This document shows positions 1 to 64,000 of a stretch of DNA of 64,000 bases, one piece after another. The DNA is from Candidatus Poribacteria bacterium (GTDB lineage: Bacteria > Poribacteria > WGA-4E > WGA-3G). A program made the translations under genes and the position numbers. Position 1 is the stretch's first letter; the number at the start of each line of letters is the position of its first letter. The notes beneath the pieces were generated by a model, which had not been told where the DNA came from, ran no database searches, and worked only from the letters and a program-made list of their open reading frames with translations. The stretch lies in NCBI GenBank assembly GCA_965214095.1, contig OZ243938.1, forward strand, positions 937,511 to 1,001,510, written 5' to 3'.

Positions 1-14
1 AATCTGCTGCAACT

Positions 15-2216
15 GTGAGTCCAGCACAAATCGGATTCAAATATCAAGAAATAAAAGCACTTTACAAAAAACTCGCAAGTAAGAATCAGCCAGAAGAATT
101 AGACGTATTAGTTAAAAAAACAACAGATTTCGTCTCATCCTTTTCTGAATACAAACGTATAGATGAAGTCTACTACTATCTTGGCAACGGATTAGTCCGA
201 TTAAACAGAGTAGAGGAAGGCATTAAAACCTTTGAAAAACTTATTGAGCAACATCCAGAAGCACGCTATGTTCAACCCAGTCTATTAGAATTAGGTATGG
301 CTTACGACAAACTCAAGAAACATGACAAAGCGGATGAAATCTATACAAAATTGATTGAACACCCCAAGTTTGGCTCACGATCTTATGCAAAACAAGCGCA
401 GAAATATCTTGAAATGGACAGATCCAAGCGAACTGGTGAAATTCCTAAACCATCAACACCAACAACATCGCGACCAAGTGAGTGGATCGGTAAACCTGCT
501 CCTGATTTTCAAGTAAAGGATCTGAAAGGGGAAGACCTTTCGTTGGAAAAATATAAAGGGCATGTTGTACTGCTCGATTTCTGGGCAACATGGTGCGGAC
601 CTTGTATTGGTGAATTACCTAATGTCAAGAAAACATACCAAAAATACAAAGATCAGAAATTCCAAATTATTGGTATTAGTCTGGACAGAGCACAAAAAAC
701 ACTTGAGACGTTTGTAGAAAAAGAAGGACTATCGTGGGTTCACTATTTCGATCAAAGTGGACAGATTGCAAATCAATATAAGGTAACCGGCATTCCATCC
801 ATGTTTCTGCTTGATGGTCAAGGAGTTATCCGAAAGGCAGGTCTCCGTGGACATGCGCTTGAAACTGCTGTTGCTGAATTGGTAGAGGAGAATCTCACAA
901 ATCCAGGAGGTACACCCAAGATAACACCTGAGTCCACTTCTCCACCCAAGTCAATCCCCGCTACGAAACTAATCAAAATGAAACCGAATCCGCAAAACGA
1001 ACCAGCAGTTCAACCTACTAAGATAAAAGTAGAGGATTGGGTTGGCGAACCTGCACCTGATTTTCAAGTAAAAGATTTGAAAGGTGAAGAACTCTCTTTG
1101 GAAAAATACAAAGGACAGATTGTGCTCCTTGATTTCTGGGCAACATGGTGTCCACCATGTATCAAAGAGATTCCGAAACTTAAGAAAGTTTATGAAAAAT
1201 ACAAAGATAAGAACTTTCAGATAATCGGTGTAAGTCTTGACAGAACAATGCCACCACTTGCAGCTTATGTAAAAGATGAAGGACTTTCGTGGGTGCATTA
1301 TTGGGATGAAAGCCGAAATGTAAGAAATCAATACGGAGTCACCGCAATTCCAACTGCATTTCTGATTGACAGTGAAGGGATTATCAGGAAAGCAAGTCTC
1401 GGTGGATTTGATGTGGACTCTGCTGTTGCAGAATTAATGAAGGAGAATCCTACTAAACCTGATGAGACCGTTACTCCTAAAAAAACGACTGACGACTTAC
1501 CAGAAATCGGTGAAGACGTAGACCCTAAAGCCAAAGAAGTAATTACTGCAACGATTGCTGCACATGGTGGACTTGATAAACTAAAATCTGTCAAAAACAT
1601 CGTGATGGAATCCCGCAGTTTTGAATATTTCCCTGATGGTACCGTGCAGGATGAGGGACGGAACAAAACTTACTATTATCCTAACAAAGCACGCGCCGAT
1701 TGGGACTTAGATGGGGGAAGCGACAGCTTAATCTTCAATGAAGATGCTATGTATAGGGTAACGAATGGAAAGGCACAACCTGTTCCAGAGGATAAGGCAG
1801 AATCTATTATTTCATTCTACAAGGATGGTCTTTTCAGAGAACCGATTTGGCTTCTGTCAAAACTCTCACAGGATGCAATTCCTGTTAAATACTTAGGCAC
1901 TGAAGAAGTAGGTGATGATACAACTTCTGTTCTCCTCCTTCCACAACCTTCTGGGAAGAAACTGAAAGTCTACGTGAGCGAAAAGACACACTATATAATT
2001 CAGTTTGTTTACGGTTTTGAAATGGAAGGTGAAGACAAGAAAATTACTGCTACTTTGGATGATTATCGGGCAGTGGATGGTGTCATGATCTCTCATCTTC
2101 GTACGACCAAGAATGGTGAATATCGTCAAATCCTGATAACTGACATATCCTTAAATGCAGAAATAGACGATGCGCTGTTCAATCCTGATACAAATCTCAC
2201 AATAGAAAAGGAATAG
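15..2216 (+). CDS. TPR-repeat protein with two tandem TlpA/ResA-like thioredoxin domains and a C-terminal uncharacterised domain. No in-frame stop upstream, so the 5' end may lie outside the window.
   Basis: N-terminal TPR-like helical repeats. Two internally duplicated modules, [33 protein letters not shown] and ...WATWCPPC, each preceded by a Pro/Thr-rich linker. GTG start at 15 with an open frame back to window position 3. Confidence 0.7.
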   Translation: [733 protein letters not shown]

Positions 2217-2221
2217 AAGAA

Positions 2222-2653
2222 ATGATACGCATCAATTTGATTTTACTTGTAATTCTCTGTCTCTGTATGTTTGTTAGTGTTGTCCATGTGCAAGGTGCAA
2301 CAATCAAAGGAGAAGTCATTGAGGCAACTCCAGAACAGAGACCGATTGCAGGCGTTACCGTAAAAATAGTTAATGTTGCAACTGAAGAAGAATTTACCGT
2401 CACAACAAATAAAGACGGTTTCTATGAGAAAAAGGGATTACCCGCCGGTCGCTATATTATAAGTGTATCCAAAAATGGTTATGGAGACAGAGTAGGCAAA
2501 TCCAAAGTTGTTGCTGCCGGTGGTGAAATCTTTGACAGAATCAAGATGAGAAAAATTGAGAACATATTCACCTTTTTGTTTGATCTTTACGGGTACTTTA
2601 TCATTGGCGTTATGATAGCATTTATCCTAATATTTACAGGTGCAGAGTTGTAA
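2222..2653 (+). CDS. Small exported protein with a CarboxypepD_reg-like beta-sandwich domain and a C-terminal TM anchor
   Basis: Signal peptide, then GVTVKIVN...TTNKDGFYEKKGLPAGRYIISVSKNGYGD, then a C-terminal hydrophobic helix. Paralog of 2840..3337. Confidence 0.55.
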   Translation: MIRINLILLVILCLCMFVSVVHVQGATIKGEVIEATPEQRPIAGVTVKIVNVATEEEFTVTTNKDGFYEKKGLPAGRYIISVSKNGYGDRVGKSKVVAAGGEIFDRIKMRKIENIFTFLFDLYGYFIIGVMIAFILIFTGAEL

Positions 2654-2839
2654 TCTCCTATCTTTTTTCACAGAAAGTGATCTATAGTAGATTTTGAAAT
2701 TACTTGAACACTCTACACCGGCTAGGTTAGGAAACCTCGCCTACCGTCGGATGAAAGTGTAAATATAATTTTATACTTCACCATATAAGTTGTAGAAGAG
2801 ATTTGTTCTTAAATAATTTGGTCTTATGAGATTCTGAAA

Positions 2840-3337
2840 ATGGAGCAAAAAATGACTCGCTTATGTTCAATTAGGATGTATATTGTATGTTTGTGTTGTT
2901 TTATGTGTTTCGGTATTGCATACGGACAAGATGCTTTTATTGATAGTGGAGGTGCAACAATCAGAGGTCAAGTCCTTGACGCATCTCCTGAACGGAAACC
3001 GATAGAAGGTGTTACCGTGAAAATAGTGTATTCTGCAGATGGTCAGGAATATACCGTCACAACTGATAAAGATGGTAATTACAAAAAAACCGGGTTACCT
3101 GCAGGTCGATATATTATCAGTGTATCTAAGGATGGTTACGGAGACAGAATGGGCAAGTCAAAGGTGCTTGCTGCAGGCGGTGAAATCTATGACCAAATCA
3201 AGATGCTAAAAAAAGAAAACATAATTACATTTGTTCAAAGACAACCTCTTGTATGGTTACTTGTTGCTGGTGTTGCCATTGTAATTATTGTCGCTCTTGT
3301 GATTTTCTTCATAGATTTACGGAAACCGCGTTATTGA
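2840..3337 (+). CDS. Paralog of the preceding small exported CarboxypepD_reg-like protein. The true start may be an internal Met.
   Basis: Same domain string (GVTVKIVYSADGQEYTVTTDKDGNYKKTGLPAGRYIISVSKDGYGD) and a C-terminal TM helix. Separated from its paralog by a REP-containing mini-MITE. Confidence 0.55.
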   Translation: MEQKMTRLCSIRMYIVCLCCFMCFGIAYGQDAFIDSGGATIRGQVLDASPERKPIEGVTVKIVYSADGQEYTVTTDKDGNYKKTGLPAGRYIISVSKDGYGDRMGKSKVLAAGGEIYDQIKMLKKENIITFVQRQPLVWLLVAGVAIVIIVALVIFFIDLRKPRY

Positions 3338-3346
3338 GGAAGGTAA

Positions 3347-4438
3347 ATGGCACATGTCATTCTGAACGATGTAACTAAAATATACAACAATGATATTCAT
3401 GCTGTAGATAACGCAGACTTTCAAATCCCAGATGAGTCGTTTACTGTGCTTGTTGGACCTTCGGGATGTGGCAAGTCCACAATCTTACGGATGATTGCAG
3501 GACTGGAAGAGATTACTGAAGGTGACATCTATATTGACGATGAACGCATTAACGACGTGCCTCCGAAGGATAGGGACATCGCAATGGTATTTCAAAACTA
3601 TGCACTCTATCCACACATGACGGTGTATAAGAATATGGCGTTTGGATTAAAACTGCGGAAATATGAGAAAAAGGAGATTGACACACGCGTCAACGAAGCA
3701 GCAAACATCCTCAGTATTTCGCATCTGTTGAATCGAAAACCGAAGCACCTTTCCGGCGGTGAACGTCAACGTGTAGCAGTCGGCAGAGCAATCGTTCGGC
3801 AACCGAAGGTATTCCTATTTGATGAACCTTTGAGCAACCTTGATGCAAAACTTCGCGTCCAAATGCGGATGGAAATCAGCCGTCTGCATGATCGACTCAA
3901 GGCGACTATAATCTATGTCACGCACGATCAGGTTGAGGCGATGACGATGGGAGATCAGATCGTTGTTCTCAATGAAGGGAAAATCCAACAGATCGCAGAA
4001 CCGGGCACGCTCTACCACAAACCCACTAATCAATTTGTCGGTGGTTTCATCGGCACACCACCAATGAACTTTATTGATGCACAGATTGAGAGAAATAACG
4101 GCACACCAACATTGAAGTTTGAAGACTTCTCGTTGAAACTGAATACTGAATTGCAATCAATTCTCAGTGAAATATCGGGGAACTCTGTGACGCTCGGTAT
4201 CCGTCCTGAAGATATTTATGTCGGAGAAAACGAAGTTAATCAAGTTATCTCACATGTGGAACTTGTTGAACCGCTTGGAAACCATGCCCTTCTGTATCTA
4301 CGGACAGAGAAGAATACCTTTGTTATCCAATCAAATCTGGAAGATTTACCACAACACAACTCGCCTTTGACGGTGAGTTTTGACACTGAAAAAGCACACC
4401 TATTCCACACAGAGACAGGCGAATCGTTGACAGCATGA
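3347..4438 (+). CDS. ABC transporter ATP-binding protein, MalK/MsmX/UgpC family (sugar import ATPase)
   Basis: Walker A GPSGCGKST, signature LSGGERQRVAVGRA, Walker B FLFDEPLSNLD, and a C-terminal MalK-like regulatory/TOBE domain. No permease or binding-protein gene adjacent. Confidence 0.85.
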   Translation: MAHVILNDVTKIYNNDIHAVDNADFQIPDESFTVLVGPSGCGKSTILRMIAGLEEITEGDIYIDDERINDVPPKDRDIAMVFQNYALYPHMTVYKNMAFGLKLRKYEKKEIDTRVNEAANILSISHLLNRKPKHLSGGERQRVAVGRAIVRQPKVFLFDEPLSNLDAKLRVQMRMEISRLHDRLKATIIYVTHDQVEAMTMGDQIVVLNEGKIQQIAEPGTLYHKPTNQFVGGFIGTPPMNFIDAQIERNNGTPTLKFEDFSLKLNTELQSILSEISGNSVTLGIRPEDIYVGENEVNQVISHVELVEPLGNHALLYLRTEKNTFVIQSNLEDLPQHNSPLTVSFDTEKAHLFHTETGESLTA

Positions 4439-4919
4439 TATAGTGAAATGTGAAAATACGGGCACACTCCACGGTAGATGCGGTTTCCTAACTGTATCTA
4501 TGAGACTGAACAAACACCAGTGGACTGTCTATTCTTATGTTGTAGGTCGGGTAGAGAGACGACACCCGACTTTATTGATGATAAATGGCTGCATGTCGGG
4601 TTTCGTGCCTCTACCCGACCTACAATTTTAGCGTAGACGCTCCACCAGTTCGGTTAGGAAACCGAACCTACCTTAGTGTAAATAATTATACCGAATTTAT
4701 GAGGCTCAACAAAAACCAGTTCGGTTAGGAAACCGAACCTACCTTAGTGTGTAAATAATTATACCGTATCTATGAGGCTCAACAAAAACCAGTTCGGTTA
4801 GGAAACCGAACCTACCGTGTGTAAATAATTATACCGTATCTATGAGACTGAACAGACACCAGTTCGGTTAGGAAACCGAACCTACCGTTGTGTGTAAATA
4901 ATTATGATTTTTACTATAA
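4438..4919. mobile_element. Expanded copy of a TIR-bounded MITE (TIR about TTATAGTGAAA) carrying REP hairpins. It contains a nested palindromic mini-element (4541..4624) and a 4x tandem array of an approx 70-bp unit.
   Basis: Left end TATAGTGAAATG abuts the ABC ATPase stop. Right end TTTTTACTATAA at 4919. The interior matches the intact copy at 36507..36646, except for an insertion flanked by a CACCAG direct repeat and the tandem amplification. Confidence 0.6.
4646..4900. repeat. Tandem array of four approx 70-bp units, each a REP hairpin plus a conserved linker
   Basis: Units start near 4646, 4716, 4789 and 4860 with AGTTCGGTTAGGAAACCGAACCTACC followed by a near-identical GTGTGTAAATAATTATACCGTATCTATGAG linker. 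Confidence 0.7.
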
Positions 4920-4944
4920 TGTCATGTGGTATATAGTAAATCCT

Positions 4945-5967
4945 TTAGAGTAGATCTTGAATCTGCTGCCATGTCTCATCATCAATAGGTATGCCTTCCT
5001 GTTCACGTTTGCGTTGTTCATTCCAACCGCGTTCACCCGGCATCAAAATCTCATCAACTCCAGCAGCGCGCTTTGCAGATTTGATATAGTTGATAAAACG
5101 TTCTATCTCTGCACTAAACGCAGGAAACTCTCGGAAACTCGCAACATTCATTACATGCACAAATAACCCATTGCCAACACGTGCATCATCGCCACGACTG
5201 GAACCTGCACCGGTCAATGCACCGGCAAGTATATCCACAATCACACTCAATCCAAAACCTTTGTGTGCCGCAATCCCACCGAATGGTAATATGGCAGCAG
5301 GTGTTGTTTCGTAGAAATTGTTTGGGTTTGTCGTTGACTCACCATCTGAGTTGATAAGCCATCCTTCTGGTAGTGCTTCATTTCGATGTTGTTTCACACG
5401 GATCTTACCCGATGCAACAACACTGGTGGACATATCCAATACAATCGGGTTTTTGCCTTCAATAGGCACTGCACATGCAATCGGATTTGTGGAGAGTCTC
5501 CCTTCAACACCACCGTGCGGTGCAACACATGTGCCACCACCGTGGTCGTTCACCATCAGCAGTGCAATCATCTTAGCATCTGTAGCAAGACAAGCATAGC
5601 CACCTAACCTACCAACCTCATTACATCGTGACACTGCAACTGAACTCACATCCGTTTGCTTTGCTTTCTGAATTGCTATTTCGACTGCACGCGTTGCAAT
5701 GACAGGTCCGAACCCCCAATTGCCGTCCAACACTGCTATGGATGCTGATTCATGAACTGTATCAGTCGGTGCGTTGGGTTGGATTAGTCCTGCTTCTATC
5801 TCACGCACATATTTTGGGAGATGGATCACACCGTGTGAATCGTGACCGACAAGATTCGCATCTATCATAGAATGGGTAACCACTTTTGCTTCGTCTGGAG
5901 GGATATTGTATTTTTGGAATACGTTTAGACATAAGGTAGTGAGTTCTTTGGTAGAAACAATTGGCAT
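4945..5967 (-). CDS. Ldh_2 family oxidoreductase (malate/L-lactate/sulfolactate dehydrogenase type 2)
   Basis: Full-length similarity pattern to the Ldh_2 fold, with a conserved HGG...G motif region (GHDSHGV, DHGGG). Confidence 0.7.
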   Translation of the reverse strand: MPIVSTKELTTLCLNVFQKYNIPPDEAKVVTHSMIDANLVGHDSHGVIHLPKYVREIEAGLIQPNAPTDTVHESASIAVLDGNWGFGPVIATRAVEIAIQKAKQTDVSSVAVSRCNEVGRLGGYACLATDAKMIALLMVNDHGGGTCVAPHGGVEGRLSTNPIACAVPIEGKNPIVLDMSTSVVASGKIRVKQHRNEALPEGWLINSDGESTTNPNNFYETTPAAILPFGGIAAHKGFGLSVIVDILAGALTGAGSSRGDDARVGNGLFVHVMNVASFREFPAFSAEIERFINYIKSAKRAAGVDEILMPGERGWNEQRKREQEGIPIDDETWQQIQDLL

Positions 5968-5974
5968 TGTGGGA

Positions 5975-6802
5975 TTATATGTCTTCTGTCCGATTAAGGA
6001 TTTCTGCTATCCGTTTCGCGAAACGATACGCACTGTTGTCCTCTGGAGCATATCCTATCACCTTGCGCGCATTGGTAATGCTCCAGAACTTATGGGAGTT
6101 GTCGCTGATACCGTAGAATATCTGGAATGGGATTCCGTTCTCGTCCTCAATGTTCTCTGTTTCAATACTCTTGACAAAGAGTTGAACCTGATCACGGACA
6201 CTCAAGTATGCACCAAGTGCGCGGTGCATTTTATGATAATTGTCCGCTGTGATGTCATTCAAATCGGTTTCCCGCGGCGCACCGATACGGATTTGCACAT
6301 TCTGCAGTTTCTTGTTCTTCCTAAAGCCAGTGGCAAAAACAAAACCGAGATGTTCATACGCTTCTTTTGCCCATCCATAAAAGTTATCTGACAAGGGACG
6401 CATCTCAGGTGTTACAAAATCCCATTTTCCTGACCAGATAAGTTTTTCATAATAGTCTGCTGCGTGGTTAGAACTACACACCACAACGCGCCGCACATCC
6501 GTTTCCCAACTGGTATGGTATATGTTATATGCCATCTGTATGTTGTTGAGTTCGTTCTCAAACCCACCGCCTTGAAATGCACAGTGCACAACAGCGTCTA
6601 CACCTTCAAAATATCGTTTATATAACTCTCGGTCAGGGTTGCTAACATCAACGATGTGAACACCATCCATCTCTTCTCCCTGCCGATTTGTGTTTCGGAC
6701 ATCAAGTAGAACAAGATCGTATCGTTCGCGAAATGCTGGCAGCATCCGTCCTGCAATATAACCTGCTGCACCTGTGATTAAGACTTTTCTGCGGTTTGGC
6801 AT
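5975..6802 (-). CDS. NAD-dependent epimerase/dehydratase family protein (extended SDR)
   Basis: N-terminal Rossmann motif VLITGAAGYIAG. Confidence 0.7.
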   Translation of the reverse strand: MPNRRKVLITGAAGYIAGRMLPAFRERYDLVLLDVRNTNRQGEEMDGVHIVDVSNPDRELYKRYFEGVDAVVHCAFQGGGFENELNNIQMAYNIYHTSWETDVRRVVVCSSNHAADYYEKLIWSGKWDFVTPEMRPLSDNFYGWAKEAYEHLGFVFATGFRKNKKLQNVQIRIGAPRETDLNDITADNYHKMHRALGAYLSVRDQVQLFVKSIETENIEDENGIPFQIFYGISDNSHKFWSITNARKVIGYAPEDNSAYRFAKRIAEILNRTEDI

Positions 6803-6920
6803 TGTACTTCCTTGACATTATAGTGAAATGTAAACATACGTGCACACTCCTCGGAAGATGCGGTTTCCTAACTGCATCTATGAGACTGAACAAACACCGG
6901 TTCGGTTAGGAAACCGAACC

Positions 6921-8406
6921 ATAGGCGTCAATTTAGTGATTTTTTGCTGCATTTTCAAGGTGTTCTAATGTTGTGTCTCTATTAGCACGTCTCTCAATGT
7001 AGCACCCATTTTGGAAAGCGTGTTTTATTTCATCAAAAGTTTGCCGAAAAGACATTATAGACTTGCGGAAACCTATTGCAAGTGTGCGTGCGAAGGTGCT
7101 AATAAGTTCTGCTGTTTTTGTTAGACTATGTTTTAGACATCGCCAACCGACCCTTAACATGATCCAGTGCCGCATAATTGCGACGATGAGTTTTGCATAT
7201 AACTCACATAAGATTCTATATGGCTTGTCGCTACGGGAGGTATCAACTTTTCCAATGCTTTTGAAGCACTTGAACATCAACTCAACCTGCCATCGGATGC
7301 GTGCGACAGCACAAATCTGTTCAGCAGTCAGATGGTCTACTTTTATATTAGTAATGTAGATATTCCATCTTGCGAGCTGAAGTCGTTTGGGTGAAGGTTT
7401 CGTATACTTCCGCTTTGCACGATGTTTTATCTCCTTAATACGCTGTTGGGTTTCTGTTTCTGAAAGTCTTTGAACAACTAATCGTGCTTTGAGACGCTTG
7501 TTTTTACCTATAAAGATTTGTTTGTCCTTGAAGTTATTAGAACCCTTCTTGAGCCATTTTAGCAAGCAAAAAGGGGCACCTGTTTCATCATAGAGAAAAC
7601 ACTGGACTTTGTAGCGTGATATCCAAAAGACGTTTGCATCGGAAAGTCTTTTGAAGGTATCAAGTGAATAATAGCCGAGGTCTGCGAGGCGCAAACTGCC
7701 GGCGGGTAGCATGTCAATCTGCTTTTCAATAGCACTATCAGCGGTGATACCATTGGTCAGTTCAAAGTGTTCAAAAGTGCCTGTGGCACTATCAAAACGC
7801 AGGTGGAGTTTCACGGCAGCTGTGTTCGGTTTATTCTTTTTGCTTCCACCTTCCCAAGTTTCGTGGAGCACATCAGGGAGTGTAATCCAAGAACTATCTT
7901 GTAAATAGACACCAGTGAACTTTTCAAGGAGCGGAAGCGTTTGCGGGTCGGCAGAAATAACCTTGGACGCAGTAGCATCAAGGATAACTTTCAGGGTCTC
8001 TGCTGCTTCAGATGTAAATCGTTGTTCAATGGCTTGTCGTGAGATTGAAATCCCCAGCACACCAGCGGTTTGCGCAAGTTGTGTATAGGTGGCATCTGGG
8101 TTTTCTAACCAAGTCCAAATGAGTATTTGAGCAAAACGACTACCGTTGAGTTTACAACTTCTTTTGACAAAACCTGTATTGAGAGCTGCATCATTGGCTA
8201 TAGTTGTAAGAATATGTTGCATTTCTTTGGGAACTTGTGATAATGTATTCATTAGGAAACACCTCTTTGTAGACCATAATAAATCTATATCTACATTATA
8301 TATGAGGTGTTTTCATTTTTACAGAAGTTTTATTTCATAATTTATACTTCCTCTGATTAAAAGTTGACACTTATCGGTCTTGGTGCATCCTTAAATTGAC
8401 GCCTAT
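6921..8406 (-). mobile_element. IS4-family insertion sequence (approx 1486 bp) with 15-bp terminal inverted repeats ATAGGCGTCAATTTA
   Basis: ATAGGCGTCAATTTAG at 6921 and its reverse complement TTAAATTGACGCCTAT ending at 8406. A single transposase ORF inside. Flanked on both sides by a direct copy of GGTTCGGTTAGGAAACCGAACC. Confidence 0.75.
6933..8252 (-). CDS. IS4-family DDE transposase
   Basis: C-terminal R-x3-E-x6-K signature (RIRWQVELMFKCFKS), typical of IS4/IS10/IS50-type transposases. 439 aa. Confidence 0.75.
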   Translation of the reverse strand: MNTLSQVPKEMQHILTTIANDAALNTGFVKRSCKLNGSRFAQILIWTWLENPDATYTQLAQTAGVLGISISRQAIEQRFTSEAAETLKVILDATASKVISADPQTLPLLEKFTGVYLQDSSWITLPDVLHETWEGGSKKNKPNTAAVKLHLRFDSATGTFEHFELTNGITADSAIEKQIDMLPAGSLRLADLGYYSLDTFKRLSDANVFWISRYKVQCFLYDETGAPFCLLKWLKKGSNNFKDKQIFIGKNKRLKARLVVQRLSETETQQRIKEIKHRAKRKYTKPSPKRLQLARWNIYITNIKVDHLTAEQICAVARIRWQVELMFKCFKSIGKVDTSRSDKPYRILCELYAKLIVAIMRHWIMLRVGWRCLKHSLTKTAELISTFARTLAIGFRKSIMSFRQTFDEIKHAFQNGCYIERRANRDTTLEHLENAAKNH

Positions 8407-8433
8407 GGTTCGGTTAGGAAACCGAACCTACCG
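8407..8433. repeat. REP-like element (hairpin GGTTCGGTT-AGGA-AACCGAACC plus TACCG; GTAG signature on the opposite strand)
   Basis: Perfect 9-bp stem and 4-nt loop. One of at least 25 copies in the window. Confidence 0.7.
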
Positions 8434-8492
8434 TAGTGTGTAAATAATTATAGTTTTTACTATAATGTATTACTGTAATAAGCATGGACAGA

Positions 8493-10172
8493 TTACGGAA
8501 TTTGCAACTTATCTTTACAGTGTCGCGCAAGGGTTTTCATCTCACCAATAACCTGTGTTTCAGTTTGCATGAGTTGATTATAGAATGGTGGAACAGGTTC
8601 TCTTCCAAACAACTTATCAAAGAAACTACGTTGTGCCTCTATCGGCATCTCAAACCGAGATGTTTCTGCTCTTGAAGGATCTACGCCCAAATACGCAATT
8701 GTAAAATAGTGCGATCCATCATCTTTTATAATCTCTCCATTCTGAATACTGCCGGTAATCTTCCGTCCATAACTCACGGAATAGACTCTACCGGTCTTTT
8801 GACTCAGGACAGTATACCCACCCTCGTCAATCGATTCGTTCCAGCATTCCTCAAATCCATTCTGTGGAAGACGTTGGCGTAGTTCTTCTGCTGATCGCAC
8901 GACAAAACTATTCTGATGTGGTGCCTTGGTGATAACGAATTCCTCGTTCTGCTCCTTAATTGGGTGTTGACCTGAAAGTAGGTCAACACCATCAAGCGTC
9001 CAGACGACACCTGCTTGAATACCTTTTGCTAAGTTTTGGTGTGTCTCAACAAACTCGCCGTTGAGTGGATGAAGTTGGTAATCTCCATTTCCATTGAAAA
9101 CCGCTCTCAATTTTCTCCGATGATCTATCACGGAGAACCGTTTATCAGGAAGCGGTATCTCTAACTGCATTGTATATCCTATATCCAAATCTGTTGTGAG
9201 ATTTAGTTGTGATTTACGGAGGTTGGCAAGCCGTGTCAATGCAGTTTGACTTTTGGATAAAACGCGTCCGATTAGATATTTACTACGAAGATTAGGTATT
9301 TCAGTAGCAAGACACTCAAGTGTTGCTTCATCCAACTTCTCCAACATCACTTTGTGTTCCCAACGTGTGCCGCGTTCGTGTACAAGGATTTGAAACTGTT
9401 GTTTATTACCACTGGGACGAATATACCCAAGTGCAGTCCACGGGTCAAAGGTAGCACGATAATAGCCACTTGTTTCTGCATCACCGCCTGCTAAAACGCA
9501 ATCCCGTCGTTCGTATCGGGAATAGAGACCGAATTGGAATTCATAAGATTCGTAGTTTTCCAAAGCTTTACGCAGATCATGTGCAAACTCACTTCCTCGT
9601 GAAAACTTACTAAATATTTGTTCTGTCTGATGCGGCTGATTGAGAGCATCAAGGAAGGAACCGATTGGAATGCCTGCCTCCTCAACACCTTCGTCTTCAC
9701 TTTTCCCGAACACCTTTGTTTTCGTTTTGAAGGGAGGATTGCGAAGTGTTACATCACGCTGTGAAACAAGTTGTAGAGCGGGATCGTCAGACATACCTGC
9801 AAGTGTCGGTGCATCTCCAAGGATTTCAGCTAACTTTCTATCATCAATCTTATCCATTAACACCGTACCACGTTTGAGTTCAGCGAAATGGATAATATCA
9901 TTAAGGCTATATTGTAGCGGGGCACTAGATGATAGGTTGTCGTAATTTGAACGATGGAAACGGATACGTGGCTTTATACGAAAGACAGGTGTGAGACCGT
10001 AATCTTTCAGCAACGCATACAAGGTCACCGTATACGACTCCTCATGCACTTTCTGTGCGAGAATACCGCCATCAGAGGTTAAATTGTTGACGATTAACTG
10101 ATCTTGTACAGGACTGCTATCATTGCCAAAAATCATCATCCTATGTTCTTCTCTATTGTCATCAACTAACAT
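8493..10172 (-). CDS. Hypothetical protein (559 aa); no recognisable family
   Basis: Long ORF with a plausible start and no domain recognised by eye. Lies between the IS/MITE complex and the ROK kinase gene. Confidence 0.45.
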   Translation of the reverse strand: MLVDDNREEHRMMIFGNDSSPVQDQLIVNNLTSDGGILAQKVHEESYTVTLYALLKDYGLTPVFRIKPRIRFHRSNYDNLSSSAPLQYSLNDIIHFAELKRGTVLMDKIDDRKLAEILGDAPTLAGMSDDPALQLVSQRDVTLRNPPFKTKTKVFGKSEDEGVEEAGIPIGSFLDALNQPHQTEQIFSKFSRGSEFAHDLRKALENYESYEFQFGLYSRYERRDCVLAGGDAETSGYYRATFDPWTALGYIRPSGNKQQFQILVHERGTRWEHKVMLEKLDEATLECLATEIPNLRSKYLIGRVLSKSQTALTRLANLRKSQLNLTTDLDIGYTMQLEIPLPDKRFSVIDHRRKLRAVFNGNGDYQLHPLNGEFVETHQNLAKGIQAGVVWTLDGVDLLSGQHPIKEQNEEFVITKAPHQNSFVVRSAEELRQRLPQNGFEECWNESIDEGGYTVLSQKTGRVYSVSYGRKITGSIQNGEIIKDDGSHYFTIAYLGVDPSRAETSRFEMPIEAQRSFFDKLFGREPVPPFYNQLMQTETQVIGEMKTLARHCKDKLQIP

Positions 10173-10310
10173 GAACTTTTCCTCCCCTGATGTATACCAA
10201 ATTGGCTTCCAGTGTTTTCTGACATGATTGCATGCGAGGTGCGGTTACCTTGTGCTACAATCTCGGATAATTAGGTATAGATTATTTCTCTCAGTGCCAA
10301 ATTGATAGAT

Positions 10311-11285
10311 TTATTCCGAATTCAGTCTTTGTCTTGCCAGTGCGGCTGCACCAAGCACACCTGCATCATCCCCCAGTTCCGCTCTCACAATCTGAACACC
10401 TTTTAACGTATCGGGTAAAGCATACTTCTTAGCGGCTTTACGTATATTTTTTATGAAATTCTTGTCAAGTGCTTCAACAACACCCCCACCAAGCACAATC
10501 ATATCTGGATTTAGGAAATTTACAATAGAACCGATACCGACACCGAGATATTTTGTCGCCTTTTTAAAGACATTCTGTGTCAATTTGTCCTTACTCCGTA
10601 GTGCTTTGGCTAATGTGCCGCTGCGAATTTGCTGAAGGTCACCGTCAGTAAGCTTAGTAATGACACTCTTTTTTCCTTTTTTCATTATAGCATTTCTTAA
10701 TTGTTTTGTCATCGCCGTACGGCTTGCAAGTGCTTCCAAACATCCACGATTCCCACAACCACACTTCGGTCCACCTTCTTGGACAATAATATGTCCAATT
10801 TCACCGGCAGTTTTGCTAGCTCCGTGGAATAGTTCACCGTTTAGAATGATTCCACCACCGATTCCTGTGCCAACAAAGATCCCAACCAAATTCTGTACAC
10901 CGCGTCCTGCGCCGTAAGTATGTTCTCCGAGTGTGCCGACGTTAACATCGTTGTCTACAAAAGTTGGAATTCCGATGCGAGCTTCTAATTCTGTCTTTAA
11001 AGGGACATCTTTCCAACCAAGATTCGGAGCGAAGATTACAACACCTGTTTCCGGATCAAGCGGCCCCGGTGCACCGATACCAATAGCACGAATCGTATCT
11101 TCAGATACTTCCGATTTTTGGAAAGCCTCCTTAATACAGTCCGAAATTCGATCAATAACAATAGATGTATCGTCTTTTGCTTGTGTCGGCATTTTTGCTG
11201 TGGCTAAGATATTACCTGATGCATTCACAACTGCGGAGAGGATTTTGGTGCCACCCATATCCACCCCGATAACATTAGCGTCCAT
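10311..11285 (-). CDS. ROK-family glucokinase
   Basis: IGVDMGGTK ATP-binding motif, ROK signature, and the zinc motif CGCGNRGCLE. Confidence 0.8.
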   Translation of the reverse strand: MDANVIGVDMGGTKILSAVVNASGNILATAKMPTQAKDDTSIVIDRISDCIKEAFQKSEVSEDTIRAIGIGAPGPLDPETGVVIFAPNLGWKDVPLKTELEARIGIPTFVDNDVNVGTLGEHTYGAGRGVQNLVGIFVGTGIGGGIILNGELFHGASKTAGEIGHIIVQEGGPKCGCGNRGCLEALASRTAMTKQLRNAIMKKGKKSVITKLTDGDLQQIRSGTLAKALRSKDKLTQNVFKKATKYLGVGIGSIVNFLNPDMIVLGGGVVEALDKNFIKNIRKAAKKYALPDTLKGVQIVRAELGDDAGVLGAAALARQRLNSE

Positions 11286-11331
11286 TATAATTTCCTTTGT
11301 CTAATAGGTAATTTAAGATCTTGTAAAATTT

Positions 11332-11814
11332 CTATGTCGCAATAATCTCAAGGAGTTTTTGCTTAAAGTCCATTGCTGATAAATGCATCCATTTATTTAG
11401 AAATGTATCATAGTCAGCAATACGATTGTTATGTGTGCGCGAGCAGAGGGTATCAACCCCAAGTAATTCATCAGACCCAAGTAATTCATCAGAATTGTAA
11501 CTTGTCTTATGTTCTGTGAGGACACCCAAAATAACATCGTTGTCGTGAATATCACCAAGTATATCCTGCAGATCGACAATAGTGTCAAGAAAATCAGAAA
11601 ACCGGCTGTCGTAATTGACGGCAAAGAATTCCATTGTGTACCGCAGTCTTTTCACAGAAATTCGCATGTTATGAAGTTCATCTCGTCGCTCTGGGTCATT
11701 AATATACTTTTCCCAACTGTACACCTCTTCAACTCTCTGTGGTAAAACGGTACGCGCGTTCTGACGAAAACTTTGCTTCGGATTGAGACCTATTATTTTC
11801 TGTGGCTTTGCCAT
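11332..11814 (-). CDS. CHAD-domain protein (second of a translationally coupled pair)
   Basis: LHNMRISVKRLRYTMEFF matches the CHAD His/Arg helix motif. GGAGG lies 7 nt before the ATG, inside the 3' end of the upstream gene. Confidence 0.55.
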   Translation of the reverse strand: MAKPQKIIGLNPKQSFRQNARTVLPQRVEEVYSWEKYINDPERRDELHNMRISVKRLRYTMEFFAVNYDSRFSDFLDTIVDLQDILGDIHDNDVILGVLTEHKTSYNSDELLGSDELLGVDTLCSRTHNNRIADYDTFLNKWMHLSAMDFKQKLLEIIAT

Positions 11815-11815
11815 G

Positions 11816-12301
11816 TTACCCCTCCGATTGAAAGAATGTCAGAAATTTAGTTTCAAAGTCATTTACTTCAAGTTCAGCAAACAATTCCAACATCGGTTTT
11901 CGTGCAATTTCCCGTTTCTGTTGTAAGTTTTCAATCAGTCCATGGATATCACTTTGTTCCTCGGCAGGTAGCGTTTGCAACTCCGATTGAAAATGTGTAA
12001 TGAGAACATCAAGGTCACGGACTACCCCCATCGTTCGCGTTATAGTGCGTATCTGTTTGTAGTATCGCTTGAAAGGTTCTCTTTGAAAGCAATCCGAGAA
12101 GTTATCCATTGCAGCTCGTATACGACGAGAGGCAACCCTCATATCGTGGACGAATTCAATATTTGTGCCATCTATTGCCCCATTTTTGTGAGACATCATC
12201 TCTCGGAAATAGCCGACAATAATTAGTCGTGCACAGGTTTCCATATTCTCATTGGGTGCGACACCTTTGATTTCTATTGCAGCAGACATTTTAACACCCA
12301 T
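11816..12301 (-). CDS. CHAD-domain protein (first of the pair)
   Basis: VHDMRVASRRIRAAMDNF CHAD motif. The stop codon is separated by 1 nt from the downstream start. Confidence 0.55.
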   Translation of the reverse strand: MGVKMSAAIEIKGVAPNENMETCARLIIVGYFREMMSHKNGAIDGTNIEFVHDMRVASRRIRAAMDNFSDCFQREPFKRYYKQIRTITRTMGVVRDLDVLITHFQSELQTLPAEEQSDIHGLIENLQQKREIARKPMLELFAELEVNDFETKFLTFFQSEG

Positions 12302-12339
12302 TATATCATACCACTTTTATAAATGATATTCCCTTTTTT

Positions 12340-12545
12340 ATTGATAGGGTTATTTAGTTTTCGGTTTTTCTGCTATATTTTTCACATTTCAATATAACAC
12401 CTGTAGGTCGGGTAGAGGCACGAAACCCGACAAGCATTGAACGTGTCGGGTTTCGCTTTGCTCTACCCGACCTACGATATAAACTCTTAGTAACGTTCAT
12501 CAATTGAAAATTATTAAAACTAAATAACCCTGTTTTATTGAAATG
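12340..12545. mobile_element. MITE with TIR AGGGTTATTTAGTTTT, carrying a central approx 65-bp perfect palindrome (TGTAGGTCGGGTAGAG...CTCTACCCGACCTAC)
   Basis: Left TIR at 12346, right TIR (reverse complement) at 12517..12535. Homologous copy at 61190..61380. A solo palindrome copy is nested at 4541..4624. Confidence 0.55.
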
Positions 12546-12653
12546 TAAGAGGCGCAATAAATTGCTCAACTACAAATCAACTATTTCATTAATGGTATGT
12601 TCATTTTAGAATGGTATCATTAGCAATGAATACATTTTTTCCTACCCCAGTGC

Positions 12654-14054
12654 TCAAAAAAGGAATAAACTTGCAAACAGAAAGTAGGCAAAAATCCCAA
12701 TGACATCAATTGCAGTTGTAACGAATGGTCCTGTTGCAACAGCAGGATCAATATTCACACGTTTGAAAAACATCGGAATGATTGTTCCAACCGTAGCAGC
12801 AATTATCATATTCACAAAGATAGAAAGAGCAACGACAAGTGGCAACTTCCATGCAAATTCTCGGAATTGCGGAAAAAGATAAGCGAATCCTCCGAGAAGC
12901 ACACCATAAGTTGTACCGAGTAATGCCCCTGTGTTAAATTCACGCCACAAGACACGCCAAGTATCTTTGATGCCAACTTCACCAATTGCTATACTTCGCA
13001 CGATGATGGTGGAGGATTGAGTTCCTATATTTCCACCCATCCCCATGATGACAGGAATAAATGCGGCTAACGCAGCGATCTGTTTCAATTGTGCTTCAAA
13101 TATACCGATAACATATACCGCCAGTAACCCACCTGCAAAACTGGCAAGTAGCCACGGCAAACGTGCTCGCGTGTTTCTGAAAATGGAACGGGATGTAATA
13201 TCCAGATCACCTGTTCCTGCCATCTTAAGCATATCTTCTGTATTCTCTTCTCTGATCACATCAACGATATCGTCAATTGTTACAACACCCACTAACTTCC
13301 CGATGCTATTGATGACAGGAATTGCCAGCAAATTGTAACGAGCAACTGCACGTGCCACCGTTTCTTGTGGCATATCCGTATGAACAGTATATAGATGCGA
13401 TGTCATTAGATCCTTGAGTGGCGTATCAGGTTTTGTTTGCACCAGCTGCCGTAATGATAACACACCTTTTAGTGTGTTTTCTGCATCAACGACATAGACG
13501 TAGAAGGTAATCGGCGGTATGTCTATTTCAGTGAGATCCCGTATCATCTCAGTTGCTTCAGCGGCAGTGGTCTCTTGAGGTAATGCGAAATAATTCGGTG
13601 ACATAATCGCACCCGCAGTTTTTTCCTCATACTCAAGTAACCGTTCAACATTTTCAGAGGTAGTTCCCTCAATGAGATTTAGTAGTTCCTCCTTTTTCTC
13701 TTCAGGTAATTCGGATAGGATCTGTGTGACATCGTCAGCGGGAATTGTGTGTAAGACACTGGCAACAGTTTCAGGTTCAGTTTCTTCAACAAATTCGTTG
13801 ATGTCTGTAGCGTTTAGTTCGCATAGGACCTCACCCATACGTTGTTCTTCAATTAGAAGCGTGAAAAGGCTGCTTTTTTCTTCAAAACGTAGGCGCGGAA
13901 ACCATCTCGCGATATCTGCCGAATGCGTTTTAGCGATGATGTTACGAAGATTTGGCAAGGCACGCCGTTGAATCAAACGAACAACGGTAGAGATAAACAG
14001 TTCATCAACATCATGTGTTGTGATGATTGTTTGACCTTCCATATTTGTGCTCAA
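12654..14054 (-). CDS. mgtE: Magnesium transporter MgtE
   Basis: MgtE N-domain, tandem CBS domains, and the C-terminal 5-TM MgtE domain with GMGGNIGTQSS. Confidence 0.85.
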   Translation of the reverse strand: MSTNMEGQTIITTHDVDELFISTVVRLIQRRALPNLRNIIAKTHSADIARWFPRLRFEEKSSLFTLLIEEQRMGEVLCELNATDINEFVEETEPETVASVLHTIPADDVTQILSELPEEKKEELLNLIEGTTSENVERLLEYEEKTAGAIMSPNYFALPQETTAAEATEMIRDLTEIDIPPITFYVYVVDAENTLKGVLSLRQLVQTKPDTPLKDLMTSHLYTVHTDMPQETVARAVARYNLLAIPVINSIGKLVGVVTIDDIVDVIREENTEDMLKMAGTGDLDITSRSIFRNTRARLPWLLASFAGGLLAVYVIGIFEAQLKQIAALAAFIPVIMGMGGNIGTQSSTIIVRSIAIGEVGIKDTWRVLWREFNTGALLGTTYGVLLGGFAYLFPQFREFAWKLPLVVALSIFVNMIIAATVGTIIPMFFKRVNIDPAVATGPFVTTAIDVIGIFAYFLFASLFLF

Positions 14055-14078
14055 GAATAATTTTCTATGGTGGTAATT

Positions 14079-15152
14079 TTAGGACTTTGCTTGGTGGCGG
14101 AGTAGATGATCAGTAAGCACGAGTGCTGCCATCGCCTCAACGATTGCTGGTGCACGAATTAACACACACGGGTCGTGTCGTCCGCTTGCTTCTAATGTCA
14201 CCTCGTTCCCGTCTATGTCAACCGTCTGTTGTGGTTTACCAATAGTTGCTGTTGGCTTAAATGCGATTTGGAATACGATATTTTCTCCGTTTGAAATGCC
14301 ACCTTGTGTGCCTCCCGAATTGTTAGTTCTGGTGCGAATCTGTCCAGACTCATTGTAGAATGCATCGTTGTGTTCAGAACCAGTCATCGTAATACCGTCA
14401 AATCCTGATCCGATTTGAAACCCCATCGTTGCGGGTAGAGACATCATCCCCTTTGCTAAATCAGCTTTAAGTTTGTCAAAGACAGGTTCTCCGAGACCTA
14501 CCGGAACGTTACGGCATACGGATTCAATTATACCACCGAGAGAATCCTTATCACGCCGTGCCTGATCAATACGTTCTGCCATTTTTGGACTTACAATTGG
14601 GTCAGGACATCGCACAGGACTTGCTTCTATTTCATCATGCGTAACCGTGTCTGCATCTACTGTGGCTTGGAGTGTATGTATCTGTTTGACATAAGCGAGT
14701 GTTTCAGTTTCACATCTCACATGTAGGATCTGCTTTGCAATTGCCCCTGCAGCGACGCGTCCGATGGTCTCGCGTGCACTTGCTCTACCACCACCTTGCC
14801 AATTCCGAATACCATACTTTTCCTGATAAGTAAAGTCAGCATGTGACGGACGGTATAGGTTTTTCAGGTGTTCATAAGCGGATGGTCGTGCGTCCTTGTT
14901 CCATACTAACATAGAGATAGGCGTGCCGAGGCTTTTTCCTTCAAACACACCAGAAAGTATTTCAACAACGTCTGCCTCTTGACGCGGCGTAGTCAGATGA
15001 CTTTGCCCAGGTCTCCTCCGATGAAGTTCATACTGTATAGCGTCTATGTCTATATCAATCTGTGGAGGGCACCCATCTATCACAACACCGACAGCACCAC
15101 CATGGGATTCACCCCAAGTTGTTATTCGAAAAAGGTGTCCAAAAGTATTCAT
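14079..15152 (-). CDS. aroC: Chorismate synthase
   Basis: [31 protein letters not shown]-terminus and full-length AroC pattern. Confidence 0.9.
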
Positions 15153-15343
15153 TTCTCAGTTCCGTTACAAACGGTTAGTCAAGTATATCTCTTCATTGCA
15201 TCTTATTACATAATCTTAAGATATACTATAGCAAATTGTCAACAATCATGCAATGCAATATTTGAAGGGCATTCCACAGCATTAGATTGGGAAAAGATAG
15301 AGGAGTAATACAAGTTATGCAAAACTTGGATCATAGAGATACT

Positions 15344-16186
15344 TTAGAACTGTATCTCTGCTGAAATAAAATCAGACACTGTAGGTCCTTCATATATTCG
15401 TCCATAATTGACAATTACATCAATGATCCGCAGACCAACACCAGCAGTTATATTTCCATCAGAACTTCCGACTCGCATAGAAAATAAGGATGATGGCACC
15501 CATTCAATACCGAAGTATTGTTCATGCTTTGCCTCCTCAGTTGAGATTGCGATGTCTGCAGAAAATAGATAGGTATCATGACGGTAGGCAGCACCGAGTG
15601 TGACCCACTGAATTCTATGTGCATCAAGATTCTGTAACAAGATTCCAAATTTGAGTTCTGGACGCGGTTTAAACAGCAAACCGATGTCATAAGATGTGTG
15701 ATAACCGAAGAATTGATAATAATCGGAAGGATGCCGACGTTTGAATTTTAGACTAAATCCCGCAGCAAAATACGGACCAAGTTGCCGTGCAAAACTGTAA
15801 TAATTAAAATCTGGAACCCCACTTGATACATCAAGTGCAATTTTATTACCCCAATACAAACTGTTGCCACGCCAACTAAATCCAACACCTTTGGGGTCAA
15901 ACCGGTAATAGTACTGGTCATGAAACTTAGTTAGACCGAATAGTTTAACGCCTTGCCACTGAATTAATCCTGCGGGATTCCAAAAACCTGCGGTAGCATC
16001 ATCAGCAACTGCGGTAAAGGCGTTTCCCATTGATAATGCGCGTGCCCCCACATATAACGGACGTGCAATTTCAAACGGATATTTCGTTTGTCCCAATGCG
16101 TGTGTTGTCAACAACAGAAAACAAGTTGCAATGACACATATATGAAGAATCTTAAAACAACGTCCTGAAAACCCTATTCCAATCAT
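15344..16186 (-). CDS. Outer-membrane beta-barrel protein of the FadL/PorV/PorP-like superfamily. Size (280 aa) fits PorP/SprF-type.
   Basis: Signal peptide followed by SMGNAFTAVADDATAGFWNPAGL, the hallmark N-terminal motif of FadL-like barrels. C-terminal aromatic residue. Confidence 0.45.
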   Translation of the reverse strand: MIGIGFSGRCFKILHICVIATCFLLLTTHALGQTKYPFEIARPLYVGARALSMGNAFTAVADDATAGFWNPAGLIQWQGVKLFGLTKFHDQYYYRFDPKGVGFSWRGNSLYWGNKIALDVSSGVPDFNYYSFARQLGPYFAAGFSLKFKRRHPSDYYQFFGYHTSYDIGLLFKPRPELKFGILLQNLDAHRIQWVTLGAAYRHDTYLFSADIAISTEEAKHEQYFGIEWVPSSLFSMRVGSSDGNITAGVGLRIIDVIVNYGRIYEGPTVSDFISAEIQF

Positions 16187-16209
16187 TATTTTCCTATAGA
16201 TTATTTGTT

Positions 16210-16342
16210 ATACCATTTCTATAAATGTTTATTCCATTAACAAATGTTTATTCCATTAACATTTGTTAAGAATGTCTTGTAGGATGGCACAAACTGGCAG
16301 TTTGTGCTACAAAAATGCGGTGTTTTCTATTAGAAATGGTAT
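16210..16342. mobile_element. MITE (TIR ATACCATTTCTA) with a central 21-bp palindrome GCACAAACTG-G-CAGTTTGTGC. This is the uninterrupted (empty-site) version of the element at 18317..18545.
   Basis: ATACCATTTCTATA at 16210 and TAGAAATGGTAT at 16331..16342. Internal short tandem duplication ATGTTTATTCCATTAACA x2. Confidence 0.6.
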
Positions 16343-16548
16343 TAGTATTTGCATAATATCTTTTTGCCAATTGTAATAAATCAAGACTATCTAAAGTATA
16401 GTATAGTCAGATGCTGATGTCAAGATGCATAAAATTGCTTTGCTTGCATCAATACACATCATCTGCTAAAATAAGACATCCATCTGAACAAAAAACCACA
16501 GCTGATTTATGAAATCAACTTGTAGAATTTCTGACCTATCACAGTAAT

Positions 16549-17229
16549 ATGAATCAATCTGAATCTGGCATCCTTTACCTCGTTAGTACACCCATCGGTA
16601 ATTTAGAAGACATCACCCTGCGCGCACTTCGCATTCTCAAAGAGGTAGACCTCATCGCTGCAGAAGACACCCGAAAAACACGCAGACTTCTATCACACTA
16701 TGAGATCAAAACCCCTCTCACGAGTTATTTTGAAGGCAACCAGCAGGTAAAAGCAGAAAAACTCGTTGCAAGGTTAAAGGCAGGAGAATCTATTGCACTC
16801 GTATCAGACGCTGGTACACCGATTATTTCAGATCCCGGCTACCCACTCCTACAAGAATGTATTGCTGAATCTATCCCAATTGTGCCGATACCCGGTGCAT
16901 CAGCAATTCTTGCGGCAGCCGCTGTCTCCGGTCTCCCACTTCATAACTTCACATTTCATGGCTTTCTCTCACCGAAATCCGGCAAACGGAAACGACAATT
17001 AGCACTGCTTGCAGAGGAAGAACGCACACTTATCCTGTTTGAGTCACCGCATAGACTCTGTCGTTTCCTTGAGGACGCAATGGCTGTGATGGGGGAACGT
17101 GATATTGTGATTACACGTGAATTAACCAAAAAATTTGAAGAGATATTCAGAGGCAATATCAGTCAGGCACTTGAAAAATTCAGAAATACTGCCCCCCGTG
17201 GGGAATTTACTATCGTAATTGGAGCATGA
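16549..17229 (+). CDS. rsmI: 16S rRNA (cytidine1402-2'-O)-methyltransferase RsmI
   Basis: LYLVSTPIGNLEDITLRALRILKEVDLIAAEDTR tetrapyrrole-methylase fold motif. Confidence 0.85.
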   Translation: MNQSESGILYLVSTPIGNLEDITLRALRILKEVDLIAAEDTRKTRRLLSHYEIKTPLTSYFEGNQQVKAEKLVARLKAGESIALVSDAGTPIISDPGYPLLQECIAESIPIVPIPGASAILAAAAVSGLPLHNFTFHGFLSPKSGKRKRQLALLAEEERTLILFESPHRLCRFLEDAMAVMGERDIVITRELTKKFEEIFRGNISQALEKFRNTAPRGEFTIVIGA

Positions 17230-18185
17230 AATTGTCTAAAAGAAAAATGAAGGATATTAACAACATAGCAGTCATCGGTGCGGGATTGATGGGACACGGT
17301 ATCGCACAAGAGTTTGCTTGTGCTGGCTATCGTGTCTATATCCATGACATTTCCGATGATCTACTTCACAATGCCCGCGAACAGATTGACAGAAACTTAA
17401 AACTACTTGCAGAACACGGTATTATTGAACAATCGAATATACCCGAAACACTGCAACGCATTGAGACCACAACTGAACTTTTAGCTGCCGTTGAAGCAGC
17501 TGATTATGTTGTAGAAGCAGTAACCGAGAATCTGCCGTTAAAACAACAGATTTTTGAGAAATTGGACAACTTGTGTCAACCACATACTATTTTAGCAAGC
17601 AACACAACAGCGTTGATGCCGAGTCAGATAGGTATTAACACCAAACGTCCGGATAAGATACTCAACACACACTACTTTAATCCACCATACTTGATTCCCC
17701 TTGTTGAGTTAATTCGGAGTCCCAACACATCTGATGAGACGGTATCTGTGACGTTTGACCTCTTAACTGCTATTGGAAAGACACCTGCTATTATTGAGAA
17801 AGAAGCACTCGGATTTGTGGGACCGAGACTACAAGCAGCTCTCATCAGAGAAGCATTTGCGATTGTTGAACAGGGGATTGCCAGTGCTGAGACGGTTGAT
17901 CTTGTCGTGCGTAATAGTTTTGGAAGACGACTTAGTGTTGCCGGACCTTTTGAAGTCTTTGAACTCGCTGGATGGGATTTGGTGCTTGCCGCCTTTGAAG
18001 AACTCTATAAAGACCTAAACAGTTCTCCCGATATCAATCCGCTTCTGCAAGAGATGGTGAATTCAGGGAAACTCGGAGTGAAATCTGGAGAAGGATTTTA
18101 TCAATGGACTGATGAACGACAGCAAACCCTCCGCGACAAAATGAGTCAGGCATTGATTCATGCTATGAAAGAGGAGGAGAAATAG
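17226..18185 (+). CDS. 3-hydroxyacyl-CoA / 3-hydroxybutyryl-CoA dehydrogenase
   Basis: IAVIGAGLMGHGIAQ NAD-binding motif and the 3HCDH N- and C-domains. Overlaps the rsmI stop by 4 nt (ATGA). Confidence 0.8.
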   Translation: MKLSKRKMKDINNIAVIGAGLMGHGIAQEFACAGYRVYIHDISDDLLHNAREQIDRNLKLLAEHGIIEQSNIPETLQRIETTTELLAAVEAADYVVEAVTENLPLKQQIFEKLDNLCQPHTILASNTTALMPSQIGINTKRPDKILNTHYFNPPYLIPLVELIRSPNTSDETVSVTFDLLTAIGKTPAIIEKEALGFVGPRLQAALIREAFAIVEQGIASAETVDLVVRNSFGRRLSVAGPFEVFELAGWDLVLAAFEELYKDLNSSPDINPLLQEMVNSGKLGVKSGEGFYQWTDERQQTLRDKMSQALIHAMKEEEK

Positions 18186-18316
18186 TGTGGCATCAATCGT
18201 AAGGTTATATTTAGTCTTTATCAGTTACATACTCTCACAATAATTGGCACGAACAAGCATAAACCAATTGACACCATATATGCTTTAAGGTAAATTCATT
18301 TCAAAATAACCTCATA

Positions 18317-18545
18317 ATACCATTTCTATAAATGTTTATCCCATTAACATTTGTTAAGAATGTCTTAAACGATGGCACAAACTGGATGAAGATTAAGAAA
18401 TAAATAGGATAATTTCCTTGAGAAGTCCGGTGCGGTTAGGAAACCGCACCTACCGGGTTTGGGAAAATGAGAATTACCCGTTTAATAAATTAATCTTCAT
18501 GCAGTTTGTGCTACAAAATGCGGTGTTTTCAATTAGAAATGGTAT
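18317..18545. mobile_element. Second copy of the ATACCATTTCTA-TIR MITE. It carries a nested 115-bp MITE (18386..18500, TIR ATGAAGATTAA) inserted exactly at the centre of its internal palindrome.
   Basis: Outer flanks match 16210..16342. Inner element ATGAAGATTAAG...CTTAATCTTCAT contains a REP hairpin GGTGCGGTTAGGAAACCGCACC. A second inner-type copy is at 58166..58280. Confidence 0.65.
18429..18455. repeat. REP-like element, stem variant GGTGCGGTT/AACCGCACC
   Basis: Compensatory double change relative to the GGTTCGGTT/AACCGAACC variant. Same AGGA loop and TACCG tail. Confidence 0.7.
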
Positions 18546-18568
18546 AACTACAAAAAAGGAATAGGCTC

Positions 18569-19540
18569 ATGATTAAAATAGGTGTTATCGGCGTAGGGGG
18601 CATGGGAAATGGACACTGCAACTCGCTCCCGAATGTAGAAAACTGTGAATTTGTAGGTGTTGCTGACTTGCGGCTTGATGCTGCACAAGCAGTTGCAGAA
18701 AAGCACAACATCAAGGCATTCCAAGACTATCATGAACTCCTTGCGCTCGTTGATGGTGTTGTTATTGCCACACCACCTGTCGCACATACCAAAGTTGTCG
18801 TTGATGCTGCAGAAGCAGGGGTTCATGCCTTCTGTGAAAAGCCATTATCATTGACACTTGATGAATCTGACGAGATGATTGCTGCACATGATAAAGCAAG
18901 TACACATCTGATGGTCGGACAAGTTCTTCGTTTTTATCCTGTGCATGAACTCGGTAGAAAGATGGTGGATGATGGCGAAATTGGCGATGTTGTCTATATT
19001 GAAACAGATTATACTGGTCCCTACAATGCTCCACGCAATCGTCCAGAGAGTTGGTATGGCACTGTGGGTGGATTGTTAGAAAATGGCATTCACAAATCCG
19101 ATTTAATCAACTGGTTCGGTGGTACGCCACTCACCGTTGCTGCGGAAGTTGGTAGTTTTTCTGGACATGACGACTGGGAGGATTATACCGTCTCCCTTAT
19201 CAGATACGATACAGATGTAGTCGGTATCCTCAGATGGGGTGGTTTTCTTGGTGCGCGTGGCACAAACGATACTATTATTGATGGTTCTGAGGGGTCACTC
19301 CGTCTTGACATGGGAGCGGATGTTGCTTACATCAAAAGGCGCGGAAGCGGCGACTGGGAAGAGGTCGTTCCTGATCGTTCTGGACCGAGTCACGTTGTCG
19401 GTGAACTGACACATTTTGTTGAATGTATCCGTGATAACAAGACACCGATAATTGACGGTAGGGGTGGGAAAGATGCCGTTGCTGTAGTTTTAGCTACATA
19501 TCAATCAGCAAAAGAGAAGACGAAGGTATCTCTCGTTTAG
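18569..19540 (+). CDS. Gfo/Idh/MocA-family NAD(P)-dependent oxidoreductase
   Basis: IKIGVIGVGGMGNGH Rossmann N-terminus and an EKP motif (FCEKPLSLT). Confidence 0.8.
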   Translation: MIKIGVIGVGGMGNGHCNSLPNVENCEFVGVADLRLDAAQAVAEKHNIKAFQDYHELLALVDGVVIATPPVAHTKVVVDAAEAGVHAFCEKPLSLTLDESDEMIAAHDKASTHLMVGQVLRFYPVHELGRKMVDDGEIGDVVYIETDYTGPYNAPRNRPESWYGTVGGLLENGIHKSDLINWFGGTPLTVAAEVGSFSGHDDWEDYTVSLIRYDTDVVGILRWGGFLGARGTNDTIIDGSEGSLRLDMGADVAYIKRRGSGDWEEVVPDRSGPSHVVGELTHFVECIRDNKTPIIDGRGGKDAVAVVLATYQSAKEKTKVSLV

Positions 19541-19610
19541 GCAACTTCAGCAAACTATAGGGATGATCTTCATCCCTATAGTTACAATATTCCCGTTAGG
19601 AGACCCACAG

Positions 19611-21590
19611 ATGAAAAGGACGTTGTTTACAGGTTTCTTATCTCTATTTGTTTTTTTAACCTTCTATTTACCTCTTGTTCATGCCCAGGATTACACAGAA
19701 TGGGAGTTACCTGAAGGTGCAATAGCACGTCTTGGTAAAGGTAGTATTCGTGATATGCGATATTCTCCTGATGGCACTCTACTTGCAGTATCCGGTTCTG
19801 TTGGTATTTGGTTATATGACGCGAAAACCTTACAGGAGATAACACTACTTAGAGATGGACCGTATTCTATCTCTCATATATCATTCAGTCCAGATGGAAA
19901 AACACTTGCCAGTGTTAGTTATTATGGTGTAACACTGTGGGATGTTAGTACAAGGAAACGGAAGACAGTGTTAGCAGATTATAAAGCGGGTTCTGATAGT
20001 GCCTTGTTCAGTCCAGATGGGAAGCAACTTGCAAGTATAGATCATCGTAATATTTATATATGGGATATACAAACGGAAACTCAGATACATTCACTCATGG
20101 AGCATCCAGACTCTATTTTCTGCATGTCAATCAGTCCTGATGGTAGGACAATTGCAAGTGGAAGTCGGGATGGAATAATCCGATTATTGGATGTCAACAC
20201 TGGAGAAGAAAAACGGAAACTTATAGGACATACGAAGAGTGTATATTGCATAGCATTTAGTCATGATGGTAAGACAATTGCAAGTGGAGGACAAGATAAT
20301 ACTGTGTGTTTTTGGAATGCAGAAAAAGGTAGTCTCAAATACACATTAAAAGGACATACTGAATCTATTCAAAGTATTTCATTTAGTCTTGATGGCAAGA
20401 CACTCGCCAGTGCAAGTTCAGAACAGACTGTCCGATTTTGGGATATTAGTACAGGCACTCAAGTGAAAGTACTCAACCATACAGATCATGTCAATTATGT
20501 TGCGTTTAGTCCTGATGGTAAAACACTCACCAGTGCGAGTTCACACCATAAAATTCACCTATGGGACACAACGATGTGGCAACAGACAAAATCAGTTAAT
20601 GGACATGGATATTATGTGAATGGAATCTGGTTTAGTCCAGACGGCAAAACCCTTGCGACTTCGGGGTATAACGAAACCGTACGATTATGGAATGTAGAAA
20701 CTGGTAAGAATATAAGAGACCTTACGCATCAACACTTATTTGAAGACCATTCGGAAAAGCAAATTTATATTGAAAGTGTAGCGTTCAGTTCTGATGGCCG
20801 CACACTTGCGACTGCGAGCGGATATAATGATAGACATTCGGGTAGAATACAAATGGATAAGTATCAAGACGGAAGCAAGTTCATCAATCTATGGGATATA
20901 CAAACCGGAACACTTGTAAGAATACTGAAAGGACATAAGGGTTATGTTGAGAGTATTGCCTTCAGTCCAGATGGAGATACACTGGCAAGTGGGAGTGGCG
21001 ACAAGACGATTCGACTGTGGGACATGACCACACGAAAACATCGGCAGACGCTAACAGGACATTCCGATAGTGTGACAAGTTTGCAGTTTAGTTCGGATGG
21101 TGAGTTACTTGCGAGTGGTGGTCAGGATGGTAGCATACTTCTGTGGAACTTGAACACTGGAGAACACCTGCAAACAGTTATCGGACATGTTGGTGAGATC
21201 TATACTATTACATTCAGCGCGGATGGAAGAACGTTTGCGAGCACAGGTGAGGACAGTACCCTCCGATTCTGGGATCTAAACACTTATGAGCCCCAACGCG
21301 GACTTACCGCGTATAAGGGAACTCTTTGGAATGTACTCTTCAGAAGCGATGGAACAACAATTGTCACTGAAACCGGAGAGGGATTTACTCGCAATGATCT
21401 GTGGAGAAAAATACGGCTCTGGGATTTTGTCAAAGGTCAGCAAATTAAGACAATTCATGAGAATTATTCAAGTATTTGGAGTATTGTCTTCAGTCCTGAT
21501 GGAAAGTTAATGGCAAGTGGAGGGATGGATTGCACAGTATTTCTGTGGGATCTCTCAGTTTTACTTAACACCGACAATATAGTAAAATGA
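19611..21590 (+). CDS. Exported WD40-repeat beta-propeller protein (660 aa). Start taken at MKRTLF with AGGAGA 10 nt upstream.
   Basis: N-terminal signal/TM segment and at least 12 WD40 repeats (SPDGKTLAS...IRLWD pattern). Confidence 0.75.
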   Translation: MKRTLFTGFLSLFVFLTFYLPLVHAQDYTEWELPEGAIARLGKGSIRDMRYSPDGTLLAVSGSVGIWLYDAKTLQEITLLRDGPYSISHISFSPDGKTLASVSYYGVTLWDVSTRKRKTVLADYKAGSDSALFSPDGKQLASIDHRNIYIWDIQTETQIHSLMEHPDSIFCMSISPDGRTIASGSRDGIIRLLDVNTGEEKRKLIGHTKSVYCIAFSHDGKTIASGGQDNTVCFWNAEKGSLKYTLKGHTESIQSISFSLDGKTLASASSEQTVRFWDISTGTQVKVLNHTDHVNYVAFSPDGKTLTSASSHHKIHLWDTTMWQQTKSVNGHGYYVNGIWFSPDGKTLATSGYNETVRLWNVETGKNIRDLTHQHLFEDHSEKQIYIESVAFSSDGRTLATASGYNDRHSGRIQMDKYQDGSKFINLWDIQTGTLVRILKGHKGYVESIAFSPDGDTLASGSGDKTIRLWDMTTRKHRQTLTGHSDSVTSLQFSSDGELLASGGQDGSILLWNLNTGEHLQTVIGHVGEIYTITFSADGRTFASTGEDSTLRFWDLNTYEPQRGLTAYKGTLWNVLFRSDGTTIVTETGEGFTRNDLWRKIRLWDFVKGQQIKTIHENYSSIWSIVFSPDGKLMASGGMDCTVFLWDLSVLLNTDNIVK

Positions 21591-22069
21591 AACTGTGGTA
21601 TTAGATGTGAGAATAGACTGACACGATAACCGATAAAAGATTGTATTGCAAGGAGACTTACTAGTCATAGTACCCAAACCTAAAGGGTTGGGCTTGTGCT
21701 TCATAGACGTTGCGTTTCACCAAAAGGATCATCCGTCTTATTTCGTCTCCACAGTGGGTTCTAAGCAACCTCACTTGCTCTAAAAGAGCAACTTATTATT
21801 TGAGAGTGTGTTTTTCGGACTGGGTTTTTTACCTCCCATGTCCCTACCACTCAATTGTTATGTGTCTATGGTAGTGAGAGCGTATATGTTTTTCAGTTTT
21901 ATGCTCCGCAACATATAGCACCAAAGACTGCGGACAACCTCACACACGACTGCGTGTGATTGAACTTTCCGAATATATTTTAGCAAGTTTGACATTTATT
22001 GTCAAGAAAAACATAGGAGCGGGCATTCCTCCCAAACCTAAAGGATTGGGAGGAATGCCCGAAGATTAG

Positions 22070-24184
22070 ATGAAAAAAACGCTGGTAATTTCTCTTATGA
22101 TTCTCAGTATTGTTTCCATTTTTGGAGTGATTAGGTTCGTATTGATACGTGAATCAACCGAAACAGAGATTATTCCCACAGATTCACCTCAGTTTCAACT
22201 CCCCGATGGAGTAAGAGCACGTATAGGTAGAGGCAGAATAAATAAGATGGCGTTATCACCAGACAACAATGTATTAGCCGTTGCTTCAGTTATAGGGATT
22301 TGGTTGTATGATGTGCAGAGCGGCGACGCGCTTACATTATTGATGGCACATACTTCCAACGTCAATACGATAGCGTTCAGTCCAAATTCAAATATCCTTG
22401 CAAGTGGGAGTACCGATAAGATTGTTCGTTTATGGGACATTAGTACTGGTGAACTTCAGCATGCCTTTGTTGGACACGCTGGTGGGGTCTTTGATATTGC
22501 GTTCAGTTCGGATGGAAAAGTGCTTGCCAGTGCCAGTATCCATGAGATTAATCTTTGGGATATAAGTACAAAAACTCACAAACAAAGGGTTAGAAGGTAT
22601 ACTTATAGCGGTACATCTCGGATATCATTCAACAATAGTGACAAACTTATAGTCGCCGAAGTGGATACCAACAAAAACAAGACTATTGAGTTGACAGATC
22701 TTATGTCGGAGTTAACCGAGAACCCGCAAAAGAAGGTATTAGAGGGACAGGAACATCCGGTAAGAGGCGTATCATTTAGTCCAGACGGTGAAATCTTAGT
22801 AAGTGTTGGGATGCGTAAGACATTCCATTTTTGGGATGTCAATACTGGAAAACAGAGGAAAATACTGAATGGTGATACAGATGATGTCTCAGGAGTGTTT
22901 TTCAGCACTGATGGAAAATCATTGGTAACAGTTGACAAAAACAAAGCAATGCATATATGGGATATTGCTACTGGAGAGAAAAGGAGTACCATCAAAGGGA
23001 ATTTCAAATCTTCGCGATTAGTGGACATAATCCATAATGGGGAGTCTATCGTCAGTAAAGATATAAATGGCTCAATCAATTTATGGAACTCTGATAATGC
23101 AATACATCAGAAAACAATCACAGGACATGCCACCTGGAATCATGACGTATTGTTCAATCCAGATGGAAGTATAGTTGCAACACGGGAAGGTTGGCGGAGT
23201 AAAAATATACATTTGTGGGATCTGAACACAGGGAAATATCGAAGTACACTGCTTGGCCATAAGAAGCAGATTTACAGTATTGCCTTTAGTCCGGATGGAA
23301 AAACACTTGCAAGTGGTAGTGCAGACAAAACCATCTACCTATGGGATGTTTTTTCAGGAGAAATGAAGAAGAAAATACGGGGAAATAGACACCCGATTAA
23401 GACAGTTATATTTAGTCCGAATGGTGAGACGCTTGCTGGTGTGGATGTAAAGAATGGGATGTATTTATGGGATGTATCCTCTGGAGCATTGAAAATGGAC
23501 GGTACAACGCGTATCACCGATATTGCATTTAGTCGGGATGGAAAATCCCTTCTGAGTTGGGATTATCAAGGATACTTCACTGTGTGGGATGTTACTACTG
23601 GCAAAGCTAATACAGTCAAGACTCACTATACACGAATTTTATCAAATCAACTTTTTAGTCCAGATGGGAAATCATTTGCAGTATCAACTATTCAATTTAC
23701 CAGAGAACAAGGAAGGATTGTTCAGATTGATTTATGGGATGTTGTTGCTGGACATGTCAAGCATACACTTGTAGGACATACAGATGAGATTTTGTCTTTG
23801 GCTTTCACTCCAAATGGAAAAACATTAGCAAGTGGAAGCAGAGATAAAACAATCCGTTTCTGGGATGTTGCCACTGGTGAACAGGTGCGTATAGTCACGG
23901 ATCCGCGTTGGAATACTGGTCGCCGCAGAGATGAATATGATGTCAGTTACGTTTCTTTTAGTCAGGATGGAGGAACACTTGCCAGTGGACTTTGGGGTGG
24001 TGCCATCTACTTGTGGGACACGGAAACCGGACAGCAAAAGCAGGTTCTCTCTGGACATACGCATGTGATAGTTCAGATTATTTTCGGCGAAGAGGGTCAA
24101 CCTATTGCCAGCAGTAGTATGGATGGTACCATTCTGATATGGGATAATACATCATTTACTGAGGAACTGGATGCAATGAAATAG
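22070..24184 (+). CDS. Exported WD40-repeat beta-propeller protein (704 aa)
   Basis: N-terminal TM helix and repeated FSPDGK.LASGS.DKTI.LWD units. Confidence 0.75.
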   Translation: MKKTLVISLMILSIVSIFGVIRFVLIRESTETEIIPTDSPQFQLPDGVRARIGRGRINKMALSPDNNVLAVASVIGIWLYDVQSGDALTLLMAHTSNVNTIAFSPNSNILASGSTDKIVRLWDISTGELQHAFVGHAGGVFDIAFSSDGKVLASASIHEINLWDISTKTHKQRVRRYTYSGTSRISFNNSDKLIVAEVDTNKNKTIELTDLMSELTENPQKKVLEGQEHPVRGVSFSPDGEILVSVGMRKTFHFWDVNTGKQRKILNGDTDDVSGVFFSTDGKSLVTVDKNKAMHIWDIATGEKRSTIKGNFKSSRLVDIIHNGESIVSKDINGSINLWNSDNAIHQKTITGHATWNHDVLFNPDGSIVATREGWRSKNIHLWDLNTGKYRSTLLGHKKQIYSIAFSPDGKTLASGSADKTIYLWDVFSGEMKKKIRGNRHPIKTVIFSPNGETLAGVDVKNGMYLWDVSSGALKMDGTTRITDIAFSRDGKSLLSWDYQGYFTVWDVTTGKANTVKTHYTRILSNQLFSPDGKSFAVSTIQFTREQGRIVQIDLWDVVAGHVKHTLVGHTDEILSLAFTPNGKTLASGSRDKTIRFWDVATGEQVRIVTDPRWNTGRRRDEYDVSYVSFSQDGGTLASGLWGGAIYLWDTETGQQKQVLSGHTHVIVQIIFGEEGQPIASSSMDGTILIWDNTSFTEELDAMK

Positions 24185-24260
24185 TTTGTCAGTCGGACGA
24201 ATAATAGACATACAAGGTGATGCGAGAAACTGGCAGTATTTCTTGGTGGTTAAAAGCAAA

Positions 24261-24285
24261 GGGCAGACGCGATGTCTGCCCTTTT
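24261..24285. terminator. Bidirectional intrinsic terminator between the convergent WD40 gene and the 5S rRNA
   Basis: GGGCAGAC-GCGAT-GTCTGCCC 8-bp GC-rich stem flanked by TTTT on the plus strand and TTTGCTTTT on the minus strand. Confidence 0.6.
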
Positions 24286-24294
24286 GATAAGTAT

Positions 24295-24410
24295 TCCGGC
24301 AGCGACCTACTTTCCCGCGGGGTTGCCCCCGAAGTATCATCAGCGCTGAAGGGCTTAACTACCGTGTTCGGAATGGGAACGGGTGTGTCCCCTTCGCTGT
24401 AACCACCGGA
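24295..24410 (-). rRNA. rrf: 5S ribosomal RNA
   Basis: The reverse complement reads CCGGTGGTTACAGCGAAGGGGACACACCCGTTCCCATTCCGAACACGGTAGTTAAGCCC...GCTGCCGG with the canonical CCGAACACGG and AGTTAAGC motifs. Confidence 0.85.
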
Positions 24411-24471
24411 AAGGTGTATAATAATATTTGACAAATGAATAGTGTGTGAGGGGTCGGTAGAGAAAAATAAG

Positions 24472-27469
<2,998 letters not shown>

Positions 27470-27567
27470 GGTGATATTTTTCTTTCTACCGATTTACCCT
27501 CTACTATTCATTTTGTCAAAGAACGCCGCCTATATTCTCAGAAATGCGTTGCATTTCATTTAGGCGA

Positions 27568-27640
27568 TGGAGATGAGCGGAGTTGAACCGCTGACCTACT
27601 GCGTGCAAAGCAGTTGCTCTCCCAGCTGAGCTACACCCCC
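27568..27640 (-). tRNA. tRNA-Ala (anticodon UGC), no encoded CCA
   Basis: GGGGGTGTAGCTCAGCTGGGAGAGCAACTGCTTTGCACGCAGTAGGTCAGCGGTTCAACTCCGCTCATCTCCA. Cloverleaf folds with a G3:U70 wobble, the Ala identity element. Confidence 0.8.
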
Positions 27641-27791
27641 TCGCGCCATGTGGTATTCAGTCAACCACGAAATCTGACCTAAGTCAAACCCTTATGATAA
27701 GGTATATTAGTATACTATAGAGTCTATACATAAGTCAAATTTATTTTCAAAGAACGGGATGAAATTTACTTCCATTCCAAAACAGATTCTA

Positions 27792-27820
27792 AGTATAACA
27801 CATTACGTGGTGTATGTCAA
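27792..27820 (-). promoter_or_regulatory. Sigma70-type promoter for the tRNA-Ala-23S-5S operon (TTGACA-17-TATACT on the minus strand). A weaker second candidate lies about 35 bp upstream.
   Basis: Reverse complement of TGTCAA at 27815..27820 and AGTATA at 27792..27797, spacer 17 nt. About 150 nt upstream of the tRNA. Confidence 0.5.
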
Positions 27821-27897
27821 ATATATTTTACAAAAAATACAACAAATTTGTCAATTTTATTGTAAAGTTCTATAAACCTGCTTGAATTCAATAGGGT

Positions 27898-27926
27898 TTG
27901 ACTTTTCTATCAATATACATTATAAT
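27898..27926 (+). promoter_or_regulatory. Perfect-consensus sigma70 promoter TTGACT-17-TATAAT, divergent from the rRNA promoter, driving the 28044..29850 operon
   Basis: TTGACT 27898..27903, 17-nt spacer, TATAAT 27921..27926. AAGGAGA RBS 8 nt before the ATG at 28044. Confidence 0.55.
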
Positions 27927-28043
27927 ATTTCCAAATATCCACATGAATTAAATTTATGTCTAAACTGATGTTATTCAAGAATTTCAAATCAAAGTGAACT
28001 CATATCAACCGGTAATTAGACTAATATACGCAAGGAGAAATAA

Positions 28044-28289
28044 ATGGCAACGATAGTAAGACATAATGCCACTGGAAAAAACTACTGCTTGCTCGGAACA
28101 GGTTTTGGTGCCTATCAATCTAAGAAGCCAAGTATGTTTTTGGGTAATTGGATGGCAGATATTGAGGAAGGTCAATTTGCAATGGCATGTGTCTGTGATA
28201 GTACAGGTAGAGTAAGTTGGGTACAAGCAGAAGATATTACCGTTGTCAGTATTGATGGACAAGATATCAGTAGTCTATCACTTGCATGA
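28044..28289 (+). CDS. Hypothetical 81-aa protein, first gene of the promoter-proximal operon
   Basis: Good RBS and consensus promoter. No family recognised. Confidence 0.5.
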   Translation: MATIVRHNATGKNYCLLGTGFGAYQSKKPSMFLGNWMADIEEGQFAMACVCDSTGRVSWVQAEDITVVSIDGQDISSLSLA

Positions 28290-28334
28290 CTAACTTTCTT
28301 TTGCAACTCACAGGAAAGAAAATATAGTAGATCT

Positions 28335-28395
28335 TGAAGTTACTTGAACACTCTGCATCGGCGAGGTTAGGAAACCTCGCCTACCGTGGGTCGAA
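28335..28395. repeat. Mini-MITE (TIR about TTGAACACT) containing REP hairpin GGCGAGGTT-AGGA-AACCTCGCC. Second copy at 2697..2760.
   Basis: TTGAACACTCTGCATC...GGCGAGGTTAGGAAACCTCGCCTACCG...GAAAGTGTCAA. Confidence 0.55.
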
Positions 28396-28463
28396 AGTGT
28401 CAACTTAAATTTATAATTCACTATAACTAACTGACTTTTTCATGAAAGGAAACTTTTCACCGT

Positions 28464-29042
28464 ATGGATTTACAACAAATTAACGTCAAGGTTTTCGCCA
28501 CCGAAGAAAGCGAAATTAACTACACAAACTTTATCAAAGTTTTCAACCGTTGGATGGAAGAAGCAGACTCCGATGACTACCTTAACTACGCGGATTATTC
28601 ACACGTTGAGGCCGGTCCAGGAGTCCTATTGATTTTGAAACAAGCAAACTATAGTATTGACAATGCCTATCATCAGGCAGGATTTCTATACAACAGAAAG
28701 CATGAAGTAGATGGGGATAACGGAGATAAAATCCGACAAGCACTCACTGAGACCCTTTCTAAGTGTGAACTACTTGAAGCATCTGAAGAATTAGAAAATG
28801 CTATCCAATTCAATGGGACTGAGATACTATTTATGGTAAACAATCGTCATATTGCACCGAACACTGACGAGACTGCAGAAGCAATTCAAGCTGACCTTGA
28901 ACCCGTGCTCAAACAGATGTACGATGGCGATGATTTCACAATTGAACGCACCTCTGATGATGCACGTGAACGTTTCGCAGTGCGTATCTCTGCAAATTCA
29001 TCCAAACCGATATCTGAACTCATCTCCAATCTCGGAGGATAA
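28464..29042 (+). CDS. 192-aa protein ending in Gly-Gly. Putative ubiquitin-like/sulfur-carrier protein with an atypical approx 115-aa N-terminal extension. Translationally coupled to the downstream E1-like gene.
   Basis: C-terminus ...KPISELISNLGG followed immediately by the stop. The last approx 72 aa have a beta-grasp-compatible pattern. Its TAA stop overlaps the GGAGGA RBS of the next gene. Confidence 0.5.
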   Translation: MDLQQINVKVFATEESEINYTNFIKVFNRWMEEADSDDYLNYADYSHVEAGPGVLLILKQANYSIDNAYHQAGFLYNRKHEVDGDNGDKIRQALTETLSKCELLEASEELENAIQFNGTEILFMVNNRHIAPNTDETAEAIQADLEPVLKQMYDGDDFTIERTSDDARERFAVRISANSSKPISELISNLGG

Positions 29043-29043
29043 T

Positions 29044-29850
29044 ATGTTTAACTTTTCCAAAGAACAAATTGAGCGATATAGCCGACATATTATCCTCAAA
29101 GAGGTCGGTGGGATGGGACAGACAAAACTCCTTGAGTCAAAAGTTCTTCTCATCGGGGCAGGTGGACTCGGTTCACCTATTGCTGTCTACCTCGCAGCGG
29201 CTGGAGTCGGTACTCTCGGCATCATTGACGATGATGTCGTTGACCTCAGCAATCTGCAACGTCAAATCCTTCACGGAACAAGTGATATCGGCGTACCTAA
29301 GACAAAATCCGCAGAAGCCACTATCACTGAGATGAACCCTGATGTCAAAGTAATTCCCATCAATGAACGCATCAACTCAGAGAACGTTTTTCAGATATTG
29401 GAACAGTATGATTTAATCGTAGACGGTTGCGATAACTTTCCTACACGTTATTTAATCAACGATGCGTGTGTCATGCTTGGAAAACCGATAGTACACGGCA
29501 GTATTTTCCAGTTTGATGGCCAAGTCACAGTGCTATATCCCGGTAAAGGACCTTGCTATCGATGCATCTTTCCTGAACCACCCCCAGCAGGACTCGCACC
29601 GAGTTGCCAAGAAGCAGGTGTCTTCGGTGTCCTCCCTGGTATCATCGGCACAATTCAGGCAGTTGAAGCAATTAAAATCCTATTAGACATAGGCGATTCA
29701 TTAATTGGCACTCTCCTACTCTTTGATGCGCTAACAATGACATTCAATCGAATGAAACTCCGCCAAGATGAAAACTGCCCAATGTGTGGTGAAAATCCTA
29801 CCATTACAGAACTCATTGATTACGAAGAATTCTGTGAAGTTCAATGGTAG
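29044..29850 (+). CDS. MoeB/ThiF-family E1-like adenylyltransferase
   Basis: RYSRHIIL, GAGGLGS nucleotide loop, active-site Cys in PSCQEAGVFGV, and zinc motifs CYRC and CPMC. The start was reassigned to the ATG at 29044 (the ORF-track 28852 start is a spurious extension). Confidence 0.8.
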   Translation: MFNFSKEQIERYSRHIILKEVGGMGQTKLLESKVLLIGAGGLGSPIAVYLAAAGVGTLGIIDDDVVDLSNLQRQILHGTSDIGVPKTKSAEATITEMNPDVKVIPINERINSENVFQILEQYDLIVDGCDNFPTRYLINDACVMLGKPIVHGSIFQFDGQVTVLYPGKGPCYRCIFPEPPPAGLAPSCQEAGVFGVLPGIIGTIQAVEAIKILLDIGDSLIGTLLLFDALTMTFNRMKLRQDENCPMCGENPTITELIDYEEFCEVQW

Positions 29851-29901
29851 TAAATACAAACATTAACTGGACTTGCATACAAGAAAAGATAGGATGAAAA
29901 C

Positions 29902-30093
29902 ATGGAGGCAAAAATGGTATTGCTATTGGCTTCACTTACATCACTTATAATCTCTATTTTCTTTACAACTTTATTCATACTTATCGTATTAGAACTGAAA
30001 GCTATTTCAAGGTCCTTGTCCAACATTGAGAAATATCTTATCCAATCCAATCGTAAAGATGAAGATAGAAAAACATCCACCCAAGTCTACTGA
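29902..30093 (+). CDS. Possible small membrane protein (63 aa)
   Basis: A single strongly hydrophobic helix and a weak RBS. Uncertain. Confidence 0.25.
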   Translation: MEAKMVLLLASLTSLIISIFFTTLFILIVLELKAISRSLSNIEKYLIQSNRKDEDRKTSTQVY

Positions 30094-30194
30094 TTGCTAA
30101 GATTGATTGTTGGAGAGGGTTTCTAACCCCGATATATCCTAATATCACCTGACATTTCAATGGTATTGCCGAAGGTATATTATGCGGGATATCC

Positions 30195-30365
30195 ATAAGC
30201 GTCAATTTAGCGTCCTTCCAAGTACCGGTAGGTTCGGTTTCCTAACCGAACCGGCTTTGTGCCAAATACCTTCATAGAGGTTCTCGCTTAGGATCCGGTT
30301 CGGTTAGGAAACCGAACCTACCGTCACGGGGAATGAAGCGTAATTCTCCTTAAATTGACGCCTAT
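30195..30365. mobile_element. MITE derived from the IS4-family IS (same TIR, ATAAGCGTCAATTTA / TAAATTGACGCCTAT). It carries an inverted REP doublet (REPIN-like) and is flanked by an approx 22-bp direct repeat.
   Basis: The TIRs match the IS at 6921..8406. Internal CCGGTAGGTTCGGTTTCCTAACCGAACC ... GGTTCGGTTAGGAAACCGAACCTACCG. Flanks GGTATATTATGCGGGATATCC / GGTATATTATGCGTGACATCC. Confidence 0.65.
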
Positions 30366-30551
30366 GGGTATATTATGCGTGACATCCAACAAAATAACGC
30401 TAATAATAGCAACATGGAAGAGAAGTAACTACCATTATAGTTGAACCAAAAACAACATACTCTTAAGAAATAATAGGTCAGTACTCACGCAATTTATTAC
30501 GCCTCGGACATTCTACAACTCCGTTTGAACTGATTATTTCACAATTAAGTC

Positions 30552-31580
30552 TTATTTTTCAGACATAGTATCGGTTCTGGATTTTCCCTTAAACACTGCA
30601 TAGAGATACCAGAAGGCAGGAACAAGTATGATAACCCCAATAACAACAATAACCAATATGGGACGCAACACAGAATTTGGTGCTGCAGTGTTAGAAAAAG
30701 TTAGGTTTGGTGAAATAAGATAAGGATATTGAGCAAATCCCCAACCCAAAATAATCAACACGACCTGTATCGGCACAAGCACACGTGCAAGGTGGAAGTG
30801 CCGTCTCCAAATCGCCCAAATTGCCCAAATTGAGACTACCCCTGTTAATATATGGAACGGAATAGACCAGACACTATTTCCCAAACCGCGACGTATTGAA
30901 GGTGCACCTTCAGCAGACAAAAGAAAACTGATCACTGCCATCAATCCGACACTGAATGCTCCGATGAGAGCACGCATACGAAAATCTTCACGCAATTCAG
31001 GATCATCCGTTTCAAGCGTCAGGTAAACCGCAGCAATCAATCCACAGAGAGCCAAGGTGAAAAAACCGATTGCAAATGGGAACGGTGCCAACCAAGACGA
31101 GATAAAATCTGTGTCTACATGTCCAGTTTCTACATTAACATGTATTGTTCCAGAGGCGACTGCACCTAAAGCCACCCCCAACATAATAGGTGTAATTATG
31201 CTTGCAATAGCAAACACACGACTCCAACGGAGATGTGTCGTCTCAGATTGGTCATCATACGTTCTGAATACGAAGGCTGTCCCTCGAAGTACAATTCCGA
31301 ATAACATCAGTGTCAGTGGGATGTGTAGAGCAGTTCCTATAGTTGCAAATGCCACGGGAAACGCAGCAAATAGCAGCACAATAATGACAATCAACCAAAC
31401 GTGATTTGCTTCCCAGATTGGAGCAAGTGCGTGGGTAATTAGGTCACGTTGAGATTTTGCCCGTTTACCTGTTGCAAATAGGTCCCAGATTCCGCCACCA
31501 AAATCTGCACCACCAGTCAGCATATAGATTACCAGTGAGATTAGCATTACACCAGCAATCCAGATTTCAAGACCAAACAT
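30552..31580 (-). CDS. cydB: Cytochrome bd ubiquinol oxidase subunit II
   Basis: MFGLEIWIAGVMLI...GGADFGGGIWDL N-terminus and 8-9 TM helices. Start chosen at the internal Met. Confidence 0.8.
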   Translation of the reverse strand: MFGLEIWIAGVMLISLVIYMLTGGADFGGGIWDLFATGKRAKSQRDLITHALAPIWEANHVWLIVIIVLLFAAFPVAFATIGTALHIPLTLMLFGIVLRGTAFVFRTYDDQSETTHLRWSRVFAIASIITPIMLGVALGAVASGTIHVNVETGHVDTDFISSWLAPFPFAIGFFTLALCGLIAAVYLTLETDDPELREDFRMRALIGAFSVGLMAVISFLLSAEGAPSIRRGLGNSVWSIPFHILTGVVSIWAIWAIWRRHFHLARVLVPIQVVLIILGWGFAQYPYLISPNLTFSNTAAPNSVLRPILVIVVIGVIILVPAFWYLYAVFKGKSRTDTMSEK

Positions 31581-31682
31581 TTGCTTTCTCCACAGCTTTA
31601 TAGTAGAATCCAAAATATGTGGACACTGTGCGATGGGGTCTCACACAACACCTTTGTAATAGGTGCTGGGTAACCCAGCCCT

Positions 31683-32041
31683 ATATGCGTCAATGTATCA
31701 TCCTTCCAAGTACCGGTAGGTTCGGTTTCCTAACCGAACCGGTTTTGTGCCAAATACCTTCATAGAGGTTCTCGCACAGGTTCCGTGCGGTTAGGAAACC
31801 GCACCTACCGGCCTGGGGAAAACGCCTAATTTACACTAAATTGACGCTCATGGTGCTGGGTAATCCTGCTCCATATACGTCAATGTATCATCCTTCCAAG
31901 TACCGGTAGGTTCGGTTTCCTAACCGAACCGGTTTTGTGCCAAATACCTTCATAGAGGTTCTCGCACAGGTTCCGTGCGGTTAGGAAACCGCACCTACCG
32001 GCCTGGGGAAAACGCCTAATTTACACTAAATTGACGCCTAT
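31683..32041. mobile_element. Two tandem copies of the IS4-derived MITE (approx 170 bp each), each with a REP doublet, separated and flanked by an approx 20-bp direct repeat. They lie between cydA and cydB.
   Basis: Units 31683..31851 and 31873..32041 are about 97% identical. Direct repeat GGTGCTGGGTAACCCAGCCC occurs three times. Confidence 0.65.
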
Positions 32042-32096
32042 GGTACTGGGTAACCCCGCCCCTACGTTTCCTGCCGCGTGTGCAAATAATTTATGA

Positions 32097-33386
32097 TTAT
32101 TCTTGGAATATTTGTCGCCGCATCAGGATAACAACTATTATTGAGAGGAAAATGTAGAGTATCGTAAATCCAATAAAGGGAACTACAAGATTTGGCATTG
32201 GCGTAACAGCATCTGCTGTGCGCATGTAGTTGTAAATGACCCACGGTTGCCGTCCGACTTCTGTCACTGTCCACCCCGCTTCAATCGCAATAAACCCCAG
32301 TGGCGCACAACATGTGACAAACCTGAGATACCATCTATCAACAGGTATCCCTTTACGTTTCCATGCCAACCATCCGCCAAGTAGACCAGCAACAATCATT
32401 ACCATGCCACACGCAACCATAATCTGAAAAGCATAGTGGACAATTGCAACGGGAGGACGATCTTCGGGTGGATATTCTTTGAGTCCTTTTATTTCAGCAT
32501 TGAAATCAAAATGTGCAAGGAAACTGAGTGCTTTTGGGATTTCTATGGCATAGCGGGTCACTTCGTCCTTTTCATCAGGAATGCCGCCGATACGCAAGGG
32601 AGCACCACGTTCTGTTTCCCACTGTGCCTCCATTGCAGCAAGTTTAACAGGTTGATGTTTTGCCACCTTTTTCGCACTGATGTCTCCAGAAATCGGCTGT
32701 AGAATTGAAAATACTACTCCTACACTTAGTGCGATAGCGAATGCTTTTCTATGAAAAGAACTCTCTGGATTTTGCCTCAGAAAATATGCATGTATGCCAG
32801 CAACAGCGAATCCAACTGCAAGGAATGCAGCGATGGTCATGTGAAGACATTGACTGAATGAGGATGGGTTTAACATCGCAGCGATTGGGTCAATGTTAGT
32901 AAAGTTGCCATCAATGTATGTAAACCCGGTGGGAGTGTTCATCCAAGCATTTGCAGTAACAACGAATATACCGGACATCATGCCACCCAGTAGCACCATC
33001 ACACCTGCTAACCAGTGAACCTTCTTTGGAACACGATCCCATCCATATAGATAGATGCCGAGAAAGATTGCTTCAATAAAGAATGCCAAACCTTCCAAAG
33101 AAAATGGCATACCTATGATACGACCTGCATGTGCCATAAAGGTTGGCCACAACAACCCGAGTTCAAAGGATAAGACGGTTCCTGAAACCGCACCGACAGC
33201 AAACATAATTGCTGTCCCTTTTGACCATCGTTTAGCAAGTGTGAGATAAGTGTCATCGTTGGTTCTAAGCCACATACCTTCAGCAATCACCATGAGTAGT
33301 GGCATTGCTATCCCAACGGAGGCAAAGATGATATGAAAGGCGAGAGACATCGCCATCTGTGCGCGTGCTGCTAACAGGTCTGCCAT
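32097..33386 (-). CDS. cydA: Cytochrome bd ubiquinol oxidase subunit I
   Basis: MAMSLAFHIIFASVGI..., Q-loop region, 9 TM helices. Confidence 0.85.
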   Translation of the reverse strand: MADLLAARAQMAMSLAFHIIFASVGIAMPLLMVIAEGMWLRTNDDTYLTLAKRWSKGTAIMFAVGAVSGTVLSFELGLLWPTFMAHAGRIIGMPFSLEGLAFFIEAIFLGIYLYGWDRVPKKVHWLAGVMVLLGGMMSGIFVVTANAWMNTPTGFTYIDGNFTNIDPIAAMLNPSSFSQCLHMTIAAFLAVGFAVAGIHAYFLRQNPESSFHRKAFAIALSVGVVFSILQPISGDISAKKVAKHQPVKLAAMEAQWETERGAPLRIGGIPDEKDEVTRYAIEIPKALSFLAHFDFNAEIKGLKEYPPEDRPPVAIVHYAFQIMVACGMVMIVAGLLGGWLAWKRKGIPVDRWYLRFVTCCAPLGFIAIEAGWTVTEVGRQPWVIYNYMRTADAVTPMPNLVVPFIGFTILYIFLSIIVVILMRRQIFQE

Positions 33387-33437
33387 AGGTTTTTCCTATA
33401 GGCGGGTTATGGACCCGCCAAAATAAAACGGTAGTAG

Positions 33438-34259
33438 TTATGCTACCCATGGTTCAAGACCGAGAAGTTTTTTCCCTAACGGTGTAAGTGCAGCCGTTTT
33501 TCCTTCATTGTGTTCCTTCTCTTTTTGGTTTTTACCAAGTCCTGTGAGTCGTTCCTTCCATCCTGTTACCCGACTTTCGCTTGTATCTTTGCCATCATTT
33601 GGTGCGGGTGACATGGTGATATATTGTGCCATACGGGGACGTTCAGCGGAATTTGGACTACTGCCATGAGGTAATGCACTGTGCCATATAACGAGATCGC
33701 CTGCATTTCCTGCGATTGGAACGGTTTGATCTTGATAGGCACGCACAATATGTCGTGGATTTTGATCATCAGGGAGACTGTCTAACCACGTTTCCAATTT
33801 TCGATGGAAACCGGGAATGCAGGTAAATGCTCCCTGATTACTTGGTGTATCTGCCAGATAGAGCACGCCTTGCACCTTTAACGTTACCGGCATATTATCT
33901 AAAGACATATCCCAATGTAGATACGGACCGGGGAATTTCCAATCATCACGTTCTGGTGGATTCATACTTGCGCGGTCAAAACTGACCCATAGTTTTTCGT
34001 TATTCCAGATTTCTGTGAATGCTTGGTGCACCCGTGGATATTGTCTGTTATCCCACAATGCTTGGTGTTGATATATTTCGACCATGATACCCCGACGATC
34101 TGTTGGATACCAACTATCGGGATTGTCTCCATCCATTTCAAGGAAGTCCCATACAGCCTGTTCTGCTGCACGGCAATTTTCAAGTGGAACTGCTTCACGG
34201 ACAACGACATAGCCGTGTTCGTTCCAAAATTCTAAATCTTCTTTAGTAAAGACAGGCAT
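33438..34259 (-). CDS. Phytanoyl-CoA dioxygenase (PhyH) family Fe(II)/2-oxoglutarate oxygenase
   Basis: HWD...H motif region (LHWDMS, WHSALPHGSSPN). Confidence 0.65.
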   Translation of the reverse strand: MPVFTKEDLEFWNEHGYVVVREAVPLENCRAAEQAVWDFLEMDGDNPDSWYPTDRRGIMVEIYQHQALWDNRQYPRVHQAFTEIWNNEKLWVSFDRASMNPPERDDWKFPGPYLHWDMSLDNMPVTLKVQGVLYLADTPSNQGAFTCIPGFHRKLETWLDSLPDDQNPRHIVRAYQDQTVPIAGNAGDLVIWHSALPHGSSPNSAERPRMAQYITMSPAPNDGKDTSESRVTGWKERLTGLGKNQKEKEHNEGKTAALTPLGKKLLGLEPWVA

Positions 34260-34371
34260 GAGTTACTCCGATCATATTAATTTGACCGTTTTAGGTCAAT
34301 ACGTTGTTGATATAAGTTAAGTCACTCAATAATCTTACAAATATTTTCAATGTATAACGTAAGGAAACGAT

Positions 34372-35055
34372 TTATGTTGCAAAATGCTTTCTGGCATATT
34401 CAAGTCGTTCTGGCACACCGATGTCTATCCATTCGGTTTCGACTTTATGGACATAAAGTTGTGATAGGAAAGGGAAGACATCACGTTCAATAGAAAAGAC
34501 ATCCTTCTTTGGAAAAGCATCAATTATGGATTGGTTAAAAAGAAAAACTGCAGCGTTTGCACAACCCGGTCGCGCGATTTGTTGTTTTTCTCTAAACTCA
34601 GTGATGCGTCCCTGTGCATTAGACACAATTTCTCCGTAAGATGTTAGATCTTGCACTGAAATCCCGAGTAATAATCCATCCATTTCAGGTCGTAGTTGAG
34701 TCAGCATATCGGACAATGAGATGTTTTTCAACAATATATCTCCATGAAGAACAAAGACAGGGAATTCATCAACGAAGCGGAATGCGTTTTTTATCGCACC
34801 ACCTGTTCCCAATCGTTTATCCTCTTTGGCATATCGAATTCTCAGACCAGCACATTCTTCGCCTACTTGTGCATATAGCACGTCATGCAAATGTCCTGAA
34901 GCAAGAATTACCTCATGCACTCCTGCTGAAGACAGTAGTTCAAGCTGCCATTCTAAAACAGTTCTTTCATCGATTTTCAACAGAACTTTTGGAAGTGTTT
35001 GTGTAGTTTTACCGAGTCTTGTGGAGAGTCCGCCGCAGAGAATAATCGCTTGCAT
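34372..35055 (-). CDS. Sugar-phosphate nucleotidyltransferase (NTP_transferase family)
   Basis: MQAIILCGGLSTRLG glycine-rich N-terminus. Confidence 0.7.
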   Translation of the reverse strand: MQAIILCGGLSTRLGKTTQTLPKVLLKIDERTVLEWQLELLSSAGVHEVILASGHLHDVLYAQVGEECAGLRIRYAKEDKRLGTGGAIKNAFRFVDEFPVFVLHGDILLKNISLSDMLTQLRPEMDGLLLGISVQDLTSYGEIVSNAQGRITEFREKQQIARPGCANAAVFLFNQSIIDAFPKKDVFSIERDVFPFLSQLYVHKVETEWIDIGVPERLEYARKHFAT

Positions 35056-35087
35056 GAGTTAATTTCCATAGTAGGCAGTGGATATTC

Positions 35088-35483
35088 TCAATTGAAATCA
35101 GTTTTGGGTATATAATCAAATGCACTCTGAATTTGCTCAAGATGTAGGACTTCAAGCTGTGGCGACAAATGTATTGCTATCACATCAAAACGGCATGGTG
35201 CATTCATTAGATTCTTCTTTTGTAAATATGCCAATGCGATTTTTGAAATTTGACGTTGTTTCTTTAGGGTTACTGCGTATTGTGGCAATCCAAACTTTAA
35301 ACTGCGTCGCGTTTTAACTTCAACGAATACAATCCTATCTCCCTGTTTCACGATTAAATCAATTTCACCGCGTCGGAAACGGTAGTTCTGTGCAAGAATT
35401 TGATAGCCATGTGCTTTTAGATATTCTGCTGCAGCGGATTCACCGATTTTAGCAATGACTGTGCGAGGATGATGTTTTGACAT
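35088..35483 (-). CDS. yraN: YraN-family (UPF0102) endonuclease-like protein
   Basis: GESAAAEYLKAHGYQILAQNYRFRRGEIDLI...VFVEVKTR motif. Confidence 0.8.
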   Translation of the reverse strand: MSKHHPRTVIAKIGESAAAEYLKAHGYQILAQNYRFRRGEIDLIVKQGDRIVFVEVKTRRSLKFGLPQYAVTLKKQRQISKIALAYLQKKNLMNAPCRFDVIAIHLSPQLEVLHLEQIQSAFDYIPKTDFN

Positions 35484-35529
35484 GCCAAGTTTCCCTCTTA
35501 TGTTGAGGATAGTCTATGGTTAGATGAAA

Positions 35530-36120
35530 CTAATCTGGAAGCAATTTGAAAGTATTCCGATGAATTGAGGATGCACCGAACTGTGCAATCGCCTGACGAT
35601 GTTGCGCAGTTGGGTATCCTTTGTGTTGCTTAAATCCGTAATCTGGATATTTCTCATCAAATTCAACCATTAATGCATCGCGTGTAGTTTTAGCGATAAC
35701 GGATGCAGCTGCAATTGACAAACTCAGGCTGTCCCCTTTTGGAATTGCATCACTTGGAATATCAATGTCAGGCAGTTTGGAACCATCAACCAACAGACAA
35801 TCAGGTTTCGGTGTCAATTGTTCAACCGCACACTTCATCGCAAGTAATGACGCTTGCAAGATGTTTATCCGTTCAATAGTGCGGTTATCCACTGAACCTG
35901 TACCGATTGAAATGGCTACACTGCGGATTTTTTCCGCTAACACCTCGCGCTGATTAGGTGTCAATAGTTTTGAGTCAGTTAACCCCTCAATTTGACAGTC
36001 AGCAGGCAAGATGACAGCTGCAGCCACCACAGGACCTGCCAATGCCCCTCTTCCTGCTTCGTCAACCCCTGCAATTTGTGAGAAACCCTTTAGCCTACAA
36101 ACGCGCTCATAAGCGTCCAT
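35530..36120 (-). CDS. rnhB: Ribonuclease HII
   Basis: GVDEAGRGALAGPVVAAAVIL catalytic N-terminus. Start taken at MDAYER. Confidence 0.85.
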   Translation of the reverse strand: MDAYERVCRLKGFSQIAGVDEAGRGALAGPVVAAAVILPADCQIEGLTDSKLLTPNQREVLAEKIRSVAISIGTGSVDNRTIERINILQASLLAMKCAVEQLTPKPDCLLVDGSKLPDIDIPSDAIPKGDSLSLSIAAASVIAKTTRDALMVEFDEKYPDYGFKQHKGYPTAQHRQAIAQFGASSIHRNTFKLLPD

Positions 36121-36124
36121 TCTG

Positions 36125-36469
36125 TTATCTTCTGCGTTCCTTGACACGAGCAGCACGTCCAGTTCGGTCTCTCAGATAGTATAATTTTGCACGTCTAACT
36201 GCCCCATATCTGACCACTCTAATGCTTTCAATATTGGGTGAGTGTAATGGAAATGTTCGCTCACTACCTGTGCCAAAGGCAACTCGTCGCACAGTAAATG
36301 TAGCACTCGTGCCACCATGTGCACGACGAATCACGGTGCCTTCATAAGCCTGAATACGTTCCTTCTGTCCTTCTCGGATACGAGTATTGACTCTAATAAT
36401 GTCTCCAGGACCGAACTCTGGTATATCGGATTTCTTATATTGATTTTCTACAGATTCAATTAAATTCAT
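36125..36469 (-). CDS. rplS: 50S ribosomal protein L19
   Basis: [11 protein letters not shown]...[29 protein letters not shown]. Confidence 0.9.
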
Positions 36470-36506
36470 TGTGATACCTCCTTCATAAGATTTTTATGAA
36501 TGTAAA

Positions 36507-36646
36507 TTATAGTGAAATGTAAAAATATATGCACACTCTACGGTAGATGCGGTTTCCAAACCGCATCTATGAGACTGAACAAACACCGGTTCGGTTAGGA
36601 AACCGAACCTACCGTCGTGTGTAAATAATTATGGTTTTTACTATAA
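36507..36646. mobile_element. Intact copy of the MITE with TIR TTATAGTGAAA, carrying an inverted REP doublet. Inserted between trmD and rplS.
   Basis: TTATAGTGAAATGTAAAAATAT...CGGTAGATGCGGTTTCCAAACCGCATC...GGTTCGGTTAGGAAACCGAACCTACCG...GGTTTTTACTATAA. Confidence 0.65.
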
Positions 36647-36664
36647 GCGACTTGTGGCATTGAC

Positions 36665-37393
36665 TTACATGTTATCTTCCAGTATTTTGAGGATAGTAAG
36701 TTCCTCATCAGACAACTCAAGATCTTGAAGTAAATCTGGACGATGGTGTGCAGTCCGTTTTAGTGCTTCCACCTGCCGCCATTTTTTTATATTTTCATGA
36801 TGTCCACTCAATAGCACTTCAGGCACTTCCATTCCTTCATACACTGCGGGTCGTGTGTAGTGTGGATGGTCAAGTAAGTCTTGACTGAAAGAGTCCTCGT
36901 GTGCAGATTCAAAGTCTCCTAACGCTCCTGGTAATACGCGCCCGATTGCATCTATAAGCACGAGTGCTGCGATTTCGCCGCCACTCAGAACATAATCACC
37001 GATTGATACTTCAGATGTAATGACCTTTTGACGTACACGTTCATCAATACCTTTGTAACGACCACATATTAGAATGATATGTGTCTCCAAAGACATGGCT
37101 TCAACTAATGATTGAGTTAAAGGAGTGCCTTGCGGGGTTAGAAATACAACGTTTGCATCAGATGTAGTATTCAATGCATTAACGGCAGCAAAAAGGGGTT
37201 CAGGTTTGAGAATCATTCCCGCCCCACCACCGTAAGGATAGTCATCAACTGATTTGTGCTTGTCAGTTGCCCAATCGCGCAAGTTATAGACATTGATGGT
37301 GAGTCCACCTGCATCCTGAATTCGCTTGAGTATCCCTGTTTGCAATGCGGGTGCGATGATCTCTGGAAACAGCGCGAGCACATCCAATTTCAT
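36665..37393 (-). CDS. trmD: tRNA (guanine37-N1)-methyltransferase
   Basis: MKLDVLALFPE...DDYPYGGGAGM SPOUT motif. Confidence 0.9.
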   Translation of the reverse strand: MKLDVLALFPEIIAPALQTGILKRIQDAGGLTINVYNLRDWATDKHKSVDDYPYGGGAGMILKPEPLFAAVNALNTTSDANVVFLTPQGTPLTQSLVEAMSLETHIILICGRYKGIDERVRQKVITSEVSIGDYVLSGGEIAALVLIDAIGRVLPGALGDFESAHEDSFSQDLLDHPHYTRPAVYEGMEVPEVLLSGHHENIKKWRQVEALKRTAHHRPDLLQDLELSDEELTILKILEDNM

Positions 37394-37414
37394 TTTTATG
37401 TATGCCTATTATCA

Positions 37415-37669
37415 TTATTCTTCTTCGGTTCGCGGCTCCTCAATAAGTTCAAGAATCACTTTCTTTTGTGTTTTCAATCCAGCAGTGTACAACAGTGTCC
37501 TAATAGCTTTGAGAGTCCTTCCGTATCTACCGATAATTTTCCCCAAATCTGCTTCTGCGACAATCAGTTCAATAATAACCACCTTTTCGCCAGTCACTTC
37601 ACGGACTATTACATCATCAGGATAGTCAACAAGGGCTTTTACGATGTATTCTATAAGTTCTTTGAACAT
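37415..37669 (-). CDS. KH-domain RNA-binding protein (YlqC-like), 84 aa
   Basis: MFKELIEYIVKALVDYPDDV...IGRYGRTLKAIRTLL. Start moved to the internal Met because the upstream extension overlaps rpsP. Confidence 0.7.
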   Translation of the reverse strand: MFKELIEYIVKALVDYPDDVIVREVTGEKVVIIELIVAEADLGKIIGRYGRTLKAIRTLLYTAGLKTQKKVILELIEEPRTEEE

Positions 37670-37730
37670 AACTAACTCAATGGTTATAATGAACTCTGGA
37701 TATGTAGACAATGAAGTTAAACTGGAATGA

Positions 37731-38168
37731 TTATTCTTCTTCAGATGCGTCTGAATGTGCATCGGACGATTCTGTGTCTTCTTCAACCGATTCAGGCGTG
37801 TCTTCGGTCTGAAGTGCTTCCTGATTATCTTCGGCAGGAGCAGTTTCTGTTTCTTCAGCGGGTTCGTCTGTTACACTTTCTTCTACGTCGGGAAGTGGTT
37901 TTCCAAGTTTTTCATAAGTAAATTTCTTCCAGATGCCTTGTTGTGAAAGCAATCTCTTGGCTGTGTCGGTGGGTTGTGCCCCACGTCTGAGCCATTTTAG
38001 TGCTTTTTCTTCATCAATAAGGACTTCTGCGGGTTCCGTAATAGGATTATAGTGACCGAGTCGTTCTAAAAAGACACCGTCCCGCTGTGCTCGCGCATCA
38101 GCTGCTACGAGTCGATAGAATGGACGTTTCTTTCTTCCGAGTCGTTGCAATCTAATTTTAACTGCCAA
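37731..38168 (-). CDS. rpsP: 30S ribosomal protein S16 with an acidic C-terminal extension
   Basis: [31 protein letters not shown]. Confidence 0.9.
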
Positions 38169-38236
38169 AAATAACCTCCTGGTTGATTGTATAGCTGAAT
38201 TTACCAGATATAATCTAATTGTAATTGCGTATGCCG

Positions 38237-39625
38237 TTATTTTTTTCTTCTACGTTTTCGTGGTTTTCTTGATTTACGTTGTGTTCGAGGGAAAGCACCT
38301 AAATTTCCACCCATCTTTGGTATCGCCATTGCTCCCTGTTGGTTAAACATGTTATTCATCATACGTAACTGTGAAACCAATTGATTAATCTGATTAACCG
38401 ATGTGCCACTGCCTTTGGATATACGCATTTTCCGGCTACGATCTAATTGAACGGTATTGCTCCGTTCAGCAGGTGTCATTGACTGAATGACCGCTTTAAT
38501 ATGTTTAATATGGTCTTCATCAGGCTGCATGTCTTTGATGGGTAATTGGTTTTTAAACGGGACAAGATCAAGTATTTGGTCAAGCGGTCCCATATTCTTA
38601 ATTTGTTCAAGCTGCGTAAGTAAATCGTTGAAATCTAAACCTTTTTTCTCTGTTAATTTCCGTTCTAATTCTCTTGCCTGATCTTCACTGAAGACTTCTT
38701 CAGCTTTTTCCATCAAGGTCTGGAAATCACCTTGACCGATAATACGTGAAGCCATCCGTTCAGGATGGAATTCTTCAAGCGTATTCGCGTCAATTTTCTC
38801 CCCGACACCAATAAATTTGATGGGTTTGTCTGTAACAGAACGGATCGAGAGTGCAGCACCACCGCGTGCATCCCCATCCATCTTCGTCAAAATTACCCCA
38901 CTAATATCCAAATCCTTATTGAAGTTTTCTGCGACGTTTACTGCGTCTTGACCTGTCATCGCATCAACTACGAGCAGGATTTCTGACGGATTTACCGCAT
39001 CCTTGATTCCCTTCAGTTCATTCATCAATGTTTCATCAATGTGCAAACGACCTGCTGTATCAATAATTACACAATCGTAACCACGATTGAGTGCATCTTG
39101 CACAGCATCCTTTGCAATTTTGACAGGTGAGACATCTGTCCCCAGTGCAAAGACAGGACAATCAATCTGTTCACCAAGTACCTGAAGCTGCTTGATTGCT
39201 GCAGGACGGTAAACATCACCTGCCGCGAGCATCGGATTACGTCCATCCTTACGGAATTTGAGTGCTAACTTCGCTGCGACTGTTGTTTTACCAGCACCTT
39301 GCAATCCGGCTAACATCACAACCGTTGGTCCGCTGGAAGATATCTGAATCTTCGCAGATTCTGTTCCCATCAAAGTGGTTAATTCTTCTTGGATTATCTT
39401 CGCAATTTGGAGTTCTGGTGTGAGACTCCCCATCACCTCTTGACCGAGTGCACGTTCCTTGATGCTTTCAATAAAATCGCGTGTGACCTTGTAGTTCACA
39501 TCTGCTTCTAAGAAGGCGCGACGCACTTCTCGCAGGGAATCAGAGATATTCTTCTCTGTCATTTTTCCCTGACCTTTAATCTTTTTAAAGGTGCTTTGTA
39601 GCCGATCACTCAAACTCTCAAACAT
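38237..39625 (-). CDS. ffh: Signal recognition particle protein Ffh
   Basis: N domain, GTPase G domain ([20 protein letters not shown]), M domain, and a basic tail. Confidence 0.9.
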
Positions 39626-39887
39626 GCGTTTAAATCCTTTATCAAAGGGAAATTAATTAAAGAATTATAGCAGGTTTAATGGGTTCTGTCAAGTTTTTTT
39701 GTGGTTGAGCAGGGTGTTGGGAAGTATATCTGAATTGTGGATTTTCGCGGATTGTCCAGACTTTGTAGGTTGTAGTACTGGATATAGTCAAAGTCACTGA
39801 AAATTTGTTTTTGATTAGATGAATGCTTCTGGTTCTTTATCTAATTTGCAGCTGCTCCAACATAGAGGGTAGGTCTATCTGCGGAAA

Positions 39888-58354: not shown

Positions 58355-59392
58355 ATGCGTAAATTAAACACACTACGAACACTATTACTTATAGTGTCAA
58401 CAATAGTTGTCCTGTGTGCTTATGCACAGGCAGAACCGCGAAAAGTCATTGAAGTACCACGATGGTCAGCATATGACATCGCTATACACCCGGATGGTAA
58501 AGTGATTGCAAGTGCTTCAATAGCGGACGTTATCCACTTGATGGATATTGAATCTGGCGCAGAGATTAGAACGCTTATAGGTCATAATGAAGGCGTTGAA
58601 TCCGTTAGATATAGTCCCAAAGGCGATATCCTTGTCAGTGGCGATCAAGGTGGCTTTAACATTGTCTGGAATACCAAGACAAATGAACAAATTAAAAAGC
58701 TGGAAAGACATAGGTGGGTCATTAAGGATATCGTATTCTCACCGAATGGAAAAATCCTCGCCACAGGAGACTGGGGTTGGGATAATACACTCCGTCTTTG
58801 GAATACGGAAACATGGGAACTTCTGTATGGGAAGGTAGCTGGGAAAGTCGATGATATCTCCTTTAGTTTTGACGGATCGATCATTGCCGCCGGTGTTTTG
58901 GAGTCAGGGTTCGTGTATATCTGGGAAACGGAAACCGGAGAGTTGCTCCATACACTTGATACCAGTATGGAACATGTGCTTGCCGTGACTTTCATTGGCA
59001 CAGAACGGGAGCTGGTCTGTGGCGGTTCAGTCGGCTTACAGTTATGGGACGGTGAGACCGGTGAAAAGATCAGGGATTTCCCAAAAGATGGTATTAATAA
59101 AGAAGTTCGAGCTGTTGATATCAATCCAGATCGGCGGCTACTCGCTGTCGGTAGGGCAGATACGGATGTGCAACTCTGGGACATGAAATCTATGGAACTC
59201 ATTGAGACACTTGAGTTTCATTTTGGTAGGTCGCATACCGTTGACTTCTCATCAGATGGGTCAACGCTTGCGACTGCTGCAAATGAAACACGCATAGGTG
59301 TTTGGGATGTGGAACCTTTTAGCGAGCCCGTTTTGAGTGTCAATCCAAAAGATAAGGTTTCTGTTCTGTGGGGTGCCATCAAGAGTAGATAG
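58355..59392 (+). CDS. Exported 7-bladed WD40 protein (345 aa)
   Basis: Signal peptide. Tandem paralog of 59657..60691. Confidence 0.7.
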   Translation: MRKLNTLRTLLLIVSTIVVLCAYAQAEPRKVIEVPRWSAYDIAIHPDGKVIASASIADVIHLMDIESGAEIRTLIGHNEGVESVRYSPKGDILVSGDQGGFNIVWNTKTNEQIKKLERHRWVIKDIVFSPNGKILATGDWGWDNTLRLWNTETWELLYGKVAGKVDDISFSFDGSIIAAGVLESGFVYIWETETGELLHTLDTSMEHVLAVTFIGTERELVCGGSVGLQLWDGETGEKIRDFPKDGINKEVRAVDINPDRRLLAVGRADTDVQLWDMKSMELIETLEFHFGRSHTVDFSSDGSTLATAANETRIGVWDVEPFSEPVLSVNPKDKVSVLWGAIKSR

Positions 59393-59656
59393 AACTGTGT
59401 TTGTAGATGCGTTTTATCCTTGTTGGAGCGGTTTTCAACCACGATGGTTCAGAGATAACGGCACACGGCGTGTGCCTACTACTATGCACATCGCGCTTTC
59501 TAAGCGCGCTCCTTGTTGGAGTGGTTTCCAACCACGATTGTCAGAACCAGGATTTTCAAGAGAAGTCCTCGCTAAAATGACATTTATAATAAATCAGAAC
59601 AATAATAAAATAGACAGGGTCAATATATTATTAACCCGCTTGGATAGGAGGTATCC

Positions 59657-60691
59657 ATGCGTAAATTAAACACACTACTAACACTATTACTTATAGTGTT
59701 CACAATAGTCGTCCTGTGCACTTATGCACAGGCAGCACCACGAAAAGTCATTGTAGTGCCATTTTGGTCAGGATATGACATCAGTATTCACCCGGATGGT
59801 AAAGTGATTTCAAGTGCTTCATTACAGAAGATTATCCACTTGATAGATATTGAGACTGGCGAAGAGATTAAAGTGCTTGAAGGCCATACTGAAGGCGTTG
59901 CATCCATTGGATATGGTCCCAATGGCGATATCCTTGTCAGTGGTGATCAAGCCGGCTTTAACATTATTTGGAATACCGAGACAAATGAACAAGTTAATAA
60001 TCTTGCAAAACATACGTGGGTCATTAAAGATATTGTATTCTCACCGAATGGGAAAATCCTCGCTACAGGAGACTGGGGTTGGGATAATACACTCCGTCTC
60101 TGGAATACGGAAACCTGGGAACTTCTGTATGGGAAGGTAGCTGGGAAAGTCGATGATATCTCCTTTAGTTTTGATGGCTCGGCCATAGCCGCTGGTGTTT
60201 TGGATACGGGGTTAGTGAATATCTGGGAAACGGAAACCGGCGATTTGCTCCATACACTTGATACCGGTATGGAACATGTGCTTGCTGTGACTTTCATTGG
60301 CACAGAACGGAAGTTGGTCTGTGGCGGTTCGGTTGGCTTACAGTTATGGGACGGTGAGACCGGTGAAAAGATCAGCGATTTTCCAGAAGAAGGCATTACG
60401 GAAGTCCGGTCTGCTGATATCAATCCGGATCGGCGGCTACTCGCTGTCGGTAGGGCAGATGGAATGGTTCAACTCTGGGATATGAAATCTGTGACACTCA
60501 TTGAGACGCTTGAGTTACATTTTGGCAGGTCGCATACTGTTACTTTCTCGAGAGATGGGTTAACACTTGCGACTGCTGCAAATGAGGTACGCATAGGTGT
60601 TTGGGATGTGGAACCTTTTAGCGAGCCTGTTTTGAGTGTCAATCCAAAAGGTAAAGTTTCTGTCCTGTGGGGTGCCATCAAGAGTAGATAG
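59657..60691 (+). CDS. Exported 7-bladed WD40 protein (344 aa), about 85% identical to the preceding gene
   Basis: Co-linear paralog. The first approx 60 bp upstream are also duplicated, including the RBS. Confidence 0.7.
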   Translation: MRKLNTLLTLLLIVFTIVVLCTYAQAAPRKVIVVPFWSGYDISIHPDGKVISSASLQKIIHLIDIETGEEIKVLEGHTEGVASIGYGPNGDILVSGDQAGFNIIWNTETNEQVNNLAKHTWVIKDIVFSPNGKILATGDWGWDNTLRLWNTETWELLYGKVAGKVDDISFSFDGSAIAAGVLDTGLVNIWETETGDLLHTLDTGMEHVLAVTFIGTERKLVCGGSVGLQLWDGETGEKISDFPEEGITEVRSADINPDRRLLAVGRADGMVQLWDMKSVTLIETLELHFGRSHTVTFSRDGLTLATAANEVRIGVWDVEPFSEPVLSVNPKGKVSVLWGAIKSR

Positions 60692-60870
60692 CACAGCGTT
60701 TGCCTATTTCAGCATCTCGAATTTTCACGGATGACGCGGATATACATGGTAGTAGGCACACGCCGTGTGCCGTTCTTACATTCTCCGAGCCATCCGCGTA
60801 AATCCGAGATCAAGGTTATTTATTTTCTGTTTTTCTTGTATTTTCTTTCACATACGCTAAATCCCCTAAG

Positions 60871-60969
60871 CCGGTAGGTTCGGTTTCCTAACCGAACCGA
60901 ATTTTCGCTAAAACCTTTCATAGTCAGTTTCCTTTTAGAATCCGTGCGGTTGGGAAACCGCACCTACCG
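60871..60969. repeat. Inverted REP doublet (REPIN-like): CGGTAGGTTCGGTTTCCTAACCGAACC ... GTGCGGTTGGGAAACCGCACCTACCG
   Basis: Two REPs in opposite orientation about 45 nt apart. The outer GTAG/CTAC signatures face away from each other. Confidence 0.6.
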
Positions 60970-61233
60970 TCTTGGGATTAACTTTCAGTGAATCCCTATT
61001 TTGGAAAATACTTAAAACTAAATAACCCTGATTATTGCCACAGGGTTATTTATAGTAAAACTTACAATTAATGAAACATATTGTCCCAATTGCATATTCA
61101 TAGAATGTAAGAGGCGCAATGAATTGCGCGACTACGAAAGAGTTTTTCTAAATGTAAAATGCATCGTTAATTTCAGATTTTACTATAGTTTTCGGTTTTT
61201 CTGCTATATTTTTCACATTTCAATATAACAACC

Positions 61234-61311
61234 TGTAGGTCGGGTAGAGCGTTAGCGAAACCCGACAAGCATTTAACGTGTCGGGTTTCGCTAACGCTCT
61301 ACCCGACCTAC
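61234..61311. repeat. Perfect long palindrome TGTAGGTCGGGTAGAGCG...CGCTCTACCCGACCTAC, the core of the third copy of the 12340..12545 MITE
   Basis: Flanks about 85% identical to 12354..12545. A solo TIR pair of the same family is at 61003..61046. Confidence 0.55.
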
Positions 61312-61422
61312 GATATAAACTCTTAGTAACATTCATCAATTGAAAATACTTAAAACTAAATCTCCCTGATTATTGCTAAGTTACTCTTGACAATAATCAA
61401 ATTCTGTGGTAAAAATATGTGT

Positions 61423-62436
61423 ATGAAAAACACATCAATCAAAACAATATACAGTTTATTTATAATAGTTCTATTACTTGCATGCCAAGGTTGTGCAATG
61501 AATTTCAACGCGAGTGATTCTGCCCTTGGCATATTAGAAAAATCTGGTGAACTCACTGAAAATGAAGTATGGGAAGGCCGTGTTTATGTAACTGGGACGG
61601 TCATCGTACCAGAAGGTATAACATTAACCATACGTTCAGGTACTATCGTCGGTTTTGAACCAATAGATGAACGTCCAGCAATCATTGTGTTTGGTGAACT
61701 CTATGCAGAAGGTGTTCCCGACAGAATGATAGTGTTCGGTTCATTAGGCAAACAGCAAGAAATAAAGACACCTAAACCTGGATTGGAAAACAGAACGTCA
61801 GTTCAGCCTGTGCAACCTGCAAACAATGCTGCTCCACCGAAAGCAGGAGATTGGCAAGGAATTAGGATTGAAACACAGAGTTCCAACAGCAGATTCACCT
61901 ATTGTCGTATACAACATGCAGCCAACGGAATTGCATGTTTCACGGATTCAGTCCAAATTGAAAGGTGTCTCTTTAGCGAGAACAACATCGGTGTGCTGTG
62001 CGAAAATACTAATCCAACTATATCTGCAAATGAGTTCAACAGGAATGGAAGCGGTGCACAATTTCGAGGGGCAGCGGCTCCAGAAGTAGAATACAACGCA
62101 TTCACTGCAAACAGATTTGGAATTGTGTGTGAAGACGATTCACGTCCACGTATCCAACATAACAACATCCAATCAAACTATGAATACGCCATCATTTGCT
62201 ATTCTACTTCATCACCCGAAATCGTATCTAACAATATCACTTTAAACAATGGTTGGGCAGTTTACGATGGTGGGAGATTAAGAGATAATTATATCAATGG
62301 AAATAAGCAGGTGGGCCCGAATGTGACTGAGTTGAGTATTGCCACGCAGAGTGACCAGTTTTATGGCGTTGATGAAGTGTTTGATCCGAGAGATACACCC
62401 GTTTCAGAAGCTGGCGTACCAAGTGATAGGTATTAA
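61423..62436 (+). CDS. Lipoprotein with right-handed parallel beta-helix (PbH1) repeats
   Basis: Lipobox LLLAC followed by repeated N-x-I/F-x-x-N motifs (NNIQSNYEYAIICYSTSSPEIVSNNITLNNGWAV). Confidence 0.6.
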   Translation: MKNTSIKTIYSLFIIVLLLACQGCAMNFNASDSALGILEKSGELTENEVWEGRVYVTGTVIVPEGITLTIRSGTIVGFEPIDERPAIIVFGELYAEGVPDRMIVFGSLGKQQEIKTPKPGLENRTSVQPVQPANNAAPPKAGDWQGIRIETQSSNSRFTYCRIQHAANGIACFTDSVQIERCLFSENNIGVLCENTNPTISANEFNRNGSGAQFRGAAAPEVEYNAFTANRFGIVCEDDSRPRIQHNNIQSNYEYAIICYSTSSPEIVSNNITLNNGWAVYDGGRLRDNYINGNKQVGPNVTELSIATQSDQFYGVDEVFDPRDTPVSEAGVPSDRY

Positions 62437-62440
62437 TCAA

Positions 62441-63367
62441 ATGAGCCGAGTCAAAGCCTATCTTGAACTCATCCGTTATCCACTATTCGGCATTCCTATA
62501 GTTGCCACACTTCCCGGTGCGCTCATTGCAAGTGAAGGACAATGGACATGGCGTGTTGCTGCTGCGTTAGTGATTGCGTCATTCGGGTACTTCGCTGGAA
62601 TGATAAAGAACGATTATTTCCACCGTGAAACAGACGCAGTAACCAATCCAGACCGTCCGCTACCTTCACACCGCCTAACGCCAAAACAAGCACTCGTGCC
62701 TGCAAGTATTATTTATTCGTTATGTGTCATCTGTGGGTTTTTGCTTGAGGTAAAAGCAGGACTCTTAGTGATGGGATTAGTCGCAATTTCGCACCTCTAT
62801 AATGCCTTTTTCAAAGCAAAAGGTATCTTAGGAAGCATTACCTTACCTTTAGGTATTGGATTGCTGAACGTTTTCGGTGCGTTAGTTGTGAGTGGAAGTG
62901 TGCCGCGTTTAGTGTGGTATGCATTTGCTGCAACAACACTTTACGATATTGGCACACATATTGCGACCACGTTTAAGGATGTAACGCGCGATAAACAACA
63001 TGACATCATAACAACACCTATGCAGCTCGGCATACGTCCTGCGCTGTTTTTGTCAGCAGCAGCTACGATATTAGGATTTGTTGTTGCACTTCTACCGTAT
63101 TGGTTAGAGGATTCACTTTCATATAAGACCTATGTTGTATGGGTCATTTTAGGGTTGCTTGCTGCTGTCATAACACGAATTCCACTCTATATGCAACCGA
63201 CAGAGAAAAACGGGTACTTCGCATTGAAGGGTTCAATGATAGGTTCAATACTATTTTTTCCATGTTTAATCGGTGCACAGGTGTCGATTGTAATTTCTAT
63301 GGCTATAATTTTGCCCTTGCTATTTGCAACTGTGCTCCTGTTAAGAATAACTCGCCAAGAGGTATGA
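62441..63367 (+). CDS. UbiA-family prenyltransferase (integral membrane)
   Basis: NDYFHRETDAVTNPDRPLPS Asp-rich motif and 8-9 TM helices. Start reassigned to MSRVKAYLELIRYPLFGIP. Confidence 0.65.
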   Translation: MSRVKAYLELIRYPLFGIPIVATLPGALIASEGQWTWRVAAALVIASFGYFAGMIKNDYFHRETDAVTNPDRPLPSHRLTPKQALVPASIIYSLCVICGFLLEVKAGLLVMGLVAISHLYNAFFKAKGILGSITLPLGIGLLNVFGALVVSGSVPRLVWYAFAATTLYDIGTHIATTFKDVTRDKQHDIITTPMQLGIRPALFLSAAATILGFVVALLPYWLEDSLSYKTYVVWVILGLLAAVITRIPLYMQPTEKNGYFALKGSMIGSILFFPCLIGAQVSIVISMAIILPLLFATVLLLRITRQEV

Positions 63368-63394
63368 AATAGACTATGAAATAAAAGGAGATAT

Positions 63395-64000
63395 ATGAAA
63401 AGCATCGTTTTACTAATTACAGATACATTTCGCTATGACAATCTCGGTGACCGTGCGGAAAAGCCTATCCGCACACCGATGCTTGATAGTTTTGAAGCGG
63501 AACGCGCAACTGCTATTGATAAGTTCTATATGAGCAGTTTCCCAACTATTCCGCATCGGACGGACGTTGCGACTGGCACACTCGGATGGCCTCACTATGG
63601 GTGGCAGCCGATTGATCAAAGCGGACCAAACCATATTGCGAAACTCCTCGCTAGTCAAGGATATGCAACGCAGCTAATTTGCGACTGTCCACATCTATTC
63701 AATGCTCGTTTTCAGCAAGGATTTCAGGCTGCTTTCCAGCATCGCGGACAAGAAGGTGACAAACCATTGCTCCATCTCAATGATGAAATACAGACTATCA
63801 TGCCAGATGATAAAACGCGACCACAACCTGCTTTCCGCGGCAACACATTACCCAATACACACAGATGGACAAACCGATACTACCAATATGAAGCAGAGAC
63901 ATTTTCTGGAAGAACATCCCAATCTGCTATACGATTTTTAGAAGAAAACTATCGTTCCGGTCCGTTCTTTCTATGGGTAGATTTCTTTGATCCTCACGAA
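63395..64000 (+). CDS. Sulfatase/alkaline-phosphatase superfamily protein, 3'-truncated by the window end
   Basis: N-terminal LLITDTFRYD metal-site region, SSFPTIPHRTD, and FLWVDFFDPHE. RBS AAGGAG 7 nt upstream. Open frame to the window end. Confidence 0.55.
   Translation, partial: MKSIVLLITDTFRYDNLGDRAEKPIRTPMLDSFEAERATAIDKFYMSSFPTIPHRTDVATGTLGWPHYGWQPIDQSGPNHIAKLLASQGYATQLICDCPHLFNARFQQGFQAAFQHRGQEGDKPLLHLNDEIQTIMPDDKTRPQPAFRGNTLPNTHRWTNRYYQYEAETFSGRTSQSAIRFLEENYRSGPFFLWVDFFDPHE

Follow-up and report, generated by a model that had tools for sequence, protein, structure and literature searches.

The window analyzed here, a 64,000-nt stretch of a Candidatus Poribacteria contig, contains 24 intact copies of a short hairpin of the form GG-NNN-GGTT-AGGA-AACC-NNN-CC-TACCG and one deleted remnant (~58082-58098), so the original prediction of at least 25 copies was essentially right. 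The exact 22-nt hairpin pattern occurs 12 times, compared with 0.00 expected from 100 shuffles. A relaxed scan with the 12-nt core GGTTAGGAAACC, allowing at most two mismatches, returned 28 matches, 24 of which have paired flanks and a TACC(G) tail; the other four (at 8099, 19594, 30117, and 48689) have no such flanks and tail and were rejected as chance. The hairpin is 22 nt long, with a perfect 9-bp stem and a 4-nt loop (-9.9 kcal/mol as single-stranded DNA, z = -6.1), and sits in a conserved unit of ~27 to 29 nt. All 24 intact copies lie between open reading frames (ORFs). Strands are given below as those that read the hairpin and then TACCG; the GTAG-headed REP strand, 5'-(C)GGTAGG-NNN-GGTT-TCCT-AACC-NNN-CC, is the opposite one, and two-armed elements are given without strand.

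Several copies form the center of longer units. The copy at 2720..2746 (+; class CTA/TCG, one mismatch; pattern and core scans) is the center of an A-type composite unit (2683-2785) that is common to 28323-28427, centered on the copy at 28360..28386 (+; CGA/TCG; pattern scan), and to tiles L069, L110, and L043 of other genomes. E-type units are centered on 18429..18455 (+; TGC/GCA; pattern scan and folding), within a 115-nt palindromic unit at 18386-18500, and on 58209..58235 (+; AGC/GCT, tail TACTG; pattern scan), within 58166-58280. Four copies of class TTC/GAA form a tandem array at 4647..4887 (+; core scan) with a period of 70 to 73 nt (hairpins at 4647-4668, 4718-4739, 4791-4812, and 4861-4882). 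Core scans also found a copy at 54934..54960 (+; CGA/TCG, loop GGGA), placed between two direct copies of AATCCTGGTTCAGACAAT, and a degenerate copy at 57996..58022 (+; CGA/TCG, core GGCTGGGAAACC, tail TACCA). The remnant at 58082..58098 (+), recognized from its sequence as GGAGGTT/TCGCCTACCG, retains neither the loop nor the upper 3' stem.

Other copies are arranged as inverted doublets. An intact B-type doublet lies at 36541..36614 (core scan, folding), with arms at 36541-36567 (-; GATGC/GCATC) and 36588-36614 (+; TTC/GAA), and core scans located left arms of two further B-type doublets at 4472..4498 (-; GATAC/GCATC, core AGTTAGGAAACC) and 6852..6878 (-; GATGC/GCATC). The doublet at 4472..4498 is broken up by a nested palindrome of a second family. 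At 60872..60969 there is a REPIN-like doublet without insertion sequence (IS) ends (core scan, folding), with arms at 60872-60898 (-; TTC/GAA) and 60943-60969 (+; TGC/GCA, loop GGGA), which folds at -29.7 kcal/mol (z = -5.5). The inverted doublets that had been predicted are all present, with spacers of 20 nt (36546/36588), 43 nt (31719/31784 and 31909/31974), or 44 nt (30231/30297 and 60877/60943), and these five fold as long, REPIN-like hairpins.

Three of the five are the cargo of MITEs with IS4-type inverted ends, identified by end comparison. The first (30195..30365; 171 bp; also examined by folding) carries two TTC/GAA copies, at 30226-30252 (-) and 30297-30323 (+), in a doublet that folds at -40.4 kcal/mol (z = -8.6), and is flanked by a direct duplication of ~18 to 22 bp, GGTATATTATGCG(G/T)GA(T/C)ATCC. 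A 169-bp MITE of the same kind at 31683..31851 carries copies at 31714-31740 (-; TTC/GAA) and 31784-31810 (+; TGC/GCA), and its second tandem copy at 31873..32041 has the corresponding doublet at 31904-31930 (-) and 31974-32000 (+). The insertion site of the 31683..31851 MITE is a different GTAG-type palindrome, GGTGCTGGGTAACCCAGCCC.

A full-length IS4-family element lies at 6921..8406 (-; Pfam, NCBIfam, and ends), inside a B-type REP element. It has terminal inverted repeats (CC)ATAGGCGTCAATTTA and a transposase ORF at 6933-8252 (439 aa; Pfam DDE_Tnp_1, E = 1.9e-22; NCBIfam IS4 family, 195 bits against a cutoff of 115), and it contains no such hairpin. On its left is a tailless TTC/GAA stem-loop (6899..6920, +; pattern scan and end comparison) and on its right a TTC/GAA copy with the TACCG tail (8407..8433, +; pattern scan). 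The intact paralog of the insertion site, 36565-36632, has a single hairpin, and the target duplication is thus the whole REP stem-loop (18 to 22 bp), with one copy turned into two. The IS4-family element and its MITEs insert at REP stem-loops and duplicate them, and REP doublets travel as cargo in some of these MITEs. Because the IS and MITEs also insert in unrelated palindromes, the REPs are their targets rather than their parts.

The four stem classes originally described (TTC/GAA, TGC/GCA, CGA/TCG, and AGC/GCT) are all present in the window and perfectly paired. A fifth, GATGC...GCATC (at 4477, 6857, and 36546), has its outer pair compensated as well, giving five or more classes in which pairing is kept. 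Together with other genomes, the window gives 148 distinct copies, in which loop and upper stem are invariant and three mid-stem pairs covary. Paired cells make up 94.5%, compared with 84.5% after shuffling, and the claim of compensatory change is borne out by 113 double-change cells against 27.9 expected (reached in 0 of 500 shuffles), although these counts overstate the number of independent events because copies share descent. Conservation extends to the TACC(G) tail and is lost in the flanks past about -8/+22. The TACC tail occurs in 83 to 91% of copies, in a set partly selected with CCTACC, and secondary copies show it too; a minority class has AGC(A/G) in its place. On the opposite strand, every tailed window copy reads 5'-CGGTAGG-stem, which confirms the predicted GTAG 5' of the hairpin, overlapping the first stem G.

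The hairpin core was found in at least 113 tiles of public genomes, 112 of them labeled Poribacteria (sponge symbionts), from ~55 assemblies. Of 177 copies, 173 fall outside ORFs of at least 120 aa in sequence that is itself 79% ORF. The window holds one copy per 2.7 kb (24 in 64 kb), close to the one per 2.5 kb first estimated. To call this density unusually high was an overstatement: densities reported for REP-rich genomes (PMC8266576) span this value, and once the ascertaining copy is set aside, the 113 tiles of other Poribacteria hold an excess of only about one copy per 10 kb.

Over the window and the other genomes together, inverted pairs face heads outward in 15 cases and heads inward in 2, with discrete spacers of 20, 43 to 44, and ~147 nt, and 40 neighbors are direct tandem ones; single-REP composites and tandem arrays are as common as doublets. 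At least five unrelated flank families have only the hairpin in common, and no composite unit without a REP was found. Of 176 copies, 87 have both flanks in common with other copies, and amplification of larger units therefore accounts for much of the copy number. DDE-type ends occur on some of these larger units, and E-type units have terminal inverted repeats of 11 to 20 nt.

No RAYT gene is encoded within the 64-kb window; one occurs in relatives, at L050:2012-2485. Its 157-aa product matches Pfam Y1_Tnp (E = 1.7e-16) and the NCBIfam model for REP-associated tyrosine transposases (NF047646; 128.4 bits, cutoff 80), scores 46.3 bits with the IS200 model (cutoff 55), and conserves the HUH motif and catalytic tyrosine (H59, H61, and Y115). 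The family comprises 91 clusters (53 to 99% identity), each on 1 to 4 contigs, and the few clusters with a named source are all called Poribacteria. At eight of nine poribacterial RAYT loci, the hairpin, a loop variant, or a truncated copy lies within ~130 nt of the gene. In L050 and L114, which have a gene neighborhood in common, the gene lies amid hairpin arrays, and arrays also occur at the gene in L121. At L115/L116 and L119, single copies are 10 to 124 nt off each gene end; in L120, copies are found 48 to 173 nt away, and loop variants flank both sides in L122; L117 has truncated halves only. At L118 (60% identity), the hairpin was not found and other hairpins are present instead. The gene-flanking copies in L115 and L119 have a stem-extending AGC(A/G) tail and not the GTAG head. 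The hairpin-RAYT partnership is thus supported by sequence comparison with relatives that have ~77 to 91% nucleotide identity in shared genes.

These results support the original REP/RAYT reading, in that RAYT exists in the lineage and is flanked by hairpins. That prediction would have reduced the hairpins to MITE cargo had there been no RAYT gene and had all copies been confined to MITEs; the gene was found in relatives, and of the 24 window copies only 6 sit inside MITEs bounded by terminal inverted repeats. The further suggestion of one RAYT paralog per stem class finds no support in the genomes compared, as several classes coexist per genome and each RAYT cluster is on 1 to 4 contigs.

We conclude, with a probability of about 0.8, that the hairpins are a GTAG-headed REP family of Candidatus Poribacteria with a RAYT (TnpA-REP) partner. 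The partner would be a domesticated HUH/Y1 enzyme whose gene lies at another place in the genome, between the REP copies of a REPtron. By analogy with Escherichia coli, Stenotrophomonas, and Marinomonas (PMC8266576, PMC3479197), we infer that the poribacterial RAYT binds, cleaves, and mobilizes these units: it would bind the folded single-stranded REP strand, recognize the GTAG head, loop, and upper stem while needing an uninterrupted stem, cut at a nearby dinucleotide, and rejoin the strands, leading to the spread and upkeep of REP-containing units. Such recognition would fit the invariance of the loop, the four upper stem pairs, and the tail, and the free variation of three mid-stem pairs provided that pairing is kept. 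What amplifies appears to be not the bare hairpin but larger composites of 70 to 170 nt, probably REPIN-like inverted doublets and long palindromes with a REP at the tip. A second route, shown in the window, is provided by the IS4-family DDE element and its MITEs.

The duplicated stem-loop at the IS (6921-8406), the six copies inside MITEs with IS4-type ends, the terminal inverted repeats of E-type units, and the presence of a REP in every composite unit would also fit hairpins that are only cargo or by-products of DDE elements, with an incidental RAYT link. We consider this unlikely, as 16 of the 24 window copies neither lie within an element with IS4-type ends nor abut one, the unrelated flank families have the hairpin alone in common, the IS has no such hairpin, the IS and MITEs also hit unrelated palindromes, and the hairpin flanks the RAYT gene in most genomes examined. 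A general role as MITE parts was likewise rejected, since the remaining copies have no IS4-type ends and the hairpin is absent from the IS. It is less probable still that these are first of all RNA elements (terminators, mRNA 3'-end stabilizers, or small RNAs) of which each copy is under selection for its function in transcripts. Their intergenic placement, with 25 copies in convergent gaps and 12 in divergent ones, their stable stem (-9.9 kcal/mol as DNA, z = -6.1), and the secondary roles of this sort known for REPs of other bacteria (PMC3733652) are compatible with that explanation, but orientation relative to co-directional neighbors is unbiased (56 versus 52), the consensus of copies has no T-run 3' of the stem, and no Rfam family matches the elements even at E <= 1. 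These three results led us to reject a known RNA family or intrinsic terminator, and an RNA role leaves the asymmetric GTAG head and the RAYT linkage unexplained.

That the hairpins are the ends of an ordinary multicopy IS200/IS605 element, either a second Y1 family or a TnpB element, is very improbable. A second Y1 gene (NCBIfam IS200/IS605, 72 bits) does occur in L009, L092, and L050, tiles selected by the hairpin, and a TnpB gene adjoins RAYT in L117. However, hairpins lie on one side only of the second Y1 gene, 240 to 370 nt off, in L009 and L092, and none is near it in L050, while TnpB is present at one of nine loci and truncates the upstream hairpin there. The gene that the hairpins flank is above the RAYT cutoff and under the IS200 cutoff (46 versus 55), and thousands of gene-less solo hairpins, vastly outnumbering the genes, suit REPs and not IS ends; we therefore rejected such an element. 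Least probable of all, the hairpins would be fixed sites at which a host DNA-binding protein acts (nucleoid, gyrase, or regulator), maintained by selection with no enzyme to spread them. The palindromic core is conserved over many species, and IHF and gyrase bind REPs elsewhere (PMC8266576), but the doublet at 36541-36614 is missing from the orthologous intergenic region of another species (L003), unrelated loci have tandem arrays and composite families whose flanks are nearly identical, and copies cluster at the RAYT gene.

As a REP family with a RAYT partner, the poribacterial set resembles group 3 REPtrons of Stenotrophomonas maltophilia, Marinomonas, and Pseudomonas (PMC8266576), which likewise have GTAG, a short perfect palindrome with an 8- to 9-bp stem and 3- to 4-nt loop, and a RAYT gene among REP copies. 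A conserved loop, required pairing, and tolerance of lower-stem changes are common to both; for REP-Sm these are known from SELEX and mutagenesis, a pattern mirrored by the natural variation of the poribacterial hairpins (PMC8266576). The poribacterial RAYT, only 22 to 27% identical to the E. coli enzyme, also resembles group 3 in having extra N-terminal residues and no counterpart of the C-terminal tail of ~20 residues found in that enzyme. Unlike group 3, the set belongs to another phylum, its REP sequence is unrelated, and some gene-flanking copies have an AGC/GCT stem extension replacing the GTAG head; the likeness is one of features and not of phylogenetic placement. With E. coli REP/BIME and TnpA-REP (group 2; 4ER8, PMC3479197) it has in common an extragenic palindrome headed on its 5' side by GTAG, tandem clusters and inverted pairs, and an HUH/Tyr enzyme encoded between REPs with the same conserved residues (H59, H61, and Y115), whereas the REPs of E. 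coli have a greater length and a bulge that is obligatory (PMC3479197), and poribacterial stems are perfect.

The IS4-family element, repeatedly inserted at REPs, recalls the REP-targeting ISs, which include ISRm22 of the IS4 family (PMC1525189). In those cases the REP is cut in two and the direct repeats are 0, 3, or 6 bp long (Tobes and Pareja 2006, PMC1525189), unlike the duplication of the whole stem-loop (18 to 22 bp) seen here, with both copies intact. The hairpin sequence family was not found described in the REP literature compared, and Poribacteria are unmentioned in the survey of GTAG-tagged REPs, which reported such families in the PVC superphylum (Di Nocera et al. 2013, PMC3733652). 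The hairpins fit that superfamily in their palindrome with an unpaired GTAG tag, opposite-orientation dimers, location between unidirectional or convergent genes, and RAYT genes flanked by GTAG repeats (PMC3733652). Like REPINs of Pseudomonas fluorescens (PMC3116915, PMC3337134), the doublets are inverted REP pairs with a fixed spacer forming one long hairpin; unlike REPINs, many copies are single REPs tipping longer palindromes or stand in direct tandem arrays. RAYT clusters on few contigs each and one core kept over many species of the lineage are as in the long-persistence REPIN-RAYT model (bioRxiv 10.1101/2021.07.10.451892). The hairpin/RAYT set is a new example of a known REP system, in sponge-symbiont Poribacteria.

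The window contains 12 matches to the 22-nt pattern GG-NNN-GGTTAGGAAACC-NNN-CC, whereas 100 dinucleotide-preserving shuffles give an expectation of 0.00. Allowing up to two mismatches in the 12-nt core raised the number of matches to 28. Twenty-four of these 28 have paired flanks and a TACC(G) tail, and all 24 lie between ORFs; we set them apart from the matches at 8099, 19594, 30117, and 48689, which we consider chance. A REP remnant lacking the loop and upper 3′ stem is located at about 58082-58098. The original prediction had described these hairpins as GTAG-headed REP elements with a REP-associated tyrosine transposase (RAYT) as partner, and the four stem classes that it named (TTCGG/CCGAA, TGCGG/CCGCA, CGAGG/CCTCG, and AGCGG/CCGCT) were all found in the window with perfect pairing, as was a fifth, GATGC...GCATC, at 4477, 6857, and 36546. 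Inverted doublets were likewise present where predicted (30225-30320, 31716-31810, 36541-36614, and 60871-60969), with spacers of 43-44 nt in four doublets and 20 nt in one. Four copies form a direct array at 4647-4887 with a period of 70-73 nt. The REP at 54934 is flanked by direct copies of AATCCTGGTTCAGACAAT (54906 and 54980) within 54759-54997; this sequence also occurs at 54759 (inverted) and 41891, and its copies represent either a further family of small repeats or a long duplication of the target.

Pooling 209 copies from the window and from sequence tiles of other genomes (L handles), we found that information content was near its maximum in the loop and upper stem (GGTT-AGGA-AACC), high at the outer GG/CC and in the TACC(G) tail, where part of the signal is ascertainment, and at background beyond about -8 and +22, which gives a unit of about 27-29 nt. 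The three mid-stem pairs are variable, with TGC/GCA in 51 copies, TTC/GAA in 34, CGA/TCG in 14, CAC/GTG in 5, ATGC/GCAT in 3, and TGA/TCA, CAA/TTG, and AGC/GCT as rarer paired classes. Among 148 distinct 32-nt units, standard pairs filled 94.5% of cells versus 84.5% after shuffling, and pairing fell to 30-50% when the 3′ partner was slid by 1-3 columns. Both partners had changed in 113 cells versus 27.9 expected, a value reached in 0 of 500 shuffles, although such counts overstate independent events because the copies are kin by descent; the copies nevertheless include six or more distinct types of compensated stem. In a minority of CGA-class copies, an AGC(A/G) tail pairs with a 5′ GCT, giving a longer stem and no GTAG head.

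Inverted neighbors within 300 nt of each other were arranged heads outward in 15 cases and heads inward in 2, alongside 40 direct neighbors, and the spacers of inverted pairs were discrete (20, 43-44, and about 147 nt). The doublets fold into single long hairpins (for example, 30212-30340, -40.4 kcal/mol, z=-8.6), matching the REPIN/BIME pattern. Some copies carry loop inserts of 31 nt, or longer where further nested, in which TGCAGGTCGCATTTGGTCGAGTACGCCGCAA lies between GGTTAGGAA and AACC (L050:1330-1400, 1530-1560, and 1720-1780; L014:6830; L092:1260). Variants with a 40-nt insert occur at L050:1911 and L050:3040, and at L016:6986-7122 the 5′ stem of the REP is interrupted by the 23-nt palindrome CAGAATACGCGTATGGTATTCTG.

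A scan of bacterial and archaeal genomes, one for each species, located GGTTAGGAAACCNNNCCTACC in at least 113 tiles. Among the matches listed, 112 tiles, derived from roughly 55 assemblies, are labeled Candidatus or uncultured Poribacteria, a sponge-symbiont candidate phylum, and one further tile is from an unnamed MAG. Window genes share 77-91% nucleotide identity with several REP-containing tiles, the closest among those listed being from OY282386.1 (about 90%). The window is therefore poribacterial, and its species is identical to none of the representatives; an exact-protein look-up with one of its genes gave no match. The 42% GC content and nested small repeats had hinted at cyanobacterial small dispersed repeats; the scan placed the family in Poribacteria, and we retain the cyanobacterial repeats solely as an analogy for the nested insertions.

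Comparison with OY282386.1 (L043:2285-4103) also showed a spacing of only 1.8 kb between the orthologues of the genes at 38235-39753 and 61378-64000, versus about 21.6 kb in the window (39753-61378), a large insertion/deletion or rearrangement with repeats at its borders. Elsewhere in the window, the rRNA locus at 24294-27640 (minus strand) comprises tRNA-Ala, 23S, and 5S, without 16S or tRNA-Ile. Upstream of it come the REP at 28360 and then ORFs that encode proteins; the 16S gene is therefore not linked to the 23S and 5S genes, as Fieseler et al. reportedly described in 2006 for the first fosmid from Poribacteria. Three paralogous genes in tandem, each encoding about 1000 aa (41997-45074, 45443-48388, and 48555-51551), span 41997-51551 on the minus strand and contain identical blocks of about 250 nt (42012-42263, 45458-45709, and 48570-48821), suggesting that they duplicated recently or underwent gene conversion. 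A small hairpin, AACGGCACACGGCGTGTGCCT, is present in three copies (41975-41995, 59457-59477, and 60754-60774).

No Y1 transposase was found in the 64-kb window. Using E. coli TnpA-REP, confirmed as solved structure PDB 4ER8, as the tblastn query, we obtained a match at L050:2192-2446; a match within the window (57817-57993, E=2.4) was weak and taken as noise, since the poribacterial RAYT has no match anywhere in the window. The 157-aa protein encoded at L050:2012-2485 matches Pfam Y1_Tnp (E=1.7e-16) and scores 128.4 bits against NCBIfam NF047646 (REP-associated tyrosine transposase; cutoff, 80) versus 46.3 for the IS200 model, under its cutoff of 55. Thirteen poribacterial homologues retain H59, H61, and Y115 of the E. 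coli enzyme; they lack the E. coli C-terminal tail and have additional N-terminal residues, both of which are group 3 enzyme traits (PMC8266576). A protein search with this RAYT recovered 91 clusters at 53-99% identity, with 1-4 contigs per cluster, and the few clusters with a source name were all Poribacteria.

The L050 RAYT lies inside arrays of the same hairpin, with one copy upstream of the gene, about 125 nt from its start codon, another overlapping the stop codon, and many others on both sides. We fetched eight further RAYT contexts, for which identities are relative to the L050 protein. Hairpin arrays flank the gene on both sides in L114 (84%), as do several hairpins in L121 (68%). Single copies lie 27 nt upstream and 10 nt downstream in L115/L116 (75%) and 124 nt upstream and 10 nt downstream in L119 (79%), and L120 (72%) has copies 62 nt upstream and 48 and 173 nt downstream. 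Truncated hairpin halves occur on both sides in L117 (72%), with the loop variant GGTAGGCGAGGAT-TGT-ATCCTCGCC downstream. The L122 gene (63%) has hairpins on both sides with the altered loops TTGC and AAAA, and in L118 (60%) other GTAG/GTGG hairpins take the place of the REP. Loop changes occur at the loci with the most divergent RAYTs. Given a background of only one copy per 2.7-10 kb, the adjacency of RAYT and REP is not chance. An alternative in which the hairpins are simply MITE cargo, with no RAYT and every copy inside a MITE, fails because most RAYT loci examined are flanked by the hairpin, and the predicted REP/RAYT interpretation stands. In L117, a TnpB (OrfB_IS605/Cas12f-like) gene at 1711-2829 directly precedes the RAYT; the upstream REP of the RAYT, which the TnpB element abuts, seems to have been truncated by the end of that element.

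The visible data speak against one stem class per RAYT paralog, with five classes in the window and low-copy RAYT clusters. A second Y1 family of IS200/IS605 type (72 bits) occurs in three hairpin-selected tiles (L009:5634-6113, minus strand; L092:463-939, plus strand; and L050:about 7190-7366, minus strand). Hairpins are 240-370 nt from these genes and on one side only, so this family is not tightly linked to them, and we rejected it as the REP partner. Across the REP arrays at L050:1148-2738, mechanical ORFs of 50-110 aa yield repetitive "GTVRKPCLPG"-like translations, and a called 211-aa gene in L114 (3406-4041) lies within a hairpin array (3505-4137). REP arrays are a likely source of spurious gene calls in Poribacteria MAGs.

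The unit that multiplies seems to be larger than the bare hairpin. Both flanks are common to other copies in 87 of 176 cases, and the window contains A-type composites of about 105 nt (2683-2785 and 28323-28427), B-type doublets and arrays (4472-4920; 6852-6920 plus 8407-8452; and 36541-36650), E-type palindromes of 115 nt that have the REP at their tip (18386-18500 and 58166-58280), and a further family of doublets with a 43-44 nt spacer. We searched for A, B, and E units without the hairpin, which would prove bare-hairpin insertion, and found none. The doublet at 36541-36614 is absent from the orthologous spacer in tile L003. A second long-palindrome family with GTAG heads, TGTAGGTCGGGTAGAG...CTCTACCCGACCTACA, is found at 4541-4624, 12402-12475, and 61234-61311, and one such palindrome is nested in a B-type REP doublet at 4520-4640.

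When all sources are combined, 173 of 177 REP copies lie outside ORFs of at least 120 aa, which make up 79% of the sequence, and 25 copies fall in convergent versus 12 in divergent spacers. Gene-orientation bias, sought as a sign of RNA-level function, was not detected (56 versus 52 copies with co-directional neighbors), and no T-run follows the stem. Rfam contained no relevant family for the REP elements at the gathering threshold or at E≤1; a microRNA-family match at 4530-4635 (E=0.09) is chance and reflects the long hairpin of a second-family palindrome. The REP elements behave as DNA-level repeats and not as strand-specific RNA signals.

By analogy with studied systems, the HUH/Tyr enzyme encoded amid these repeats would bind a folded single strand bearing the 5′-GTAG-hairpin and cleave at a dinucleotide near the REP. 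In the S. maltophilia system, cleavage is lost when the stem contains mismatches, and the loop positions are likewise essential to the enzyme, which tolerates changes in the lower part of the stem (PMC8266576). Natural REP variation in Poribacteria mirrors these requirements and approximates a mutational map of enzyme needs, with loop, upper stem, and GTAG head invariant and mid-stem pairing kept by compensatory change.

The hairpins are also associated with a different transposase. The ORF at 6933-8252 encodes an IS4-family DDE transposase in an element (6921-8406) with (CC)ATAGGCGTCAATTTA ends that interrupts a B-type unit. At the intact paralog (36565-36632), ACACC and TACCG enclose a single stem-loop; in the interrupted copy, the full GGTTCGGTTAGGAAACCGAACC is present at both IS sides in direct orientation. 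Short MITEs with these ends occur in many genomes; the IS and MITEs were found in L016, L058, L059, L087, L045, and L096 besides the window. Both the IS and its MITEs leave direct duplications of the target that are unusually long, at about 18-22 bp, a length that is ambiguous because targets begin with GG and finish with CC while the IS ends may be CC...GG. The duplication is often a whole REP stem-loop, in tiles that were themselves chosen for REP content and from which a REP preference is not quantifiable. They also target a stretch of the second family of GTAG palindromes (GGGTAGAGCG...AAACCC), a third hairpin of GTAG type (GGTGCTGGGTAACCCAGCCC-CTAC), and further sequences of the form GG...CC. 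The third hairpin, GG(T/G)G(C/T)TGGGTAACCCA(G/A)CCC-CTAC, is the target of a tandem MITE pair and is triplicated around it (31662-31681, 31852-31871, and 32042-32066), with another copy at L093:4697. Three window MITEs (30195-30365, 31683-31851, and 31873-32041) each carry a REP doublet between IS-type ends, so 6 of the 24 window copies are MITE cargo.

We tentatively propose, with a probability of roughly one in three, that REPs also multiply independently of RAYT through the IS4-family element and its MITEs and that a phylum-wide core persists with loop changes that track the RAYT. The element and MITEs would target stem-loops of the REP type from three or more families unrelated in sequence and cut at both hairpin feet, leaving the 18-22 bp duplication, so that each insertion would make two intact REPs from one. 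Target choice could reflect an extruded cruciform, in which the two feet are side by side. MITEs that captured doublets as cargo would allow REPINs to hitch-hike on a cut-and-paste transposase. The REP core would be kept across the candidate phylum and its loop altered only where the RAYT falls below about 65-70% identity; if true, this divergence series would offer a natural way to map RAYT-REP specificity.

Judged from sequence, the family has the defining features of a GTAG-type REP family and REPtron (a RAYT gene among REP copies) wherever these are testable, with single-copy status suggestive only. Our literature search for Poribacteria with REPs or RAYTs found no link, and a survey reporting GTAG REPs in the PVC superphylum does not mention Poribacteria (PMC3733652). 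An uncultivated sponge-symbiont phylum joins the lineages known for the REP-RAYT system. REP repeats and the composites that contain them fragment metagenome assemblies of Poribacteria and confuse assembly and gene calling alike, and knowledge of the family aids annotation. Among described systems, group 3 REPtrons and Pseudomonas REPINs come closest, and one REP core persisting in dozens of species fits the picture of REPIN-RAYT systems as long-lived and vertically inherited (bioRxiv 10.1101/2021.07.10.451892). The hairpin-duplicating IS4-family element is the feature most likely to be mechanistically new: known ISs that target REPs, ISRm22 of the IS4 family among them, split the palindrome and are flanked by repeats of 0, 3, or 6 bp (PMC1525189), whereas the poribacterial IS is flanked by a duplicated whole hairpin.

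What the first reader, a model, noticed from the sequence alone, without database searches (positions are those of the whole stretch)
6818..8465. IS4-family IS inserted into a REP-containing MITE; same TIRs found on 170-bp MITEs (autonomous and non-autonomous pair)
The IS (6921..8406, TIR ATAGGCGTCAATTTA, DDE transposase with an R-x3-E-x6-K signature) interrupts a copy of the TTATAGTGAAA-TIR MITE. It is flanked on both sides by a direct copy of the 22-bp REP hairpin GGTTCGGTTAGGAAACCGAACC. The intact MITE at 36507..36646 has only one copy at that position. The flanking duplicate therefore looks like an unusually long target duplication, or reflects REP-targeted insertion as known for IS1397/ISKpn1-type elements. 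The same 15-bp TIRs bound the approx 170-bp elements at 30195..30365 and 31683..32041. These have no ORF and are therefore candidate non-autonomous derivatives mobilised in trans by this transposase.
Basis: seen in the sequence. Interest (0 to 1): 0.5.

Follow-up and report, generated by a model that had tools for sequence, protein, structure and literature searches.

The report
Insertion sequence that duplicates whole hairpins
An intact jumping gene of the IS4/IS231 kind sits inside a small repeat element, and unlike its described relatives it copies about 20 bases of target DNA (here a whole hairpin) when it inserts, as do its relatives in two bacterial phyla.

Summary
An intact IS (6920..8407, 1488 bp, 439-aa DDE transposase on the minus strand) interrupts a 140-bp MITE. 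It is flanked by identical 22-mers, whereas an uninterrupted MITE copy has only one. The transposase is IS4 family, nearest the IS231 group, and the ends fit the IS231 signature CAT-------AA--TAA. The outermost C and G therefore belong to the IS, and the true target duplication is 20 bp.

This is a regular trait, not an oddity. Of 59 complete relatives in Poribacteria genomes, 52 carry abutting 17-20-bp duplications. Six of seven Chloroflexota relatives carry clean duplications of 19-21 bp. In one, removing the IS plus one 19-bp copy restores a glycosyltransferase reading frame. Three of five Firmicute IS231-like relatives show the classical 11-bp GGG(N5)CCC.

Targets share a symmetric half-site G|GG(G/T). 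REP-like hairpins fit it and take about three quarters of insertions. The hairpin is duplicated intact, not split as with IS1397-type elements.

The short elements at 30194..30366 and 31682..32042 (a tandem pair, not one element) share 19-20 terminal bases and the 19-20-bp duplication. They are credible non-autonomous partners.

Verdict: a new variant of a known kind, of moderate interest.

The parts
6920..8407 (-). Complete IS, 1488 bp, IS4 family and IS231-related, with termini CATAGGCGTCAATTTA...TAAATTGACGCCTATG
   Evidence: The CAT-end convention rests.
6933..8252 (-). Transposase gene, 439 aa. Catalytic residues D119, D191 and E324; R320 and K331 are present; A317 stands where the Y of the YREK motif would be
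8388..8407 (-). Transposase-proximal terminal repeat (IRL), CATAGGCGTCAATTTAAGGA
   Evidence: It is 20/20 identical to the right end of MITE-B1.
6920..6939 (+). Transposase-distal terminal repeat (IRR), CATAGGCGTCAATTTAGTGA
   Evidence: Its first 19 bases (6920..6938) are 19/19 identical to the right end of MITE-B2b.
6900..6919 (+). Left copy of the 20-bp target duplication, GTTCGGTTAGGAAACCGAAC (the REP-like hairpin)
8408..8427 (+). Right copy of the 20-bp target duplication
6818..6919 (+). Left part of the interrupted MITE-A (TIR TTATAGTGAAA)
8428..8465 (+). Right part of the interrupted MITE-A
36507..36646 (+). Uninterrupted MITE-A, a paralogous empty site. The single unoccupied target lies at 36589..36608
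30194..30366 (+). MITE-B1, 173 bp, with no ORF. It has IS-type termini and an interior made of two inverted REP hairpins
30174..30193 (+). Left 20-bp TSD of MITE-B1, GGTATATTATGCGGGATATC. The right copy at 30367..30386 matches it at 18/20 positions
31682..31852 (+). MITE-B2a, 171 bp, first of the tandem pair
31872..32042 (+). MITE-B2b, 171 bp, second of the tandem pair
31663..31681 (+). First of three 19-bp flanking repeats of the tandem pair, GTGCTGGGTAACCCAGCCC. The others are at 31853..31871 and 32043..32061

Best explanation
The element is an intact, probably active insertion sequence of the IS4 family. It belongs to a previously uncharacterised lineage related to the IS231 group. Its Tn5-like DDE transposase joins the two IS ends to target phosphates about 20 bp apart on opposite strands (17-21 bp across the lineage, mode 19). 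Its described relatives use a stagger of about 10 bp. Gap repair then duplicates that whole stretch.

The cut positions follow a symmetric half-site, G|GG(G/T) read inward from each cut. This is the IS231 rule GGG(N5)CCC stretched by roughly one helical turn. REP-like hairpins in this genome offer two such half-sites at the right spacing, so they are hot spots. Because the cuts lie outside the hairpin, the hairpin is copied intact on both sides of the element rather than destroyed.

Here the IS landed in the hairpin of a 140-bp MITE. The 171-173-bp MITE-B elements carry the same termini and the same 19-20-bp duplications, and are most likely moved in trans by this or a sister transposase, as MIC231 cassettes are by IS231.

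Shown:
- the anatomy of the element;
- family placement;
- the duplication length at about 60 sites;
- the half-site bias;
- restoration of an empty site.

Inferred:
- the wider active-site spacing (or a different bend in the captured target) that would produce the long stagger;
- the cut-and-paste pathway;
- trans-mobilisation of the MITEs.
For: Family placement:
- NCBIfam IS4 model NF033592 scores 195 bits against a cut-off of 115, and Pfam DDE_Tnp_1 matches.
- D119, D191, E324, R320 and K331 are invariant in the alignment.
- The predicted structure is closest to Tn5 transposase (E 3.8e-10).
- The nearest named relative is IS231B, about 27% identity.
- The termini fit the IS231 end signature CAT-------AA--TAA--- of De Palmenaer 2008.

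Long duplication:
- In the window, 20 bp flanks the IS, and MITE-A is rebuilt at 130/140 identity after removal. MITE-B1 has 20 bp and MITE-B2 19 bp.
- Of 59 complete copies in Poribacteria MAGs, 52 have abutting repeats with at most 2 mismatches and 44 are perfect. Lengths are 17 (7 copies), 18 (9), 19 (23) and 20 (13).
- All 8 copies of the closest IS species give 20 bp, including the non-palindromic target in L005.
- Chloroflexota relatives at 33-35% identity give 19, 19, 19, 19, 20 and 21 bp.
- In L085, deleting the IS plus one 19-bp copy restores a continuous EryCIII-like glycosyltransferase ORF across the junction. Deleting the IS alone leaves a frameshift.
- As a control, Firmicute relatives L072, L073 and L077 give 11 bp, GGG(N5)CCC, and L068 gives 9 bp.

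Half-site:
- In 100 half-sites, position -1 is G in 85%, +1 is G in 97%, and +2 and +3 are G or T in 96-99%.
- The bias holds in the 24 non-REP half-sites (63%, 88% and 71% G at -1, +1 and +2).

MITE link:
- Terminal identity with the two IS ends is 20/20 and 19/19.
- MITEs in related genomes carry one IRL-type and one IRR-type end around unrelated interiors.
Against: - No transposition has been observed. Everything is inferred from static copies, many of them in metagenome-assembled genomes.
- The exact stagger is uncertain by up to 2 bp, because targets usually begin with G and end with C like the IS termini. The CAT-end assignment rests on about 8 informative sites.
- Seven of 59 copies lack a direct repeat, and three of those have inverted flanks.
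- Duplication length varies between IS species (17-20 bp) and by one base within a species, tracking hairpin length (L009 against L011). A rigid ruler is therefore too simple.
- Two Firmicute controls (L083, L084) showed inverted rather than direct flanks.
- I could not query ISfinder, so members of this lineage with recorded long repeats may already be listed there.
- Only one IS copy lies in this window, so the transposase that moved MITE-B cannot be identified.
Confidence: 0.8

Rival explanations
1. The transposase recognises the REP hairpin as such, by sequence or structure, as IS1397/ISKpn1 and other REP-targeting ISs do. The duplication is a by-product of that specificity.
For: 36 of 50 unique target sites are REP-like hairpins of two classes, and 2 more are other perfect palindromes. 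REPs make up only about 0.5% of the window (15 copies of 22 bp).
Against: Twelve unique targets are not REPs, among them a glycosyltransferase coding sequence. They give the same 18-21-bp duplications and the same G|GG half-site. Described REP-targeting ISs cut inside the REP with 0-6-bp repeats (PMC1525189). Here the REP is never split. In the second hairpin class the cuts fall inside the long stem, not at a fixed structural landmark.
Confidence: 0.1
2. The target is captured as an extruded cruciform or hairpin and cut at its base. The duplication length would then simply equal the hairpin length.
For: Within one IS species the duplication is 19 or 20 bp according to whether the hairpin loop has 3 or 4 bases (L009, L010, L013 against L011). 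Most targets are palindromic.
Against: Non-palindromic targets with an outer stem of 0-4 bp (L005, L012, L023, L031, L055, L081, L085) give the same lengths. In the OZ242381 IS the 18-bp duplication shifts by one base on a 19-20-bp palindrome, which points to a length preference.
Confidence: 0.12
3. The 22-mers are part of the element, as a 37-bp TIR. Alternatively, the IS entered by homologous or site-specific recombination between a REP carried on a circular intermediate and the REP in the MITE.
For: Because the hairpin is palindromic, hairpin-IS-hairpin also reads as an extended inverted repeat.
Against: Near-identical IS copies in one genome are flanked by different sequences, including unique non-palindromic ones (L001-L007). 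MITE-B1 and MITE-B2 have non-REP flanks. The frame restoration in L085 is a further argument.
Confidence: 0.02
4. The MITE-B elements are not partners of this IS copy. They are relics moved by a different, related transposase elsewhere in the genome, or are no longer mobile.
For: - The MITE-B termini carry 1-3 substitutions, for example ATAAGCG, ATATGCG and GCTCAT.
- The duplications have 2-3 mismatches, so the insertions are old.
- Identity to the IS stops after 19-20 bases.
- Only 64 kb of the genome was seen.
Against: The termini match both distinct IS ends, the duplication length is the same, and the half-site is the same. In related genomes MITEs with perfect IS-type ends sit next to IS copies with perfect duplications.
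Confidence: 0.2

Closest known systems
IS231 (IS231 subgroup of the IS4 family, Bacillus cereus group)
   Same: - A single-ORF DDE transposase with the R-E-K part of the YREK signature.
- The end signature CAT-------AA--TAA.
- A symmetric G-rich/C-rich target half-site that lies wholly inside the duplication. The GGG(N5)CCC rule is from my own knowledge of Hallet et al. 1994 and is reproduced here by L072, L073 and L077.
- Short non-autonomous derivatives.
   Different: - Only about 27% protein identity.
- Hosts are Poribacteria and Chloroflexota, not Bacillus.
- The duplication is 17-21 bp against 10-12 bp.
- The Y of YREK is not conserved (A, V, T or L in most members).
- A stretch of about 16 residues between the second D and the E is absent.
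MIC231 mobile insertion cassettes and bacterial MITEs
   Same: IS-type ends without a transposase gene. Interiors are modular and unrelated to the IS. MIC231 is trans-mobilised by the IS231 transposase (PMC6199540).
   Different: The elements here are far smaller (about 170-310 bp). They carry REP-like hairpins and other small repeats rather than passenger genes. Mobilisation has not been tested.
REP-targeting ISs: IS1397/ISKpn1 (IS3 family), ISPa11, ISPpu9/ISPpu10, ISRm22 (IS4 family)
   Same: A strong preference for repetitive extragenic palindromes as insertion sites.
   Different: Those elements break the REP and make repeats of 0-6 bp (PMC1525189). The loop insertion of IS1397 is from my own knowledge. 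Here the cuts flank the hairpin, which is duplicated intact, and non-REP sites are used with the same geometry.
IS1634 and IS1549 (IS1634 family)
   Same: Both were split off from IS4 and are known for long direct repeats.
   Different: Their repeats vary widely, from 8 to 514 bp (PMC2266710). The family lacks the full YREK signature and typically makes 5-6-bp repeats. Here the length is tightly regulated (17-21 bp), and the transposase scores only 28.7 bits on the IS1634 model against a cut-off of 100.
Tn5 (IS50) transposase
   Same: It is the best structural match, and the YREK region aligns.
   Different: Its duplication is 9 bp, protein identity is about 12%, and the end sequences differ.
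Cas1-Cas2 spacer integration (an analogy only, from my own knowledge)
   Same: Two staggered attacks at the borders of a partly palindromic repeat duplicate the whole repeat, and so regenerate the target.
   Different: The enzyme and chemistry context are unrelated. No homology is implied.

Membership tests
IS4 family | Transposase matches the curated IS4 family model | tested here: met
   NF033592 scores 195.4 bits against a cut-off of 115. PF01609 scores 80.4 bits against a cut-off of 23.
IS4 family | DDE triad with spacing D(60-110)D(100-150)E (PMC2266710) | tested here: met
   D119, D191 and E324 are invariant in the alignment, with spacings of 72 and 133 residues.
IS4 family | Y(2)R(3)E(6)K signature | tested here: inconclusive
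   R320, E324 and K331 are invariant. The Y position is A317 here and A, V, T or L in most of the lineage. Y is kept in L039, L082 and the Firmicute relatives.
IS4 family | Single transposase ORF without frameshift, and short terminal inverted repeats | tested here: met
   One 439-aa ORF. The TIR has 16 perfect bases and matches at 18 of 20.
IS4 family | Target duplication of about one helix turn, 7-13 bp (a hallmark in PMC2266710, not a criterion for assignment) | tested here: not met
   20 bp here. 17-20 bp in 52 Poribacteria copies and 19-21 bp in 6 Chloroflexota copies.
IS4 family | Tn5-like catalytic fold | tested here: met
   Model pLDDT is 77.7. Foldseek finds Tn5 transposase 1muh with E 3.8e-10 and TM about 0.45.
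IS231 subgroup | End signature CAT-------AA--TAA--- | tested here: met
   CATAGGCGTCAATTTAAGGA fits every specified position.
IS231 subgroup | Direct repeats of 10-12 bp | tested here: not met
   17-21 bp. The 11-bp rule was recovered only in Firmicute relatives.
IS231 subgroup | Close transposase similarity to IS231 elements, and a Bacillus cereus group host | tested here: not met
   About 27% identity to IS231B. All close relatives are in Poribacteria, followed by Chloroflexota.
IS1634 family | Transposase matches the IS1634 model | tested here: not met
   NF033559 scores 28.7 bits against a cut-off of 100.
REP-targeting ISs of the IS1397/ISKpn1 type | IS3-family transposase, with insertion inside the REP and a repeat of a few bp | tested here: not met
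   The transposase is IS4 family. The cuts flank the hairpin, which stays whole on both sides.
MITE / non-autonomous partner (MITE-B) | Termini identical to those of an autonomous IS, no transposase ORF, the same target duplication, and several copies | tested here: met
   Terminal identity is 20/20 and 19/19. The elements are 171-173 bp. Duplications are 19-20 bp. Three copies lie in the window, and further ones sit beside IS copies in related genomes.
MITE / non-autonomous partner (MITE-B) | Mobilisation in trans by the IS transposase | not testable with these tools
   This needs a transposition assay.

The most novel reading that the evidence does not exclude
This lineage of Tn5-like transposases captures target DNA across about two helical turns. 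Because each insertion regenerates two intact copies of its preferred hairpin, the elements multiply their own target. This would build the hairpin-element-hairpin-element-hairpin arrays seen at 10 of 52 IS copies and in the cydA-cydB spacer. It would also contribute to the spread and tandem amplification of REP-like hairpins in Poribacteria genomes.
Probability: 0.3. Interest if true: 0.7.

Novelty: new variant of a known kind. Interest (0 to 1): 0.55.

Why it matters
The length of the target duplication is treated as a fixed signature of each transposase family. It reflects how the two active sites are held against the target helix. The 2008 revision of the IS4 family used 'about one helix turn' as a family hallmark, and used shorter repeats as an argument for splitting families off.

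A large lineage runs against that rule. Thousands of proteins across at least Poribacteria and Chloroflexota keep the IS231-type ends and the G-rich symmetric half-site but nearly double the stagger. It is a natural experiment in target-capture geometry that can be tested directly with a cloned transposase and with structural work.

There is also a practical point. Annotation pipelines that look for 8-13-bp repeats will misplace the ends of these elements, or will read hairpin plus TIR as a long inverted repeat.

Finally, insertion that duplicates its own hot spot instead of destroying it gives a simple route to nested and tandem arrays of small repeats.

Tried and rejected
- **Exact-sequence look-ups.** Look-ups of the transposase and of its 98% relative P0001 found no record, so other copies from the source genome itself could not be examined.
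- **First TIR scripts.** The first script timed out. The second extended the TIR into palindromic flanks and mis-anchored on an internal TIR-like motif at 8357..8374. This was corrected.
- **Literature.** Searches for long duplications in IS4 elements or in Poribacteria ISs found nothing relevant. Hallet 1991 is not held.
- **PDB by sequence.** A profile search gave only a weak Tn5 hit at the YREK region (E 0.24). The fold search was needed to confirm the family.
- **Second Herpetosiphon copy.** A search of plasmids for a second copy found none.
- **Excision footprints.** I looked for two hairpins in tandem in 407 kb and found none of the G|GG..CC|C kind.
- **Loss of the YREK tyrosine as the cause of the long stagger.** Rejected, because L039 and L082 keep the Y yet make 18-bp and 20-bp duplications.
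- **The missing 16-residue segment as the cause.** Rejected, because L068 also lacks it and makes a 9-bp duplication.
- **Firmicute controls.** L083 (IS231B) and L084 had inverted rather than direct flanks and could not serve as controls.
- **A putative second IS at 2225..3532.** This was a chance motif match.
- **Rfam.** No known RNA family overlaps the hairpins.
Full report
**What is in the sequence**

A 15-bp perfect inverted repeat, ATAGGCGTCAATTTA, bounds 6921..8406. With up to two mismatches the motif occurs seven times in the window, against 0.18 expected. Inside lies a single 439-aa ORF on the minus strand, at 6933..8252.

Both ends abut the identical 22-mer GGTTCGGTTAGGAAACCGAACC, a 9-bp stem with a 4-base loop. 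This 22-mer occurs 15 times in the window with up to 3 mismatches, against none expected.

Outside these lie the two halves of a small element with TTATAGTGAAA-type ends. I call it MITE-A. Its uninterrupted copy at 36507..36646 has one hairpin. Deleting the IS and one 22-mer rebuilds a gap-free 140-bp sequence that is 130/140 identical to the intact copy. That copy therefore serves as a paralogous empty site. The window holds only this one IS copy.

**What family it belongs to**

- The protein matches Pfam DDE_Tnp_1 and the curated NCBIfam IS4 model (195 bits against a cut-off of 115). It scores far below threshold on the IS1634 model.
- An alignment with relatives shows invariant D119, D191 and E324, and also R320 and K331. 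The tyrosine of the full YREK signature is A317 here and is variable in the lineage.
- A profile search of the PDB aligns only the YREK region of Tn5 transposase.
- An AlphaFold model (pLDDT 77.7) finds Tn5 transposase as its best structural match (E 3.8e-10).
- The nearest named relatives are IS231 elements of Bacillus, at about 27% identity.

De Palmenaer et al. 2008 give the IS231 end signature as CAT-------AA--TAA---, with direct repeats of 10-12 bp, and 7-13 bp for the whole family (PMC2266710). CATAGGCGTCAATTTAAGGA fits that signature at every specified position, provided the C before ATAGG (and the G after CCTAT) is counted as IS.

**Where the element ends and how long the duplication is**

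The target begins with G-G and ends with C-C, so the boundary is ambiguous at this site. It is resolved at imperfect targets elsewhere.

- In L001, L055 and L066 the C next to the left end has no counterpart after the right-hand repeat.
- In L005, L023, L031, the L007 MITE and MITE-B1 the G next to the right end has no counterpart before the left-hand repeat.

The IS is therefore 6920..8407 (1488 bp) and the duplication is 20 bp, GTTCGGTTAGGAAACCGAAC.

**The long duplication is a property of the lineage**

A scan of one genome per species found 67 relatives at 46-90% identity, all in Candidatus Poribacteria MAGs. This also identifies the likely source of the window.

- Of 59 complete copies, 52 have abutting direct repeats with at most two mismatches, and 44 are perfect. 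Lengths are 17 (7 copies), 18 (9), 19 (23) and 20 (13).
- All eight copies of the closest IS species give 20 bp, including the non-palindromic target GTGACAAAATCTTTACACAC in L005.
- Length is characteristic of each IS species, with a tolerance of one base. In one species it is 19 or 20 bp according to whether the hairpin loop has three or four bases (L009, L010, L013 against L011).

Relatives at 33-35% identity in Chloroflexota (Herpetosiphon, Chlorohelix and metagenomic contigs) give 19, 19, 19, 19, 20 and 21 bp. A seventh, short-read contig gives an imperfect 17-18 bp.

In Herpetosiphon llansteffanensis the IS interrupts a glycosyltransferase gene. Removing the IS plus one 19-bp copy restores a continuous ORF through the conserved ...[21 protein letters not shown]... 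motif, and the EryCIII-like_C domain match then spans the junction. Removing the IS alone leaves a frameshift. That is as close to an empty-site proof as can be had in silico.

As a control of the method, three Firmicute IS231-like relatives give the classical 11-bp GGGNNNNNCCC, and a Bacteroidota relative gives 9 bp.

**Target choice**

I pooled 50 unique targets into 100 half-sites, each read inward from its cut.

| Position | All 100 half-sites | 24 non-REP half-sites |
|---|---|---|
| -1 (just outside the cut) | G 85% | G 63% |
| +1 | G 97% | G 88% |
| +2 | G or T 99% | G 71% |
| +3 | G or T 96% | G 54% |

This is the IS231 rule (Hallet et al. 1994, from my own knowledge; reproduced by L072, L073 and L077) with the two half-sites moved apart. 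Thirty-six of the 50 targets are REP-like hairpins of two classes, GGTKCGGTT-loop-AACCGMACC and GGGTAGAGCG..GCGAAACCC, and two more are other perfect palindromes. Such hairpins occupy roughly 0.5% of the window.

The hairpins are therefore strongly preferred. The simplest reading is that they offer two good half-sites at the right spacing, not that the transposase recognises REPs as such. Non-REP sites, including coding sequence, are used with the same geometry. In the second hairpin class the cuts fall inside the long stem.

**How it most likely works**

The shown facts are the duplication length, the symmetric half-site and the Tn5-like enzyme. IS231A is reported to move by cut-and-paste (PMC2266710). 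Whether this lineage does is inferred by homology.

From the facts I infer that the two strand transfers are made 17-21 bp apart. B-DNA repeats every 10.5 bp or so. A stagger of 19-20 bp therefore presents the two scissile phosphates on nearly the same face as the 9-bp stagger of Tn5 and IS10, but one turn further along the helix. The transpososome must either hold its active sites about 34 Å further apart along the target or bend the target differently.

I found no protein feature that explains this. Loss of the YREK tyrosine and a 16-residue deletion do not track duplication length.

**Consequences**

The cuts lie outside the hairpin, so every insertion leaves two intact copies of the preferred target.

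- Ten of the 52 IS copies with duplications abut another TIR-bounded element, with exactly one hairpin between them. An example is hairpin-IS-hairpin-MITE-hairpin in L003.
- The window shows the same architecture at 31663..32061: repeat-MITE-repeat-MITE-repeat.
- I found no hairpin-hairpin excision footprints in 407 kb.

**The short elements**

MITE-B1 (30194..30366) and the pair MITE-B2a and MITE-B2b (31682..31852 and 31872..32042) have no ORF. They carry two inverted REP hairpins inside, and are flanked by 20-bp and 19-bp repeats that are not the REP.

- The right end of MITE-B1 matches the transposase-proximal IS end at 20/20 bases.
- The right end of MITE-B2b matches the distal IS end at 19/19 bases.
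- In related genomes, MITEs of 180-311 bp beside IS copies carry one end of each type (..TTTAAGGA and ..TTTAGYG) around unrelated interiors.

This modular pattern is the one described for IS231 and its MIC231 cassettes, which the IS231 transposase mobilises in trans (PMC6199540). The autonomous/non-autonomous reading is therefore well supported by sequence, though untested. The MITE-B termini and duplications carry a few substitutions, so these insertions are older than that of the IS.

**Comparison with what is known**

- The element works like IS231 with a doubled stagger. It is an IS4-family member by transposase, but it fails the IS231-subgroup tests of duplication length, similarity and host.
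- It is unlike IS1397/ISKpn1, ISPa11, ISPpu9/10 and ISRm22, which split the REP with repeats of 0-6 bp (PMC1525189).
- It is unlike IS1634 and IS1549, whose long repeats vary from 8 to 514 bp.
- Database names for the lineage are only 'IS4 family transposase'.
- Four literature searches found no report of regular 17-22-bp duplications in a prokaryotic IS and nothing on Poribacteria ISs.
- ISfinder could not be consulted, so prior deposit cannot be excluded.

**Verdict**

What is new is a large IS231-related lineage whose target duplication is about two helix turns, which makes it duplicate its hairpin targets whole. I rate this a new variant of a known kind, with interest 0.55.

Noticed in passing
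window 31614..32096: The tandem MITE-B2 pair fills the spacer between cydA (32097..33386, minus strand) and cydB (30552..31613, minus strand) of a cytochrome bd oxidase operon. Its REP hairpins are therefore probably part of the operon transcript.
   Followed up: partly
window 31682..32061: The two tandem MITE copies differ only within their terminal 8 bases, while the three 19-bp flanking repeats differ at 2-3 positions each. TIR plus repeat plus TIR would form a palindrome of about 50 bp. The clustered changes may have been selected because they break it.
   Followed up: no
window 4438..4919: A third MITE-A copy is expanded to 482 bp. It carries a four-fold tandem array, with a period of about 71-73 bp, of its own hairpin-bearing segment (hairpins at 4647, 4718, 4791 and 4861). 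It also holds a nested element of the GTAGGTCGGGTAGAG hairpin class at about 4540..4630.
   Followed up: no
window 11458..11493 and 16223..16260: Two exact tandem duplications. One is 18 bp, inside ORF 11332..11814. The other is 19 bp, intergenic. They fall in the size range of this lineage's target duplication but lack the G|GG..CC|C ends. They could be slippage or excision footprints.
   Followed up: no
window 8357..8374: A second TIR-like motif, ATAAGTGTCAACTTTTAA, lies 33 bases inside the transposase-proximal end. It is conserved in the L001-L007 copies. It may be a second transposase binding site or a regulatory site.
   Followed up: no
window 60855..60985: An element with the same two-hairpin core as MITE-B but with degenerate ends (CACATACGCTAAAT... 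and ...GTGAATCCCTAT) and no flanking repeat. It is probably a decayed MITE-B.
   Followed up: partly
window 6818, 36507 and 4438 (MITE-A ends): All three MITE-A copies can be read as TAGTGAAA...TTTTTACTA flanked by TA on both sides. This suggests a TA duplication of the IS630/Tc1-mariner type.
   Followed up: no
window 24294..27640: 23S and 5S rRNA genes and one tRNA, with no 16S gene adjacent. An unlinked 16S gene is, from my own knowledge, reported for Poribacteria. This fits the taxonomic assignment.
   Followed up: no
window 6802..6920: The IS lies 118 bp upstream of the start codon of an NAD-dependent epimerase/dehydratase-family gene (5975..6802, minus strand), in the same orientation as that gene. 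Read-through from the transposase gene could affect its expression.
   Followed up: no
L041, L048 and L056 (also L083 and L084): In a few IS copies the right flank is the reverse complement of the left duplication rather than a direct copy. One possibility is inversion between IS copies sitting in like hairpins.
   Followed up: no
L085 518..1943 (Herpetosiphon llansteffanensis CP188824.1): A relative of the IS disrupts a GT1/EryCIII-like glycosyltransferase gene with a perfect 19-bp duplication.
   Followed up: yes
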